The translations under genes and the position numbers were made by a program. Below are positions 1 through 36,825 of a stretch of DNA of 36,825 nt, piece after piece; positions within the stretch are counted from its first letter, which is position 1, and each line of letters starts with the position of its first letter. Source of the DNA: a virus; the IMG/VR virus record IMGVR_UViG_3300017598_000616, positions 1-36,825 of that record; one strand, 5' to 3'. The notes under the pieces are model-generated. The model was given only the letters and a program-made list of their open reading frames with translations. It was not told where the DNA came from and made no database searches.

Positions 1-121
1 CATCTTTATCTTGGAAAGTATGATTAATAGATCCTGCAGTATTTGGATACTGAGATCTAGTATTCTCTCTAGATGAAACATAAGAATAATTTTCAAAAGC
101 AAAAGCTTCTTCCTTTAATTC
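1..121. repeat. Left copy of the 121-bp direct terminal repeat (identical to 36705..36825)
   Basis: Base-by-base comparison: catctttatcttggaaagtatgattaatag...cttcctttaattc occurs at both window ends. Confidence 0.95.
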
Positions 122-166
122 TTTCTTTTTAATGTAATTTGGAGTTTCTAATAATTGCATACTCAT
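1..166 (-). CDS. N-terminal part of the junction-spanning ORF. It joins 36478..36704 on circularisation to give a hypothetical protein of about 130 aa.
   Basis: ATG at 166..164 with AAGGA about 9 nt upstream. The frame is open to position 1 and continues in frame at 36704 (…QDKDGKKFIISGDTVMNRIVEDE…). The N-terminus reads MSMQLLETPNYIKKKELKEEAFAFENYSY. Confidence 0.6.
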   Translation of the reverse strand, partial: MSMQLLETPNYIKKKELKEEAFAFENYSYVSSRENTRSQYPNTAGSINHTFQDKD

Positions 167-238
167 ATAGTATTCCTTCATTCAGTCTAGGATAATCCCT
201 AGATCTTTTTTCGTTATTCAAAATTTTTAATACAATAT

Positions 239-919
239 TTACTTCTTCAGATTATGTCTATTAAAAATATGGCCAGGCCCAAAATATTCTAAGAAATTCT
301 TTCTATATGGAATAAATCTAGCTAGATAGCTTCCAATATCTTTAAGCTGAAGATAGAGAAGATTTTGCTCTCCTGCTGATCCTCTAAAGATAATGGAGAT
401 AGCATATAAGTAAAATGAGAAAAATTCTAAAGGCTTAATAGGATAATTCTTCATCTTCTTAATGTAGTATCTATCATGCCAGAAGATCCTCATAGCTATA
501 GGATAGACTTCTAGTATTGGATCTTCTCTATCCCAGAAGTAATTCCTATGCTTATCTCTTATTTTCCATAGAGTCTTTATTGAATCCAACATAGGGATAT
601 GTCTAAGCATACTATGATTATACATACACCAACTATTGAGGATTAATTTAGTATGAATAGGGAGGCCTAGACTAGTCATTCCTATGATCTCATCTCTAGA
701 AATTGGAGGAAGCTCTTTATCTGGTAGCCTATAGATAGTATATAATCCTACTTGTCTGCAGCATTGATAGTATAGAGGCTTAAAATCTTCTGGCTCATAT
801 TCAAGGCCTAGAGCATACTTAGATATCGCTGTATAAATCCAGCCATTATTAGATCTAGGCTCTCTATCTATACAAGGCTTATCATGAAATAGCCCAAATT
901 TACACTGATAATCATCCAT
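239..919 (-). CDS. Hypothetical protein, 226 aa, early/replication arm
   Basis: Long ORF with an AGGGAGA Shine-Dalgarno before the ATG. No motif recognised by eye. Contains one GGCCWGGCC copy. Confidence 0.8.
   Translation of the reverse strand: MDDYQCKFGLFHDKPCIDREPRSNNGWIYTAISKYALGLEYEPEDFKPLYYQCCRQVGLYTIYRLPDKELPPISRDEIIGMTSLGLPIHTKLILNSWCMYNHSMLRHIPMLDSIKTLWKIRDKHRNYFWDREDPILEVYPIAMRIFWHDRYYIKKMKNYPIKPLEFFSFYLYAISIIFRGSAGEQNLLYLQLKDIGSYLARFIPYRKNFLEYFGPGHIFNRHNLKK
271..279. repeat. GGCCWGGCC iterated palindrome copy (GGCCAGGCC)
   Basis: Exact match read from the sequence. Coded as GG-CCT-GGC-C (Pro-Gly) on the minus strand. Confidence 0.95.
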
Positions 920-995
920 TAGGATCTCCCTGCATTGTAAAAAAATCTACATATTAATAAGACTAATATTATATATCCAATTACTCCCAGCCAGA

Positions 996-1235
996 TCATT
1001 TTTTTCTATCCTGTGCATTTTTTACCGATGCAGTATATTCGATTAATCCAGATCTTAATCTTTTTAATCTTGTAGTATATTTTCCTAGCTCATTGCTTAC
1101 AAAAAATGGCCTGCCAGCAGTATAGGTAGCATGAGCATTATCTTTAAATTTCTCTCTTTGAAATTCTATATTCTTAATCTCATAGAAGATATCCCATTGC
1201 TTTTTATCAAATCCTGCTGTATTTATCTCCATCAT
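996..1235 (-). CDS. Hypothetical protein, about 79 aa
   Basis: The track ORF is 996..1262. I prefer the ATG at 1235 because it overlaps the upstream stop as ATGA (translational coupling). No recognisable motif. Confidence 0.65.
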   Translation of the reverse strand: MMEINTAGFDKKQWDIFYEIKNIEFQREKFKDNAHATYTAGRPFFVSNELGKYTTRLKRLRSGLIEYTASVKNAQDRKK

Positions 1236-1822
1236 GATATGGCCCTTTCTTCCCACTTGCATATCTTCCTAAGTCCCAGCCATCTCCAGTCTCTTCTGCA
1301 TACTTTTACTCTGGCAGTCTGTAGATTGAATAGCTTCTTATATGCAGCAACGTAAGCTTTATTAAATTGATAGCAAATAGATGAAGGCCTTTCATCACTC
1401 ATAAAGAAATCATGAGAAAATCCCATTAAGTGGCCATATTCATGCAGGATATTAGAGCCAATATTCATGGTATGCCTTTTATCAAAATATTTAGTATTTA
1501 CTCTAATGATTCTATCTACCTTAGGCTTTGTATATCCTATAACTTTCTTCCAAGTATAGTAGTCATCTACAAAGATATCTAGCTCATGATCCATCTGGGG
1601 CTCATGTATATCTGCTCCATGCATGATCATATTATATACCTCAGAATTAGTGAGATTTTTATACTTAGATCTCTCCCCTTTGAAGGGCTTAAGCTTTAGG
1701 ATCTGATCTCTAAAGATAGATGAGTTAATTACTGTATGCATCTCTAAGGATACTTGGCCCATCTTATCTCTTCTAATCTCATTATCCATTCTAGTAGCAT
1801 CTAATTTGATAGTAGTAATCAT
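1232..1822 (-). CDS. Zinc metallopeptidase with the metzincin-type motif HExxHxxGxxH(D)
   Basis: HEYGHLMGFSHD at aa 127-138 (nt 1409..1444) matches the extended HEXXHXXGXXH/D zinc-binding consensus. The ORF is coupled to both neighbours by 4-nt overlaps. Confidence 0.75.
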   Translation of the reverse strand: MITTIKLDATRMDNEIRRDKMGQVSLEMHTVINSSIFRDQILKLKPFKGERSKYKNLTNSEVYNMIMHGADIHEPQMDHELDIFVDDYYTWKKVIGYTKPKVDRIIRVNTKYFDKRHTMNIGSNILHEYGHLMGFSHDFFMSDERPSSICYQFNKAYVAAYKKLFNLQTARVKVCRRDWRWLGLRKICKWEERAIS

Positions 1823-2121
1823 TGCTTCATCCTCCTAGCAGCTTCTACTGCAAAATAATCTACTATAGTCCTTTCAGTATTAGGATTCCTATTTTTATCT
1901 TCCATCATTGCATTAAAAGCTAATGCAGCTAATGAAAAAGAGTGTAGATAAAAAGAAGATAAGACAGTATTGGCAGCAAATTTCTCAGCCCCTTCTGTAT
2001 CATCTTCCTTTACTTTCTTCTCCAGTACCTTATTAATACTGGCCATATCTCTTCTAATAAAATCCAGCTCTTTAATATTATTCTGAGCTACTGCCATCAA
2101 TCTCTGATCCATCATCCTCAT
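1819..2121 (-). CDS. Hypothetical helical protein, about 98-100 aa
   Basis: ORF with several in-frame ATGs at the 5' end. GAGGAG precedes the third of them. No motif recognised. Confidence 0.65.
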   Translation of the reverse strand: MRMMDQRLMAVAQNNIKELDFIRRDMASINKVLEKKVKEDDTEGAEKFAANTVLSSFYLHSFSLAALAFNAMMEDKNRNPNTERTIVDYFAVEAARRMKQ

Positions 2122-2212
2122 TCTCCTCTATTTCATCCTCATCATTATCATAAGGATCATAATTTTTATTATATTCTTCTTCTGCTTTCTCAAAATTTTT
2201 GGGCCAATTCAT
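2078..2212 (-). CDS. Small, highly acidic protein, 44 aa (below the track cutoff)
   Basis: My translation is MNWPKNFEKAEEEYNKNYDPYDNDEDEIEENEDDGSEIDGSSSE. Its ATG overlaps the upstream stop as ATGA. Its 3' end overlaps the start of 1819..2121. Confidence 0.45.
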   Translation of the reverse strand: MNWPKNFEKAEEEYNKNYDPYDNDEDEIEENEDDGSEIDGSSSE

Positions 2213-2346
2213 AGCTCCCCTATTAGTATATAATTATCAGGTATCATATCCATCTCTAAAGCAAAAAAGTATCCATCTAGAAATACATTGCATCCCAGCT
2301 CATCCTCAATTGCATCATACCAAACTAAAGTCACTCTACTACTCAT
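2209..2346 (-). CDS. Small hypothetical protein, 45 aa (below the track cutoff)
   Basis: My translation is MSSRVTLVWYDAIEDELGCNVFLDGYFFALEMDMIPDNYILIGEL. ATGA overlaps with the methyltransferase stop and with the next ORF start fill the gap 2213..2342 exactly. Confidence 0.5.
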   Translation of the reverse strand: MSSRVTLVWYDAIEDELGCNVFLDGYFFALEMDMIPDNYILIGEL

Positions 2347-3185
2347 AATTTCATCCCCTTTAATATGTGAGCTATTACATCTACTGTCCAGCCATTGCCT
2401 AGCATCCTATATCTCTGATGATCTGATACTCCAGCAGTATAATCTTCTGGCACAGTCTGTAGAAATTCACATTCATTAGGAGTCAATTTTCTAAGCTTAC
2501 AAGCATTATCTAGTATCATAGATTTAGATGAGAAAGTACTGCAGCCATCCCCAGTAAGGAGAGTATTAGACTTTCCATCCATATAAGCTCTACTCTCTAC
2601 ATAAGAGGCCTGGCCTTTAGGGTATCTAGTAGATCTGCTCCATCTTACTATATTCTTCATCTTAATATCTAAATCTTCTGGCTGCTCTACAGGTATATTA
2701 GTCCAGTAAAGCCTTCTTCTATTTTGAGCAGATACTAAGGATGAATTTATCTCTATAGGCTCTACTCCAAGATGCTCAGTGATTATATCTTCAGAAGCTT
2801 TCTTCATTTTTACATTCTCTAATAAGAAATATTTAGGCTTAACTTCTTTTAATATTCTTACATATTCAAAAAATAATTTGGATCTAGGATCTTCAAAATC
2901 TAATTGCTTTCCTAGGAAGCTGAATCCTTGGCAGGGACTTCCTCCCAAAAGTAGATCTATCTTAGGTAGTATTAATGTAGATACTCCTTTCTCATGATCT
3001 ACATACATCTTCTGGCCTACTTCTTTCACATCTCCTAGAAGTAGAGTATTAGGAAAATTCTTAGCAGCTATTTCTATAGAGTGCCTATCTATCTCAGAGG
3101 CCATATAGAATCCCACTGGGATTCCAAGCTTCTTAAGTGCTATTTGGCCACAACTCATGCCATCAAATAATGATAATACATTCAT
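2343..3185 (-). CDS. DNA (cytosine-5)-methyltransferase, orphan (no restriction enzyme partner seen)
   Basis: C5-MTase motifs appear in order: I LFDGMSCG, IV GGSPCQGFS (catalytic PCQ), VI LLENV, VIII QNRRRLYW, X LGNGWTV. Confidence 0.9.
   Translation of the reverse strand: MNVLSLFDGMSCGQIALKKLGIPVGFYMASEIDRHSIEIAAKNFPNTLLLGDVKEVGQKMYVDHEKGVSTLILPKIDLLLGGSPCQGFSFLGKQLDFEDPRSKLFFEYVRILKEVKPKYFLLENVKMKKASEDIITEHLGVEPIEINSSLVSAQNRRRLYWTNIPVEQPEDLDIKMKNIVRWSRSTRYPKGQASYVESRAYMDGKSNTLLTGDGCSTFSSKSMILDNACKLRKLTPNECEFLQTVPEDYTAGVSDHQRYRMLGNGWTVDVIAHILKGMKL
2607..2615. repeat. GGCCWGGCC copy (GGCCTGGCC) inside the methyltransferase gene
   Basis: Exact match. Coded as GGC-CAG-GCC (Gly-Gln-Ala) on the minus strand. 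Confidence 0.95.
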
Positions 3186-5260
3186 TAAGCCTCCATATAT
3201 TTCTTAAATTTTTCATACTCTTTCTCTGATCTTTCATCTATGTAGATATTCTGCATTTTACACTCCATCCCTGCAGGAGTAGTGAGATATCCATCCTCAT
3301 AGTCTGGACTCCAGATATTAGCATCTAGCCTTATGAGATCTGCTCCTTCCTTATCATCAAAATAATGGATAAAAGCTTCCCTCATCTCTTTAGCAAAAGT
3401 ATCTATAAGGGCATGATTATCTGAGGGATACTCTATGTAAAGAGCATCATGCAAGGGCATTATAACTTTTAATTTTTCTTGCTGACATAATTGAATAGCT
3501 TTCCTTAAAATGCAGCCGCCAAATCCCTGAATAGGATTATTAGATACTGATCTCTTATTCCTATTATCTCCAAAAGTGATAAAGCCATCTGGCATCTTAT
3601 GAAATCCCCTCAGGCTATAATCAAATCTGATATCTTCTATCCATTCAGCATACTTAGGATAAGCCCCCATGAATTTATTAATTAGATCCTGAGCATCTTT
3701 TTTAGTATGAGGCTTTCCAGTATCATCTGTAAGCTTCCTAGCTAATGCTTCAGCTCCCATAGAGTATGAGATTCCTAATGTAGTGGCCTTAAATACATTC
3801 CTTTCTATTTTATAATCTTCTTTCTTCCCTTCCCAAGGTACTGCTCCAGCCAGCTTAGCGAAATAGAGATATACATCTCCAGATTTATAAGCCTCTATCA
3901 TATTTTTATCACCACTTACTAGGGCCGATATTAAAAACTCCTGAGAGCCATAATCAATTCCACAAATAGCGTGGCCAGGCCTGGCCTGAATGAGACTCCT
4001 CATCCAAGATGCTTTTAATGGCAAGTACCCTGTACTTTTGGGCTGAAAGCGGCCCGTAGAAGATCCATATGGATTTAAATAAGATCTCACTCTCCCATCT
4101 TCTCCTAGAGAATCAAAGAAAGTGGCCTTATTTTTAGCATTTTTAGCTTTTGGAAGGAATCCATTTAAAGATTGTTTAGTCTTAAGATACCTAAGCATCT
4201 GAGCCCCTACATTATTCCTAGGAAAATCATGCCTATATGAGAAATGCTTCTCCCATGCTTCCAGAGATAAGCTCCAATCTCCTTCAGGCTTAGTCTTAGA
4301 AGGTAGAGTCCTGAGCCAATTATCTTTATATTTAGATTTCTCTATCCACTCTTTTAGTGGCTTTTGAAACATAGAATATCTCTGGAGATTCTTATTCCAT
4401 CTGAAGAATTTTATATCCTCATCAAATTGACTATTTATATCTTCTGATAATTCTTTTAGTAGATCCTTTACTGATCCAGCAAATTTCTTCACTTTAGCTA
4501 CTTCTACTGGATATCCTGTAGCTTGCATTAAAGCAGTCCTAGCAGCAGATTCCCCTCTATAAAGTACTTCTTCAGGAGTTACATCTATAGGCTTATTTGC
4601 TTTAAATTCTAAATCAAGGGCTTCCATCTCTTCTCGAGTATATTCATATGCTCTCTTAAAATAGTCTTTATATTCTGCTTTTATAACTTTCCAGCAAGGT
4701 ACTAAGTGGACTATATCTGAGGTACAGTACTCAATTATTTGCTTCTTATTTATTAATATCTTCTCAGCATTATTGGATATGATTAGATCCCTCATCTCAT
4801 TCTTATGATCAGTATCTATCTTAATCCCTAGTATTTTATATAGGCAGCCAGCCAGATTCTTAGGAGGCTTAGAATTATTTACTCCAGCATCAGATCCATA
4901 TGCAGGAGGAGTAGTAAATACTTCCCTCCCCTCTATAAGCTGCTTTCCATACATGAACTTATGATTATGATTAGTGAGCATCTTCCACTCTACGGCAAGA
5001 TCCAGCCAATTACACTTAGTAGGATCTATCCCTAGGCTGATAAAAGCGTGGCCTTCAGCTACTACATTATAAGATACAAAGATATAGCCAGCTTCTCTTA
5101 GATCTAATAGATGTACTTTAAGATCCTCCATTCTTTTGGGGGAATTATAAAGCCAATACTCAAATTTTTCTCCATTCACCGCAAATGAGCAGCATACTAG
5201 ATTTAGCTTTCTTTCAGCAGTAGTATTATATTCAAAATCTATAGGGACTAATTTAGACAT
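3185..5260 (-). CDS. Family A DNA polymerase with an N-terminal 3'-5' exonuclease domain
   Basis: Exonuclease motifs: IDFEY, YNVVAEGHAF, YCTSDIVHL. Polymerase motifs: A GIDYGSQEF, B RNVFKATTLGISYSMG, C PLHDALYIE. TAATG overlaps on both sides. Confidence 0.9.
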   Translation of the reverse strand: MSKLVPIDFEYNTTAERKLNLVCCSFAVNGEKFEYWLYNSPKRMEDLKVHLLDLREAGYIFVSYNVVAEGHAFISLGIDPTKCNWLDLAVEWKMLTNHNHKFMYGKQLIEGREVFTTPPAYGSDAGVNNSKPPKNLAGCLYKILGIKIDTDHKNEMRDLIISNNAEKILINKKQIIEYCTSDIVHLVPCWKVIKAEYKDYFKRAYEYTREEMEALDLEFKANKPIDVTPEEVLYRGESAARTALMQATGYPVEVAKVKKFAGSVKDLLKELSEDINSQFDEDIKFFRWNKNLQRYSMFQKPLKEWIEKSKYKDNWLRTLPSKTKPEGDWSLSLEAWEKHFSYRHDFPRNNVGAQMLRYLKTKQSLNGFLPKAKNAKNKATFFDSLGEDGRVRSYLNPYGSSTGRFQPKSTGYLPLKASWMRSLIQARPGHAICGIDYGSQEFLISALVSGDKNMIEAYKSGDVYLYFAKLAGAVPWEGKKEDYKIERNVFKATTLGISYSMGAEALARKLTDDTGKPHTKKDAQDLINKFMGAYPKYAEWIEDIRFDYSLRGFHKMPDGFITFGDNRNKRSVSNNPIQGFGGCILRKAIQLCQQEKLKVIMPLHDALYIEYPSDNHALIDTFAKEMREAFIHYFDDKEGADLIRLDANIWSPDYEDGYLTTPAGMECKMQNIYIDERSEKEYEKFKKYMEA
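3973..3986. repeat. Double (overlapping) GGCCWGGCC: GGCCAGGCCTGGCC
   Basis: Exact match. Three GGCC units separated by A and T, inside PolA (…IQARPGHAI…). Confidence 0.95.
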
Positions 5261-6789
5261 TATAGATCTCCTTTATCCAGAGGATGATCCTCCTTTACTG
5301 GAGGGAGAAGCTTCTCATTTATTTTGATCTTTGATTTTCCATCAATAGTGACTATTTTGCCAATACTTTCCCCATTCCATGTAAAATTTTTAAGAAAATC
5401 ATCTACTTTAGTATTATGCTTAGGGAATAGAGAGATCTCTTCTTTACAAGTCTTAAGAGATACATGAGGAGTCTGGCTGATAAGGATATAATTATATAAT
5501 AGATCTTGCTGCCATCCATATAATGAGGATAATACTAGGGACTTAAATTTCTCCCCTTTGTATTCTACATGAGGATTAAAATCTTGATTTATTTTATCTT
5601 CTAGATAGTTGAGAAATCCCTGCTTAAATTCTTCAGTTTCAATATATCCCCATAGAAATTGAGTATCTTCTAGGCCTAGTCTCTTCTCGAGTCTATCTTC
5701 TGATAACTCCATAACTGAGAATTTTCTATCTAGCTGCTCGAGATGTACATCTGAATCATTATTAGTAGCTATGATACATGAGCAGAAGATCCCTTTATTC
5801 TTAGCATCTACTCCCTTAGTCTCAATAGGTACATACTCATTGGCCCATTCTTTTAACTTATTCTTCCTAGTAGTAGCTCCTTCTCTCCCTGCTGAGAATT
5901 TACATTCATCATAATAAAGGAGAGTACAGTCTAAGAGATGGCCATTAAATTTAGTATCTAATGCTGATGCAGGGGCTTTAGTATAATTAGTAGGCCCATG
6001 GATATTCTTTAAGGCTTCGGCCAGTAAGTTTTTACCAATTCCCCCAGCTCCTACTAATACAAGATAAGTAGGAATCCTTTTAAAGCAGCTCCAATAGAGC
6101 CAATTATATGCATAATCCCTGCAGCTATCTAGGAAGAATCCTTCTAAAAATTCAATAAATCTGGGATCTAATTTAGCAGATCTATCTCTATCCATCCTAT
6201 ATTTAGGAGGTATAAACTTATTAAATATAGTCCTTTTATTATGATCCCCCTGAATATCTTTATAAGCTATTGTGGATCTGGGATCATACTCAAATAATCC
6301 ACAGTGGCCCATCTCTCTTACTAGAGCTACATGCTTCTGACCTACTATTCTCTCCCATGATTTCTCTTCTAAAGTAGAAAGCCTTCCAGTAGTTTTATCT
6401 ACCATTAAAGCAGATCCTTTAGGATGCTCCATATCTACTACTGGGATGAAAGATAGATACTCATCTTTCTCGGTATGTACATCTAGATCCTCCCCAAATT
6501 CAGCAGACTTAGTAGCATTTATATGGGCCAATATCTCATCTTTTACAGTAGGGATAATATTTGTAAGCTGCTCTACTATCTCAGTATCAGATAATAGTAA
6601 AAAGGGCTCATGTACATTCTTTAGCATCTTCCTATCTGAGAAGAATCTCTTAAATACTCTTTTTACAAGCCCATTGCCTGAGAAGGAGAAATCATCAATC
6701 TTCAGACTGCCATTAGAATTTATTCCAACTGCGTAGCTTTCTACTAAATGATCAGTGATTTTTTTAGACAATAAAAACTCTTCTTTCAT
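5260..6789 (-). CDS. Primase-helicase-like replication protein with a C-terminal SF3 (D5/P4-type) NTPase
   Basis: Walker A VLVGAGGIGKN (atypical Asn after the Lys), Walker B TLLYYDECKF, motif C IIATNND. First gene of the leftward operon, with AGGAGAAAGT before the ATG. No primase motif recognised in the N-terminal half. Confidence 0.8.
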   Translation of the reverse strand: MKEEFLLSKKITDHLVESYAVGINSNGSLKIDDFSFSGNGLVKRVFKRFFSDRKMLKNVHEPFLLLSDTEIVEQLTNIIPTVKDEILAHINATKSAEFGEDLDVHTEKDEYLSFIPVVDMEHPKGSALMVDKTTGRLSTLEEKSWERIVGQKHVALVREMGHCGLFEYDPRSTIAYKDIQGDHNKRTIFNKFIPPKYRMDRDRSAKLDPRFIEFLEGFFLDSCRDYAYNWLYWSCFKRIPTYLVLVGAGGIGKNLLAEALKNIHGPTNYTKAPASALDTKFNGHLLDCTLLYYDECKFSAGREGATTRKNKLKEWANEYVPIETKGVDAKNKGIFCSCIIATNNDSDVHLEQLDRKFSVMELSEDRLEKRLGLEDTQFLWGYIETEEFKQGFLNYLEDKINQDFNPHVEYKGEKFKSLVLSSLYGWQQDLLYNYILISQTPHVSLKTCKEEISLFPKHNTKVDDFLKNFTWNGESIGKIVTIDGKSKIKINEKLLPPVKEDHPLDKGDL

Positions 6790-6879
6790 ACTTTCTCCTA
6801 TTCCATAAATAGCTGCATTTTAACTCAGCCATCTAGCCCATGGGGAGAGAATAGAAAGAAGAGTCTTTAGGAGATAGAC

Positions 6880-6906
6880 ATTATAAAATCAGAGTGATTA
6901 AGTCAA
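6880..6906 (-). promoter_or_regulatory. Candidate sigma70-type leftward promoter (TTGACT-15 nt-TATAAT)
   Basis: The reverse complement of 6880..6906 reads TTGACTtaatcactctgatttTATAAT, about 90 nt upstream of the 6789 start. The spacer is short (15 nt). Confidence 0.45.
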
Positions 6907-6979
6907 TAAGTATGAATTATTTATAATAGGTTCGGATATTCTATGTGAGTTATACTAATTAAACTACTATTTTAAAAGC

Positions 6980-7001
6980 AGTACTACTACTTAGTAGTAC
7001 T
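6980..7001. promoter_or_regulatory. Perfect 10-bp inverted repeat AGTACTACTA-ct-TAGTAGTACT in the divergent control region (operator or origin candidate)
   Basis: Read directly from the sequence. Flanked by AAAA on the left and TTT on the right. Lies between the divergent first genes of the two arms. Confidence 0.6.
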
Positions 7002-7050
7002 TTTGAAAGTGATTTTGGAAGTAACAACTGATTAGGGCCACTGTGCAATA

Positions 7051-7059
7051 TGTTATAAT
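7051..7059 (+). promoter_or_regulatory. Candidate extended -10 promoter element TGTTATAAT (rightward)
   Basis: Exact TGnTATAAT. Only a weak -35 (ttaggg) lies upstream. Confidence 0.4.
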
Positions 7060-7130
7060 TAAAAAAGCCCCAATTCTGAGGCTATTAATTACTTTTGATG
7101 CAGAAAATTGTGAAATCTTAGTCATAATTC

Positions 7131-7159
7131 AATATCTACTATCATTCTCACTTAGTCAA
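7131..7159 (-). promoter_or_regulatory. Candidate second leftward promoter (TTGACT-17 nt-GATATT)
   Basis: The reverse complement reads TTGACTaagtgagaatgatagtaGATATT. It would fire towards the rightward element at 7051 (face-to-face geometry). Confidence 0.3.
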
Positions 7160-7186
7160 TATTTATAAATAAACTATTCTACTCCT

Positions 7187-7216
7187 TTGATATAGCAAAT
7201 CAGGATATGTGATAAT
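7187..7216 (+). promoter_or_regulatory. Candidate rightward promoter (TTGATA-18 nt-GATAAT with upstream TG)
   Basis: TTGATAtagcaaatcaggatatgtGATAAT lies about 20 nt upstream of the GGGGAG Shine-Dalgarno of the 7239 gene. Confidence 0.4.
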
Positions 7217-7238
7217 GGATATACAGGGGAGATGATAC

Positions 7239-7610
7239 ATGGAAGTAAAATCAGTACAGATATTAGGCCAGAAGTATAAAGTAACTATCAAGACACCTAA
7301 GGGAGTGGATAAAGATCTCCTAGATCAGTTATATGGATATATAGATAAAGAGAAAGAGTATATCTGGATAAATGAGAAATTAAATAATGAGCATTTTTAT
7401 AGGACTCTATTTCATGAGATGGGCCATGGAGTATTCTATAGGAATGGAATCAATTTCAGTGGGATGATACCTAGTGAATTAGAAGAGATAATTGTAGAGA
7501 CTTTTGCATCAATGCAGTATGAATTTATGAGAGATTATCTCAAGGGGCTATTAAAATATGAGGATAATATACTTCGGGGGAAGATATCAGCCTTCACTAG
7601 AGGCAAGTAA
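7239..7610 (+). CDS. HExxH zinc-peptidase-motif protein (ImmA/IrrE- or SprT-like?), first gene of the rightward arm
   Basis: LFHEMGHGVFY motif, with a GGGGAG Shine-Dalgarno. The family cannot be assigned without a profile search. Confidence 0.6.
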   Translation: MEVKSVQILGQKYKVTIKTPKGVDKDLLDQLYGYIDKEKEYIWINEKLNNEHFYRTLFHEMGHGVFYRNGINFSGMIPSELEEIIVETFASMQYEFMRDYLKGLLKYEDNILRGKISAFTRGK

Positions 7611-7634
7611 GGAGTTATACTTAATACAGGAGTG

Positions 7635-7788
7635 GATGAGGGAGTCTCAAGCTTCTATGCTAGTAGATTGCAAATTCGATAAGTATCAATATATAATAAG
7701 AAGGCAACAATTGGCCAATAGGCTGAGAGCTAGGTGGAAGGTGATCCAAGGAGGGAGAGCTTCTGCTGATTTAGAAGCTCAGGCATAA
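7635..7788 (+). CDS. Small basic hypothetical protein, about 50 aa
   Basis: The track ORF 7558..7788 overlaps the previous gene. The ATG at 7635, preceded by AGGAG, gives MRESQASMLVDCKFDKYQYIIRRQQLANRLRARWKVIQGG…. Confidence 0.45.
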
Positions 7789-7792
7789 AAAA

Positions 7793-7810
7793 AGGAGCTA
7801 AAAAGCTCCT
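7793..7810. terminator. Bidirectional intrinsic-terminator-like hairpin between convergent genes
   Basis: AGGAGCT-aaaa-AGCTCCT (7-bp stem). A6 lies upstream, which reads as T6 for the minus-strand gene. AATTTATT lies downstream. Confidence 0.55.
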
Positions 7811-7816
7811 AATTTA

Positions 7817-7963
7817 TTATTCCTCTATAGCTAGGGCCATATTAACTACATGATCTTCAATATCCCAGATAAAATTAGTGATATCTGCTGGATCTTCAAA
7901 ACCAAATACAGCCTCTCCATCAAAAGTCTCTACTGCTAATACATAAGTGATTTTATTCTTCAT
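7817..7963 (-). CDS. Small acidic hypothetical protein, 48 aa. It is the lone minus-strand gene inside the rightward arm (below the track cutoff).
   Basis: My translation is MKNKITYVLAVETFDGEAVFGFEDPADITNFIWDIEDHVVNMALAIEE. GGAGAA lies 4 nt before the ATG, and the gene is followed by the terminator hairpin. Confidence 0.5.
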   Translation of the reverse strand: MKNKITYVLAVETFDGEAVFGFEDPADITNFIWDIEDHVVNMALAIEE

Positions 7964-8019
7964 AAATTCTCCTAGATAAAATGTCATTTTCTATATTGTA
8001 CCATAATTCTCAGGATTCA

Positions 8020-8048
8020 TTGACTTATTTTGGACAATATACCAATAT
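8020..8048 (+). promoter_or_regulatory. Candidate promoter for the packaging/structural operon (TTGACT-17 nt-CAATAT)
   Basis: aTTGACTtattttggacaatatacCAATAT lies about 45 nt upstream of the terS start. It shares the ATTGACT heptamer with the other candidate promoters. Confidence 0.35.
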
Positions 8049-8090
8049 TAAAGTAAGGGATGAATATTCCAAGATCCTGAAGGGGAAAAA

Positions 8091-8579
8091 ATGGCGAAAA
8101 AGCGTAAAGTAGGAAGGCCTACTAAATATAATGATGATATTCCAGAGAAAATGCTGGATTTTTTCGATATTCCACTAACATATAAGACTACTGAGCAGAA
8201 GATGAGTGCTTCTGGAGTGGTTATGGATCTAGAAGTAGTAAAAGCTTCTCCTATGCCTACTTTTGAGGGATTTTCCTTAGAAATTGGAGTATGTATGGAT
8301 ACATTGACTGAGTGGAAAGCTAATCATAAGCCATTTTCCTTAGCTTATAGAGTCTGTAAGGGGATTCAGAAGAGATTCCTCATGAGCCATGGATTATCTG
8401 GAGCATATAATAGTAATTTTGCCAAATTCGTAGCTATCAACTGTACAGATATGGTAGATAGATCTGAGGTAAAATCTGAGAATGATCATACTGTAAAAGA
8501 GTATGGCCTGGCCTTTGATTTATCTAAGACTCCAGAAGAAGTAGCTAAGATTAATGAAGCTAAGAAGAAAAAAGACTAA
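8091..8579 (+). CDS. terS: Terminase small subunit
   Basis: N-terminal MAKKRKVGRPTKYNDD is typical of the helix-turn-helix N-termini of small terminases. It sits upstream of terL. Confidence 0.7.
   Translation: MAKKRKVGRPTKYNDDIPEKMLDFFDIPLTYKTTEQKMSASGVVMDLEVVKASPMPTFEGFSLEIGVCMDTLTEWKANHKPFSLAYRVCKGIQKRFLMSHGLSGAYNSNFAKFVAINCTDMVDRSEVKSENDHTVKEYGLAFDLSKTPEEVAKINEAKKKKD
8505..8513. repeat. GGCCWGGCC copy (GGCCTGGCC)
   Basis: Exact match. GGC-CTG-GCC (Gly-Leu-Ala) in terS. Confidence 0.95.
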
Positions 8580-8580
8580 T

Positions 8581-8606
8581 TGCACGATAATCTTTCTTAT
8601 CATGCA
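8581..8606 (+). other. Imperfect hairpin after terS (10-bp stem with one mismatch)
   Basis: TGCACGATAA-tctttc-TTATCATGCA with no downstream T-run. Function unclear. Confidence 0.3.
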
Positions 8607-8635
8607 GAAAAATAAGCATACTCCAAGGAGGGACT

Positions 8636-8815
8636 ATGAGCTTAATGCATCTAGTATTATGGATGAGTATCATGCTGGCCATAAATGTGGCAGCATTAGA
8701 AGTTATTTATAACCCATATCAGGATATAGATCATGGATGCATAAATACATATAGTTACGAGCAGGAGAAATCTTGCCCATGTGATGAGGAAGAAGCTGGG
8801 ATATATGGATATTAA
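8636..8815 (+). CDS. Small membrane protein, 59 aa, one predicted TM helix and three Cys (below the track cutoff)
   Basis: Strong Shine-Dalgarno AAGGAGGG. My translation is MSLMHLVLWMSIMLAINVAALEVIYNPYQDIDHGCINTYSYEQEKSCPCDEEEAGIYGY. Confidence 0.5.
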   Translation: MSLMHLVLWMSIMLAINVAALEVIYNPYQDIDHGCINTYSYEQEKSCPCDEEEAGIYGY

Positions 8816-9002
8816 AAAAGGATGCAAATACTATGTAGAAGGATCAGATCTCCTAATACATGTACTAAATATAGCCTACTCAGGCAATGGATATATAAAG
8901 GCCAGAATAAGAGAGACTAATATTAGGAATGGTATTTTCTATGGAGATAGATACTATAAACTATATAAGGATAAAATACAGCATTGGAAGCTTTTAAAAT
9001 AG
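8805..9002 (+). CDS. Hypothetical protein, about 65 aa
   Basis: The track ORF starts at a GTG at 8781. The ATG at 8805 avoids most of the overlap with the preceding ORF. No motif recognised. Confidence 0.5.
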   Translation: MDIKKGCKYYVEGSDLLIHVLNIAYSGNGYIKARIRETNIRNGIFYGDRYYKLYKDKIQHWKLLK

Positions 9003-10396
9003 AGGAATCCCCAGAGGAAGTCCTATCATTTACTACGTTTGATCCTACTCCTATCAATTGGCAGTATAGAGTATTATACGATCAGGCCAATAACTGGGAA
9101 TATGATAAGGGAGTAATAATAGCCCTTTACAGTGGAGCAGTAGGATCAGCAAAAACGACATTAGCAGCGACTCAGGCCATATCCCATTGCCTAAACTTCA
9201 AAAGAGCCAAGTGCTTATTAGGGAGAAGATCCCTTCCAGATTTAAGAGATACAATATATAGCGATATAGTAGAGCTACTAGATGCAGATGAGCAGCTAAT
9301 AGAGGGAGAAGATTATATCACCTTTGATCCTATATGTAGGATTATCTTCCCTAAGATGAAGAGTGAGATATTCTCTAGGACATGGGGAGATAAGAAGTAT
9401 AAGAAATTCAGATCCCTTAAGCTATCAATGGCCATCATAGAAGAAGCTACTGAGAATAATATAGAGGATAGGACTGCCATTAGAGAGATCATGCAACGTC
9501 TAAACAGAATTAGTCACATTAAGTCTAATACCTTGATTTTATTAACGAATCCAGACTCTCCAGGCCACTGGATACATAAGGATATCATTGAGAAATCTCA
9601 TGAAGATGGAATCCATGTTTACTACTCTCTCACTACAGATAATCCCTTCTTAGATAAAAATTACATAGATTTTCTACGCAAGACTCTTACAAAGAAGGAG
9701 GCTGATAGGCAGCTTAGGGGAATGTGGGTAGAAATTGACTCAGATAGAATTTACTATGCCTATACTTCAGAAGTGAATTTTAAGAGAGATGAAGAGTATC
9801 AAATAGATCCTAGATATAGAGTGGATTTGATGATGGATTTTAATATCGGAAAAGGAAAGCCAATGAGCTGGGCCCTAGGCCAATATGTAGATGATACCTT
9901 CCATATCTTCAAAGAGTATCATGCTTTCACTATGAGAACTGGCCAGCTATTACAGGAGATGGCTGAGGATGGAGCTTTTGATCTCCCAGTAAAATGGGGA
10001 GTATTTGGAGATGCTTCTGGGAGATACAATGATACTAGATCCAATTGGAGTGATATTGAGATAGTAGAGCAGTACATAGCAAATCATAGAAGGCCAGATG
10101 GCACTATGCTTGAGTATGAAATCAATATACCTAGAGCAAATCCTCCACTGAGAAGAAGGCATAATACGGCCAATGGATTAATGGAGAATGATCTAGGAGA
10201 GACTAGATTCTATGTATATAAAGGCTGCGAATGGGTAGATGAAGGATTTCGATTGACTGAGCCTAAGAAGGGAGCAGATAATATTGAGAATGATAATCTA
10301 GAGCAGCAGCATGTGACCACTGGAATTACATATTGGTGCGATTATATAACGCATAAATATATAGATAAGAGCAGATCATCAATGAGAAAGAAATAA
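8984..10396 (+). CDS. terL: Terminase large subunit
   Basis: Walker A YSGAVGSAKTT and Walker B LSMAIIEEATE. The C-terminal half carries conserved acidic residues (MMDFNIGKG, FGDASG), consistent with an RNase-H-like nuclease. Confidence 0.88.
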   Translation: MEAFKIEESPEEVLSFTTFDPTPINWQYRVLYDQANNWEYDKGVIIALYSGAVGSAKTTLAATQAISHCLNFKRAKCLLGRRSLPDLRDTIYSDIVELLDADEQLIEGEDYITFDPICRIIFPKMKSEIFSRTWGDKKYKKFRSLKLSMAIIEEATENNIEDRTAIREIMQRLNRISHIKSNTLILLTNPDSPGHWIHKDIIEKSHEDGIHVYYSLTTDNPFLDKNYIDFLRKTLTKKEADRQLRGMWVEIDSDRIYYAYTSEVNFKRDEEYQIDPRYRVDLMMDFNIGKGKPMSWALGQYVDDTFHIFKEYHAFTMRTGQLLQEMAEDGAFDLPVKWGVFGDASGRYNDTRSNWSDIEIVEQYIANHRRPDGTMLEYEINIPRANPPLRRRHNTANGLMENDLGETRFYVYKGCEWVDEGFRLTEPKKGADNIENDNLEQQHVTTGITYWCDYITHKYIDKSRSSMRKK

Positions 10397-10411
10397 TATA
10401 GGGGATATACT

Positions 10412-11962
10412 ATGATTGAAGTACAGAATACCGAGAAATTAGAAGATAGGATAGATGAGCTGCTATCAGATATTAAAGATCTGAGCTGCTTTTATGGCCA
10501 TAATGAAGAGATGCTAGATATCTATGAGGGGAATCTTCTCCCATATGTGGAGAAGCTAATGGAAGAGACTCTAGATGCTAGATACATGAAGCTAATAAAG
10601 CATAGAATCTTGCCTATAAATTTCTCTCAGAAGATAGTAGGGAAGCTGGCCAAATCTTATGGAGATGAGCCTATCAGATCATGTGAAGATCAGGACTGGA
10701 TGGATAGCTTTACTAAGATGATTCAGACTTCTTCTAGGATGGCATTAGCTGAAGAATACTCATATTTAAATAGAGGCTATGCTATAAAGCCTAAGCTTAC
10801 TAATAAGGGAAACATTAAGGCCGATGTACTGCCTTACGATAAATTCTTTGTAAAAGCTGATGATAATTCTGATCATTCAGTCCCTACAGTGTTTGTAGAA
10901 TTTCTAGGAAAGACTAAGAGATCTAAAGTAGGCAAGGATGATAAAGAGACTATTCACAATATTGACTGCTATATGGCCTATACTGATACTGAGATAGTGG
11001 CCTTTGACTCAGATGGAGATAAGATCTCAGAATATACTGAGAAGCTAAATGATATGAATCCAATTGGCTGCATCCCCTTTGTATATGGGAATAGATCAGT
11101 AAGTAATATAGTACCTAAGCAAGATACAGACTTTCTTAAGCTATCTAAAATCCTTCCATTGATGCTATCAGATATCAATGGGGCCATTATGTTTCAATGT
11201 TTCACATTAATCTATGGAATAGATGTAGAATTTAATGATGCTACTATGAGCCCTAATGCTATTTGGGACTTATCATCTAATCCTAAATCAGATAAGCCAG
11301 CTCAAATAGGGACTCTTCAGCCTACTGTAGATTCAGATAAGGCCCTTACTTTCTTTAAAAATATCTTATCATTCTGGCTGGATTCTAAAGGAATAGATGC
11401 AGGATCTATCATGCAGCTTGATTCTCAGGCAATGGCCTCAGGATTAAGCAAGGCAATGGATGAGCTAGATACTACAGAAGCGAGAAAGAAGAGTATCAAC
11501 TATCTGGCAAATGAAGAGAAGGAGCTATATATCCTACTAGCTAAGCTGAATAATTACTGGATGAAAGTGCCAGATGCTAAGGGGCTTAAGCTTAAAAAAG
11601 TAAATGTAGAGAAGATAGAAGAATCTGTAGAGATTGAATTTAAAGAGCCTATGCCTAAGCTTGATTTTACTACTGAGATTACAAATTCAGTTACTATGAT
11701 TAAGGAAGGATTAAGCTATAGAGAGAAAGAGATTAAGAGACTAAGCCCATATGCTTCTGAAGATGAGATTAATCAGATCTTTTTTGAGTATGGAGTAGAT
11801 AGATATGAGATAGGATCTAAGGAAGTAGTAGATGGAGTAGATCCAGCTAAGACTGAAGAAGAGCCTACTGCTGGGCCTGGCCTGGCCACTGAGGAAGAAG
11901 AAGTAAAAGAAGATAAGGATACAAATCCTGTAATAGAAGAAGAAAATCCTAAGGAGGAATAA
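10412..11962 (+). CDS. Portal protein
   Basis: 516 aa, immediately after terL, with an acidic C-terminal tail. The call rests on position and size. Confidence 0.75.
   Translation: MIEVQNTEKLEDRIDELLSDIKDLSCFYGHNEEMLDIYEGNLLPYVEKLMEETLDARYMKLIKHRILPINFSQKIVGKLAKSYGDEPIRSCEDQDWMDSFTKMIQTSSRMALAEEYSYLNRGYAIKPKLTNKGNIKADVLPYDKFFVKADDNSDHSVPTVFVEFLGKTKRSKVGKDDKETIHNIDCYMAYTDTEIVAFDSDGDKISEYTEKLNDMNPIGCIPFVYGNRSVSNIVPKQDTDFLKLSKILPLMLSDINGAIMFQCFTLIYGIDVEFNDATMSPNAIWDLSSNPKSDKPAQIGTLQPTVDSDKALTFFKNILSFWLDSKGIDAGSIMQLDSQAMASGLSKAMDELDTTEARKKSINYLANEEKELYILLAKLNNYWMKVPDAKGLKLKKVNVEKIEESVEIEFKEPMPKLDFTTEITNSVTMIKEGLSYREKEIKRLSPYASEDEINQIFFEYGVDRYEIGSKEVVDGVDPAKTEEEPTAGPGLATEEEEVKEDKDTNPVIEEENPKEE
11874..11887. 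repeat. Double (overlapping) GGCCWGGCC: GGCCTGGCCTGGCC
   Basis: Exact match in the portal C-terminal tail (…AGPGLAT…). Confidence 0.95.
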
Positions 11963-12153
11963 TGAAAAATGTAAAAGTAAAAGACGTAAAAGAAGAAGTG
12001 AAGAAAGAAGTAGAAGCTCCTAAGAAAGCTCCTATCAAGAAGAGTAAGAAGAATGAAGGCTTAGCAGCTTTTATGGAAGATAGAAATGCTAAGAGAAAGG
12101 CAGCAAGATTAGCTCCAGCCTATTCTGAAGAAGAAATTAAAGCTTGTAAGTAG
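11962..12153 (+). CDS. Small lysine-rich protein, 63 aa
   Basis: The ATG overlaps the portal stop (TAATG). Low-complexity K/E-rich sequence. Confidence 0.6.
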   Translation: MKNVKVKDVKEEVKKEVEAPKKAPIKKSKKNEGLAAFMEDRNAKRKAARLAPAYSEEEIKACK

Positions 12154-12209
12154 TATCTTTTGCAGGGGAGATACTATGAGGGAGAGAGTAGCCTCATACT
12201 TTCTCCCTC
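12151..12209 (+). terminator. Two tandem hairpins, the second followed by a T-tract (terminator or attenuator candidate)
   Basis: Hairpin A pairs 12151-12157 with 12170-12176 (TAGTATC/GATACTA). Hairpin B pairs 12178-12190 with 12197-12209, including GAGGGAGA/TCTCCCTC. TTTT follows at 12212-12215. Confidence 0.5.
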
Positions 12210-12229
12210 ACTTTTAATATAGGAGGCCC

Positions 12230-12775
12230 ATGGCTCAGCAAAAATTTACAGCTAAAGTATCTAAAAAATACACTGAAGAAGAGAGAGTGGCCATAGGAGT
12301 AGAGATGATAGATGCTATCATAGCTAGGACTAAGGCTGGAAAGGATAAAGATAATAAAAGCTTCAAAGGAGCTGCTGGAAAGTACTCTAAAGGATATACA
12401 TCTTCACTTGATTTCAAGCTAGGAGGAAAATCTAAGAGCCCAGTAAATCTCACATTATCTGGAGAGATGCTTAATGCATTGACTGTACTAGATACAGCAG
12501 ATGGAGAAATCACTATAGGTATCCCAGCCGATGATGATTTTAATAATAAGAAAGCAGAAGGGAATATCACTGGCTCATATGGAAAATCTAAGCCAGATTC
12601 ATCTAAGGCCAGGGACTTTATGGGAATGAGTAAGTCTCAAGTAAAAGACATAACTAGCAAATACCCTACTACTAAGAAGGGAGTAAATGCAGATCTCATT
12701 AAACTACTAGGATCTGCTGCAGCATCAGAGACTCTGGCCGAGTCTTTCTTTGATATAGAGGAGTTTAATTCATGA
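12230..12775 (+). CDS. Head-module hypothetical protein (possible minor head or morphogenesis protein)
   Basis: AGGAGG Shine-Dalgarno. Sits between portal and scaffold. The LTLSGEMLNAL segment resembles the LTATGQLLKSL segment of the next ORF. Confidence 0.7.
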   Translation: MAQQKFTAKVSKKYTEEERVAIGVEMIDAIIARTKAGKDKDNKSFKGAAGKYSKGYTSSLDFKLGGKSKSPVNLTLSGEMLNALTVLDTADGEITIGIPADDDFNNKKAEGNITGSYGKSKPDSSKARDFMGMSKSQVKDITSKYPTTKKGVNADLIKLLGSAAASETLAESFFDIEEFNS

Positions 12776-13347
12776 GCTATGAGAATATAGATGATTTTGA
12801 TAAGCAAGTTATGAAGGCCCTTAGAAAGAAAGTAGGATCAGCCTTAGGAGCTATAGCTTCTGGATCATATCCAGATGAAGTGAAAGATAGAATAGTAAAA
12901 AGGACTAAGCTAGGAATAGGAGTAGATCCTAGAGGGAATGGATATAAATTCCCAGCATTATCTACTAATTACAGGGAAGTAAGGCAAGGGAAGGCTAGGT
13001 GGTTCACTATAAATGGGCAAAAGATTAAGCTCATCAAAGGGGATCTAGTGAAGAAGCCAAGGCTACATTCTACAACTACTCCAGCTAAATCTAATTTAAC
13101 TGCCACTGGGCAGCTACTCAAATCCCTTACTACAGTAAAGATTAAGACTGCTCAAGGTATTGGATGGGCCATCAGAGTAGGAGATAATAGAGGAAGGGGC
13201 TTATTTGGAGGATCTTCCAAAATAGGGAATAAAGAATTAGTAGGCTACCTAGCAGCAAAAGGAAGAAGATTTATGGCCCTCACTAGATCCCAGAAGAATG
13301 AAATATCTAGGGATATTAGACATATGATTCAAAAATTCTTAAAATAA
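12772..13347 (+). CDS. Head-module hypothetical protein (possible minor head or morphogenesis protein)
   Basis: ATGA overlap with the previous gene. Function is inferred from position only. Confidence 0.7.
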   Translation: MSYENIDDFDKQVMKALRKKVGSALGAIASGSYPDEVKDRIVKRTKLGIGVDPRGNGYKFPALSTNYREVRQGKARWFTINGQKIKLIKGDLVKKPRLHSTTTPAKSNLTATGQLLKSLTTVKIKTAQGIGWAIRVGDNRGRGLFGGSSKIGNKELVGYLAAKGRRFMALTRSQKNEISRDIRHMIQKFLK

Positions 13348-13358
13348 TTAAAAAATAA

Positions 13359-13388
13359 TTGACATATAGTCAATATAACCATGAAAAT
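13359..13388 (+). promoter_or_regulatory. 15-bp palindrome TTGACATATAGTCAA with a candidate internal promoter (TTGACA-18 nt-GAAAAT) before the scaffold and capsid genes
   Basis: The palindrome is read directly at 13359..13373. The -10 element is weak. Confidence 0.35.
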
Positions 13389-13399
13389 AGGAGAGTACC

Positions 13400-14047
13400 A
13401 TGAGTGAACACTCAAAAGTTTTAGATGAAGATCTAGAAAAAATTCCAACTACAGAAGATCTACAGGCTCAATTAGCTGAATTAACTACCAAGCTTGAATC
13501 TGAATCTGCCTCTAAGCTCAGGATTCTAGAAGAATCTAAGAAGTATAAAGAAGGATTCCAGACTTACAAGCAAAAGGAAGATGAGACTGCTAAAGCTAAT
13601 GCCAAGAAAGAAGAAGAAAGGCTTATTAAAGAAGGCCAATTTTCTACGTTATTGGAGCAGCGAGAAGCCAGAATAGCTGAGCTGGAAGGTACTGTGGAAA
13701 GTACTTTAGGAGAAGTAAAGAGCAGAGATGATGCTATTACTAATTTTAAAAAAGCTTCAGCTTTCCAGACTGCCCTAGGTGGTAGCCTAAAAAAAGAAGC
13801 ATATTGGAATCATGTAGATTTCGATAAGATTGCTACTAATCCTGAGACTGGGGCGATAGATCAAGCCAGCCTAAGCATGGTAGTAAATAAATTTACTGAG
13901 GATTTTGGAGAGCTAGTAGATTTTGGGAATAATCCAAATCTACCTAATAGGACTCCAACTGGAGGCTCGGGCAAATTGACTCATGCACAATGGGAGAAAT
14001 TGCCATTAGCTGAAAGAAAGAAGAGAATGAAAGACGTTATAGATTAA
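13400..14047 (+). CDS. Scaffolding protein
   Basis: 215 aa, acidic, with heptad-like coiled-coil character. Lies directly upstream of the capsid gene. Confidence 0.65.
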   Translation: MSEHSKVLDEDLEKIPTTEDLQAQLAELTTKLESESASKLRILEESKKYKEGFQTYKQKEDETAKANAKKEEERLIKEGQFSTLLEQREARIAELEGTVESTLGEVKSRDDAITNFKKASAFQTALGGSLKKEAYWNHVDFDKIATNPETGAIDQASLSMVVNKFTEDFGELVDFGNNPNLPNRTPTGGSGKLTHAQWEKLPLAERKKRMKDVID

Positions 14048-14072
14048 ATAGAGATTCCATAGGAGGGATAGC

Positions 14073-14948
14073 ATGGCATCAACAGAATTAGCAGACGTAA
14101 ACCAACAAATTAAAAAGTACTGGAGTGATTTATTCATGCCAGAATTAAGAGAATCTAATCCATTAATTGCATTAGTAGATAAGCGATATATTGGAGAAAT
14201 TAAAAATCAAGGTGATACTGTAAAAGTAAGCCAGATTAAAAAAGCTCAAGGTGAAACTAAAGTAATTGGAGCTGCAGGGGATAATACATTTACTCCTGAG
14301 AAGCTTGTAACTGCTTATGTAGATATCAAGGCTGATCGTAGAATGGTAGCAAGTTTCAAGATGGAAGATCTTGTATCTCTCCAATCTCAAATTAAGGAAG
14401 AAAGCTCTGATATCAGACAATCTCTATTAGATGGAGTAAGTACTCAGATCAATAACTACCTTTACAGCTTAGTAGCTCCTGCTGCTGGCCAGGCCTTAAC
14501 TGGAGTAGCTAATTTAGATGCATCAGTATTAAAGCAAATTAGAGTTATTGCTGGAAAGCAAAAATGGCTTAAGACTGGAGGATGGTATGCTCTTCTAAGT
14601 CCTGATTATTATTCAGATCTTATGGATGGAGTTACACTTACATCTACAGATTTTGTAGCTGATCAGCCAATGGTAGGTGGAGAAATTGCTACTAGAAGAT
14701 TTGGATTCAATGTAATTGAAGATAACTCGGATGGCCTTGCTTCTGTAAGTCCTACTGCTGGCAATCCTTCAGGTGTATTTTTTCATCCTGCATTTTGCCA
14801 TATGGTATCTCAACAAACTGCTAGATTTAAGGTATCAGATTTGCATAGCAATGAGGAATTTGGATACTTAATTTCAGTAGATGTAATCATGGGCGGAGCT
14901 ATCGGTATCCAAGGGCCAGAGATGCACGCTACAGTAGTTAATGCTTAA
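14073..14948 (+). CDS. Major capsid protein
   Basis: 291 aa with a strong AGGAGG Shine-Dalgarno, following the scaffold gene. The call rests on size and position; I cannot verify the fold. Confidence 0.75.
   Translation: MASTELADVNQQIKKYWSDLFMPELRESNPLIALVDKRYIGEIKNQGDTVKVSQIKKAQGETKVIGAAGDNTFTPEKLVTAYVDIKADRRMVASFKMEDLVSLQSQIKEESSDIRQSLLDGVSTQINNYLYSLVAPAAGQALTGVANLDASVLKQIRVIAGKQKWLKTGGWYALLSPDYYSDLMDGVTLTSTDFVADQPMVGGEIATRRFGFNVIEDNSDGLASVSPTAGNPSGVFFHPAFCHMVSQQTARFKVSDLHSNEEFGYLISVDVIMGGAIGIQGPEMHATVVNA
14487..14495. repeat. GGCCWGGCC copy (GGCCAGGCC)
   Basis: Exact match. GGC-CAG-GCC (Gly-Gln-Ala) in the capsid gene. Confidence 0.95.
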
Positions 14949-14965
14949 TATTACTTAGGTTATTA

Positions 14966-15169
14966 ATGACTGATGAGAATAATTTTTTTAAATATTTGGA
15001 ATTAATAGTAGGGGATTCAGCAGAATCCCTTACTTCCAAATTAAAATCAATACCTATCACTTTCCAAATAGTAAATACTTGGAGTGATGGAGGAAAGCAC
15101 TATGCCCATATTAATGCTGGCAGGCCTTTCCCTAAAGGAGTCCTAGAAAGGATTTCTAAAATTAAGTAA
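14966..15169 (+). CDS. Hypothetical small structural-module protein, 67 aa
   Basis: ORF in operon context. No motif recognised. Confidence 0.55.
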   Translation: MTDENNFFKYLELIVGDSAESLTSKLKSIPITFQIVNTWSDGGKHYAHINAGRPFPKGVLERISKIK

Positions 15170-15188
15170 TTAATTTAAGGTATTCAAA

Positions 15189-15674
15189 ATGGCTGATGAT
15201 TATAAGACGATATATTCTAGAGATAGAAATATAAATACAATGAATAAGGGCTCGTATAATGACTGGGGAGATAATACTCCAGCCAAGCAAGTCCTAGCTA
15301 AGCAGCCAGATGGAGAGGTATATGAGGTAGCTTTTGCTCCTGCTATATCTGCAAGCATCACGGCCTATAACTCAGTCTCAGCTATTGCAGCAGATGTAGA
15401 GACTTTAATTAATACATTCACAGTACCTATCGGAAAATACAGGCAGCTAAATAGCGTGGTACTAAGTGGCGATAATATAGCCTACTTTTATATAAAGAAA
15501 AATGGAGTAGTAATTGCTAAAGCCCGTACTTGGTGGGTATCATTTACTGAGCAAATAGAATTACATGATACAAAGATAGTGGCTGGAGATGTGATAAGCA
15601 TCCATGTAGAGAATAAGGGGAAGAAAGCCTCAGATTTTGAAAGCACTATTATAGCTGAGGAATACAATGCCTAA
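15189..15674 (+). CDS. Structural-module protein, tentative member 1 of the tandem paralogue set
   Basis: Beta-rich. C-terminal pattern …VISIHVENKGKKASDFESTIIAEE is shared in form with the next four larger ORFs. Confidence 0.7.
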   Translation: MADDYKTIYSRDRNINTMNKGSYNDWGDNTPAKQVLAKQPDGEVYEVAFAPAISASITAYNSVSAIAADVETLINTFTVPIGKYRQLNSVVLSGDNIAYFYIKKNGVVIAKARTWWVSFTEQIELHDTKIVAGDVISIHVENKGKKASDFESTIIAEEYNA

Positions 15675-15861
15675 AAAGACTAAGCTAGAAATAGCAAAAA
15701 TGGAGCTGCAGATATTTAAAATGCAGGGACTTATCAAAGAGAAAGAGTATAAGATACTAGAAAGAGAAGAAGATATCTCTAGGATAAATGTAGAGATTTT
15801 AGAATATAAAGAAAGTATTAAAAAATTAGAAATCAATTTCAAGGGAGAGAGCGATGAGTGA
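15667..15861 (+). CDS. Small coiled-coil protein, 64 aa
   Basis: K/E-rich helical sequence. Overlaps both neighbours by 8 nt. Confidence 0.55.
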   Translation: MPKKTKLEIAKMELQIFKMQGLIKEKEYKILEREEDISRINVEILEYKESIKKLEINFKGESDE

Positions 15862-16447
15862 CTATAAAGGGAAAATGCCTACAAGATCTGAAGGGATCTA
15901 TGAAGTAGCAATTAATGAAGAGCCAGCTTCATCAGCTATTGTAGCTTCTGAGAGAAGCGGAACTATTGGAGTAGAGACTCTATCTAAGAGGCCTACTGCT
16001 AAGAATGGGGATGAAGATAAGATTGCATTAGATGTAGCTTTATCCGATGGGAATGGTAATAGCATTAATTTAGATAACGCTTTGCCAGTTTTTATAGCTC
16101 CTTCTCCAGCTTTAGAAATTTCAGAATACGATAAGGCAGTAGATACTGCTAAAAACGGTGGTACTACTAATCATGATTATATTACAAATTCAGAATTTAG
16201 AGGATTAAACGTAGAGTGTAATTCAGGAGGCCTGGCCGTATTTGAATTACAAGTAGAGACTGCAGCAGCTTCAGGTACTTTCGCTACAGTAATGAGAAAG
16301 CATAACTCAGTAGCTCAGCCTTCTGTAATTTTTGCTCATAAATCACCTAAAGCAATTGCTACAGGAGTTACTATCAGAGTAATTAAGACTAATCTAGATA
16401 ATCAGCCTACTGATATGGATACCTTAATTAATGGTACAGAAGTATAA
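15854..16447 (+). CDS. Structural-module protein, tentative member 2 of the tandem paralogue set
   Basis: C-terminal …VTIRVIKTNLDNQPTDMDTLINGTEV. Contains one GGCCWGGCC copy. Confidence 0.7.
   Translation: MSDYKGKMPTRSEGIYEVAINEEPASSAIVASERSGTIGVETLSKRPTAKNGDEDKIALDVALSDGNGNSINLDNALPVFIAPSPALEISEYDKAVDTAKNGGTTNHDYITNSEFRGLNVECNSGGLAVFELQVETAAASGTFATVMRKHNSVAQPSVIFAHKSPKAIATGVTIRVIKTNLDNQPTDMDTLINGTEV
16229..16237. repeat. GGCCWGGCC copy (GGCCTGGCC)
   Basis: Exact match. GGC-CTG-GCC (Gly-Leu-Ala). Confidence 0.95.
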
Positions 16448-16455
16448 GGTAAATA

Positions 16456-16968
16456 ATGGCAGATTTAGATAGAAATTCTCAGGCCTCTGCTGCTGTGACT
16501 ATCACAGGAGAAGATGAGGCCTATAAAGCAGATGTAGTACAGGGAGGGGATGGATTTAATCGTCTAATGGTACTATCTGAGACTTCTATCAGCTCAGATC
16601 TTAGGATACTTCAGGAGTATGGTCAAAATCAGAGCCTAGATGATACTGCCTATTATACAATTTTTGAGGAGCTGGGAGTAATCACTGTATCAGGATTCCA
16701 GCTAGAATTTAACGATAAAAAAGTATATGTAAAATTAGAGATAGATGGGATAGAGATATTCGATATAAACATAGAGAAATTTAAAGATATATCTAATTTA
16801 AATTCTGCTCCATCCCCTCAGACGTACATAGCTTGGAACGATGGATTAAAAGTATTCTACTTTACTCCTAACTTCCCTATAAAGTCTGAGACTAGTATTA
16901 AGATATCTGCCAGATCTAAATCTGGAGAGAATAAGAAATATAGAGCCAGCATCATACAGGTAGGATAA
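16456..16968 (+). CDS. Structural-module protein, member 3 of the tandem paralogue set
   Basis: Clear by-eye similarity to the next ORF: LEFNDKKVYVKLEIDGIEIFDINIEKFKDI against FKFDSEKIHFQMKVDEEEALYFNIKELKDF, and KVFYFTPNFPI against KVFTIKFALPI. Confidence 0.75.
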   Translation: MADLDRNSQASAAVTITGEDEAYKADVVQGGDGFNRLMVLSETSISSDLRILQEYGQNQSLDDTAYYTIFEELGVITVSGFQLEFNDKKVYVKLEIDGIEIFDINIEKFKDISNLNSAPSPQTYIAWNDGLKVFYFTPNFPIKSETSIKISARSKSGENKKYRASIIQVG

Positions 16969-17393
16969 TGAGAGTAGATCTAGGGAATAAAATTTTTTAC
17001 TATTCTAATTTTAGTGATAATACACTACCTAAGAATAGCCAAGCATATGAATCAATCTATACTTTAGCAGATAGGGGGCAGCTAATAGAGGCCTGTTTTA
17101 AATTTGATTCAGAAAAAATACACTTCCAGATGAAAGTAGATGAGGAGGAGGCCCTTTACTTCAATATAAAAGAATTGAAAGATTTTCATGAGATAGGAGA
17201 TGGACATGGAGATTCAAGGGCAAATAATGGCCACAGTATATTTTACAATAAAGATAATAAGGTATTTACTATTAAATTTGCCCTACCTATCCAGTATCAT
17301 GAGCAGATAGAATTTTTAGCTAAAACTAATGATGGGAATAAAACTAAAAAACTGAAGGGATTTGTAATTGTAGCTAATAAGGAAGTAGGATGA
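16968..17393 (+). CDS. Structural-module protein, member 4 of the tandem paralogue set
   Basis: Paralogous to 16456..16968 (see that entry). TAATG overlap. Confidence 0.75.
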   Translation: MRVDLGNKIFYYSNFSDNTLPKNSQAYESIYTLADRGQLIEACFKFDSEKIHFQMKVDEEEALYFNIKELKDFHEIGDGHGDSRANNGHSIFYNKDNKVFTIKFALPIQYHEQIEFLAKTNDGNKTKKLKGFVIVANKEVG

Positions 17394-17989
17394 TTAAAAT
17401 AGAGATAAAATCATACTTAGAGTGGAAAGATAATCTACTAGATAAAAATTTAAGATATTTCTCTTATGCCATAAATGGCAGCTATAGATTATCTGCAATA
17501 GATGGGGATATCACCTATACTCACGATCTATCTGTAGATGATGTAGCAGACTATGAGGCAAATTTACTACTTGGGGCCAATAAAAAAGTAGAGAAAGTGA
17601 TTATAGGATCTGCTTTTTCTTCCAGTATGTTGGAGGATGGGAAAGTATTATATCTAAAAATACATGGAATGAAGGCAGTAATCCCAGCAGGGGGAAGCCA
17701 TGAATTTTTATTTACTATACCTTATACTGAAGCCTACTTACAGGGAGCTGAAATATTCATAGATATTTTATCTCAGACAGATATGACTATCAAGCATCCT
17801 GTAGCTGGAGTATTAGAGCAGTATGGATTTAATGTATGCATGGGGAAAGTAATCTATAAAAGGGAGGCTAAATATGCAGCTAAACTCCCACAGGGATTAC
17901 AAGTATCTGCAATATGTACTAATACAGAAGCTACTGAGCAGGAGATGGGGGTAAATTTCATACTCCATGAGATAAGGGATGGAGTATGA
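17390..17989 (+). CDS. Structural-module protein, tentative member 5 of the tandem paralogue set
   Basis: C-terminal …LQVSAICTNTEATEQEMGVNFILHEI and internal KVLYLKIHGMKAV fit the shared pattern. ATGA overlaps on both sides. Confidence 0.7.
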   Translation: MIKIEIKSYLEWKDNLLDKNLRYFSYAINGSYRLSAIDGDITYTHDLSVDDVADYEANLLLGANKKVEKVIIGSAFSSSMLEDGKVLYLKIHGMKAVIPAGGSHEFLFTIPYTEAYLQGAEIFIDILSQTDMTIKHPVAGVLEQYGFNVCMGKVIYKREAKYAAKLPQGLQVSAICTNTEATEQEMGVNFILHEIRDGV

Positions 17990-18207
17990 AACATAAAGGG
18001 AGAATTTGGGTAGTATTTGTAGCTGTAAGCATATTGCTAAGCTCTCTCATTTTCGGTACTTATAAAAGGACTCTTTCTTCTTCACTGGGAGAGATAGAGC
18101 ATAAATCTTTTGCAGCTAGATCATTCTGTAATTTACTAGAGATAGTATTATCAGATCCAGATCACTGTATAAATGAGTATAAAGATTACTTACTAGAGGA
18201 GAAATAG
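17986..18207 (+). CDS. Small membrane protein, 73 aa, N-terminal TM or signal anchor
   Basis: MKHKGRIWVVFVAVSILLSSLIFGTYKR: a basic N-terminus followed by about 20 hydrophobic residues. Confidence 0.6.
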   Translation: MKHKGRIWVVFVAVSILLSSLIFGTYKRTLSSSLGEIEHKSFAARSFCNLLEIVLSDPDHCINEYKDYLLEEK

Positions 18208-18912
18208 ATGCTATTTCCTAAAGCAGATGTAGATAAATTAGTACAGAATTATGATATGTTTAGAATAGATGCATCAGGATCTTTCATCACATCAGATGAA
18301 GAGATTACTGAATTTAATATCTATCCAGACTATATCAATAATGCTGCCCTAGTATATGATAAAGCGGCTGAAGATAAAGACTGCTGGATACTAGACTGGG
18401 CATACAAATCAGAAGGTACTTATACAGTAAGGATAGAAATTAAGACAGCTACCCTCACTGAATCAATAGACTATGAGATCCAGGCCATAACTCCAGCAGA
18501 AGATAATCTACTCTCAGATGATTCTGAGATATACTCATATGAGAATGAGCTAAGAAGATACCTTCCATCAGGTAGAAATAGCTGGAAGTATATGCATAGA
18601 AAGGCTCAGGAGGAGATCCTAGACTACTTCTATAGAAATGCTAGGCTGAATCCAGATGGATCTAAGATAGAAAGATCTCAATTAATTGGTGATAAGCTCA
18701 ATAATTGGAGCGTATATGAAGCCATTCTATTGATTTATCAAGATATAAAGACTTCAAATTCAGAAGCTTTTAATGAAAAAATATCAGATTATTCTCTTAA
18801 AAGAGCAGAAGCTAGGAAGAGATATCTAATAGAATATGATAGTAATAAGGATGGGAATGTAGATGAGGAAGATAGTAAAGTAGCTACTACTCCTACTTTC
18901 TTCCATAGGTAG
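18208..18912 (+). CDS. Head-tail connector or adaptor candidate with an EF-hand-like Ca-binding loop
   Basis: Beta-rich N-terminal region (TYTVRIEIKTATLTESIDYEIQAI), helical C-terminal half, and DSNKDGNVDEED loop at aa 211-222. Function is inferred from position. Confidence 0.6.
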   Translation: MLFPKADVDKLVQNYDMFRIDASGSFITSDEEITEFNIYPDYINNAALVYDKAAEDKDCWILDWAYKSEGTYTVRIEIKTATLTESIDYEIQAITPAEDNLLSDDSEIYSYENELRRYLPSGRNSWKYMHRKAQEEILDYFYRNARLNPDGSKIERSQLIGDKLNNWSVYEAILLIYQDIKTSNSEAFNEKISDYSLKRAEARKRYLIEYDSNKDGNVDEEDSKVATTPTFFHR

Positions 18913-18914
18913 AT

Positions 18915-19346
18915 ATGATAGCTGAGATAAGAAAGCATATTAAGGATAGTATTAACTCATGCTCTAAGAAGTATAAAGAGATAGACAATCCTTTCCATAA
19001 AAATGAAGATACTGTAGGAGTAGATCCTGAGTATAAGTATGCTTTAATTTTTGGATCATCAAATACAATAATAGGAGATGAGCAGGGGAATTTGATAGAG
19101 ATACCTGTAAATCTAAAGACTTATAGACAGGGGGCCAGAGATAAATTGGCTACCTTTGATGAGGGATACTGTCAGGCCCTAATCATAAAGGATCTAGTAC
19201 TAGACAGATCATCCCTAAATAGTAAAGAATATATTAAGGGGATAAGCAGCTCTAATATAGATCCAGCAGAAGTGATAGACTCTCAGGATATATATAGCTT
19301 TGAGATAAATTTAATATTTACAATTTCTTATGGAATAGGAGAATAA
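18915..19346 (+). CDS. Neck or tail-completion protein candidate
   Basis: 143 aa, directly upstream of the putative tail tube gene. Position only. Confidence 0.55.
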   Translation: MIAEIRKHIKDSINSCSKKYKEIDNPFHKNEDTVGVDPEYKYALIFGSSNTIIGDEQGNLIEIPVNLKTYRQGARDKLATFDEGYCQALIIKDLVLDRSSLNSKEYIKGISSSNIDPAEVIDSQDIYSFEINLIFTISYGIGE

Positions 19347-19347
19347 G

Positions 19348-20271
19348 ATGGCAAGATTATGCAAAAGTAAAAAGGTAGTAAATTCAAAAGTATCACCTAA
19401 GAGATGGGTATATGGGCTCGAGCAATGCAGGGAGATCCAGTATTCTGGCAAGCCTACAGGAGAGACTATAGTACCTCTAAATTATATCTCAGAATCATAT
19501 GAGGAAGTCCTAGGATATATCCATATGACTAATGGAGGAGTAGATCCAGCCCCTACAGGATTGACTAAATTAGCTACAGTAGATGTAGATGCTGCTGCAG
19601 ATGTAGCTGCTATCTATGCAGATATTAAGACTCAGCTAGAAGCTTCAGCTTTTGCAGATTACTTTCAAGTACAAGTACAAGCTACTGGGACTGAAGTATT
19701 CAATAACTTTATCGGATTAATTACTGATGAAGATGATTCAGCAGAAGCTACTCTTACTATTGCAGTAGGGCAGCAGTCTTTCGGAGGCCCACTGGGACTT
19801 CTGAGCGAGGATGGAGCTTCGGCAGCTTTCGCTTTTGAGTTTTTAGATCAAGCTGGAGATGCGACTGGATCAGTATCAATTGAGAAATTTTTAATTGGCT
19901 TAGAAGCTACTATCACTATGAGTATCACTGATACTTCAAAAGAGAAATTTGAGGAGCTATTTGTAAAGCCTCTAGGTGGTACATATGAGAATGGATCTGA
20001 TAAATTAATCGGATTTGGGACTGCAGCTTTCTTCAGCTCATTAATGAGTAAAATCGGTAAGTTACAAGGGCATGATAGCTCAGCAGACTACACTGATAGA
20101 AGCAATGACTGGCAAATGCTGGCAGTACCTAATCCATCTTCAATCAATTTTAATAAAGAATTACAAGTCATTGAGTGTGAATTTGTATCAGCTTTTGATG
20201 CATCAATGCCAGAAGCTATTAATATCTTCTCAATTGGTGATAAAACTAAGATTGATTTAGCAGCACTATAA
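19348..20271 (+). CDS. Major tail (tube) protein candidate
   Basis: 307 aa, immediately upstream of the G/G-T chaperone pair and tape measure (the conserved siphovirus gene order). Confidence 0.65.
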   Translation: MARLCKSKKVVNSKVSPKRWVYGLEQCREIQYSGKPTGETIVPLNYISESYEEVLGYIHMTNGGVDPAPTGLTKLATVDVDAAADVAAIYADIKTQLEASAFADYFQVQVQATGTEVFNNFIGLITDEDDSAEATLTIAVGQQSFGGPLGLLSEDGASAAFAFEFLDQAGDATGSVSIEKFLIGLEATITMSITDTSKEKFEELFVKPLGGTYENGSDKLIGFGTAAFFSSLMSKIGKLQGHDSSADYTDRSNDWQMLAVPNPSSINFNKELQVIECEFVSAFDASMPEAINIFSIGDKTKIDLAAL

Positions 20272-20277
20272 TTAAAA

Positions 20278-20296
20278 AGGCCCACCTGTAGGGCCT
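20278..20296. other. GC-rich hairpin AGGCCC-acctgta-GGGCCT after the tail tube gene
   Basis: 6-bp G/C stem. The A5 run lies upstream on the plus strand, so the T-run is on the minus-strand side. Confidence 0.5.
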
Positions 20297-20322
20297 ATAA
20301 CGCATAATAATGAGGTATAAAA

Positions 20323-20574
20323 ATGCTAGTAATTAAAGAAGAAGTGTATAAGATTAAAGTAAAAAATGAAGTATTCTCTGTGGAGTATCCTTCTTTTGAA
20401 GAAGCTCAGGCTATTTCTAAAGAATTTGATGGACTATCTGGAGATGATGCAATAGCAAAAATGAAAGATTGGCTTATTAAGCTAGGCTTAGAAGAGAAGT
20501 TTTTTGTACTGAAAGAAATCAAGGCTAAACATATAATGCAGATTTGGCTGGAGATAAACTCAGTAAAAAAGTAG
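20323..20574 (+). CDS. Tail assembly chaperone (gpG-like)
   Basis: 83 aa, upstream of the tape measure. Ends just after the slippery heptamer. Confidence 0.7.
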   Translation: MLVIKEEVYKIKVKNEVFSVEYPSFEEAQAISKEFDGLSGDDAIAKMKDWLIKLGLEEKFFVLKEIKAKHIMQIWLEINSVKK

Positions 20575-20864
20575 ATATCTCTGATACTGATAAAGTGATG
20601 ATGGGCCTGGCCCATTATTACTCCATCAGCCCATTAGAGATCTATAAGATAAATTCTAAGAGACTTTCTATAATGTATTCTGCTATGCTTTCAAATAGAG
20701 CAGCAGATAGAATAAGAAGAATAGAAGAAATAGGCAGCCCTAATATGAAGGAGAAGCCTAGAGAAAAATTCATCAATGGCCTTTTTAAGGAGATGGATAA
20801 TAAGTATAAAGATCCTCACATGGTAGAAGAGGATGAATTAAAAAGGATTTTTGGGAATGTCTGA
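20323..20864 (+). CDS. Tail assembly chaperone frameshift fusion (gpGT-like), made by a -1 shift at 20565..20571
   Basis: The conserved G/GT arrangement of long-tailed phages. The -1 frame is open from 20544 to 20864. Confidence 0.65.
20565..20571 (+). promoter_or_regulatory. Programmed -1 ribosomal frameshift slippery heptamer A_AAA_AAG
   Basis: In the zero frame the sequence reads GT-A AAA AAG TAG. The overlapping ORF 20544..20864 is in the -1 frame, and reading through gives …NSVKKVDISDTDKVMMGLAHYY…. Confidence 0.75.
20604..20612. repeat. GGCCWGGCC copy (GGCCTGGCC)
   Basis: Exact match. GGC-CTG-GCC (Gly-Leu-Ala) in the T frame. Confidence 0.95.
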
Positions 20865-22716
20865 TATAAATCTAATCATTAGCTATCAAAATGGGAATCT
20901 AAAAGAAGTCACAAATGATGCTGAGAAGAAGATGGGCAAGTCTGGAAAGAAATCTGGCCAGAATTTTGCTGCAGGATTTGGGACTGCTGCTAAAGGAGCT
21001 GCAAAAGCTGTAGCTGCCATAGGAGCTGCTGTAGCTGCAGTAGGCTCAGTAGTAATATTCAAATCTATAGGGCTAGCAAAAGAGCAGGAAGAAGCTGTAA
21101 ATAGCTTAAATACTGCCTTAAGAATAACAGGAAAATACTCTAAAGATACATCAGAAGAATTGCAAGCTTATGCTTCATCACTACAAGCGGCCTCAAAATT
21201 TGGGGATGAGACTATATTATCATCTCAAGCTTTAATACAATCTCTAGGTAACTTAGATAAAGATGCATTAAAAGGGGCTACTCAAGCGGCTCTAGATATG
21301 GCTTCAGCTCTTAAGATTGACTTAAGATCAGCAGCTACATTAGTCGGGAAAGCAGCAGCAGGGGAAGTAGGATCTTTCTCTAGATATGGAGTAGCAATAA
21401 AGAAAGGGGCTAATAATGCTGAGACTTTTAGCAATGCCCTTACAGCATTAAATAGTAAATTTGGAGGAGCTGCAGCAGGGGAATTAAATACCTATGCAGG
21501 AGCAGTCCAGCAAGCCAGTAATTCTTTCGGGGATATGCTGGAGAAAGTAGGGGATATCATTATTAAGAATCCTCTAATAATAAAAGCAATAAAAACATTA
21601 GGCCCTATATTCGATAAATTAGGAGCTGAGATAGTAGAATTTGGAAAGACCTTCAATATCTTTGATGGGCTAGTTACTCCATTCTTAAATATAAATGATG
21701 CAATAATTACTTATGTAGTAGCTCCATTAGAGCTAGTGGCCAATATCGGCCAGATTGTATTCAAGTCTCTAGTATCTGGGGTAGCTACAGTAGTCGCTGG
21801 ATTCGGATTTCTAGGAGAGAAAATAGCAGGATTATTAAGTGCTGTAGGATTAGGGAGTAAAGGAATTACTCAAGATCTACAAAATTTCGCTGCAGCTTCT
21901 AAAGAGACTGCAGAAGAAGCTGCCCTAGATGTAGGGAAAGCAGCAGAAGGTATCTTTGATTTTGATACATCTACAAAATTAGCAGCAAAAAATGAAGATT
22001 TAAGGACTTTCTTTCAAGATCAACGTGCAATTATTGAAGAAGAATCTGCTATTACTGAAGAAAAAACTCAGGAGAAATTAGCAGTAGTGGCTGAGCAGTC
22101 TCAGTCTTTTGCTTCTTTATTGCAAGGAACTTTCGGGAATGTCCAAATAGGTATTAAAAAGACTAAAGAAGAGATGGCCAAGACGGCAGCAGCTACGGCC
22201 AAGATTGTAAAGAATGGCCTGGCCAAGGGGATATCTGGAGGGATTCAGAATATCGCTACTTCACTCGCTAAGGGAGAAGATGTATTTGCAAATTTTGGGA
22301 AGTTTTTACTTACTACTATTGCAGATCTAGCTATCCAATTAGGTAGCTTCTTCATAGCAGAAGGGATAGCAGTAGAGGCTCTTAATGCAGTATCAGGTAC
22401 AGGAGCTATAGCTGCAGGAGCGGCCCTAGTGGCCCTAGGATCTCTTTTAAAAGCCTCAATTGGAGGGGGAGGAGCAGCAGCTTCTTCTGGAGGAAGTGGA
22501 GGGGGAGGATCTACTCCATCTTTCGCTTCAGATAATGAGCCTACAGGAGAATTTGTAGAGGAAGGAGCATCAGTAGCTCAAGCCAGCACTACAATTAATT
22601 TCAATGTAGATGGCAATATTAAAGGTGATGAAGAATTTATCAGGGAGATTGTAGAGGATATCGGTACTGAGGGCGGCAAGCAAGGCCTAGTATTTGATAA
22701 CTTCTCTTTAGCATAA
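20851..22716 (+). CDS. Tape measure protein
   Basis: 621 aa, Ala/Gly-rich and helical, with a hydrophobic segment and glycine runs (GGGGAAASSGGSGGGGS). Follows G/GT. Confidence 0.8.
   Translation: MGMSDINLIISYQNGNLKEVTNDAEKKMGKSGKKSGQNFAAGFGTAAKGAAKAVAAIGAAVAAVGSVVIFKSIGLAKEQEEAVNSLNTALRITGKYSKDTSEELQAYASSLQAASKFGDETILSSQALIQSLGNLDKDALKGATQAALDMASALKIDLRSAATLVGKAAAGEVGSFSRYGVAIKKGANNAETFSNALTALNSKFGGAAAGELNTYAGAVQQASNSFGDMLEKVGDIIIKNPLIIKAIKTLGPIFDKLGAEIVEFGKTFNIFDGLVTPFLNINDAIITYVVAPLELVANIGQIVFKSLVSGVATVVAGFGFLGEKIAGLLSAVGLGSKGITQDLQNFAAASKETAEEAALDVGKAAEGIFDFDTSTKLAAKNEDLRTFFQDQRAIIEEESAITEEKTQEKLAVVAEQSQSFASLLQGTFGNVQIGIKKTKEEMAKTAAATAKIVKNGLAKGISGGIQNIATSLAKGEDVFANFGKFLLTTIADLAIQLGSFFIAEGIAVEALNAVSGTGAIAAGAALVALGSLLKASIGGGGAAASSGGSGGGGSTPSFASDNEPTGEFVEEGASVAQASTTINFNVDGNIKGDEEFIREIVEDIGTEGGKQGLVFDNFSLA
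22216..22224. repeat. GGCCWGGCC copy (GGCCTGGCC)
   Basis: Exact match. GGC-CTG-GCC (Gly-Leu-Ala) in the tape measure gene. Confidence 0.95.
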
Positions 22717-22717
22717 T

Positions 22718-23503
22718 ATGGCACTAAATAATTATTCGGCTTTCATCTATGGCCACTCAATTACAATAGATAATAAGTACCTAAATTTTGGGGAAGCATA
22801 TATAGATCCAGCTCAAAGAGCAGCAGTAGTGACTATAGGATCTTTCACTATATCTGATTTTAAAAATAAAGTGGCAGCAGCTATGAATGAGGCTGGGAAT
22901 CAAGAATATATAGTAGAACTAGATAGAGATACTATGAAATTTACGATATCGGCCGATAATAATTTTGAGCTTTATGTAGATACTGGGAATCAATCTGCAG
23001 TATCAGTATTCTCCCTACTGGGATTTAAAGCAGGAGTAGATCTTACAGGATCAAATACTTATACAGCAGACTCTCCTTCTGGGGAGATGTATATCACTCA
23101 GACTCCATTAAAAGATTTCTCAGACTTTGCAATGAATAAGCAGAAGGCTGAGGCTCAAGTAAAGACTACTTCCTCAGGACTTACAGAAGTAATCAGCTAT
23201 TCAGTACAGGAGAGAATGATCTGCTCTATGCCTCTAATCACTAATTATATCCCTCAAAGATATATTAGAGAGACTACTACAGGAGTAGAAGAAGTATTAG
23301 CTTTCCTAGATTATGCAATAGGGAAAGCCCCCTTAGAGTTTATTTATGATTATAAATTGCCAAATAATTTTAAGCCAGTAATATTAGATAAGACAAAAAA
23401 ATCCTCAAAAGGTGTAGGATTTCAATTGAAGGAGAGAATAAAAGACTCTCTCCCTAATTATTATGAGATCTCTGGCCTTACATTTTTAAAGATAGAGGGA
23501 TAA
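22718..23503 (+). CDS. Distal tail protein candidate
   Basis: 261 aa, directly after the tape measure gene. Position only. Confidence 0.5.
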   Translation: MALNNYSAFIYGHSITIDNKYLNFGEAYIDPAQRAAVVTIGSFTISDFKNKVAAAMNEAGNQEYIVELDRDTMKFTISADNNFELYVDTGNQSAVSVFSLLGFKAGVDLTGSNTYTADSPSGEMYITQTPLKDFSDFAMNKQKAEAQVKTTSSGLTEVISYSVQERMICSMPLITNYIPQRYIRETTTGVEEVLAFLDYAIGKAPLEFIYDYKLPNNFKPVILDKTKKSSKGVGFQLKERIKDSLPNYYEISGLTFLKIEG

Positions 23504-23506
23504 GAT

Positions 23507-25399
23507 ATGAGTAAGACAGAATTTAATCAGGAGCTATCAAGTGCTAAGGCCAATGCAGATTATCTACTAAAGACTGAAGATGATCTGATCACTGGGATAT
23601 TAAGTCTAGGGCAAGGCTCGAATCTTAATACATATATCTCAGATCTACAAGGCCACTTATACACTATAGCAGATATCATAGGAGTAGCTGGAGAAGCTGA
23701 TCCTAATGCTAAAATATATACAAGTGTAAATTATGTAGCTAATGGGGATGATAGAAAGGTAGCAATATCTAAGCTAGATGCTCAAGCTAAAATAAATGCT
23801 GATAATATAGCAGGGAATTTAGTACTAATTGGAGATAATGCAGCAGCTATACAGGCTATATTAGATTCAATTGGAGTAGCTAATGGAATATGTCCCCTAG
23901 ATGCTAATGCTAAAATACCTTCTACCTATCTCCCAGATGTATTATTGGAATATAAAGGGATCTGGGATGCTGATACTAATACTCCTACTTTAGCCGATGG
24001 CACAGGAGAGCTAAATGATTGGTATCGAGTAGATGTAGCTGGCACAGTAGATTTAGGATCTGGATCTATCTCTTATGCAGTAGGGGATAAGGTGGTACAT
24101 AATGGAACTATCTGGCAAAAATGGGATACTACTGAATCTGTAATCTCAGTAAATTCTATGACTGGAGCAGTAGTACTGGATAAGACTCATATTGGCCTGG
24201 CCAATGTTACTGATGATGCTCAATTAAAAAGATCTGCAGGAGATTGGCCAGTAGATTTTCCAGAGAAGGAATCTCCATCAGAGAATGATGTAGTATTGAT
24301 AGAAGATTCAGATGATTCACAAAATAAACGTACAGTAAAGCTAATAAACTTACTAGGATCAGGAGGCGGCGGCGGCGGCGGCTCTTTTGCATGGGAGTTG
24401 AATAAAGATATCTCCCCTCTAGAAAGCATAGTAAATGGAATATCTACTCTAGATTTTGATTATGAATCTGGGATGGCCATAAGTGCTTTATTAGTAGTCC
24501 CTTCTGGATATAGAGAAGGGAAGCATATAGCTATAGAAAATACTTCTTTTTTCTCTGAAGGTACTGCAGATAATGTACTCTTTAAGACAGTAACTACTCT
24601 ATTTAAAGCAGGAGAGGATGTAACTTCAGATGTAAATAGTAATTCCTCAGCATTGACTGAGACTACTTTATCTACTGCCAATGAATTACTACCAATGGGA
24701 ATATTTGAGCTTACAGATTCGGCTGGGAAGATTAATGGGAATATTGTAGAGAGTGGAGATATCCTAAAGATAGAATTATATAGAGATATAGATAATGAGA
24801 CTTCTTCTTCTTTGGAAGATGCTAGGATGCTAAAATATAGCTCTACTTTAAATTTTGACTATGAGACAGATATCGCTCCCCCTATAGGAGTACTTATTTG
24901 GAATACATCTCTATCCAGTACTAGCCCCCCTACTATAACGGCTATATCGGATTCAGTTTCTAAAGCTGGAGGGACAAATTATTCACCCGATAACAACTCA
25001 AGGACAAGCCAAGAAGTAGCATCAGGGAATTTATTCGTACAAGTCACAGTCCCTATCGGCTTTGCTAGTGGTGGAGCTAGAGGTAGAATAGGGCTTCAGA
25101 ATCCTGCTCCTCCTGTACCTGCCATCGGTACTGGGGCTCATACTGTCATGGATTATCAACTATATATTAGAGGTACAGTCCTTAGAGTGCATGAAGGTAC
25201 TGGATCGATAGCTCAAAACACTACGGTGGCTGATGGAGATGTAGTAAGGATAGAGATATCTGGATCAGATGTAATATACTCAAAAAATGGGACTCCATTC
25301 AGGACAGTAAGTGGGGCTACTTTAAATTACCCATATGGAGCTGGATGCGTTATGGATACTCAAGATACTTTAAATACTATAGAATTTGATACAATATAA
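23507..25399 (+). CDS. Tail fibre or receptor-binding protein candidate with a Gly7 hinge and a lectin-like C-terminal domain
   Basis: 630 aa with the linker GSGGGGGGGS. The C-terminal …YQLYIRGTVLRVHEGTGS…GDVVRIEISGSDVIYSKNG… resembles a ConA/LamG-type beta-sandwich by eye. Confidence 0.6.
   Translation: MSKTEFNQELSSAKANADYLLKTEDDLITGILSLGQGSNLNTYISDLQGHLYTIADIIGVAGEADPNAKIYTSVNYVANGDDRKVAISKLDAQAKINADNIAGNLVLIGDNAAAIQAILDSIGVANGICPLDANAKIPSTYLPDVLLEYKGIWDADTNTPTLADGTGELNDWYRVDVAGTVDLGSGSISYAVGDKVVHNGTIWQKWDTTESVISVNSMTGAVVLDKTHIGLANVTDDAQLKRSAGDWPVDFPEKESPSENDVVLIEDSDDSQNKRTVKLINLLGSGGGGGGGSFAWELNKDISPLESIVNGISTLDFDYESGMAISALLVVPSGYREGKHIAIENTSFFSEGTADNVLFKTVTTLFKAGEDVTSDVNSNSSALTETTLSTANELLPMGIFELTDSAGKINGNIVESGDILKIELYRDIDNETSSSLEDARMLKYSSTLNFDYETDIAPPIGVLIWNTSLSSTSPPTITAISDSVSKAGGTNYSPDNNSRTSQEVASGNLFVQVTVPIGFASGGARGRIGLQNPAPPVPAIGTGAHTVMDYQLYIRGTVLRVHEGTGSIAQNTTVADGDVVRIEISGSDVIYSKNGTPFRTVSGATLNYPYGAGCVMDTQDTLNTIEFDTI
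24194..24202. repeat. GGCCWGGCC copy (GGCCTGGCC)
   Basis: Exact match. GGC-CTG-GCC (Gly-Leu-Ala) in the fibre gene. Confidence 0.95.
24365..24382 (+). repeat. (GGC)6 in-frame trinucleotide repeat
   Basis: ggcggcggcggcggcggc, read directly. Encodes the poly-Gly hinge. Confidence 0.95.
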
Positions 25400-25408
25400 G
25401 GAATAATT

Positions 25409-27574
25409 ATGAGGAATTTTATCACATTTTTAATAGCTCTGGGGATCTTCCTAAGCTATAAGGCTCAGGCCCAAATTAAGCCAGCCCAGGCCCAGTACTT
25501 ACAGGAGAAAGGATTCCTAGTAAATCCCTCTTTTGAGCAGGGATACAAAGGCTGGACTATTGCAGGATGCTCTAAAAGTCTAGTAAGTGAGATTCCTTTC
25601 TTAAATAAATCTTTGAAATTAACTTGCGTAGGAGAATCATTCTCTATAAAGCAAGAAGATACTTCTCATATTGAGCTTAAGGGCCAGCAGGGGATCTATG
25701 ATCTGCAAGTAAAAGCAGATTTTCAAGGTACTAGAGTAAGCTTCCTAGGGGGAGGGACTAGATATTCTGAGATAAATGTAAATCCTAGAGATGGATTCAC
25801 TAGAGTTATAGATACTCCTTTTACAGTAAATGGCAATTCCAATGGGATAGAAATCTTCTCAGATTCTATTGTCACTGGGGAGATCATAATAGATAATGTA
25901 AAATTAGGCTTATCTTCTGAAGGATATCTGAAAGAAGATCTAGACGATACTCCAGTAGGGACTGTCCTAGCTTATAGCTCTGAGGTTATTCCAGAATCAT
26001 ACTTACTAGCTAATGGGGATTGTAAATCTAGAGCAGAATATTCTGCTCTCTTTGATGTATTAGGAGTAACTATAGGTACTTGCGACTCAGGGGCAGGAGC
26101 AAATACTGGATTTTTAATCCCAGATCTTAGAGATAAGTTCCTAAAAGGATTGACTGGAGGGAGAGTAGCTTTTGATACTCAGGCAGATTCTACTGCTAAA
26201 AATGGCCTATCAGTTTCTAATAATACAGTAACTTCTGGGAGTCAAAATGCAAATCATAATCATGCAGATGGGCTAGGATTTGCAGGATCATCAGGCCAGA
26301 CTAGATATGGGCTAATAAATCTAAGCGGTGATTCAGTTATGAATGACTATGGGGCAAATGCCTATGCTGCTACTTATTCTACATATGCCAGTACTTCTCT
26401 AAATTTACAGAATCATCAACACTCAGTTACATCTAATGTAACTCTAGGAGCAGGGGATTCTAAGACTCAGCCAGAGAATACTGCAGTAGTATATATCATA
26501 AAAGCCAAGGGGAGATCTCCTAGGACTATAGTATCTCAGAGAAGCTTAGCTCCAGAGATGGCTGGATTCATAACGTGGGCGGCCTTTGATGGAGATGTAA
26601 AAGGATTTTTAAAAGCAGATGGATCTTGTATCTCTAAGAGTGCATATCCAGACTATGAAGAGAATGTATCTAATCTCTATGGAGATTGTAACTATAATGG
26701 GCAGGGAGCTAACACAGGATTACTCCTTCCAGATCTAGTCACTGGCAATAGATTTGCTAGAATGGCAGGGGGAGGATTGGCAGTAGGTACTGCTTTAAAT
26801 GATACTACTGCTAAAAATGGATTGACTGCATCGGCATCTTCAGTTGGGAATCATACTCATACTTCATATATAAATTACTCTAATGGCGGCGGTGGTGTCC
26901 AATATAATGGGGGAGGAGTATCTGCCTATTCTGCAATTCAAACTGGAGGGGCAGGAGCGCATGGGCATACAATTACAATAGGAGCAGGAGATTCTGAGAC
27001 TGCTCCAAATAGCCTAGCTTTAGTAGCCTATGTGAGAATGGAAAATAGCTCAGAGATAAATGGAGAAATTAAAAACGCTCCAAAATTAGGAGATTGCAAG
27101 TGGAGCTTACTATCCACTACTGATTTTAATTCACTTCATACAGGGGATTGGGTACGACTTCAAGGCCAGTCACTAACTGGGACTGATATAGATTCTCAAT
27201 TCGGTGTATCTTCTCTCCCAAATGCAGTAGGATCTGGGGCATTTTTAAGAATGAATGGAGGAGCTTCAGGATCACTGAGATCTGTACAGAGCCAAGATAC
27301 TAAATTAAATGGTATCACAGCCTCATCTCCTGCCCATGGGCATCCTTATAGGACTTTAAATACTACAGGATCTCCAGACTCTTATGGAGGGGGAATGATC
27401 ATGGATGGGAATGGGGCCCATACTAATCAGGCAGCATATACAGGCACTCCAGCCAATGAAAGATCAAAAGTAATAGGTGGTACAGCAGCTACAATAAATC
27501 TAAATAATGATGGCCAAGAGACTAGACCTAGCAACGTATCTTTAAACTTTTACTGCCTAGTAGATAATAACTAA
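25409..27574 (+). CDS. Protein with a Sec-type signal peptide, a carbohydrate-binding-like jelly-roll domain and three phage tail-collar domain repeats
   Basis: N-terminus MRNFITFLIALGIFLSYKAQAQ. NPSFEQGYKGWT…IIIDNVKLG is CBM-like. Three modules carry tail-collar signatures: GFLIPDLRDKFLKG, GLLLPDLVTGNRFARMAGG, SSLPNAVGSGAFLRMNGG. Each ends G(A)GDS(K/E)T(Q/A)P(E/N)… or GQETRPSN. HxH motifs present: NHNH, HQH, HTH, HGH (twice). Confidence 0.8.
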   Translation: MRNFITFLIALGIFLSYKAQAQIKPAQAQYLQEKGFLVNPSFEQGYKGWTIAGCSKSLVSEIPFLNKSLKLTCVGESFSIKQEDTSHIELKGQQGIYDLQVKADFQGTRVSFLGGGTRYSEINVNPRDGFTRVIDTPFTVNGNSNGIEIFSDSIVTGEIIIDNVKLGLSSEGYLKEDLDDTPVGTVLAYSSEVIPESYLLANGDCKSRAEYSALFDVLGVTIGTCDSGAGANTGFLIPDLRDKFLKGLTGGRVAFDTQADSTAKNGLSVSNNTVTSGSQNANHNHADGLGFAGSSGQTRYGLINLSGDSVMNDYGANAYAATYSTYASTSLNLQNHQHSVTSNVTLGAGDSKTQPENTAVVYIIKAKGRSPRTIVSQRSLAPEMAGFITWAAFDGDVKGFLKADGSCISKSAYPDYEENVSNLYGDCNYNGQGANTGLLLPDLVTGNRFARMAGGGLAVGTALNDTTAKNGLTASASSVGNHTHTSYINYSNGGGGVQYNGGGVSAYSAIQTGGAGAHGHTITIGAGDSETAPNSLALVAYVRMENSSEINGEIKNAPKLGDCKWSLLSTTDFNSLHTGDWVRLQGQSLTGTDIDSQFGVSSLPNAVGSGAFLRMNGGASGSLRSVQSQDTKLNGITASSPAHGHPYRTLNTTGSPDSYGGGMIMDGNGAHTNQAAYTGTPANERSKVIGGTAATINLNNDGQETRPSNVSLNFYCLVDNN

Positions 27575-27586
27575 GAAGGATCTAAT

Positions 27587-28000
27587 ATGAAAAAAATACT
27601 ACTTATTACAACTATGCTAATCTCTTTTAATTGCTTATCAGAGATGACAGCCAAGATAATCCCAGATGATTCTGAGAAATCTTCAGAGATTCATGAGGCT
27701 AAGACTCAGAAGAAATTAGAGAAGAAATTATCTAAAATAGTAAAGAATGATTCTAAATTAATAGGGAAGTGGAGAGATAAAAGAGCCAGATCTATCTTCA
27801 GTAGAGAGAAAGATGGGAAAGTAGAGTACTTTAAGCCCACTAATTTTAAGGTAGAATTTGAAGATGTGACTGTAGCTAGGAAAGAAGCTAGAGATAAAGC
27901 GAAAAAAGTAAAAGATAAAAGAGATTATCTTATCAATAAATTGAAAAATAAAGATCTTAATTTAAAGCAAGTAAATGACTACTTAAGAACATTGGAATAA
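27587..28000 (+). CDS. Secreted or lipoprotein-like lysine-rich protein, 137 aa
   Basis: MKKILLITTMLISFNCLSE signal sequence with Cys16. Immediately downstream of the tail-collar gene. Confidence 0.65.
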   Translation: MKKILLITTMLISFNCLSEMTAKIIPDDSEKSSEIHEAKTQKKLEKKLSKIVKNDSKLIGKWRDKRARSIFSREKDGKVEYFKPTNFKVEFEDVTVARKEARDKAKKVKDKRDYLINKLKNKDLNLKQVNDYLRTLE

Positions 28001-28003
28001 ATC

Positions 28004-28264
28004 ATGGATGATACACTAGTACTAGCGATAATGGGGAGCTTTATAAGCCTCCTACTTATCATAAATGCATACTTTACTAGAGAGACTTTACTAAGAGTAG
28101 TATCTCTGGAAGTGGCCATTAAAGAATCTACTACTAAGCAATTCTATAATGAAAGGCAAATAGATGAAAATACTGCAGAATTAAAGAAGCTCAGAGATAG
28201 AATCCATACTGTAGAAGGTTATCAGCCAGCCATTATCAAGGCCTTAGAGGATCTGGCCTCATAA
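28004..28264 (+). CDS. Single-pass membrane protein with a helical C-terminal domain (holin or i-spanin candidate)
   Basis: MDDTLVLAIMGSFISLLLIINAYFTRE, then a charged helical region of about 55 aa. Confidence 0.6.
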   Translation: MDDTLVLAIMGSFISLLLIINAYFTRETLLRVVSLEVAIKESTTKQFYNERQIDENTAELKKLRDRIHTVEGYQPAIIKALEDLAS

Positions 28265-28330
28265 ACTTTACTAATAAGATAATTTAATTTAGCATTTAGC
28301 ATATTAATAAAAAATATCCTAGGAGGATTT

Positions 28331-28606
28331 ATGACTGAGGAAGATCAAACTGAAGAAACTATGGAAGAAGTAGCTGAGAAGAAGGCTTATGATATCCAAT
28401 TACTATTAGATAACTTAAAAGAAGAAGGCCTAGAAATTGCTGAGGAATCTGCTAAAATTCTAATTAATGGATTCATGGGATGGCTTGAAGAATCTGCAGA
28501 ATTATCTGATACACCTTATGATGATATGGCTTCAATGCTTTATCCTCAACTTAAGAAGATGGCTCTAGAGAAAGCAGAAGATATTAATAAAGCAGATAAT
28601 GAGTAG
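28331..28606 (+). CDS. Acidic hypothetical protein, 91 aa
   Basis: AGGAGG Shine-Dalgarno. E/D-rich sequence with no motif recognised. Confidence 0.65.
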   Translation: MTEEDQTEETMEEVAEKKAYDIQLLLDNLKEEGLEIAEESAKILINGFMGWLEESAELSDTPYDDMASMLYPQLKKMALEKAEDINKADNE

Positions 28607-28799
28607 TATCCTTAATCTACTTGTAAAATACCTAGGACTCCCCTTGCTTGAAAAGCTGGGGAGATTCCTAGTAGCTAAAATAGCAAGATACTTAAAAGAT
28701 AAGAAGCTAAAAAAAGATCAAAAGAAGAAGGAGAAGGCAATTGAAGAAGCTAAAAATCCTGAAGATACTCGTACTGCTCATAGGAATAATAAGCTTTAG
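28599..28799 (+). CDS. Small basic protein with an amphipathic N-terminus, 66 aa
   Basis: The ATG overlaps the previous stop by 8 nt. Sequence MSSILNLLVKYLGLPLLEKLGRFLVAKIARYLKDKKLKK…. Confidence 0.5.
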   Translation: MSSILNLLVKYLGLPLLEKLGRFLVAKIARYLKDKKLKKDQKKKEKAIEEAKNPEDTRTAHRNNKL

Positions 28800-29115
28800 C
28801 AGTTGTGGGACTTCCCTACCTAAGAAGCCTACTCTAGAAAGTGGGATTATGATCCTAGAATCCAATGAGGTATTCTTTGTAAATAATCAAACTTCAGAAG
28901 AAAGAAGCATCCCTATTTATACTGAGGGATCATGTACTATAAATGAAGAATTAAGTAAATCATCTATCCACTCTAATCAGGATTGGAATAGAGTATTATT
29001 ATATGTGAGACTGCTAGAAAGTAGGATCAAAAGTAAAAAAGTGAAGAGAGAATTAAGAAAGATTAGAGATTCATTTTTTTTACTAAATAAAAGGGCTAAA
29101 TTATATGGCTTATAA
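28741..29115 (+). CDS. Putative lipoprotein, 124 aa, TTG start, overlapping the 3' end of the previous ORF (o-spanin-like arrangement or exclusion lipoprotein)
   Basis: TTG at 28741 with AAGGAG about 8 nt upstream. KKLKILKILVLLIGIISFSSC is a lipobox-like signal. Confidence 0.55.
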   Translation: MKKLKILKILVLLIGIISFSSCGTSLPKKPTLESGIMILESNEVFFVNNQTSEERSIPIYTEGSCTINEELSKSSIHSNQDWNRVLLYVRLLESRIKSKKVKRELRKIRDSFFLLNKRAKLYGL

Positions 29116-31546
29116 GGTAACTGAAGTCTTTAGAAATCTAGCAGATCAGATAGATAAAGAGCCAGTAATAATATTAAAGATCAAAGATTCCAAGTACTTA
29201 TACGGCTCAGCCCCTATAAAAGAGACTGCGAGATGGGATGATCCTAGAATTACATGGGATAATCCAGATAATATTAGATGGGATGGAGAGATAGTAAGAT
29301 CAGATTCTAAGCCTTATATAATGCTTAATAAATCTAAGACTACAAAAAATATTACTCAGCAGCTATTAGTAGATAAAGGGGGCTCAGGATCAGTAGCTAC
29401 TATGGCCATTGAGCTAGTAGATTATAGAGGGGAAGTAGCAAAAGATCTTTCTTTTGATCAGATAGGAGATCCCCTAGGAGCTGAAGCTGAAGTATTTTTA
29501 GGATTTGAAGGATGCAGATATCCTCAGGATTTTATAAGTATCATAAAAGGTTACGTCGATGATCTTACTTATAGTGCTGGATCTATTACAGTATCAGTAG
29601 CTTTGGCCACAAATTTGATAAGAAATGCTTCTTTTGAGAAGTATCAATCTGCTTTATCTACTACAATAAATTCAACTACTACTACTATTCCAGTAAATAA
29701 TGTAGAGCCTTATATAGAATCTCAGGATGCTCTCACTTCTTATATAAGAATAGATGATGAGATAATGGAAGTAGTAGCTAAAAATGCTACAAGCTTTACA
29801 GTAATTAGATCAAGATTAAATACCTTGCCTTCAGATCATGATTTTGATGCTGAAGTAGTGAGCCTTTATAGGCTTAGAGGGAATCCCCTAGATCTAACTT
29901 TAAAGCTATTACACTCAAAATTAGGCAATGATTTTGCTTCCACTGATTATAAAATAGTGGCCTTAGAAAGAGTAGCTTCTACTCAATTAATAGATAATGC
30001 TATAGTAGTAGATGAGCTAAATATAGAAGAAAGACTGGGCCTAGTAGTTGATGATTTAATCAGCCTCCAAGGTACTGCATCAAATGATGGGACTTATACT
30101 ATCAAATCTTTTGGTACTCTAGATACTGGAAGATCTTATATCATCACAAATGAAGAAATAGATGGAGAAGAGACTGGGCTAGAGATAGATCTAATAGTAA
30201 AATCCAAGTATAATGTACTTCCAGATGGATCATCTCTCAGTATTGATTATGTAGATACTAAGCAATTTGAAGAGACTCAGACTCTATTCTCAGCTTCATT
30301 CATTGACTATGATTTTATCCTCAAAGATACCCTAGAAAATACTAGAGATTTCATAATAAAAGAGATTTGTAAGCCCCAGGCCTTATATCTCATAAGTAGG
30401 AAAGCTAAAACCAGCATAAAATATACAGCTCCTCCATTCAGTTTAGATCCTACTCCTACGCTGGATACTAAGAATCTAGTAAAATTGACTAAGGTACTGA
30501 TAAAAAGATCCACTCATAAATACTTATTAAATAGTATTATATTTAGATATAATCAGGGGATATTAGAAGATAAATTCTTTGATAAATACATAAAATTAAA
30601 TTCAGACTCCTTCTCTAGAATCCCAGTAGGGAGAAAGAGAATGGCCATAGATTCTACAGGATTTGGCAGGACTTCAGAAGTACTTCAGACTGTAGATAGA
30701 GTAGCTACTAGAATCCTAAATAGATACAAATATGGGGCTAGATATGTAAAGAATATTACTACTCTCTTCTCTACAGGAGTTACTTTAGAGATTGGAGATA
30801 TAGTATTCTTTGGAGGCTCAGATACTCAGCTTGTAAATCTTCAGACTGGGGAGAGAGATCTTCCTCCAGCTCAATATGAGATTATCAATAAAAAGCTAGG
30901 TATTGGCACAGTCCAATTAGAATTATTAGAGACTGGATTTGGGATAGATGGGATATTTGCTACATTTTCTCCAGCATCCATACTGGCTGAAGGATCTACA
31001 GTAGATAGATTAATCCTAGGCAATATGTGGGGATCAGATCAGTACGATAAAGAAAGAGATAAATGGAATAGATGGCCAGGCCTGAAGCTTAGAGTAAGAT
31101 CAGATGATTATACCTTTGATGAAGTAGTTACTTTTAAAGGACTAGATCCAGTGACTAATAATGGATTGCTACTAGATCCCCCATTATCTACTGCTCCAGC
31201 AGCAGGATATTATGTAGAATTAGCTAAATATACTGATTACACTACAGAAGAATTAGAAGAAATTGCCAAGCTTACTCATACTTTTACTATGCCTTCTTCA
31301 CTACTTACAGGAGTTACTGATGCTAAGACTTTCACAGTAGATCCTTCAGAAGTAGCTAAATTTACTGAAGGGATGGAGATAAATGTACATAGGGAAGATT
31401 ATACAGCAGACTCTAGTTTGGGGATTATTGACGATATCACTTCAAATACAATAACATTAGTAGAGAATTTAAATATAAGCCCAGCTATAGGGGATAGGCT
31501 AGAAGTCTATGCATATGCTGAAGCTAAAGGATATAGGATTTTATAA
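29105..31546 (+). CDS. Large tail tip or baseplate protein, 813 aa
   Basis: The longest structural ORF, located in the distal tail module. Function is inferred from size and position. Confidence 0.7.
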   Translation: MAYKVTEVFRNLADQIDKEPVIILKIKDSKYLYGSAPIKETARWDDPRITWDNPDNIRWDGEIVRSDSKPYIMLNKSKTTKNITQQLLVDKGGSGSVATMAIELVDYRGEVAKDLSFDQIGDPLGAEAEVFLGFEGCRYPQDFISIIKGYVDDLTYSAGSITVSVALATNLIRNASFEKYQSALSTTINSTTTTIPVNNVEPYIESQDALTSYIRIDDEIMEVVAKNATSFTVIRSRLNTLPSDHDFDAEVVSLYRLRGNPLDLTLKLLHSKLGNDFASTDYKIVALERVASTQLIDNAIVVDELNIEERLGLVVDDLISLQGTASNDGTYTIKSFGTLDTGRSYIITNEEIDGEETGLEIDLIVKSKYNVLPDGSSLSIDYVDTKQFEETQTLFSASFIDYDFILKDTLENTRDFIIKEICKPQALYLISRKAKTSIKYTAPPFSLDPTPTLDTKNLVKLTKVLIKRSTHKYLLNSIIFRYNQGILEDKFFDKYIKLNSDSFSRIPVGRKRMAIDSTGFGRTSEVLQTVDRVATRILNRYKYGARYVKNITTLFSTGVTLEIGDIVFFGGSDTQLVNLQTGERDLPPAQYEIINKKLGIGTVQLELLETGFGIDGIFATFSPASILAEGSTVDRLILGNMWGSDQYDKERDKWNRWPGLKLRVRSDDYTFDEVVTFKGLDPVTNNGLLLDPPLSTAPAAGYYVELAKYTDYTTEELEEIAKLTHTFTMPSSLLTGVTDAKTFTVDPSEVAKFTEGMEINVHREDYTADSSLGIIDDITSNTITLVENLNISPAIGDRLEVYAYAEAKGYRIL
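31074..31082. repeat. GGCCWGGCC copy (GGCCAGGCC)
   Basis: Exact match. Coded T-GG-CCA-GGC-C (Trp-Pro-Gly). Confidence 0.95.
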
Positions 31547-32121
31547 TGGCCAGTACAGATATAGTAGTACCTTCCAGAAGATTGATTTATATAGGAGATG
31601 TGGAGTCTAATAGGCCCAACTCTGAGTCTGTAAATCAGAAGATAGCTGGAGGCTTGAATTTTGTATTAGAGAGATTATTCTTTGATGAGGATTTTACTTA
31701 TCAGGGATTCTTTAATCCTAATGTATTTGATGATGGGATGGCAGGGATTAGATATATCGAGAGAGATTGTGATATAGCTATGTATTCTCTAGGCCTTAGG
31801 AGAGCTGGATCTGGGGGGACTTCTTCTTTCAATGTAGCCGTATATAATGATCAGGGAGTATTTGTAAATAATATATTTGGATCAGGATCTAATGCATTAA
31901 GTATCTCTGGAGCTAATGGGACTAATATTGTAATAGGCAAGAAAGATGTAGATACTCCTTCTCCTTCAAATATTTTAATAAATACTGCAGGACATACTGT
32001 ATATACTGGCAACGTAAATTTGACTACTATCCCAGCAGGATCTATCCTAGTCCCATATATAGTATCTAATGCTACAAATGCTCATAACTTGCATTGTAAA
32101 ATAAGACTTAAGGAGAAGTAG
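31546..32121 (+). CDS. Hypothetical tail-module protein, 191 aa
   Basis: TAATG coupling to the 813-aa gene. No motif recognised. Confidence 0.65.
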   Translation: MASTDIVVPSRRLIYIGDVESNRPNSESVNQKIAGGLNFVLERLFFDEDFTYQGFFNPNVFDDGMAGIRYIERDCDIAMYSLGLRRAGSGGTSSFNVAVYNDQGVFVNNIFGSGSNALSISGANGTNIVIGKKDVDTPSPSNILINTAGHTVYTGNVNLTTIPAGSILVPYIVSNATNAHNLHCKIRLKEK

Positions 32122-32122
32122 A

Positions 32123-32446
32123 ATGTTTTTTCCAGTGACTAATTATTTTGAAGTACAGTTAAATAATGCTTCTACTGTTTATACAGCCACGCAAGATTGT
32201 TTTGTGTGGGCGGCTCCAGTAGTAGATGATTTTGATGGAGGATCTTTTGTACAAATATCTTATGCAGCTAGGCCTCCATATACCCCAGCAAATGTAGTAA
32301 CACTATCTGGATCTAATCAATCTCCACCAGATGGATATAATGGTAGGATACAATTTCTCCAATCTGGAGATAGAGTCATATTAGCCACTAGTGGGCCTAC
32401 AGCTTGTAAGATTAGAGTAATGACTTTAATGCCTAGGCCAGCATGA
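32123..32446 (+). CDS. Hypothetical tail-module protein, 107 aa
   Basis: ORF in operon context. No motif recognised. Confidence 0.6.
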   Translation: MFFPVTNYFEVQLNNASTVYTATQDCFVWAAPVVDDFDGGSFVQISYAARPPYTPANVVTLSGSNQSPPDGYNGRIQFLQSGDRVILATSGPTACKIRVMTLMPRPA

Positions 32447-32832
32447 TTTTATTTAAACATGAGAGAGATAGAGAGTTGATATTCGGAATCCAGCCTATAT
32501 TATTTATGATCCTACTAGATATGAGTATCTATGCAAAAGAGAAGCATGGGATAGATCTCACAGTCACGGCTACTTCATCTACTGAAGAAGAAGATCTTAA
32601 GCTGGGGAGAAAATCATCAGCCCATAGAGAGAAGAGAGCTTTAGATATTAGAAGCAAGGATATAAATGTATATATCACTCAGGATATAGTAACTTATATT
32701 AATAATAAGGAAGAGTATAAGCATTATAGATACATGAGCTTCAGTGGAATAGAAAGATTAGCATATGTACATACAATGCCAGGCCAATCTGAGCATATCC
32801 ATTTGGCCTTAAATAGTAGATTTAAAATGTAA
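32443..32832 (+). CDS. Peptidase M15-family cell-wall hydrolase (endolysin or virion-associated lysin)
   Basis: SAHREKRALDIRS (SxHxxxxAxD zinc-ligand motif) plus the C-terminal EHIHLAL histidine motif, typical of VanY / L-Ala-D-Glu peptidase-type enzymes. Confidence 0.7.
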   Translation: MILFKHERDRELIFGIQPILFMILLDMSIYAKEKHGIDLTVTATSSTEEEDLKLGRKSSAHREKRALDIRSKDINVYITQDIVTYINNKEEYKHYRYMSFSGIERLAYVHTMPGQSEHIHLALNSRFKM

Positions 32833-32905
32833 ATAAAAAAGGGATCAAAAAAGTAAATACATCGCCAAATATACTTTACTTAAAAGATCCCCTACAGGAT
32901 GAGCC

Positions 32906-33712
32906 ATGAAGATATCAGAATTAGCCCTGCCTAGCAAGGGAGAAATTAATACTTATCACATAGCAGGGGATTGGCATACAGAAGCCATGAGCCTATCCTG
33001 CCTAAAGATTATGCTGGGCCAGGCCCAGAGCCTACCGAAAAAGAAAAGAAAATTAATTATCAATGGGGATTTTATAGATGCTCCTTTCCTTATGGAGAAG
33101 AGTGCTGATTTTAGAAAATGGATAAAGAGATCCGATGGGATGGAGGAATACTTCCTCCCTAAAGCTGAAGAAGAATTAGCATGGGCCAATACTGTATTAG
33201 ATAGACTCCAGAAGGTATATTCAGAGATCATTTTTATTGAAGGGAATCATGACTGGAGATATCGTAACTTCATGAATATAGCTCCAGGCCCTTATGCCCA
33301 TAATTTTGATTATAGACTCCAATTATCCCTAGATAAAAGGGGGATAAATTATGTTAATTATAATGACTGGCTGGATATTGGCCCAGATTGGACTATTACT
33401 CATGGCATGTACCATGGAACTACATGCCTAAAAAAGCATTATGAAGCGGCCAGAAGTAGAAATGTAATATTCTCTCATGTACATACTGATGCTAGGATGG
33501 CTTTTACAGGCAGGGGAGATACAATACATGCATACAGCCTCCCAGCCTTCTGTAATTTGAATCCACATTATATTAAAAATAGGGAGAATAACTGGGATAT
33601 GGGCTTCTCTACACTAAATGTAAGGCATGATGGAAAGGCCCACTATAATTCCTTTGTAATTAGAGATGATAAGTTGGTACTTCCCGATGGGAAGATAATA
33701 ACAGGCTATTAA
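32906..33712 (+). CDS. Calcineurin-like metallophosphoesterase
   Basis: Motifs in order: GDWH, INGDFID, GNHDWR, THGMYHG, FSHVH. Confidence 0.8.
   Translation: MKISELALPSKGEINTYHIAGDWHTEAMSLSCLKIMLGQAQSLPKKKRKLIINGDFIDAPFLMEKSADFRKWIKRSDGMEEYFLPKAEEELAWANTVLDRLQKVYSEIIFIEGNHDWRYRNFMNIAPGPYAHNFDYRLQLSLDKRGINYVNYNDWLDIGPDWTITHGMYHGTTCLKKHYEAARSRNVIFSHVHTDARMAFTGRGDTIHAYSLPAFCNLNPHYIKNRENNWDMGFSTLNVRHDGKAHYNSFVIRDDKLVLPDGKIITGY
33017..33025. repeat. GGCCWGGCC copy (GGCCAGGCC)
   Basis: Exact match. GGC-CAG-GCC (Gly-Gln-Ala). Confidence 0.95.
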
Positions 33713-34097
33713 TTTCTATCTGGGCCAGATCTATATCCCATGGATATTCAGATACATACAGCTTTTTTACAAATACATCATTTAGGCCCATGGCTTTAAA
33801 TAGCTTATCCTGCAGTATTTTTACATAATTATCTATATCTCCAGAGGCCTCATTGATTCTAGATTTATCTTTTATAAAAAAATTACTATTGAATATCTGT
33901 ATCTTTAATTCTAGAATATCTTTAGACAGATCAAAACCCTTCCCATAAGAAATTAATGCAGCCGCATTATCCTCTAAAAATAATCCCAACTCTTCATCGT
34001 AGGCCAGCCCTGCTCCTGTCTTTACTCTATGCCCAGATCTAGTATTCCGATAATATCCATTATATGAAAGGAGCTTAAAAGGGATTACTATCCTCAT
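33660..34097 (-). CDS. rusA: RusA-family Holliday junction resolvase
   Basis: SGDIDNYVKILQDKLFKAMGLNDVFV matches the RusA DxDNxxKxxxDxL signature. Last gene of the leftward arm. Confidence 0.75.
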   Translation of the reverse strand: MRIVIPFKLLSYNGYYRNTRSGHRVKTGAGLAYDEELGLFLEDNAAALISYGKGFDLSKDILELKIQIFNSNFFIKDKSRINEASGDIDNYVKILQDKLFKAMGLNDVFVKKLYVSEYPWDIDLAQIEINSLLLSSHREVPTYHL

Positions 34098-34291
34098 GCT
34101 TTCTTAATAGAGTAAGCTACAGATACTACTTCTCTGGTATTTATATCCATATTAGTAGCCCCATATAGTGATAGATTCTCAAGATCAGCCCCATTCTCTA
34201 TCTCTTTCTCTATAACTTCTATAATCTCTCTAGAAGAATAGGCCTCAAAAAAAGAGCCAGTCTCATGATTTAATAATATTAATTTATTCAT
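34094..34291 (-). CDS. Hypothetical protein, 65 aa
   Basis: ORF with 4-nt and 8-nt overlaps to its neighbours. Confidence 0.6.
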   Translation of the reverse strand: MNKLILLNHETGSFFEAYSSREIIEVIEKEIENGADLENLSLYGATNMDINTREVVSVAYSIKKA

Positions 34292-35573
34292 ATATTTTCC
34301 CTATATCCTTCTGCTTTCTATTTATCATATTAAATAATTTTCTATCAAATTCACTATTGAACATATAGTAATAGAAGCATTTTTTTAACTGCCCTATTCT
34401 CAGCATCCTTCTAATGGCCTGCTCTAAATCTGCTGGCACGAATGGGAAATCATTAAAGATCATGTAATTAGCTGAAGTGATATTATATCCAGTAGAAGCT
34501 GAGCCAATAGTGGCCACTAATACTCCTTCATCACTTGCATTAAAAGCATTAATAATATCATGCCTAGTATCTGCTGGCACAGTCCCATCTATATATTTTA
34601 CATCTAATTTCTTAGCTAATTCTCTGGCCGCATCTTGATGGCATGTAAATATTATTACTTTCTTATCCTGCTCTAATATATCCTTAGCAAATTTATAAGT
34701 ATCAGCTACTTTAGATAAGGCATTGGCAGCTTTCATACTCATATAAATAGGATCATCAGGATCTATTTTAAATCTATCGTAGGCAGCTTTAAGATCATCT
34801 TCATATTTCTTAGAAGCTTTATTCATTATATCAGTATGGATATCCTCAGGGAGATCTAATACTTCTGCTGCTCTCCTTCTGATATATACTCTCCCTACTA
34901 ATTCCTTCAGCTCGGGTATTCTCTTCACTCCATCAAATCTTACTATAGGTATTCTATTGACTTCAAAAGTCCTTTCATATGAGAATCTATGGCAAAATTT
35001 ATAATACAATCTATGGAAGGGCTTAAATTCTGGGAAGCTATCTCCATAGAAGCATATCTGTAGTAAGCTCCAAAATTCAGTCACTCTATTTTTAATAGGA
35101 GTCCCACTCATGAGCATCACTCTTTTAGGCTTCATCTCTTTTACTAGATTATGAAATATCATAGATCTGAGGGGAGTATGGCTCTTAAGATAGTGAGCTT
35201 CATCGGCTATTATCAGATCATAATATGGGATATCTTTCTTAAGGCATCTAAGCCTTTTAGATTTCTTTATTTTCTTAGTCTTTTTATTTACTATTTTCTC
35301 TATATCAAATTCTGCAAATTTATTGAGATCATGATAGCTGATCACATCAATGGCCAGGCCCTCAGTGAATTTCTCTATCTCTTCCAGCCAATTCTTTCTA
35401 AGGTAGGCTGGAGCTACTACTAGAGTCCTAGATTCAGTCTCTACTGCTACTGCTAATGAAGTGGCAGTCTTTCCTAGGCCCATCTCAAATCCATTGATAT
35501 GATAAGGATGAGAGAGTGCAAATTCCACTCCCTCATTTTGATGATCTAATAGCTTTCCTTTAAAAGTGGCCAT
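34284..35573 (-). CDS. SNF2-family (SF2) helicase/ATPase
   Basis: LLDHQNEGVEF, motif I GLGKT, motif II IADEAHYLKS, motif VI QAIRRMLRIGQ. Confidence 0.88.
   Translation of the reverse strand: MATFKGKLLDHQNEGVEFALSHPYHINGFEMGLGKTATSLAVAVETESRTLVVAPAYLRKNWLEEIEKFTEGLAIDVISYHDLNKFAEFDIEKIVNKKTKKIKKSKRLRCLKKDIPYYDLIIADEAHYLKSHTPLRSMIFHNLVKEMKPKRVMLMSGTPIKNRVTEFWSLLQICFYGDSFPEFKPFHRLYYKFCHRFSYERTFEVNRIPIVRFDGVKRIPELKELVGRVYIRRRAAEVLDLPEDIHTDIMNKASKKYEDDLKAAYDRFKIDPDDPIYMSMKAANALSKVADTYKFAKDILEQDKKVIIFTCHQDAARELAKKLDVKYIDGTVPADTRHDIINAFNASDEGVLVATIGSASTGYNITSANYMIFNDFPFVPADLEQAIRRMLRIGQLKKCFYYYMFNSEFDRKLFNMINRKQKDIGKIYE
35352..35360. repeat. GGCCWGGCC copy (GGCCAGGCC)
   Basis: Exact match. Coded GGC-CTG-GCC (Gly-Leu-Ala) on the minus strand in the SNF2 gene. 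Confidence 0.95.
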
Positions 35574-36475
35574 TAAGTCCTTTCTATTATTATCTTTTTT
35601 TCTTCTAGCATATTCTCATTAGTCTGGCCGTGGCATTGACTAAAGTACTCGCATGATTTAAAAAAAGCATTGCAGTAAGAATAATTCCTAGTAGGCTTAG
35701 CTCCAGCTCTCAGCTCTAAAGATCTTTTATGAAGTGCTAGGATCTCGGCCCTAGTCTCTTCAATCCTCATCAATTCCTTAGGGATAGTAATAAAGATAGC
35801 TTTTACATGCTTCTTCTCTACTAATCTCATAACATATTGATTGTAAGATTCTTTTGGCTGCTGCTTAGCTTTAGATTTAGTGCATACTAGATATCTAGTA
35901 CCCATAAATTTATCTGGATCTAGGTTATACTCTTCTGCTATCTCTTTAGAGAATGAAGCATATAAACATAGCTGCTGATTAGATGGAAGCTCAGCTATCT
36001 TAGAATCATAGAAAGTAGCTGCAGTCTTAAGATCTGAGATATACCATTCTCCAGTATTCTCATCTACTTCTATAGCATCTATGAATCCGATAATATCTGG
36101 ATTTTTAATAACATACTCACAGCCTACAACTTTTAAGCTCGATCCTTCTCTTAGTCTCAAATATTGAAGTACTTGAGCATGTACTAGCCCAGCTTCTTCT
36201 TCTTTAAGCCCAAAAGTCTGAACACAATATTCTAGATCCTCTATAATCTTCTTAGGCTTTAAGTGCATACTCATCTCTAGGATATGATGGAAAGAAGTAC
36301 CGATATTAAAATGAGAGTTATCTCTGGCCGCTGCATCTGCATCCTGCTCAGTTTTTTTCACTTTATAATGAGTATATCTTTGCTCACAATTCCCTAGGAG
36401 TTGAGAAGAAGAATAGGATAATCTAGCATCAGTAGGGGGAGCTATCCCCTCTACTGGCATCTCTACTTGCTTCAC
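35573..36475 (-). CDS. PD-(D/E)XK nuclease, Cas4/RecB-like, with a four-Cys cluster
   Basis: Core IDAIEV…ISDLKT. One N-terminal Cys (LGNCEQRY) plus C-terminal CNAFFKSCEYFSQC, as in Cas4/AddB-type Fe-S nucleases. Confidence 0.8.
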   Translation of the reverse strand: MKQVEMPVEGIAPPTDARLSYSSSQLLGNCEQRYTHYKVKKTEQDADAAARDNSHFNIGTSFHHILEMSMHLKPKKIIEDLEYCVQTFGLKEEEAGLVHAQVLQYLRLREGSSLKVVGCEYVIKNPDIIGFIDAIEVDENTGEWYISDLKTAATFYDSKIAELPSNQQLCLYASFSKEIAEEYNLDPDKFMGTRYLVCTKSKAKQQPKESYNQYVMRLVEKKHVKAIFITIPKELMRIEETRAEILALHKRSLELRAGAKPTRNYSYCNAFFKSCEYFSQCHGQTNENMLEEKKIIIERT

Positions 36476-36477
36476 TA

Positions 36478-36825
36478 CTAAGCCAGATCTTCAGGATCAG
36501 TATTATCTATTTTTGCTGCTGCAGGGGCTCTCAATTTTGCCTGTAATTCAAGATCTATGGCAGGACTCCAATTGTGGTATTTTACATCGTTCCCATCAGC
36601 ATCTTTCTTCCCATGGTAGTAAAGGCCACAAGGCATCCCTACTATAAACTCATCTTCTACAATTCTATTCATCACAGTATCTCCACTGATGATAAATTTC
36701 TTCCCATCTTTATCTTGGAAAGTATGATTAATAGATCCTGCAGTATTTGGATACTGAGATCTAGTATTCTCTCTAGATGAAACATAAGAATAATTTTCAA
36801 AAGCAAAAGCTTCTTCCTTTAATTC
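36478..36825 (-). CDS. C-terminal part of the junction-spanning ORF (continues from 166..1 of the circular map). Hypothetical; an SSB-like role is speculative.
   Basis: The frame is open from 36478 to the window end. The track stops at an internal GTG/ATG (36675). The acidic C-terminus …NTDPEDLA and the position next to the nuclease suggest a DNA-binding partner, but this is unverified. Confidence 0.6.
   Translation of the reverse strand, partial: ELKEEAFAFENYSYVSSRENTRSQYPNTAGSINHTFQDKDGKKFIISGDTVMNRIVEDEFIVGMPCGLYYHGKKDADGNDVKYHNWSPAIDLELQAKLRAPAAAKIDNTDPEDLA
36705..36825. repeat. Right copy of the 121-bp direct terminal repeat
   Basis: Identical to 1..121. Confidence 0.95.

Follow-up and report, generated by a model that had tools for sequence, protein, structure and literature searches.

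A small (36.7 kb), uncultured marine tailed phage carries GGCCWGGCC as a lineage-specific iterated palindrome, which is built at the DNA level from the 4-base unit GGCC and which the phage puts into nearly all protein positions able to carry it, even swapping amino acids. No virus with an iterated palindrome of this kind has an earlier description, and the word resembles the unexplained "highly iterated palindromes" (HIPs) of cyanobacteria. In this article, the window is the whole stretch of DNA that was analysed, 36,825 nucleotides long, and because its positions 1-121 recur at 36705-36825, as a terminal repeat holding no motif copy, the genome is a 36,704-bp circle or a circular permutation.

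A preliminary description had reported 15 copies, and an exact recount of the whole window bore out both the number and the coordinates: 15 copies at 13 loci, two of which are overlapping doubles. All 15 lie within ORFs, as it had said, and they are distributed over the three codon phases as 10, 4 and 1. They are given here without strand, together with the matching sequence in related phages, of which L018 is ~76% identical to the window phage.

271..279, GGCCAGGCC, in a 226-aa ORF (239-919, minus strand), GG-CCT-GGC-C = Gly-Pro-Gly-His
2607..2615, GGCCTGGCC, within the C5-methyltransferase gene, GGC-CAG-GCC = Gly-Gln-Ala
3973..3986, overlapping double GGCCAGGCCTGGCC (starts 3973 and 3978), PolA gene; L018 has an uncovered CCAGG here (TACCAGGAG)
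8505..8513, GGCCTGGCC, small terminase gene, Gly-Leu-Ala; identical in L018, GGCCTAGCT in L019
11874..11887, overlapping double GGCCTGGCCTGGCC (starts 11874 and 11879), near the 3' end of a putative portal gene; retained in L017, where the two central bases are flipped (GGCCAGGCCAGGCC, Leu replaced by Gln)
14487..14495, GGCCAGGCC, capsid gene, Gly-Gln-Ala; retained in L017, same peptide written GGACAGGCT in L018 and L010
16229..16237, GGCCTGGCC, Gly-Leu-Ala; same peptide in L017 as GGGTTAGCT, with four synonymous differences
20604..20612, GGCCTGGCC, Gly-Leu-Ala; GATATGAGC (Asp-Met-Ser) in L018, three amino-acid changes thus having been the price of the word
22216..22224, GGCCTGGCC, 621-aa ORF (tape measure in the preliminary description; no Pfam match), Gly-Leu-Ala
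24194..24202, GGCCTGGCC, 630-aa tail/fibre gene, Gly-Leu-Ala
31074..31082, GGCCAGGCC, 813-aa tail gene, TGG-CCA-GGC-CTG = Trp-Pro-Gly-Leu
33017..33025, GGCCAGGCC, metallophosphoesterase gene, Gly-Gln-Ala
35352..35360, GGCCAGGCC, SNF2 helicase gene, Gly-Leu-Ala on the minus strand

Pressure on the DNA word

Dinucleotide-preserving shuffles (n=100) produced a mean of 0.11 copies and a maximum of 2, and the amino-acid-preserving synonymous shuffles that had been proposed as a check (n=1000) produced a mean of 0.65 and a maximum of 4, far below the 15 observed. The notion that biases in codons, codon pairs or dinucleotides produce the word incidentally, with no pressure on the word itself, can draw on the extreme context-dependent codon choice of this genome, which lifts the expectation from 0.1 to 0.8-2.3 copies, but we find it barely credible: a codon-pair Markov model, applied to the actual proteins, gave 2.3 ± 1.3 copies (maximum 7 of 300) with the motif codons in its training and 0.8 ± 0.8 with them left out, so that nulls preserving protein sequence and codon-pair usage fall short, and the observed number stands ~9 sd over the most generous of them, itself trained on the motif. 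Moreover, GGC-CTG is confined to the word, none of the 58 other Gly-Leu pairs being written so, and among gaps of up to 40 between GGCC pairs the 1-base gap alone is enriched (15 vs 0-3 for each other gap). One-mismatch variants number only 3 in the genome, about chance level, and no conserved flanks extend the word among the copies; a maximal-order Markov test is uninformative because every 8-mer of GGCCWGGCC is found only inside GGCCWGGCC.

That the pressure is on the DNA word and not on the peptide, as had been suggested, is upheld by the three codon phases, by copies in genes of both strands, by orthologous sites, which show 2-5 differences, mostly synonymous, and by the peptides themselves. 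The word's codons are indeed disfavoured (Gly codons are GGC in 18% of cases, Leu codons CTG in 8% and Ala codons GCC in 20%), and among the 20 peptide contexts where the word could be encoded, 15 carry it, namely 10 of 14 G[LQ]A, all 4 [GRW]PG[LPHQR] and 1 of 2 A[RW]P. These carrier peptides are commoner than in residue-shuffled versions of the proteins (14 vs 6.7 for G[LQ]A, P = 0.006; 4 vs 0.57 for [GRW]PG[LPHQR], P = 0.0035), which counts further against a by-product of bias, and it follows that the proteins have been shaped by the DNA word.

What had been missed is that the enriched unit is GGCC, with 166 copies vs 70.9 ± 5.9 in synonymous shuffles (z = 16). Codon choice favours GGCC at junctions wherever two adjacent codons permit it: with the 9-mers left out, Gly is written GGC in 54% of cases before a C-starting codon and 4-21% otherwise, and Ala is written GCC in 46% after a G-ending codon, 12-13% otherwise and 0 of 15 after a C-ending one. 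Relative to order-2 Markov expectation, GGCC stands at 1.73x and GGTC at 0.17x, the latter signal being partly confounded by a strong, genome-wide depletion of GT/AC and CpG, and GGTT, GGTG, GGTA, AGCT, AGTT, CCAG and CTAG each stand at 0.7-1.3x. GGTC/GACC, the C-to-T neighbour of GGCC, is nearly absent, and the asymmetry, GGCC up and GGTC down, is specific.

CCWGG under GGCC cover

The core of the word behaves differently from its arms, another point that had escaped the preliminary description: CCWGG as such shows no enrichment, but is barred unless covered by GGCC. Each of the genome's 22 CCWGG is overlapped by one GGCC or more, and the flank that covers it is always a complete GG or CC; a lone G or C never serves. 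Besides the copies of the word, there are seven sites with one-sided cover, also given without strand:

9560..9566, CCAGGCC
12607..12613, GGCCAGG, conserved in L018
18480..18486, CCAGGCC
25484..25492, GCCCAGGCC, one mismatch from GGCCWGGCC
30376..30382, CCAGGCC
32777..32785, TGCCAGGCC, one mismatch from GGCCWGGCC
33284..33290, CCAGGCC

In L018, 52 of the 57 CCWGG are uncovered; 41 sites could be mapped onto the window, where 3 are still CCWGG (~10 expected by chance at 76% identity), all 3 GGCC-covered, and the mapped uncovered ones have all been lost. CAGCTG has no copy where 13.9 would be expected, which shows that sites are being purged from this genome, and CCTAG is in excess (67 vs 30).

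Explanations for the word

The explanation that we favour, tentatively, is that cytosines are modified at GGCC, that biased repair or selection favours this site, and that a CCWGG overlapped by GGCC is protected from a host nuclease. The GGCC cytosines of the phage DNA would be modified by the phage's own C5-methyltransferase or by a host enzyme, and a methylation-linked bias would drive the sequence to GGCC, either through T:G-to-C:G repair of the very-short-patch (VSP) kind (the 'ratchet' suggested as the source of cyanobacterial HIPs) or because modified sites are selected. In this sub-lineage the host would cut CCWGG unless blocked by overlapping GGCC modification, and the 9-mer, as the sole arrangement in which two GGCC cover CCWGG on both strands, would be a stable end state, with core-exposing variants removed and Gly-Leu/Gln-Ala and Pro-Gly codons drifting into it. 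CCWGG-cutting enzymes vary in their sensitivity to outer-cytosine methylation, which makes such protection plausible but not assured. A cell-level process can impose a GGCC-type bias, as in a Spirosoma chromosome fragment and a provirus of an isolate genome, where GGCC stands at 4-5x, TGGCCA at 14-20x, CCWGG at 4-5x and GGTC at 0.3-0.4x. However, the lineage Ga0316201 (L010+L196) has 36 of its 50 CCWGG uncovered and yet holds 5 copies of the word in 28 kb, with 4 of its 8 G[LQ]A contexts written as GGCCWGGCC, and shielding is therefore not the whole reason.

Among relatives the word is patchy, being dense in one sub-lineage and moderate or weak in two others, so that the search of related phages recommended earlier succeeded in some lineages and found no copy in eight fragments of same-group relatives, ~89-90 kb in total. 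GGCC itself ranges within this one group from zero in L199 (16.3 kb, without a methyltransferase beside PolA) to a 4-6-fold excess, and is thus a contested site in these hosts. Single GGCC and 9-mer sites are conserved no better than ordinary words (9-mer loci 2/3 and 1/5, vs in-frame 9-mer baselines of 24.5% and 16.5%), and this lack of extra conservation fits genome-wide pressure rather than a site-specific function.

The excess over pairwise GGCC-making (15 copies vs the 0.8-2.3 of codon-pair models already containing that bias) speaks against our favoured explanation and for one in which the exact 9-mer is recognised, to the phage's advantage, by a protein that either the phage sub-lineage or its host supplies. 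The 9-mer might serve as a bidirectional, Chi-like stop for a nuclease that degrades DNA from its ends, as a place for programmed nicking or as a contact for condensation or packaging, and selection for many well-spread copies would maintain the word's sharpness: exact copies equal or outnumber one-mismatch copies in all word-bearing lineages (15:3, 4:1, 3:2, 4:3 and 2:2; chance ~1:35). The word is also found where uncovered CCWGG is tolerated, amino-acid changes were paid for some gains, and the loci are more evenly spaced than random (gap CV 0.54 vs 0.90, P = 0.016; smallest gap at least 1366 bp, P = 0.0003 in a post hoc test). Nevertheless, we consider a recognition site unlikely, if a serious contender, because the copy-free same-group fragments mean that the word is not a core function, single sites are not conserved above baseline, and near-saturation of the compatible peptides suits a general pressure better than a requirement for some set number of copies. 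Searching the unknown ORFs against Pfam and PHROG turned up nothing, and no candidate reader protein emerged; known Chi sites are asymmetric.

It is rather unlikely that a host process iterates the word or the GGCC family chromosome-wide and that the phage shares this process or gains by resemblance. Composition shifts between close relatives as host regimes do (CpG 0.05-1.09, GATC 0.11-2.1, GGCC 0-6), the provirus mentioned above, rich like the Spirosoma fragment in GGCC, TGGCCA and CCWGG, holds ten GGCCWGGCC in 14.6 kb, and the HIPs of cyanobacteria are chromosome-wide (PMC4390886). On the other hand, the 9-mer of the Spirosoma fragment does not exceed the prediction from its GGCC density, as estimated from counts, and when 185,579 species genomes were searched for the double with its AT flanks (WWWGGCCTGGCCTGGCCWWW), an insensitive test, no host candidate came up: there were 37 matches in 37 genomes, at most one per genome and about the chance number.

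The lead that had been offered at the outset, that the 9-mer, or its CCWGG core within that setting, is what the phage's orphan C5-methyltransferase modifies, as a methylation mark, now appears improbable.

2343..3185, minus strand, 280-aa C5 cytosine methyltransferase (PF00145), DNMT3-like throughout, candidate GGCC modifier

The gene is present in both of the densest lineages of known synteny, the window and Ga0316201, and cognate methyltransferases accompany HIPs (PMC4390886). However, alignment to DNMT3A/B catalytic domains spans the entire enzyme, while that to M.HaeIII and M.HhaI is limited to the N-terminal 130 residues, the M.HaeIII match being confined to the catalytic N-terminal part, and the enzyme's recognition region is short and DNMT3-like. 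To our knowledge, a fully specified 9-bp target is unprecedented for a short DNMT3-like C5-methyltransferase. Nor does the presence of the methyltransferase predict GGCCWGGCC: L148, whose enzyme is 70% identical, and L200 have the gene and no copy, while GGCC-rich L018 (two copies) and L197 have the word and no methyltransferase at the syntenic place. The family is widespread, in phages of Pelagibacter, Cellulophaga, Flavobacterium, Bacteroides and Synechococcus, and the three cultured-phage genomes examined, each with a related enzyme, lack the word.

Comparison with known systems

Like Chi and USS/DUS, GGCCWGGCC is a scattered short word brought to high density within coding DNA by a genome-wide force, and USS words can likewise shape peptides. 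Those words are asymmetric, orientation-dependent and chromosomal, whereas this one is a palindrome, with no host counterpart in the insensitive genome scan.

Overlapping methylation cross-protects, as when Dcm blocks StuI or MscI at overlapping sites, and here CCWGG persists solely where a second recognition site overlaps it, although we found no description in the literature of natural overlap protection on a genome-wide scale. Restriction-site avoidance by phages is documented (PMC6286503), and the purging of uncovered CCWGG and CAGCTG here, and of all GGCC in L199, resembles it. Avoidance accounts for absence, but not for a 100-fold excess of the covered form.

VSP repair biases Dcm sites in E. 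coli, and T:G glycosylases such as Mig.MthI are linked to GGCC methylases. The likeness lies in a methylated site that is over-represented and a deamination product that is under-represented, as GGCC and GGTC/GACC are here, with the outer-C products GGCT/AGCC near expectation, although the general GT/AC depletion confounds the comparison. The effect in this phage is far stronger than the VSP bias of E. coli, no Vsr- or Mig-like gene was found in the phage, and CCWGG shows the reverse of Dcm sites, with its excess of CCTAG.

The closest known system, and the best analogy available, as had been proposed for HIP1, is that of HIP1 (GCGATCGC) and the alternate HIPs of cyanobacteria (GGCGCC, rCCGGy, GCsGC and GGGATCCC). 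HIPs belong to cyanobacterial chromosomes and not to a 36.7-kb phage genome, have cognate methyltransferases where GGCCWGGCC has a candidate enzyme only, and, in HIP1, show site-by-site conservation above background that is not seen here; GGCCWGGCC also differs in being a 9-bp word with a degenerate centre, in which one 4-bp site, present twice, flanks a second site, and in that its few one-mismatch variants are not clustered at outer positions. The texts on HIPs consulted (PMC4390886, PMC5861425) do not contain the word 'phage'; they propose a methylation-linked repair ratchet as origin (PMC4390886) and report selection with quasi-periodic spacing (PMC5861425). Both HIPs and GGCCWGGCC are short, G+C-rich palindromes at least 100-fold over expectation, scattered across coding DNA in all frames and in non-preferred codons, with nested or overlapping sites of methyltransferase type and a strain- or lineage-specific distribution, and the central GC of GGCC matches the 'G-meC' element of the HIP ratchet model.

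The carrier genome

The palindrome GGCCWGGCC (the word, or 9-mer) is carried by a tailed-phage genome, recognizable by its terminase, capsid-like protein and PolA, from saline-lake and marine metagenomes. This genome is complete: bases 1-121 recur identically at 36705-36825, which makes it a closed circle or a circular permutation with a unit length of 36,704 bp; the contig was also assembled in JGI samples 3300021179 and 3300021183. One arm encodes the small and large terminase, a putative portal, the capsid-like protein and tail proteins, and the other a DUF5906 primase-helicase-like protein, a family-A DNA polymerase, a C5-methyltransferase, a PD-(D/E)XK nuclease, an SNF2 helicase and a RusA-like protein; no tRNA genes were found in the window. 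The portal had no match among 50,697 cultured phages, the closest cultured-phage matches are distant (TerL ~25%, PolA ~30% identity), and the relatives discussed below come from TARA Oceans and other metagenomes.

The composition of this genome is unusual in several respects. CpG stands at an observed/expected ratio of 0.16 (194 CpG per 36.8 kb, with CCGG and CGCG absent and a single GCGC), and across the relatives the ratio runs from 0.03-0.05 (L016, L195) up to 1.09 (Ga0316201, a relative comprising L010 and L196). CpG methylation followed by deamination was considered as the cause and rejected, since TpG/CpA is not in excess (0.90) and the loss is independent of the methyltransferase gene; vertebrate-style deamination is thus unlikely. 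GT/AC is also depleted on both strands, to 0.52 in the window, except with A or T flanks, and similarly in L018 (a TARA relative), L017, L016 and L195; among window trinucleotides AAC/GTT falls to 0.17 and ACC/GGT to 0.26, with BGTB words at 0.04-0.27, and this depletion explains a narrow codon choice in which Val is 78% GTA (6% GTT), Asn 93% AAT, Asp 94% GAT and Thr 70% ACT. Separately, a (GGC)n run holds four overlapping copies of GGCGGCGG at 24365-24382 in the 630-aa tail/fibre gene, with one more at 26885-26892 in the next gene, these being CpG-containing glycine runs amid a CpG-poor genome. The oriented 9-10-mers GGAGTAGATC, AAGGTACTG, CTGGGGAGA and CTACTGCTAA, with 5-6 occurrences on the plus strand (for example at 11834, 12919, 19017, 19537 and 23033), are probably recurring short peptides exposed by the very narrow codon usage.

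Excess and sharpness of the word

A motif search of the window returned exactly the 15 copies at 13 loci of the preliminary description, coordinates included, and the excess over chance proposed there also survives amino-acid-preserving codon shuffling, as well as the other null models tabulated here.

Expected copies of GGCCWGGCC in the window under four null models
Null model; expected; observed
Dinucleotide-preserving shuffles; 0.11 (maximum 2); 15
Synonymous-codon shuffles within genes; 0.65 (maximum 4, n=1000); 15
Codon-pair Markov model on the real proteins, motif included in training; 2.3 +/- 1.3 (maximum 7, n=300); 15
Codon-pair Markov model, motif codons left out of training; 0.8 +/- 0.8; 15

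The codon-pair model was used in place of junction-preserving codon-swap shuffles, whose mixing was poor and which altered GGCC counts, and a maximal-order Markov test gave no information because the sub-words of GGCCWGGCC exist solely inside the word. The 13 loci are spread over 13 genes and both strands, in codon phases 10/4/1, and the word is sharply bounded: exact copies and one-mismatch variants stand at 15:3, where chance would give ~35 times more one-mismatch than exact copies, and the three variants (a small sample) deviate at word positions 1, 2 and 7. No conserved sequence was seen flanking the 9-mers, and when GGCC pairs are sorted by spacing only the 1-base gap is enriched (15 pairs), all other gaps up to 40 occurring 0-3 times. 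Intergenic repeats (REP/BIME, MITEs), CRISPR and tandem repeats were therefore rejected as descriptions, given a unit of 9 bp, unconserved flanks, exclusively intragenic copies and no arrays. There are also hints of regular spacing, the gaps between loci having a CV of 0.54 against 0.90 for random placement (P = 0.016, with only 13 loci and the overlapping doubles merged post hoc) and none being shorter than 1.37 kb (P = 0.0003 in a post hoc test on the same 13 loci). The central W may be a consequence of CpG avoidance instead of a requirement, since a CpG would arise with either G or C in the middle. The word in the window is real and unusual.

GGCC as the unit, and its cost to proteins

GGCC is the unit behind the 9-mer. 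It is the top over-represented 4-mer in the window (z = 16; 166 observed versus 71 expected from synonymous shuffles), and the preference is visible with the 9-mers excluded: Gly is written GGC before a C-starting codon in 54% of cases and otherwise in 4-21%, while Ala is written GCC after a G-ending codon in 46%, otherwise in 12-13%, and in none of 15 cases after a C-ending codon. TGGCCA is likewise in excess (34 versus 9 expected). After trinucleotide (order-2) correction GGCC remains at 1.73x and GGTC/GACC drops to 0.17x (5 versus 28.6), with the controls GGTT, GGTG, GGTA, GGCT, AGCT, AGTT, CCAG and CTAG all at 0.7-1.3x, so that a site in excess is paired with a C-to-T product depleted beyond lower-order composition, as in VSP-type repair. 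This asymmetry is what would follow from the resolution of T:G mismatches in GG(T/C)C towards C, and it resembles the signature known for Dcm/Vsr at the CCWGG sites of E. coli. The 'G-meC' ratchet, put forward by Elhai to account for the highly iterated palindromes (HIPs) of cyanobacteria, fits it as well (PMC4390886). The GGTC deficit (~24 sites) is only one third of the GGCC excess (~70), and the signal needs caution in a genome where GT/AC and CpG are depleted throughout. No phage-encoded Vsr, MutH, restriction enzyme or site-specific binder was found in the window, nor does the phage encode a T:G mismatch endonuclease or glycosylase.

The pressure acts on DNA and overrides protein sequence. 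The peptides able to carry the word are Gly-Leu/Gln-Ala, [Gly/Arg/Trp]-Pro-Gly-[Leu/Pro/His/Gln/Arg] and Ala-[Arg/Trp]-Pro, and across the whole proteome 10 of 14, all four, and one of two of these contexts, respectively, are encoded as the word, when simple arithmetic from codon frequencies would place it in ~0.3% of Gly-Leu-Ala. The carrier peptides are themselves too common compared with residue-shuffled proteins (14 versus 6.7 +/- 2.5, P = 0.006, and 4 versus 0.57, P = 0.0035, for the first two types), and GGC-CTG is confined to the word, occurring in none of 58 other Gly-Leu pairs. Ortholog comparison reveals two routes to the word, synonymous conversion and amino-acid replacement:

16229, GGC-CTG-GCC in the window, GGG-TTA-GCT in L017, one of the window's nearest kin (synonymous)
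14487, GGC-CAG-GCC in the window, GGA-CAG-GCT in L018 and L010 (synonymous)
20604, Gly-Leu-Ala in the window, Asp-Met-Ser in L018 (replacement)

A further replacement sets Gly-Gln-Ala in L017 against Gly-Ser-Ala in the window, and in the portal double of L017 two central bases have flipped, changing Leu to Gln and preserving the word.

CCWGG survives only under GGCC

The window contains 22 CCWGG sites, close to the number expected from codon usage, and not one lies clear of GGCC: the overlap is two-sided in 15 (these are the word) and one-sided in seven, the covering flank being a full GG or CC in every case and the seven half-covered sites deviating from the word at outer positions only. An absence of the target unless covered, here 0/22 uncovered, is the pattern of restriction avoidance with overlap protection. 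The TARA relative L018, at ~76% nucleotide identity, has 57 CCWGG per 21.5 kb, 52 of them uncovered; 41 could be mapped onto the window, where the three that remain CCWGG are precisely the three covered by GGCC and the other 38 are lost, 17 by one base, against ~10 survivors expected by chance. Uncovered CCWGG is common in other relatives, the purge being shared only by the nearest kin, L016 and L017. CAGCTG (a PvuII-type site) is also absent from the window, against 13.9 expected from synonymous shuffles, with AGCT itself abundant, and looks like a second purged restriction site.

Most simply read, these observations would mean that CCWGG (and CAGCTG) is a target of attack in the host of the window's sub-lineage and that a CCWGG overlapped by GGCC escapes, which would in turn imply that GGCC is modified on phage DNA. 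Two variants built on CCWGG were rejected, a Dcm-type VSP drive for the CCWGG core because CCTAG is in excess and uncovered CCWGG purged, and an EcoRII-type 'refractory spacing' because half-covered sites lie 240-1050 bp from others. The excess of the complete word is not accounted for by shielding: in Ga0316201, 36 of the 50 CCWGG are uncovered and thus tolerated, and its 28 kb nevertheless contain 5 copies, with four of its eight Gly-[Leu/Gln]-Ala contexts written as the word. Nor are the 9-mers solely survivors of a purge, a CCWGG core being present in outgroups at only ~1/5 of the mapped 9-mer loci, so most copies arose de novo. Although the preference for making GGCC is built into the codon-pair null, that null predicts just 0.8-2.3 copies. 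Taking together the de novo copies, Ga0316201, this null and the confinement of GGC-CTG to the word, an additional positive force on the complete 9-mer is real. A two-layer mechanism, in which a methylation-linked GGCC-making bias is combined with a purge of uncovered CCWGG, is the best supported account, and I advance it tentatively, as one that could well prove wrong.

The methyltransferase

The candidate enzyme for such a modification is encoded in the window:

2343-3185, minus strand, C5-methyltransferase ORF of 280 aa with a PF00145 match

It aligns end to end with mammalian DNMT3A/B catalytic domains (E ~4e-22), better than with M.HhaI/M.HaeIII, where the alignment is limited to the first ~130 residues. 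Homologues number in the thousands and include phages of Pelagibacter, Roseobacter, Croceibacter, Flavobacterium, Cellulophaga, Bacteroides and Synechococcus, and the three methyltransferase-bearing phage genomes that were checked hold no copy of the word and have ordinary or depleted GGCC. The preliminary description had linked the word to the phage's own methyltransferase; a C5-methyltransferase is indeed encoded, but presence of the gene in relatives (it is found in the window, Ga0316201, L200 and L148) does not track the word, and L018 has ~500 bp of other sequence in its place. The enzymes of Ga0316201 and L148 are 49% and 70% identical, respectively, to that of the window. With the family widespread and other carriers lacking the word, this enzyme was rejected as the key to it. 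GGCC itself is at least 2.4-fold in all four gene carriers; where the PolA-adjacent region was seen without the gene (L018, L198, L199), GGCC is fully purged in L199 and abundant in L018 (3.3x). Judged from these genomes, the contrast between carriers and non-carriers would be compatible with a GGCC-protecting enzyme, but the three non-carriers disagree among themselves.

Distribution among relatives

Occurrence of the word in the window and its relatives
Genomes; length; word density; CCWGG or methyltransferase
Window, L016, L017; 36.8, 3.7, 5.9 kb; 0.41-0.82 per kb; uncovered CCWGG purged
Ga0316201 (L010 and L196); 28.4 kb; 0.18 per kb (5 copies); uncovered CCWGG tolerated, methyltransferase present
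TARA lineage (L018, L197); ~35 kb; 0.07-0.09 per kb (3 copies); syntenic place without methyltransferase
L195, L198, L199, L200, L201, L202, L148, L019; ~89 kb together; 0 copies; methyltransferase in L148 and L200

A comparison with related phages, proposed in the preliminary description, thus finds the enrichment in the nearest kin and more sparsely in two lineages, but not in eight other relatives (~89 kb). Sharing of word sites between lineages is limited to two, 8505, present in both the window and L018, and one in the portal that L018 has in common with L010, and the 9-mer loci kept amount to two of three against an in-frame 9-mer baseline of 24.5% (L017) and one of five against 16.5% (L018), both small numbers; conservation above control words was not seen for the 9-mer in L017 or L018, and GGCC is mid-table among 4-mers. 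On this comparative evidence the word is a fast-turning, lineage-specific feature and not a core function of the phage group, and packaging- or replication-based explanations lose strength accordingly.

GGCC ranges across relatives from a 6-fold excess down to complete absence, the latter in L199 (logan SRR26541467_781051, 1-16307; SNF2 66% identical), which has no GGCC in 16.3 kb, lacks the methyltransferase beside PolA and represents the opposite strategy to the window's 4-fold excess. In Ga0316201_10000085 (L010 and L196) GATC is avoided (observed/expected 0.11), CpG is normal and TGGCCA is enriched (17 sites in 28 kb), with CCATGG also enriched in its L010 part (8 sites in 15.8 kb), and host-type constraints therefore differ sharply inside one phage group. 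A distant low-GC relative, L003 (IMGVR_UViG_3300003885_000026, 1-13990; TerL 43%), has G+C-rich iterated words of its own (CGGCCG at 7 sites, GCCGGC at 5 and CCGGCCGG at 3), and 12 of its 24 CCGG overlap a GGCC. HNH/NUMOD4 homing-endonuclease genes lie between the PD-(D/E)XK nuclease and SNF2 in L200 (6896-7288) and L202 (3354-3887), and not in the window.

Cellular counterparts

When the AT-flanked double (two overlapping words) was searched for in 185,579 species genomes, 37 genomes gave one match each, about the number expected by chance and none related to the phage, and no host with dense doubles was detected there, although this is a weak test; in IMG/VR the bare 14-mer double gave, among the matches listed, chance matches in mid- and high-GC contigs. 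Trinucleotide signatures compared with a few cellular fragments singled out no host, the correlation reaching only r ~0.7, with a Thermoanaerobacteraceae, a Spirochaetia and a low-GC gammaproteobacterial MAG. Informative among the loci retrieved by these searches is a pair of sequences, an 8-kb chromosome fragment of Spirosoma spitsbergense (L153, NZ_KB893466.1) and an isolate-genome provirus (L191, IMGVR_UViG_2515154151_000001; IMG taxon 2515154151), whose bias is almost identical: GGCC 4.2-4.8x, CCWGG 4.4-5.5x, GGTC 0.34-0.40x and TGGCCA 14-20x (28 sites in the 8-kb fragment, 66 in the provirus of 14.6 kb), with ten 9-mers in the provirus. A GGCC-centred bias, then, can belong to a cell and be shared by its resident virus. 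No description of a TGGCCA/GGCC bias in Spirosoma was found in the literature, and in some Cytophagales genomes the TGGCCA excess may represent an iterated palindrome not described before.

Meaning and comparison with known systems

Another reading is that the word is a virus-borne iterated palindrome with its own function, a tag read by a phage or host protein and written into nearly all tolerant positions in one sub-lineage, for example as a two-way Chi-like stop signal or a self-mark sparing phage DNA. I consider it rather unlikely; if it were true, this 37-kb genome would be the smallest system for testing the HIP question of function versus molecular drive. HIP1-type palindromes have been known for three decades, and no agreed function or origin is known for them. 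A HIP-like phenomenon in a 36.7-kb phage offers the advantage that its copies can be enumerated in full, that close relatives include both carriers and non-carriers of the word, that gains of the word override amino-acid sequence and that CCWGG depends all-or-none on GGCC. Should the two-layer mechanism be right, the phage would provide a natural genome shield built from overlapping modification sites, together with a repair- or methylation-linked bias rewriting viral proteins. Furthermore, strong phage oligonucleotide biases can be lineage-specific inside one genus-level group, which matters for k-mer host prediction.

The string GGCCWGGCC was not found in the literature searched, nor was any report of over-represented palindromes in phages; the phage-palindrome literature that was found concerns avoidance (PMC6286503), and the word 'phage' is absent from the text of two HIP papers (PMC4390886, PMC5861425). 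A Chi-like signal differs in being asymmetric, orientation-biased and host-abundant, whereas the window's word is a palindrome with no dense-copy genome in the species-genome scan. The closest known kind is the cyanobacterial HIP (PMC4390886, PMC5861425). The two differ in that HIPs reside in cyanobacterial chromosomes and the window's carrier is a virus, that the word is a 9-mer of two GGCC around CCWGG, that site-level conservation was not seen for it, and that the window's C5-methyltransferase is a candidate cognate enzyme only. They are alike in the scale of the excess, a short G+C-rich palindrome occurring tens to hundreds of times over expectation, in its dispersal through coding DNA in all frames, in being made of methyltransferase-type sites and in lineage specificity, and the spacing of the window's 13 loci hints at a regularity that they may also share.

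What the first reader, a model, noticed from the sequence alone, without database searches (positions are those of the whole stretch)
25409..27574. Tail-fibre-like protein with a cleavable-looking Sec signal peptide, a sugar-binding-like domain and three tandem tail-collar modules with HxH motifs
The N-terminus MRNFITFLIALGIFLSYKAQA|QIK has the n-h-c layout of a Sec signal peptide with an AxA-like cleavage site. Virion tail proteins are assembled in the cytoplasm and normally have no signal peptide.

After it comes a jelly-roll of about 150 aa with hallmarks of carbohydrate-binding modules (NPSFEQGYKGWT … IIIDNVKLG).

Three repeats of the phage tail-collar domain follow, at roughly aa 180-365, 380-545 and 555-721. 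Each repeat has:
- the LPDL(R/V)…F…G core;
- a TAKNGL or TKLNGI segment;
- HxH motifs (NHNH, HQH, HTH, HGH, HGH), like the metal-binding His pairs of T4 gp12 and gp37;
- a G(A)GDSxTxP(E/N) or GQETRPSN ending.

The product is either an unusual receptor-binding protein whose hydrophobic N-terminus is an assembly anchor, or a secreted envelope-targeted factor. In the second case possible roles are receptor masking, a depolymerase-like function, or a bacteriocin-like function.
Basis: partly seen in the sequence, partly recalled or inferred. Interest (0 to 1): 0.62.

Follow-up and report, generated by a model that had tools for sequence, protein, structure and literature searches.

The report
Phage tail fibre with export signal
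A marine phage's tail-fibre-like protein starts with what looks like a real secretion signal and has paired cysteines, so it probably folds outside the cytoplasm, a route that the textbook picture of tailed-phage assembly does not include.

Summary
The window is a complete 36.8-kb phage genome with direct terminal repeats. ORF 25409-27574 lies in the tail operon.

The leader looks functional:
- It is the only possible start of the protein.
- 143 of 149 relatives (clusters at 50% identity) have an equivalent leader, while the leader sequence itself drifts.
- 131 of 139 relatives have an even cysteine count in the mature part, as disulfide-bonded exported proteins do.

The N-domain folds as a carbohydrate-binding-type beta-sandwich. 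Three gp12-like collar modules with HxH motifs follow.

In four genomes of this lineage the gene keeps its place. Its tip and the small leader-bearing gene after it are swapped, as happens with receptor-binding cassettes.

In the cultured Cellulophaga phage phi10:1, five consecutive distal tail genes carry such leaders. GenBank annotates four of them from MS/MS proteomics (three as structural proteins). So a leader does not exclude a virion role.

Best reading (about 0.4): an exported, disulfide-bonded host-recognition fibre that joins the tail at lysis. Main rival (about 0.33): an exported factor that never joins the virion.

This scan has noted export signals on phage fibres in other genomes. 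I found no paper that describes them. No trained signal-peptide predictor was available.

The parts
25398..25402 (+). Shine-Dalgarno-like AAGGA, 6 nt before the ATG. It overlaps the stop codon of the upstream gene.
   Evidence: Sequence read. Such motifs precede 69% of the window's ORFs, against a 12% background.
25409..27574 (+). Whole gene: 721-aa leader-bearing fibre-like protein (stop codon included).
25409..25471 (+). Signal peptide, aa 1-21, with predicted signal peptidase I cleavage at A21|Q22.
   Evidence: It has the n-h-c layout with A at -3 and -1. In alignment A1 the leader sequence varies while Q22 and the mature N-terminus are invariant. 143 of 149 relatives have an equivalent leader. 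No alternative in-frame start exists.
25472..25924 (+). Conserved N-domain, aa 22-172: a carbohydrate-binding-type beta-sandwich with invariant C54 and C73.
   Evidence: pLDDT is about 80-90. Foldseek finds CBM16/61/22/27 in PDB and CenC-type phage fibre domains in BFVD. 171 clusters match at E<=1e-3.
25934..26524 (+). Collar module 1, aa 176-372 (C205, C225; HNH at 283, HQH at 336).
   Evidence: Pfam Collar covers aa 184-244, which is nt 25958-26140. PHROG tail-collar fibre families match it. Self-BLAST.
26525..27052 (+). Collar module 2, aa 373-548 (C407, C427; HTH at 482, HGH at 518).
   Evidence: The second Collar stretch is nt 26564-26692. Module 1 against module 2 gives E=1.5e-22.
27053..27571 (+). 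Collar module 3, aa 549-721 (C563, C716; HGH at 643). It ends in the conserved NFYCLV tail.
   Evidence: Module 2 against module 3 gives E=7e-10. The C-terminal motif is shared by P0001-P0005, P0007 and P0008.
27587..28000 (+). Small (137 aa) leader-bearing partner gene that varies together with the fibre.
   Evidence: Its counterparts in L002, L003 and L021 also carry leaders. It is only 31% identical between the window and L003, whereas flanking genes are 71-94% identical.
23507..25399 (+). Upstream 630-aa fibre-like tail protein without a leader. Its last ~180 aa are specific to the window.
   Evidence: PHROG minor-tail and tail-protein families match it. Its first 450 aa are 71% identical to the 449-aa protein of L003.

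Best explanation
The gene encodes a modular host-recognition fibre that is exported rather than folded in the cytoplasm.

Shown by the sequence
- Every molecule is made with the leader, because there is no other in-frame start.
- The gene sits in the tail operon, 9 nt after the previous tail gene.
- It consists of a leader, a carbohydrate-binding-type beta-sandwich and three gp12-like collar modules with HxH motifs.

Inferred with good support
- The leader takes the chain through Sec, and signal peptidase I cuts between A21 and Q22.
- The eight cysteines then form four disulfides in the periplasm. Going by spacing, these would be C54-C73, C205-C225, C407-C427 and C563-C716.

Inferred by homology
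- The collar modules act as receptor-binding knobs, probably trimeric, with His pairs holding a metal ion as in T4 gp12.

Inferred from gene order and co-variation
- The leader-bearing 137-aa protein encoded next is its periplasmic helper, a chaperone or adaptor.

Speculative last step
- Tails assembled in the cytoplasm pick the fibre up when the holin opens the inner membrane and the two compartments merge, shortly before or at rupture of the outer membrane.
For: Leader
- 143 of 149 relatives (clusters at 50% identity) start with a hydrophobic leader. 110 of those have a (-3,-1)|Q site directly after it.
- In the close subfamily the leader sequence drifts while the residues from Q22 onward are invariant.
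- The start codon is unambiguous.

Oxidative folding
- 131 of 139 relatives have an even number of cysteines in the mature part, with counts from 2 to 24 (binomial p=4e-30; relatedness inflates this).
- Mean cysteine content is 2.1% (1.1% in the window protein). The window's capsid and tail proteins have 0-3 cysteines each.

Fibre or receptor-binding character
- Collar domain and tail-fibre PHROG hits.
- The gene holds the same position in four genomes of the lineage: the window, L002, L003 and L021.
- Between the window and L003 the flanking tail genes are 71-75% identical, the N-domain 52%, the tip unrelated and the partner 31%.
- In a second siphophage lineage (L020) a leader-bearing, 14-cysteine collar protein is the last large tail gene before the endolysin.
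- Relatives also lie in a fibre-gene cluster of a 184-kb contig, and just after the capsid genes of another phage type.

A virion role is compatible with a leader
- Cellulophaga phage phi10:1 gp091-gp095 all start with leaders with Q at +1.
- GenBank annotates gp091-gp094 on the basis of experimental MS/MS proteomics, gp091 and gp092 as structural proteins.
Against: - No trained signal-peptide predictor was available, and no experiment bears on this protein.
- Virion assembly of tailed phages is cytoplasmic in every studied case, and I found no paper describing exported fibres.
- The phi10:1 proteins are not homologous to this one (hhalign probability 1%). Proteomic detection could also reflect co-purifying envelope material.
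- The mature protein has no recognisable tail-docking domain.
- The N-domain does not track the phage backbone (52% identity against 71-75% for the neighbours). This argues against it being a specific docking domain.
- The phage has two other large tail proteins without leaders, of 630 aa and 813 aa, that could serve as the receptor-binding proteins.
- A more distant relative (G236:C13, major capsid protein 41% identical) has an ordinary fibre without a leader.
- Pick-up of the fibre at lysis is unproven and may be inefficient.
Confidence: 0.4

Rival explanations
1. The protein is an exported accessory factor that never joins the virion. It is sent to the periplasm late in infection, the N-domain binds an envelope glycan, and the variable collar tip binds a second target. 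It would act there or on cell debris after lysis. Possible roles are superinfection exclusion, masking of receptors so that progeny are not lost on debris, or another change to the envelope. This is analogous in logic to T5 Llp, Cor or lambda Lom.
For: - The evidence for export is the same as above.
- No tail-docking domain is recognisable, and the N-domain is a carbohydrate-binding-type fold.
- The gene heads a run of small envelope-directed genes: a leader-bearing 137-aa protein, an 86-aa membrane protein and a 124-aa lipoprotein-like protein.
- The fibre and its partner vary together, as T5's receptor-binding protein and Llp do.
- The phage has other candidate receptor-binding proteins.
- A distant relative manages without such a gene.
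- Matrishin et al. 2023 read leader-bearing Porphyromonas phage genes as envelope modifiers.
Against: - Known exclusion proteins are small. A 721-aa protein taking 6% of a 36.8-kb genome, kept at a fixed place in four genomes, would be unusual for an accessory gene.
- The tip is not similar to any other tail protein of the same phage, so it is not a soluble copy of the virion's own binder.
- In L020 the leader-bearing protein is the only collar-type binder in the tail module.
- The phi10:1 leader-bearing proteins were annotated from MS/MS proteomics.
Confidence: 0.33
2. The hydrophobic N-terminus is not used for export. The protein folds in the cytoplasm as an ordinary tail fibre, and the first 21 residues serve as an assembly anchor or are simply tolerated.
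For: - This agrees with the general rule that tails assemble in the cytoplasm.
- The phi10:1 proteins with similar N-termini appear in the MS/MS-based annotation, which is explained most simply if they never leave the cytoplasm.
Against: - The hydrophobic core has only about 12 residues and is followed by a canonical A-x-A site, so it is not a membrane anchor.
- Across 143 relatives the three-part layout and the cleavage-site rule are kept while the sequence drifts.
- 94% of relatives have an even cysteine count, at 8-20 cysteines per protein. That is very hard to explain for a protein folding in a reducing cytoplasm.
- Ordinary collar fibre proteins of cultured phages lack both features. One example is the Pelagibacter phage HTVC027P collar protein: no leader and one cysteine.
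Confidence: 0.1
3. The protein is released from the living infected cell as a free agent. After Sec export it would cross the outer membrane, for example through a type II secretion system, and act at a distance as an adhesin, a bacteriocin-like killer or a depolymerase.
For: - The leader plus disulfide-rich, carbohydrate-binding-type design resembles type II secretion substrates. This rests on my own knowledge and was not tested.
- Bdellovibrio MAT fibres show that leader-bearing phage-fibre-like proteins can reach a cell surface.
Against: - No enzymatic, toxin or pore-forming domain was found in this protein or in 62 relatives.
- There is no type IX secretion C-terminal domain. The C-terminus is the end of a collar module.
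- The host and its secretion systems are unknown.
Confidence: 0.07

Closest known systems
T4 gp12 / Pfam Collar (PF07484) receptor-binding domains of phage tail fibres
   Same: The Collar HMM hit is well above the cut-off. Each module has the collar core (L/IPDL...F..G), an inserted His-rich part with HxH, and a closing strand (E/NT.P.N....Y). PHROG tail-collar fibre families match module 1.
   Different: There are three modules in tandem in one chain, each with its own cysteine pair. The protein carries a signal peptide and a carbohydrate-binding-type N-domain in place of a tail-docking N-terminus. It shows no sequence match to any solved structure.
Cellulophaga phage phi10:1 gp091-gp095 (NC_021802.1), distal tail proteins of a cultured marine siphophage
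   Same: They have Sec-type leaders with small residues at -3 and -1 and Q at +1. They sit at the distal end of the tail module, just before the membrane proteins of the lysis region. They are fibre-like or sugar-directed proteins with even cysteine counts. GenBank annotates gp091-gp094 from MS/MS proteomics, gp091 and gp092 as structural proteins. gp094 is a fold-level match to the N-domain (rank 6).
   Different: No sequence relationship was detected (hhalign probability 1%). They have few cysteines (0-2). That phage uses no Shine-Dalgarno motifs (4% of ORFs against 69% here), so the hosts differ.
Bdellovibrio bacteriovorus MAT (mosaic adhesive trimer) fibres, Caulton et al. 2024 (PMC10769870)
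   Same: [quoted passage not shown]
   Different: MAT fibres are chromosomal genes of a predatory bacterium, not genes in a phage tail operon. The paper says the MAT N-domain has no structural homologue in PDB, whereas this N-domain matches CBM folds. Homology to MAT could not be tested because no MAT N-domain sequence was at hand.
CenC-type carbohydrate-binding modules (CBM16, CBM22, CBM27, CBM61; CBM_4_9-like beta-sandwich)
   Same: The fold matches with target TM about 0.7 and E about 1e-6. The N(P/G)(S/G)FE.G...W opening motif is present. The same fold occurs in tips of virion fibres in BFVD.
   Different: No Pfam CBM model hits the sequence. Ligand and binding residues are unknown. Here the domain sits at the N-terminus, the conserved end, rather than at the tip.
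Exported phage accessory proteins encoded beside tail genes (T5 Llp, Cor of phi80/N15, lambda Lom). Named from my own knowledge.
   Same: They are phage-encoded, carry export signals, lie next to receptor-binding genes and vary with them.
   Different: They are small lipoproteins or outer-membrane proteins with no fibre domains. No sequence or fold similarity was seen or tested.

Membership tests
Sec / signal peptidase I signal peptide | Positively charged n-region, an uncharged hydrophobic h-region of about 10-15 residues, and a c-region with small residues at -3 and -1 | tested here: met
   The leader has R2, the core FITFLIALGIFL, and A-Q-A before Q22. The rule holds in 12 of 12 close homologues. 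An h-region is present in 143 of 149 relatives. This was a rule-based check only.
Sec / signal peptidase I signal peptide | Positive call by a trained predictor (SignalP, DeepTMHMM) | not testable with these tools
   No such predictor is installed.
Sec / signal peptidase I signal peptide | Actual export and cleavage | not testable with these tools
   The evidence is indirect only: an even cysteine count in 131 of 139 relatives.
Bacteroidetes Q-rule substrates | Gln immediately after the cleavage site | tested here: met
   Q22 is invariant in the subfamily. 110 of 143 relatives have it (77%), against a Bacteroidetes mean of 71%.
Bacteroidetes Q-rule substrates | The host belongs to Bacteroidetes and has a glutaminyl cyclase | tested here: inconclusive
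   Shine-Dalgarno motifs precede 69% of ORFs here, against 4% in a true Bacteroidota phage. The partner protein has Q at +1 in 1 of 4 genomes. One related phage contig is binned in a Bacteroidota MAG.
Phage tail collar domain (PF07484) / gp12-like receptor-binding module | Profile match above Pfam's gathering score | tested here: met
   48.6 bits against 24. Two stretches were found. The third module is recognised only through its similarity to module 2.
Phage tail collar domain (PF07484) / gp12-like receptor-binding module | HxH pair in the inserted domain, holding a metal ion on the trimer axis | tested here: inconclusive
   The motif is present five times and conserved in homologues. Metal binding and trimer formation could not be tested, and the model of these parts has pLDDT about 30.
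Virion tail fibre / receptor-binding protein | Encoded in the tail module, with a conserved proximal part and a swappable distal part | tested here: met
Virion tail fibre / receptor-binding protein | Presence in the particle and a recognisable tail-docking N-terminus | not testable with these tools
   No proteomics exists for this uncultured lineage. The N-domain family is absent from 50,697 deposited phages. No docking domain was recognised.
Carbohydrate-binding module (CenC-like) | Beta-sandwich jelly-roll fold | tested here: met
   Foldseek target TM about 0.7 to CBM16, CBM61 and CBM22.
Carbohydrate-binding module (CenC-like) | Sequence-profile membership and sugar binding | tested here: not met
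   No Pfam CBM hit at E<=1. Binding itself cannot be tested here.
Bdellovibrio MAT fibre superfamily | Signal peptide followed by the family's conserved N-domain | not tested
   The architecture is analogous. No MAT N-domain sequence was available, and that domain is reported to lack PDB homologues, unlike this one.

The most novel reading that the evidence does not exclude
This would be two-compartment assembly of a tailed phage. The host-recognition fibre is made with a leader, exported by Sec and trimmed by signal peptidase I. It is then folded with disulfides in the periplasm with a co-exported helper. It joins cytoplasmically built tails only when the holin merges the compartments at lysis. 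The same would hold for a large, undescribed family (at least 171 clusters) spread over several phage lineages, and for the leader-bearing tail proteins of the cultured Cellulophaga phage phi10:1.
Probability: 0.3. Interest if true: 0.9.

Novelty: new variant of a known kind. Interest (0 to 1): 0.65.

Why it matters
Tailed-phage particles are taught to be built entirely in the cytoplasm. This work describes a large, unannotated family of fibre-like proteins from phage tail modules that carry conserved export signals and paired cysteines. Either part of the host-recognition apparatus of many environmental phages matures outside the cytoplasm, or phages commonly send large fibre-like binders into the host envelope for a purpose not yet described.

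Both readings bear on three things: how host range is predicted from fibre genes, how such fibres should be expressed for study (in the periplasm, under oxidising conditions), and how lysis and assembly are coupled.

The Cellulophaga phage phi10:1 with its host C. baltica shows the same feature and is cultured. The question can therefore be tested directly at the bench.

Tried and rejected
Host identification failed.
- Scans of genome contigs and viral contigs with the close N-domain alignment found nothing.
- A subfamily alignment found only two short phage-like contigs in MAGs.
- 400 Bacteroidota genomes gave only weak, generic CBM hits to the N-domain.
- They gave one related all-phage contig for the portal.
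- The best phage match of the DNA polymerase is a Silvanigrella aquatica phage, but no other gene is shared with it.

Structure gave little beyond the N-domain.
- The full-length AlphaFold model is usable only for the N-domain and the collar cores (mean pLDDT 49). A trimer or a single-chain pseudo-trimer of the three modules could not be judged.
- The model of the 137-aa partner was too poor to search with (pLDDT 53).
- Sequence and profile searches of PDB found nothing.

Ideas rejected.
- An alternative start giving a leaderless form: none exists before codon 69.
- A tip that copies another tail protein of the same phage, that is, a decoy: no similarity.
- A type IX secretion C-terminal domain: the C-terminus is a collar strand.
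- A lipoprotein reading of the 137-aa partner: its counterparts have signal peptidase I-type sites.
- A Bacteroidota host inferred from the Q-rule alone: contradicted by Shine-Dalgarno use.

Other dead ends.
- Six literature searches found no description of leader-bearing tail fibres.
- The paper behind the phi10:1 proteomics is not held.
Full report
WHAT THE WINDOW IS

The 36,825-base window is a whole virus record with direct terminal repeats. Its G+C content is 36%.

A leftward replication arm holds a family A DNA polymerase and a primase/helicase-like protein.

A rightward late arm holds, in order:
- terminase, portal and an HK97-type major capsid protein;
- a tape-measure protein (20851-22716);
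- a 261-aa protein;
- a 630-aa fibre-like protein (23507-25399);
- the gene in question (25409-27574);
- five small genes;
- an 813-aa tail protein.

Portal and the 813-aa protein have no match among 50,697 deposited phages. The lineage is therefore uncultured.

CHECK OF THE OBSERVATION

- ORF and start. The ORF is 721 aa. It can only begin at the ATG at 25409. An in-frame stop lies four codons upstream, AAGGA lies six bases before the ATG, and the next in-frame start codon is codon 69, inside the first domain. Every molecule is therefore made with the leader.
- Leader. MRNFITFLIALGIFLSYKAQA|QIK has a basic residue, a 12-residue uncharged hydrophobic core, and Ala at -3 and -1. Among the window's real genes only this one and four small ORFs have such an N-terminus.
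- Collar domain. Pfam finds the Collar domain at 48.6 bits against a 24-bit cut-off, in two stretches. PHROG tail-collar and tail-fibre families match aa ~170-368.
- Three modules. Self-comparison confirms them. Residues 176-372 against 373-548 give E=1.5e-22. Residues 373-548 against 549-721 give E=7e-10.
- Motifs. The TAKNGL/TKLNGI, L/IPDL and G.GDS.T.P.N/GQETRPSN motifs are at the stated places.
- HxH. There are five HxH motifs, which take 10 of the 13 histidines. None of 100,000 shuffles reached five, and the homologues keep them.
- N-domain. Residues ~40-170 are modelled at pLDDT 80-90. They match CBM16, CBM61, CBM22 and CBM27 beta-sandwiches with target TM about 0.7. They also match CenC-type domains of phage fibres in BFVD. 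No Pfam CBM profile hits the sequence.

IS THE LEADER REAL?

Three lines of evidence say yes.

1. Conservation across a large family.
- A full HMMER scan of 1.84 billion representative proteins with residues 1-178 found 171 clusters at E<=1e-3.
- Of 149 family members, 143 begin with a hydrophobic leader. Three of the other six are visibly truncated gene calls. Three have a different N-terminal extension without a leader.
- In the close subfamily the leader drifts freely, while Q22 and the following QxKPAxxQY are invariant. That is the usual signature of a cleaved signal peptide in front of a conserved mature protein.

2. Cysteine parity.
- 131 of 139 relatives have an even number of cysteines in the mature part. 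Counts range from 2 to 24, typically 8-20.
- The binomial p is 4e-30. Relatedness inflates this, but the counts themselves differ widely.
- Mean cysteine content is 2.1% (1.1% in the window protein). The window's capsid and tail proteins carry 0-3 cysteines each.
- The window protein has eight cysteines in four evident pairs: 54/73, 205/225, 407/427 and 563/716.
- This is what oxidative folding outside the cytoplasm predicts. It is hard to reconcile with a cytoplasmic fibre.

3. Contrast with an ordinary collar protein.
- The collar protein of the cultured Pelagibacter phage HTVC027P has no leader and one cysteine.

No trained predictor was available, so the signal-peptide call rests on rules and comparison.

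GENOMIC BEHAVIOUR

- Fixed position. Four genomes of the same 36-38-kb lineage (the window, L002, L003, L021) keep the gene at the same place. It lies after the tape-measure protein, a ~260-aa protein and a fibre-like protein, and before the same small genes and the ~813-aa protein.
- Swapped tip and partner. Between the window and its close relative L003, the flanking tail proteins are 71-75% identical and the lipoprotein-like gene 94%. The leader-bearing protein shares only its N-domain (52%) and has an unrelated C-terminal part. The small gene right after it is 31% identical.
- Partner gene. That small gene (27587-28000) also begins with a signal peptide in all four genomes.
- A variable cassette. 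The C-terminus of the upstream fibre, the leader-bearing fibre and its leader-bearing partner thus form a variable cassette inside a conserved tail module. This is the pattern known for a receptor-binding protein with its chaperone, and also for T5's receptor-binding protein with Llp.
- Leader-coding island. The leader-coding stretch itself is an island of 78-87% nucleotide identity between divergent flanks.
- Transcription. Nothing suggests a separate transcription unit.

THE SAME DESIGN ELSEWHERE

- In a second siphophage lineage (L020), P0008 joins a leader directly to a fibre shaft and collar modules. It has 14 cysteines and is the last large tail gene before a CHAP endolysin.
- P0120 lies in a cluster of fibre genes on a 184-kb contig, and its collar-bearing neighbours have no leader.
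- Two freshwater contigs place a family member right after the capsid genes and a fibre-like gene.
- The C-terminal parts fall into several unrelated types and carry no enzymatic Pfam domain.
- A more distant relative of the window phage (G236:C13, major capsid protein 41% identical) has an ordinary fibre without a leader.

THE PRECEDENT THAT CHANGED MY READING

One BFVD fold hit was a 'structural protein' of Cellulophaga phage phi10:1. I therefore read that cultured phage's record.

- Five consecutive distal tail genes, gp091-gp095, begin with textbook leaders followed by Gln. Examples are MKKILLLLLFISASLSA|QTT and MKHTISIVLFFILSLGLNA|QTV. They lie just before the membrane proteins of the lysis region.
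- The GenBank notes say the annotation of gp091-gp094 is based on experimental MS/MS proteomics. gp091 and gp092 are named structural proteins, gp093 pectate lyase and gp094 tail fiber protein.
- These proteins are not homologous to the window protein. Proteomic detection can include co-purifying material.
- Even so, this is experimental evidence that leader-bearing tail-module proteins can be associated with virions.
- I found no paper that remarks on it. The original paper is not held.

HOW IT MOST LIKELY WORKS

Shown:
- the obligatory leader;
- membership of the tail operon;
- the domain order.

Well supported by inference:
- Sec export;
- cleavage at A21|Q22;
- four disulfides formed in the periplasm.

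By homology:
- collar modules as receptor-binding knobs with His-held metal ions, probably trimeric.

By gene order and co-variation:
- the 137-aa partner as a periplasmic helper.

Speculative:
- The fibre meets the cytoplasmic tails when the holin opens the inner membrane.

I give the whole chain about 0.4. The main rival is an exported factor that acts on the envelope or on debris and never joins the particle, at about 0.33. Its support is the lack of a docking domain, an N-domain that does not track the backbone, the neighbouring envelope-directed genes, and the presence of two other large tail proteins. A cytoplasmic fibre whose leader is unused gets about 0.1, mainly because of the cysteine parity. 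A freely secreted adhesin, bacteriocin or depolymerase gets about 0.07, since no such domain was found.

HOST (UNRESOLVED)

- For a Bacteroidota-type host. Gln follows the predicted site in 77% of relatives. That is the range reported for Bacteroidetes and a few relatives such as Ignavibacterium.
- Against it. Shine-Dalgarno motifs precede 69% of the window's ORFs, against a 12% background, and 35-59% in relatives. The figure is 4% in the true Bacteroidota phage phi10:1.
- Other leads. The polymerase's best match is a Silvanigrella aquatica phage, with no other shared gene.

COMPARISON WITH WHAT IS KNOWN

- The tip modules belong to the Collar/gp12 kind.
- The N-domain has a CenC-type CBM fold but belongs to no described family.
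- The architecture (leader, conserved N-domain, swappable tips) works like the Bdellovibrio MAT fibres. Membership in that family was not testable and seems unlikely.
- Matrishin et al. 2023 noted Q-rule leaders on Porphyromonas phage genes of unknown function and read them as envelope modifiers.
- Earlier notes of this scan report export signals on fibre genes in several other phage genomes. This window is thus another instance of a recurring observation that I could not find in print. It adds the parity statistic for a 149-member family and the phi10:1 precedent.

Noticed in passing
L022 (NC_021802.1) 41847-48878: In the cultured Cellulophaga phage phi10:1, five consecutive distal tail genes (gp091-gp095) begin with signal peptides followed by Gln. 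GenBank annotates gp091-gp094 from MS/MS proteomics. I found no paper that mentions this.
   Followed up: partly
window 27587-28000: A 137-aa lysine-rich protein with a signal peptide lies directly after the fibre gene. Counterparts in L002, L003 and L021 also have leaders. It evolves as fast as the fibre tip (31% identity where neighbours are 71-94%). The AlphaFold model was too poor to use (pLDDT 53).
   Followed up: partly
window 28741-29115: A 124-aa ORF with a TTG start and a lipoprotein-type leader (LIGIISFSSC) overlaps both neighbouring genes. It is 94% identical in L003 and 50% in L021. An 86-aa single-pass membrane protein lies at 28004-28264. They may be lysis (spanin- or holin-like) genes placed inside the tail module.
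   Followed up: partly
window 25409-25480 and L003 10001-10072: The leader-coding stretch is an island of 78-87% nucleotide identity between the window and L003, while the sequence on both sides is about 40-55% identical. It could be a recombination joint for swapping fibre cassettes.
   Followed up: partly
window 23507-25399: The upstream 630-aa fibre-like protein shares its first 450 aa (71%) with the 449-aa protein of L003. It carries an extra C-terminal part of about 180 aa that is specific to the window.
   Followed up: partly
whole window: Strong Shine-Dalgarno motifs (often ATAGGAG) precede 69% of ORFs, against a 12% background. This clashes with the Bacteroidetes-like Gln at +1 of the signal peptides. 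The host remains unknown.
   Followed up: partly
window 3185-5260 (-): By far the best deposited-phage match of the family A DNA polymerase is the phage of Silvanigrella aquatica (CP017838.1): 30% identity and E=5e-64, with the next hit at 1e-10. No other gene is shared.
   Followed up: yes
window 32443-32832: This 129-aa ORF holds the place of the 130-aa Peptidase_M15_3 endolysin of L021 but shows no BLAST similarity to it. Its SAHREKRALD and HIH motifs suggest to me a zinc peptidase of a similar kind. No profile confirmed this.
   Followed up: partly
L004 (Logan ERR15087792 contig, 184 kb) 5857-12232: A large phage contig has a cluster of fibre genes. Two are collar-domain proteins without leaders, and the next one (P0120) is a family member with a leader.
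   Followed up: partly
L025+L026 (G236:C13, 33,165 bp): This all-phage contig, binned in a Bacteroidota-phylum genome, is related to the window phage (major capsid protein 41% identical, portal 30%). Its fibre gene has no leader.
   Followed up: partly
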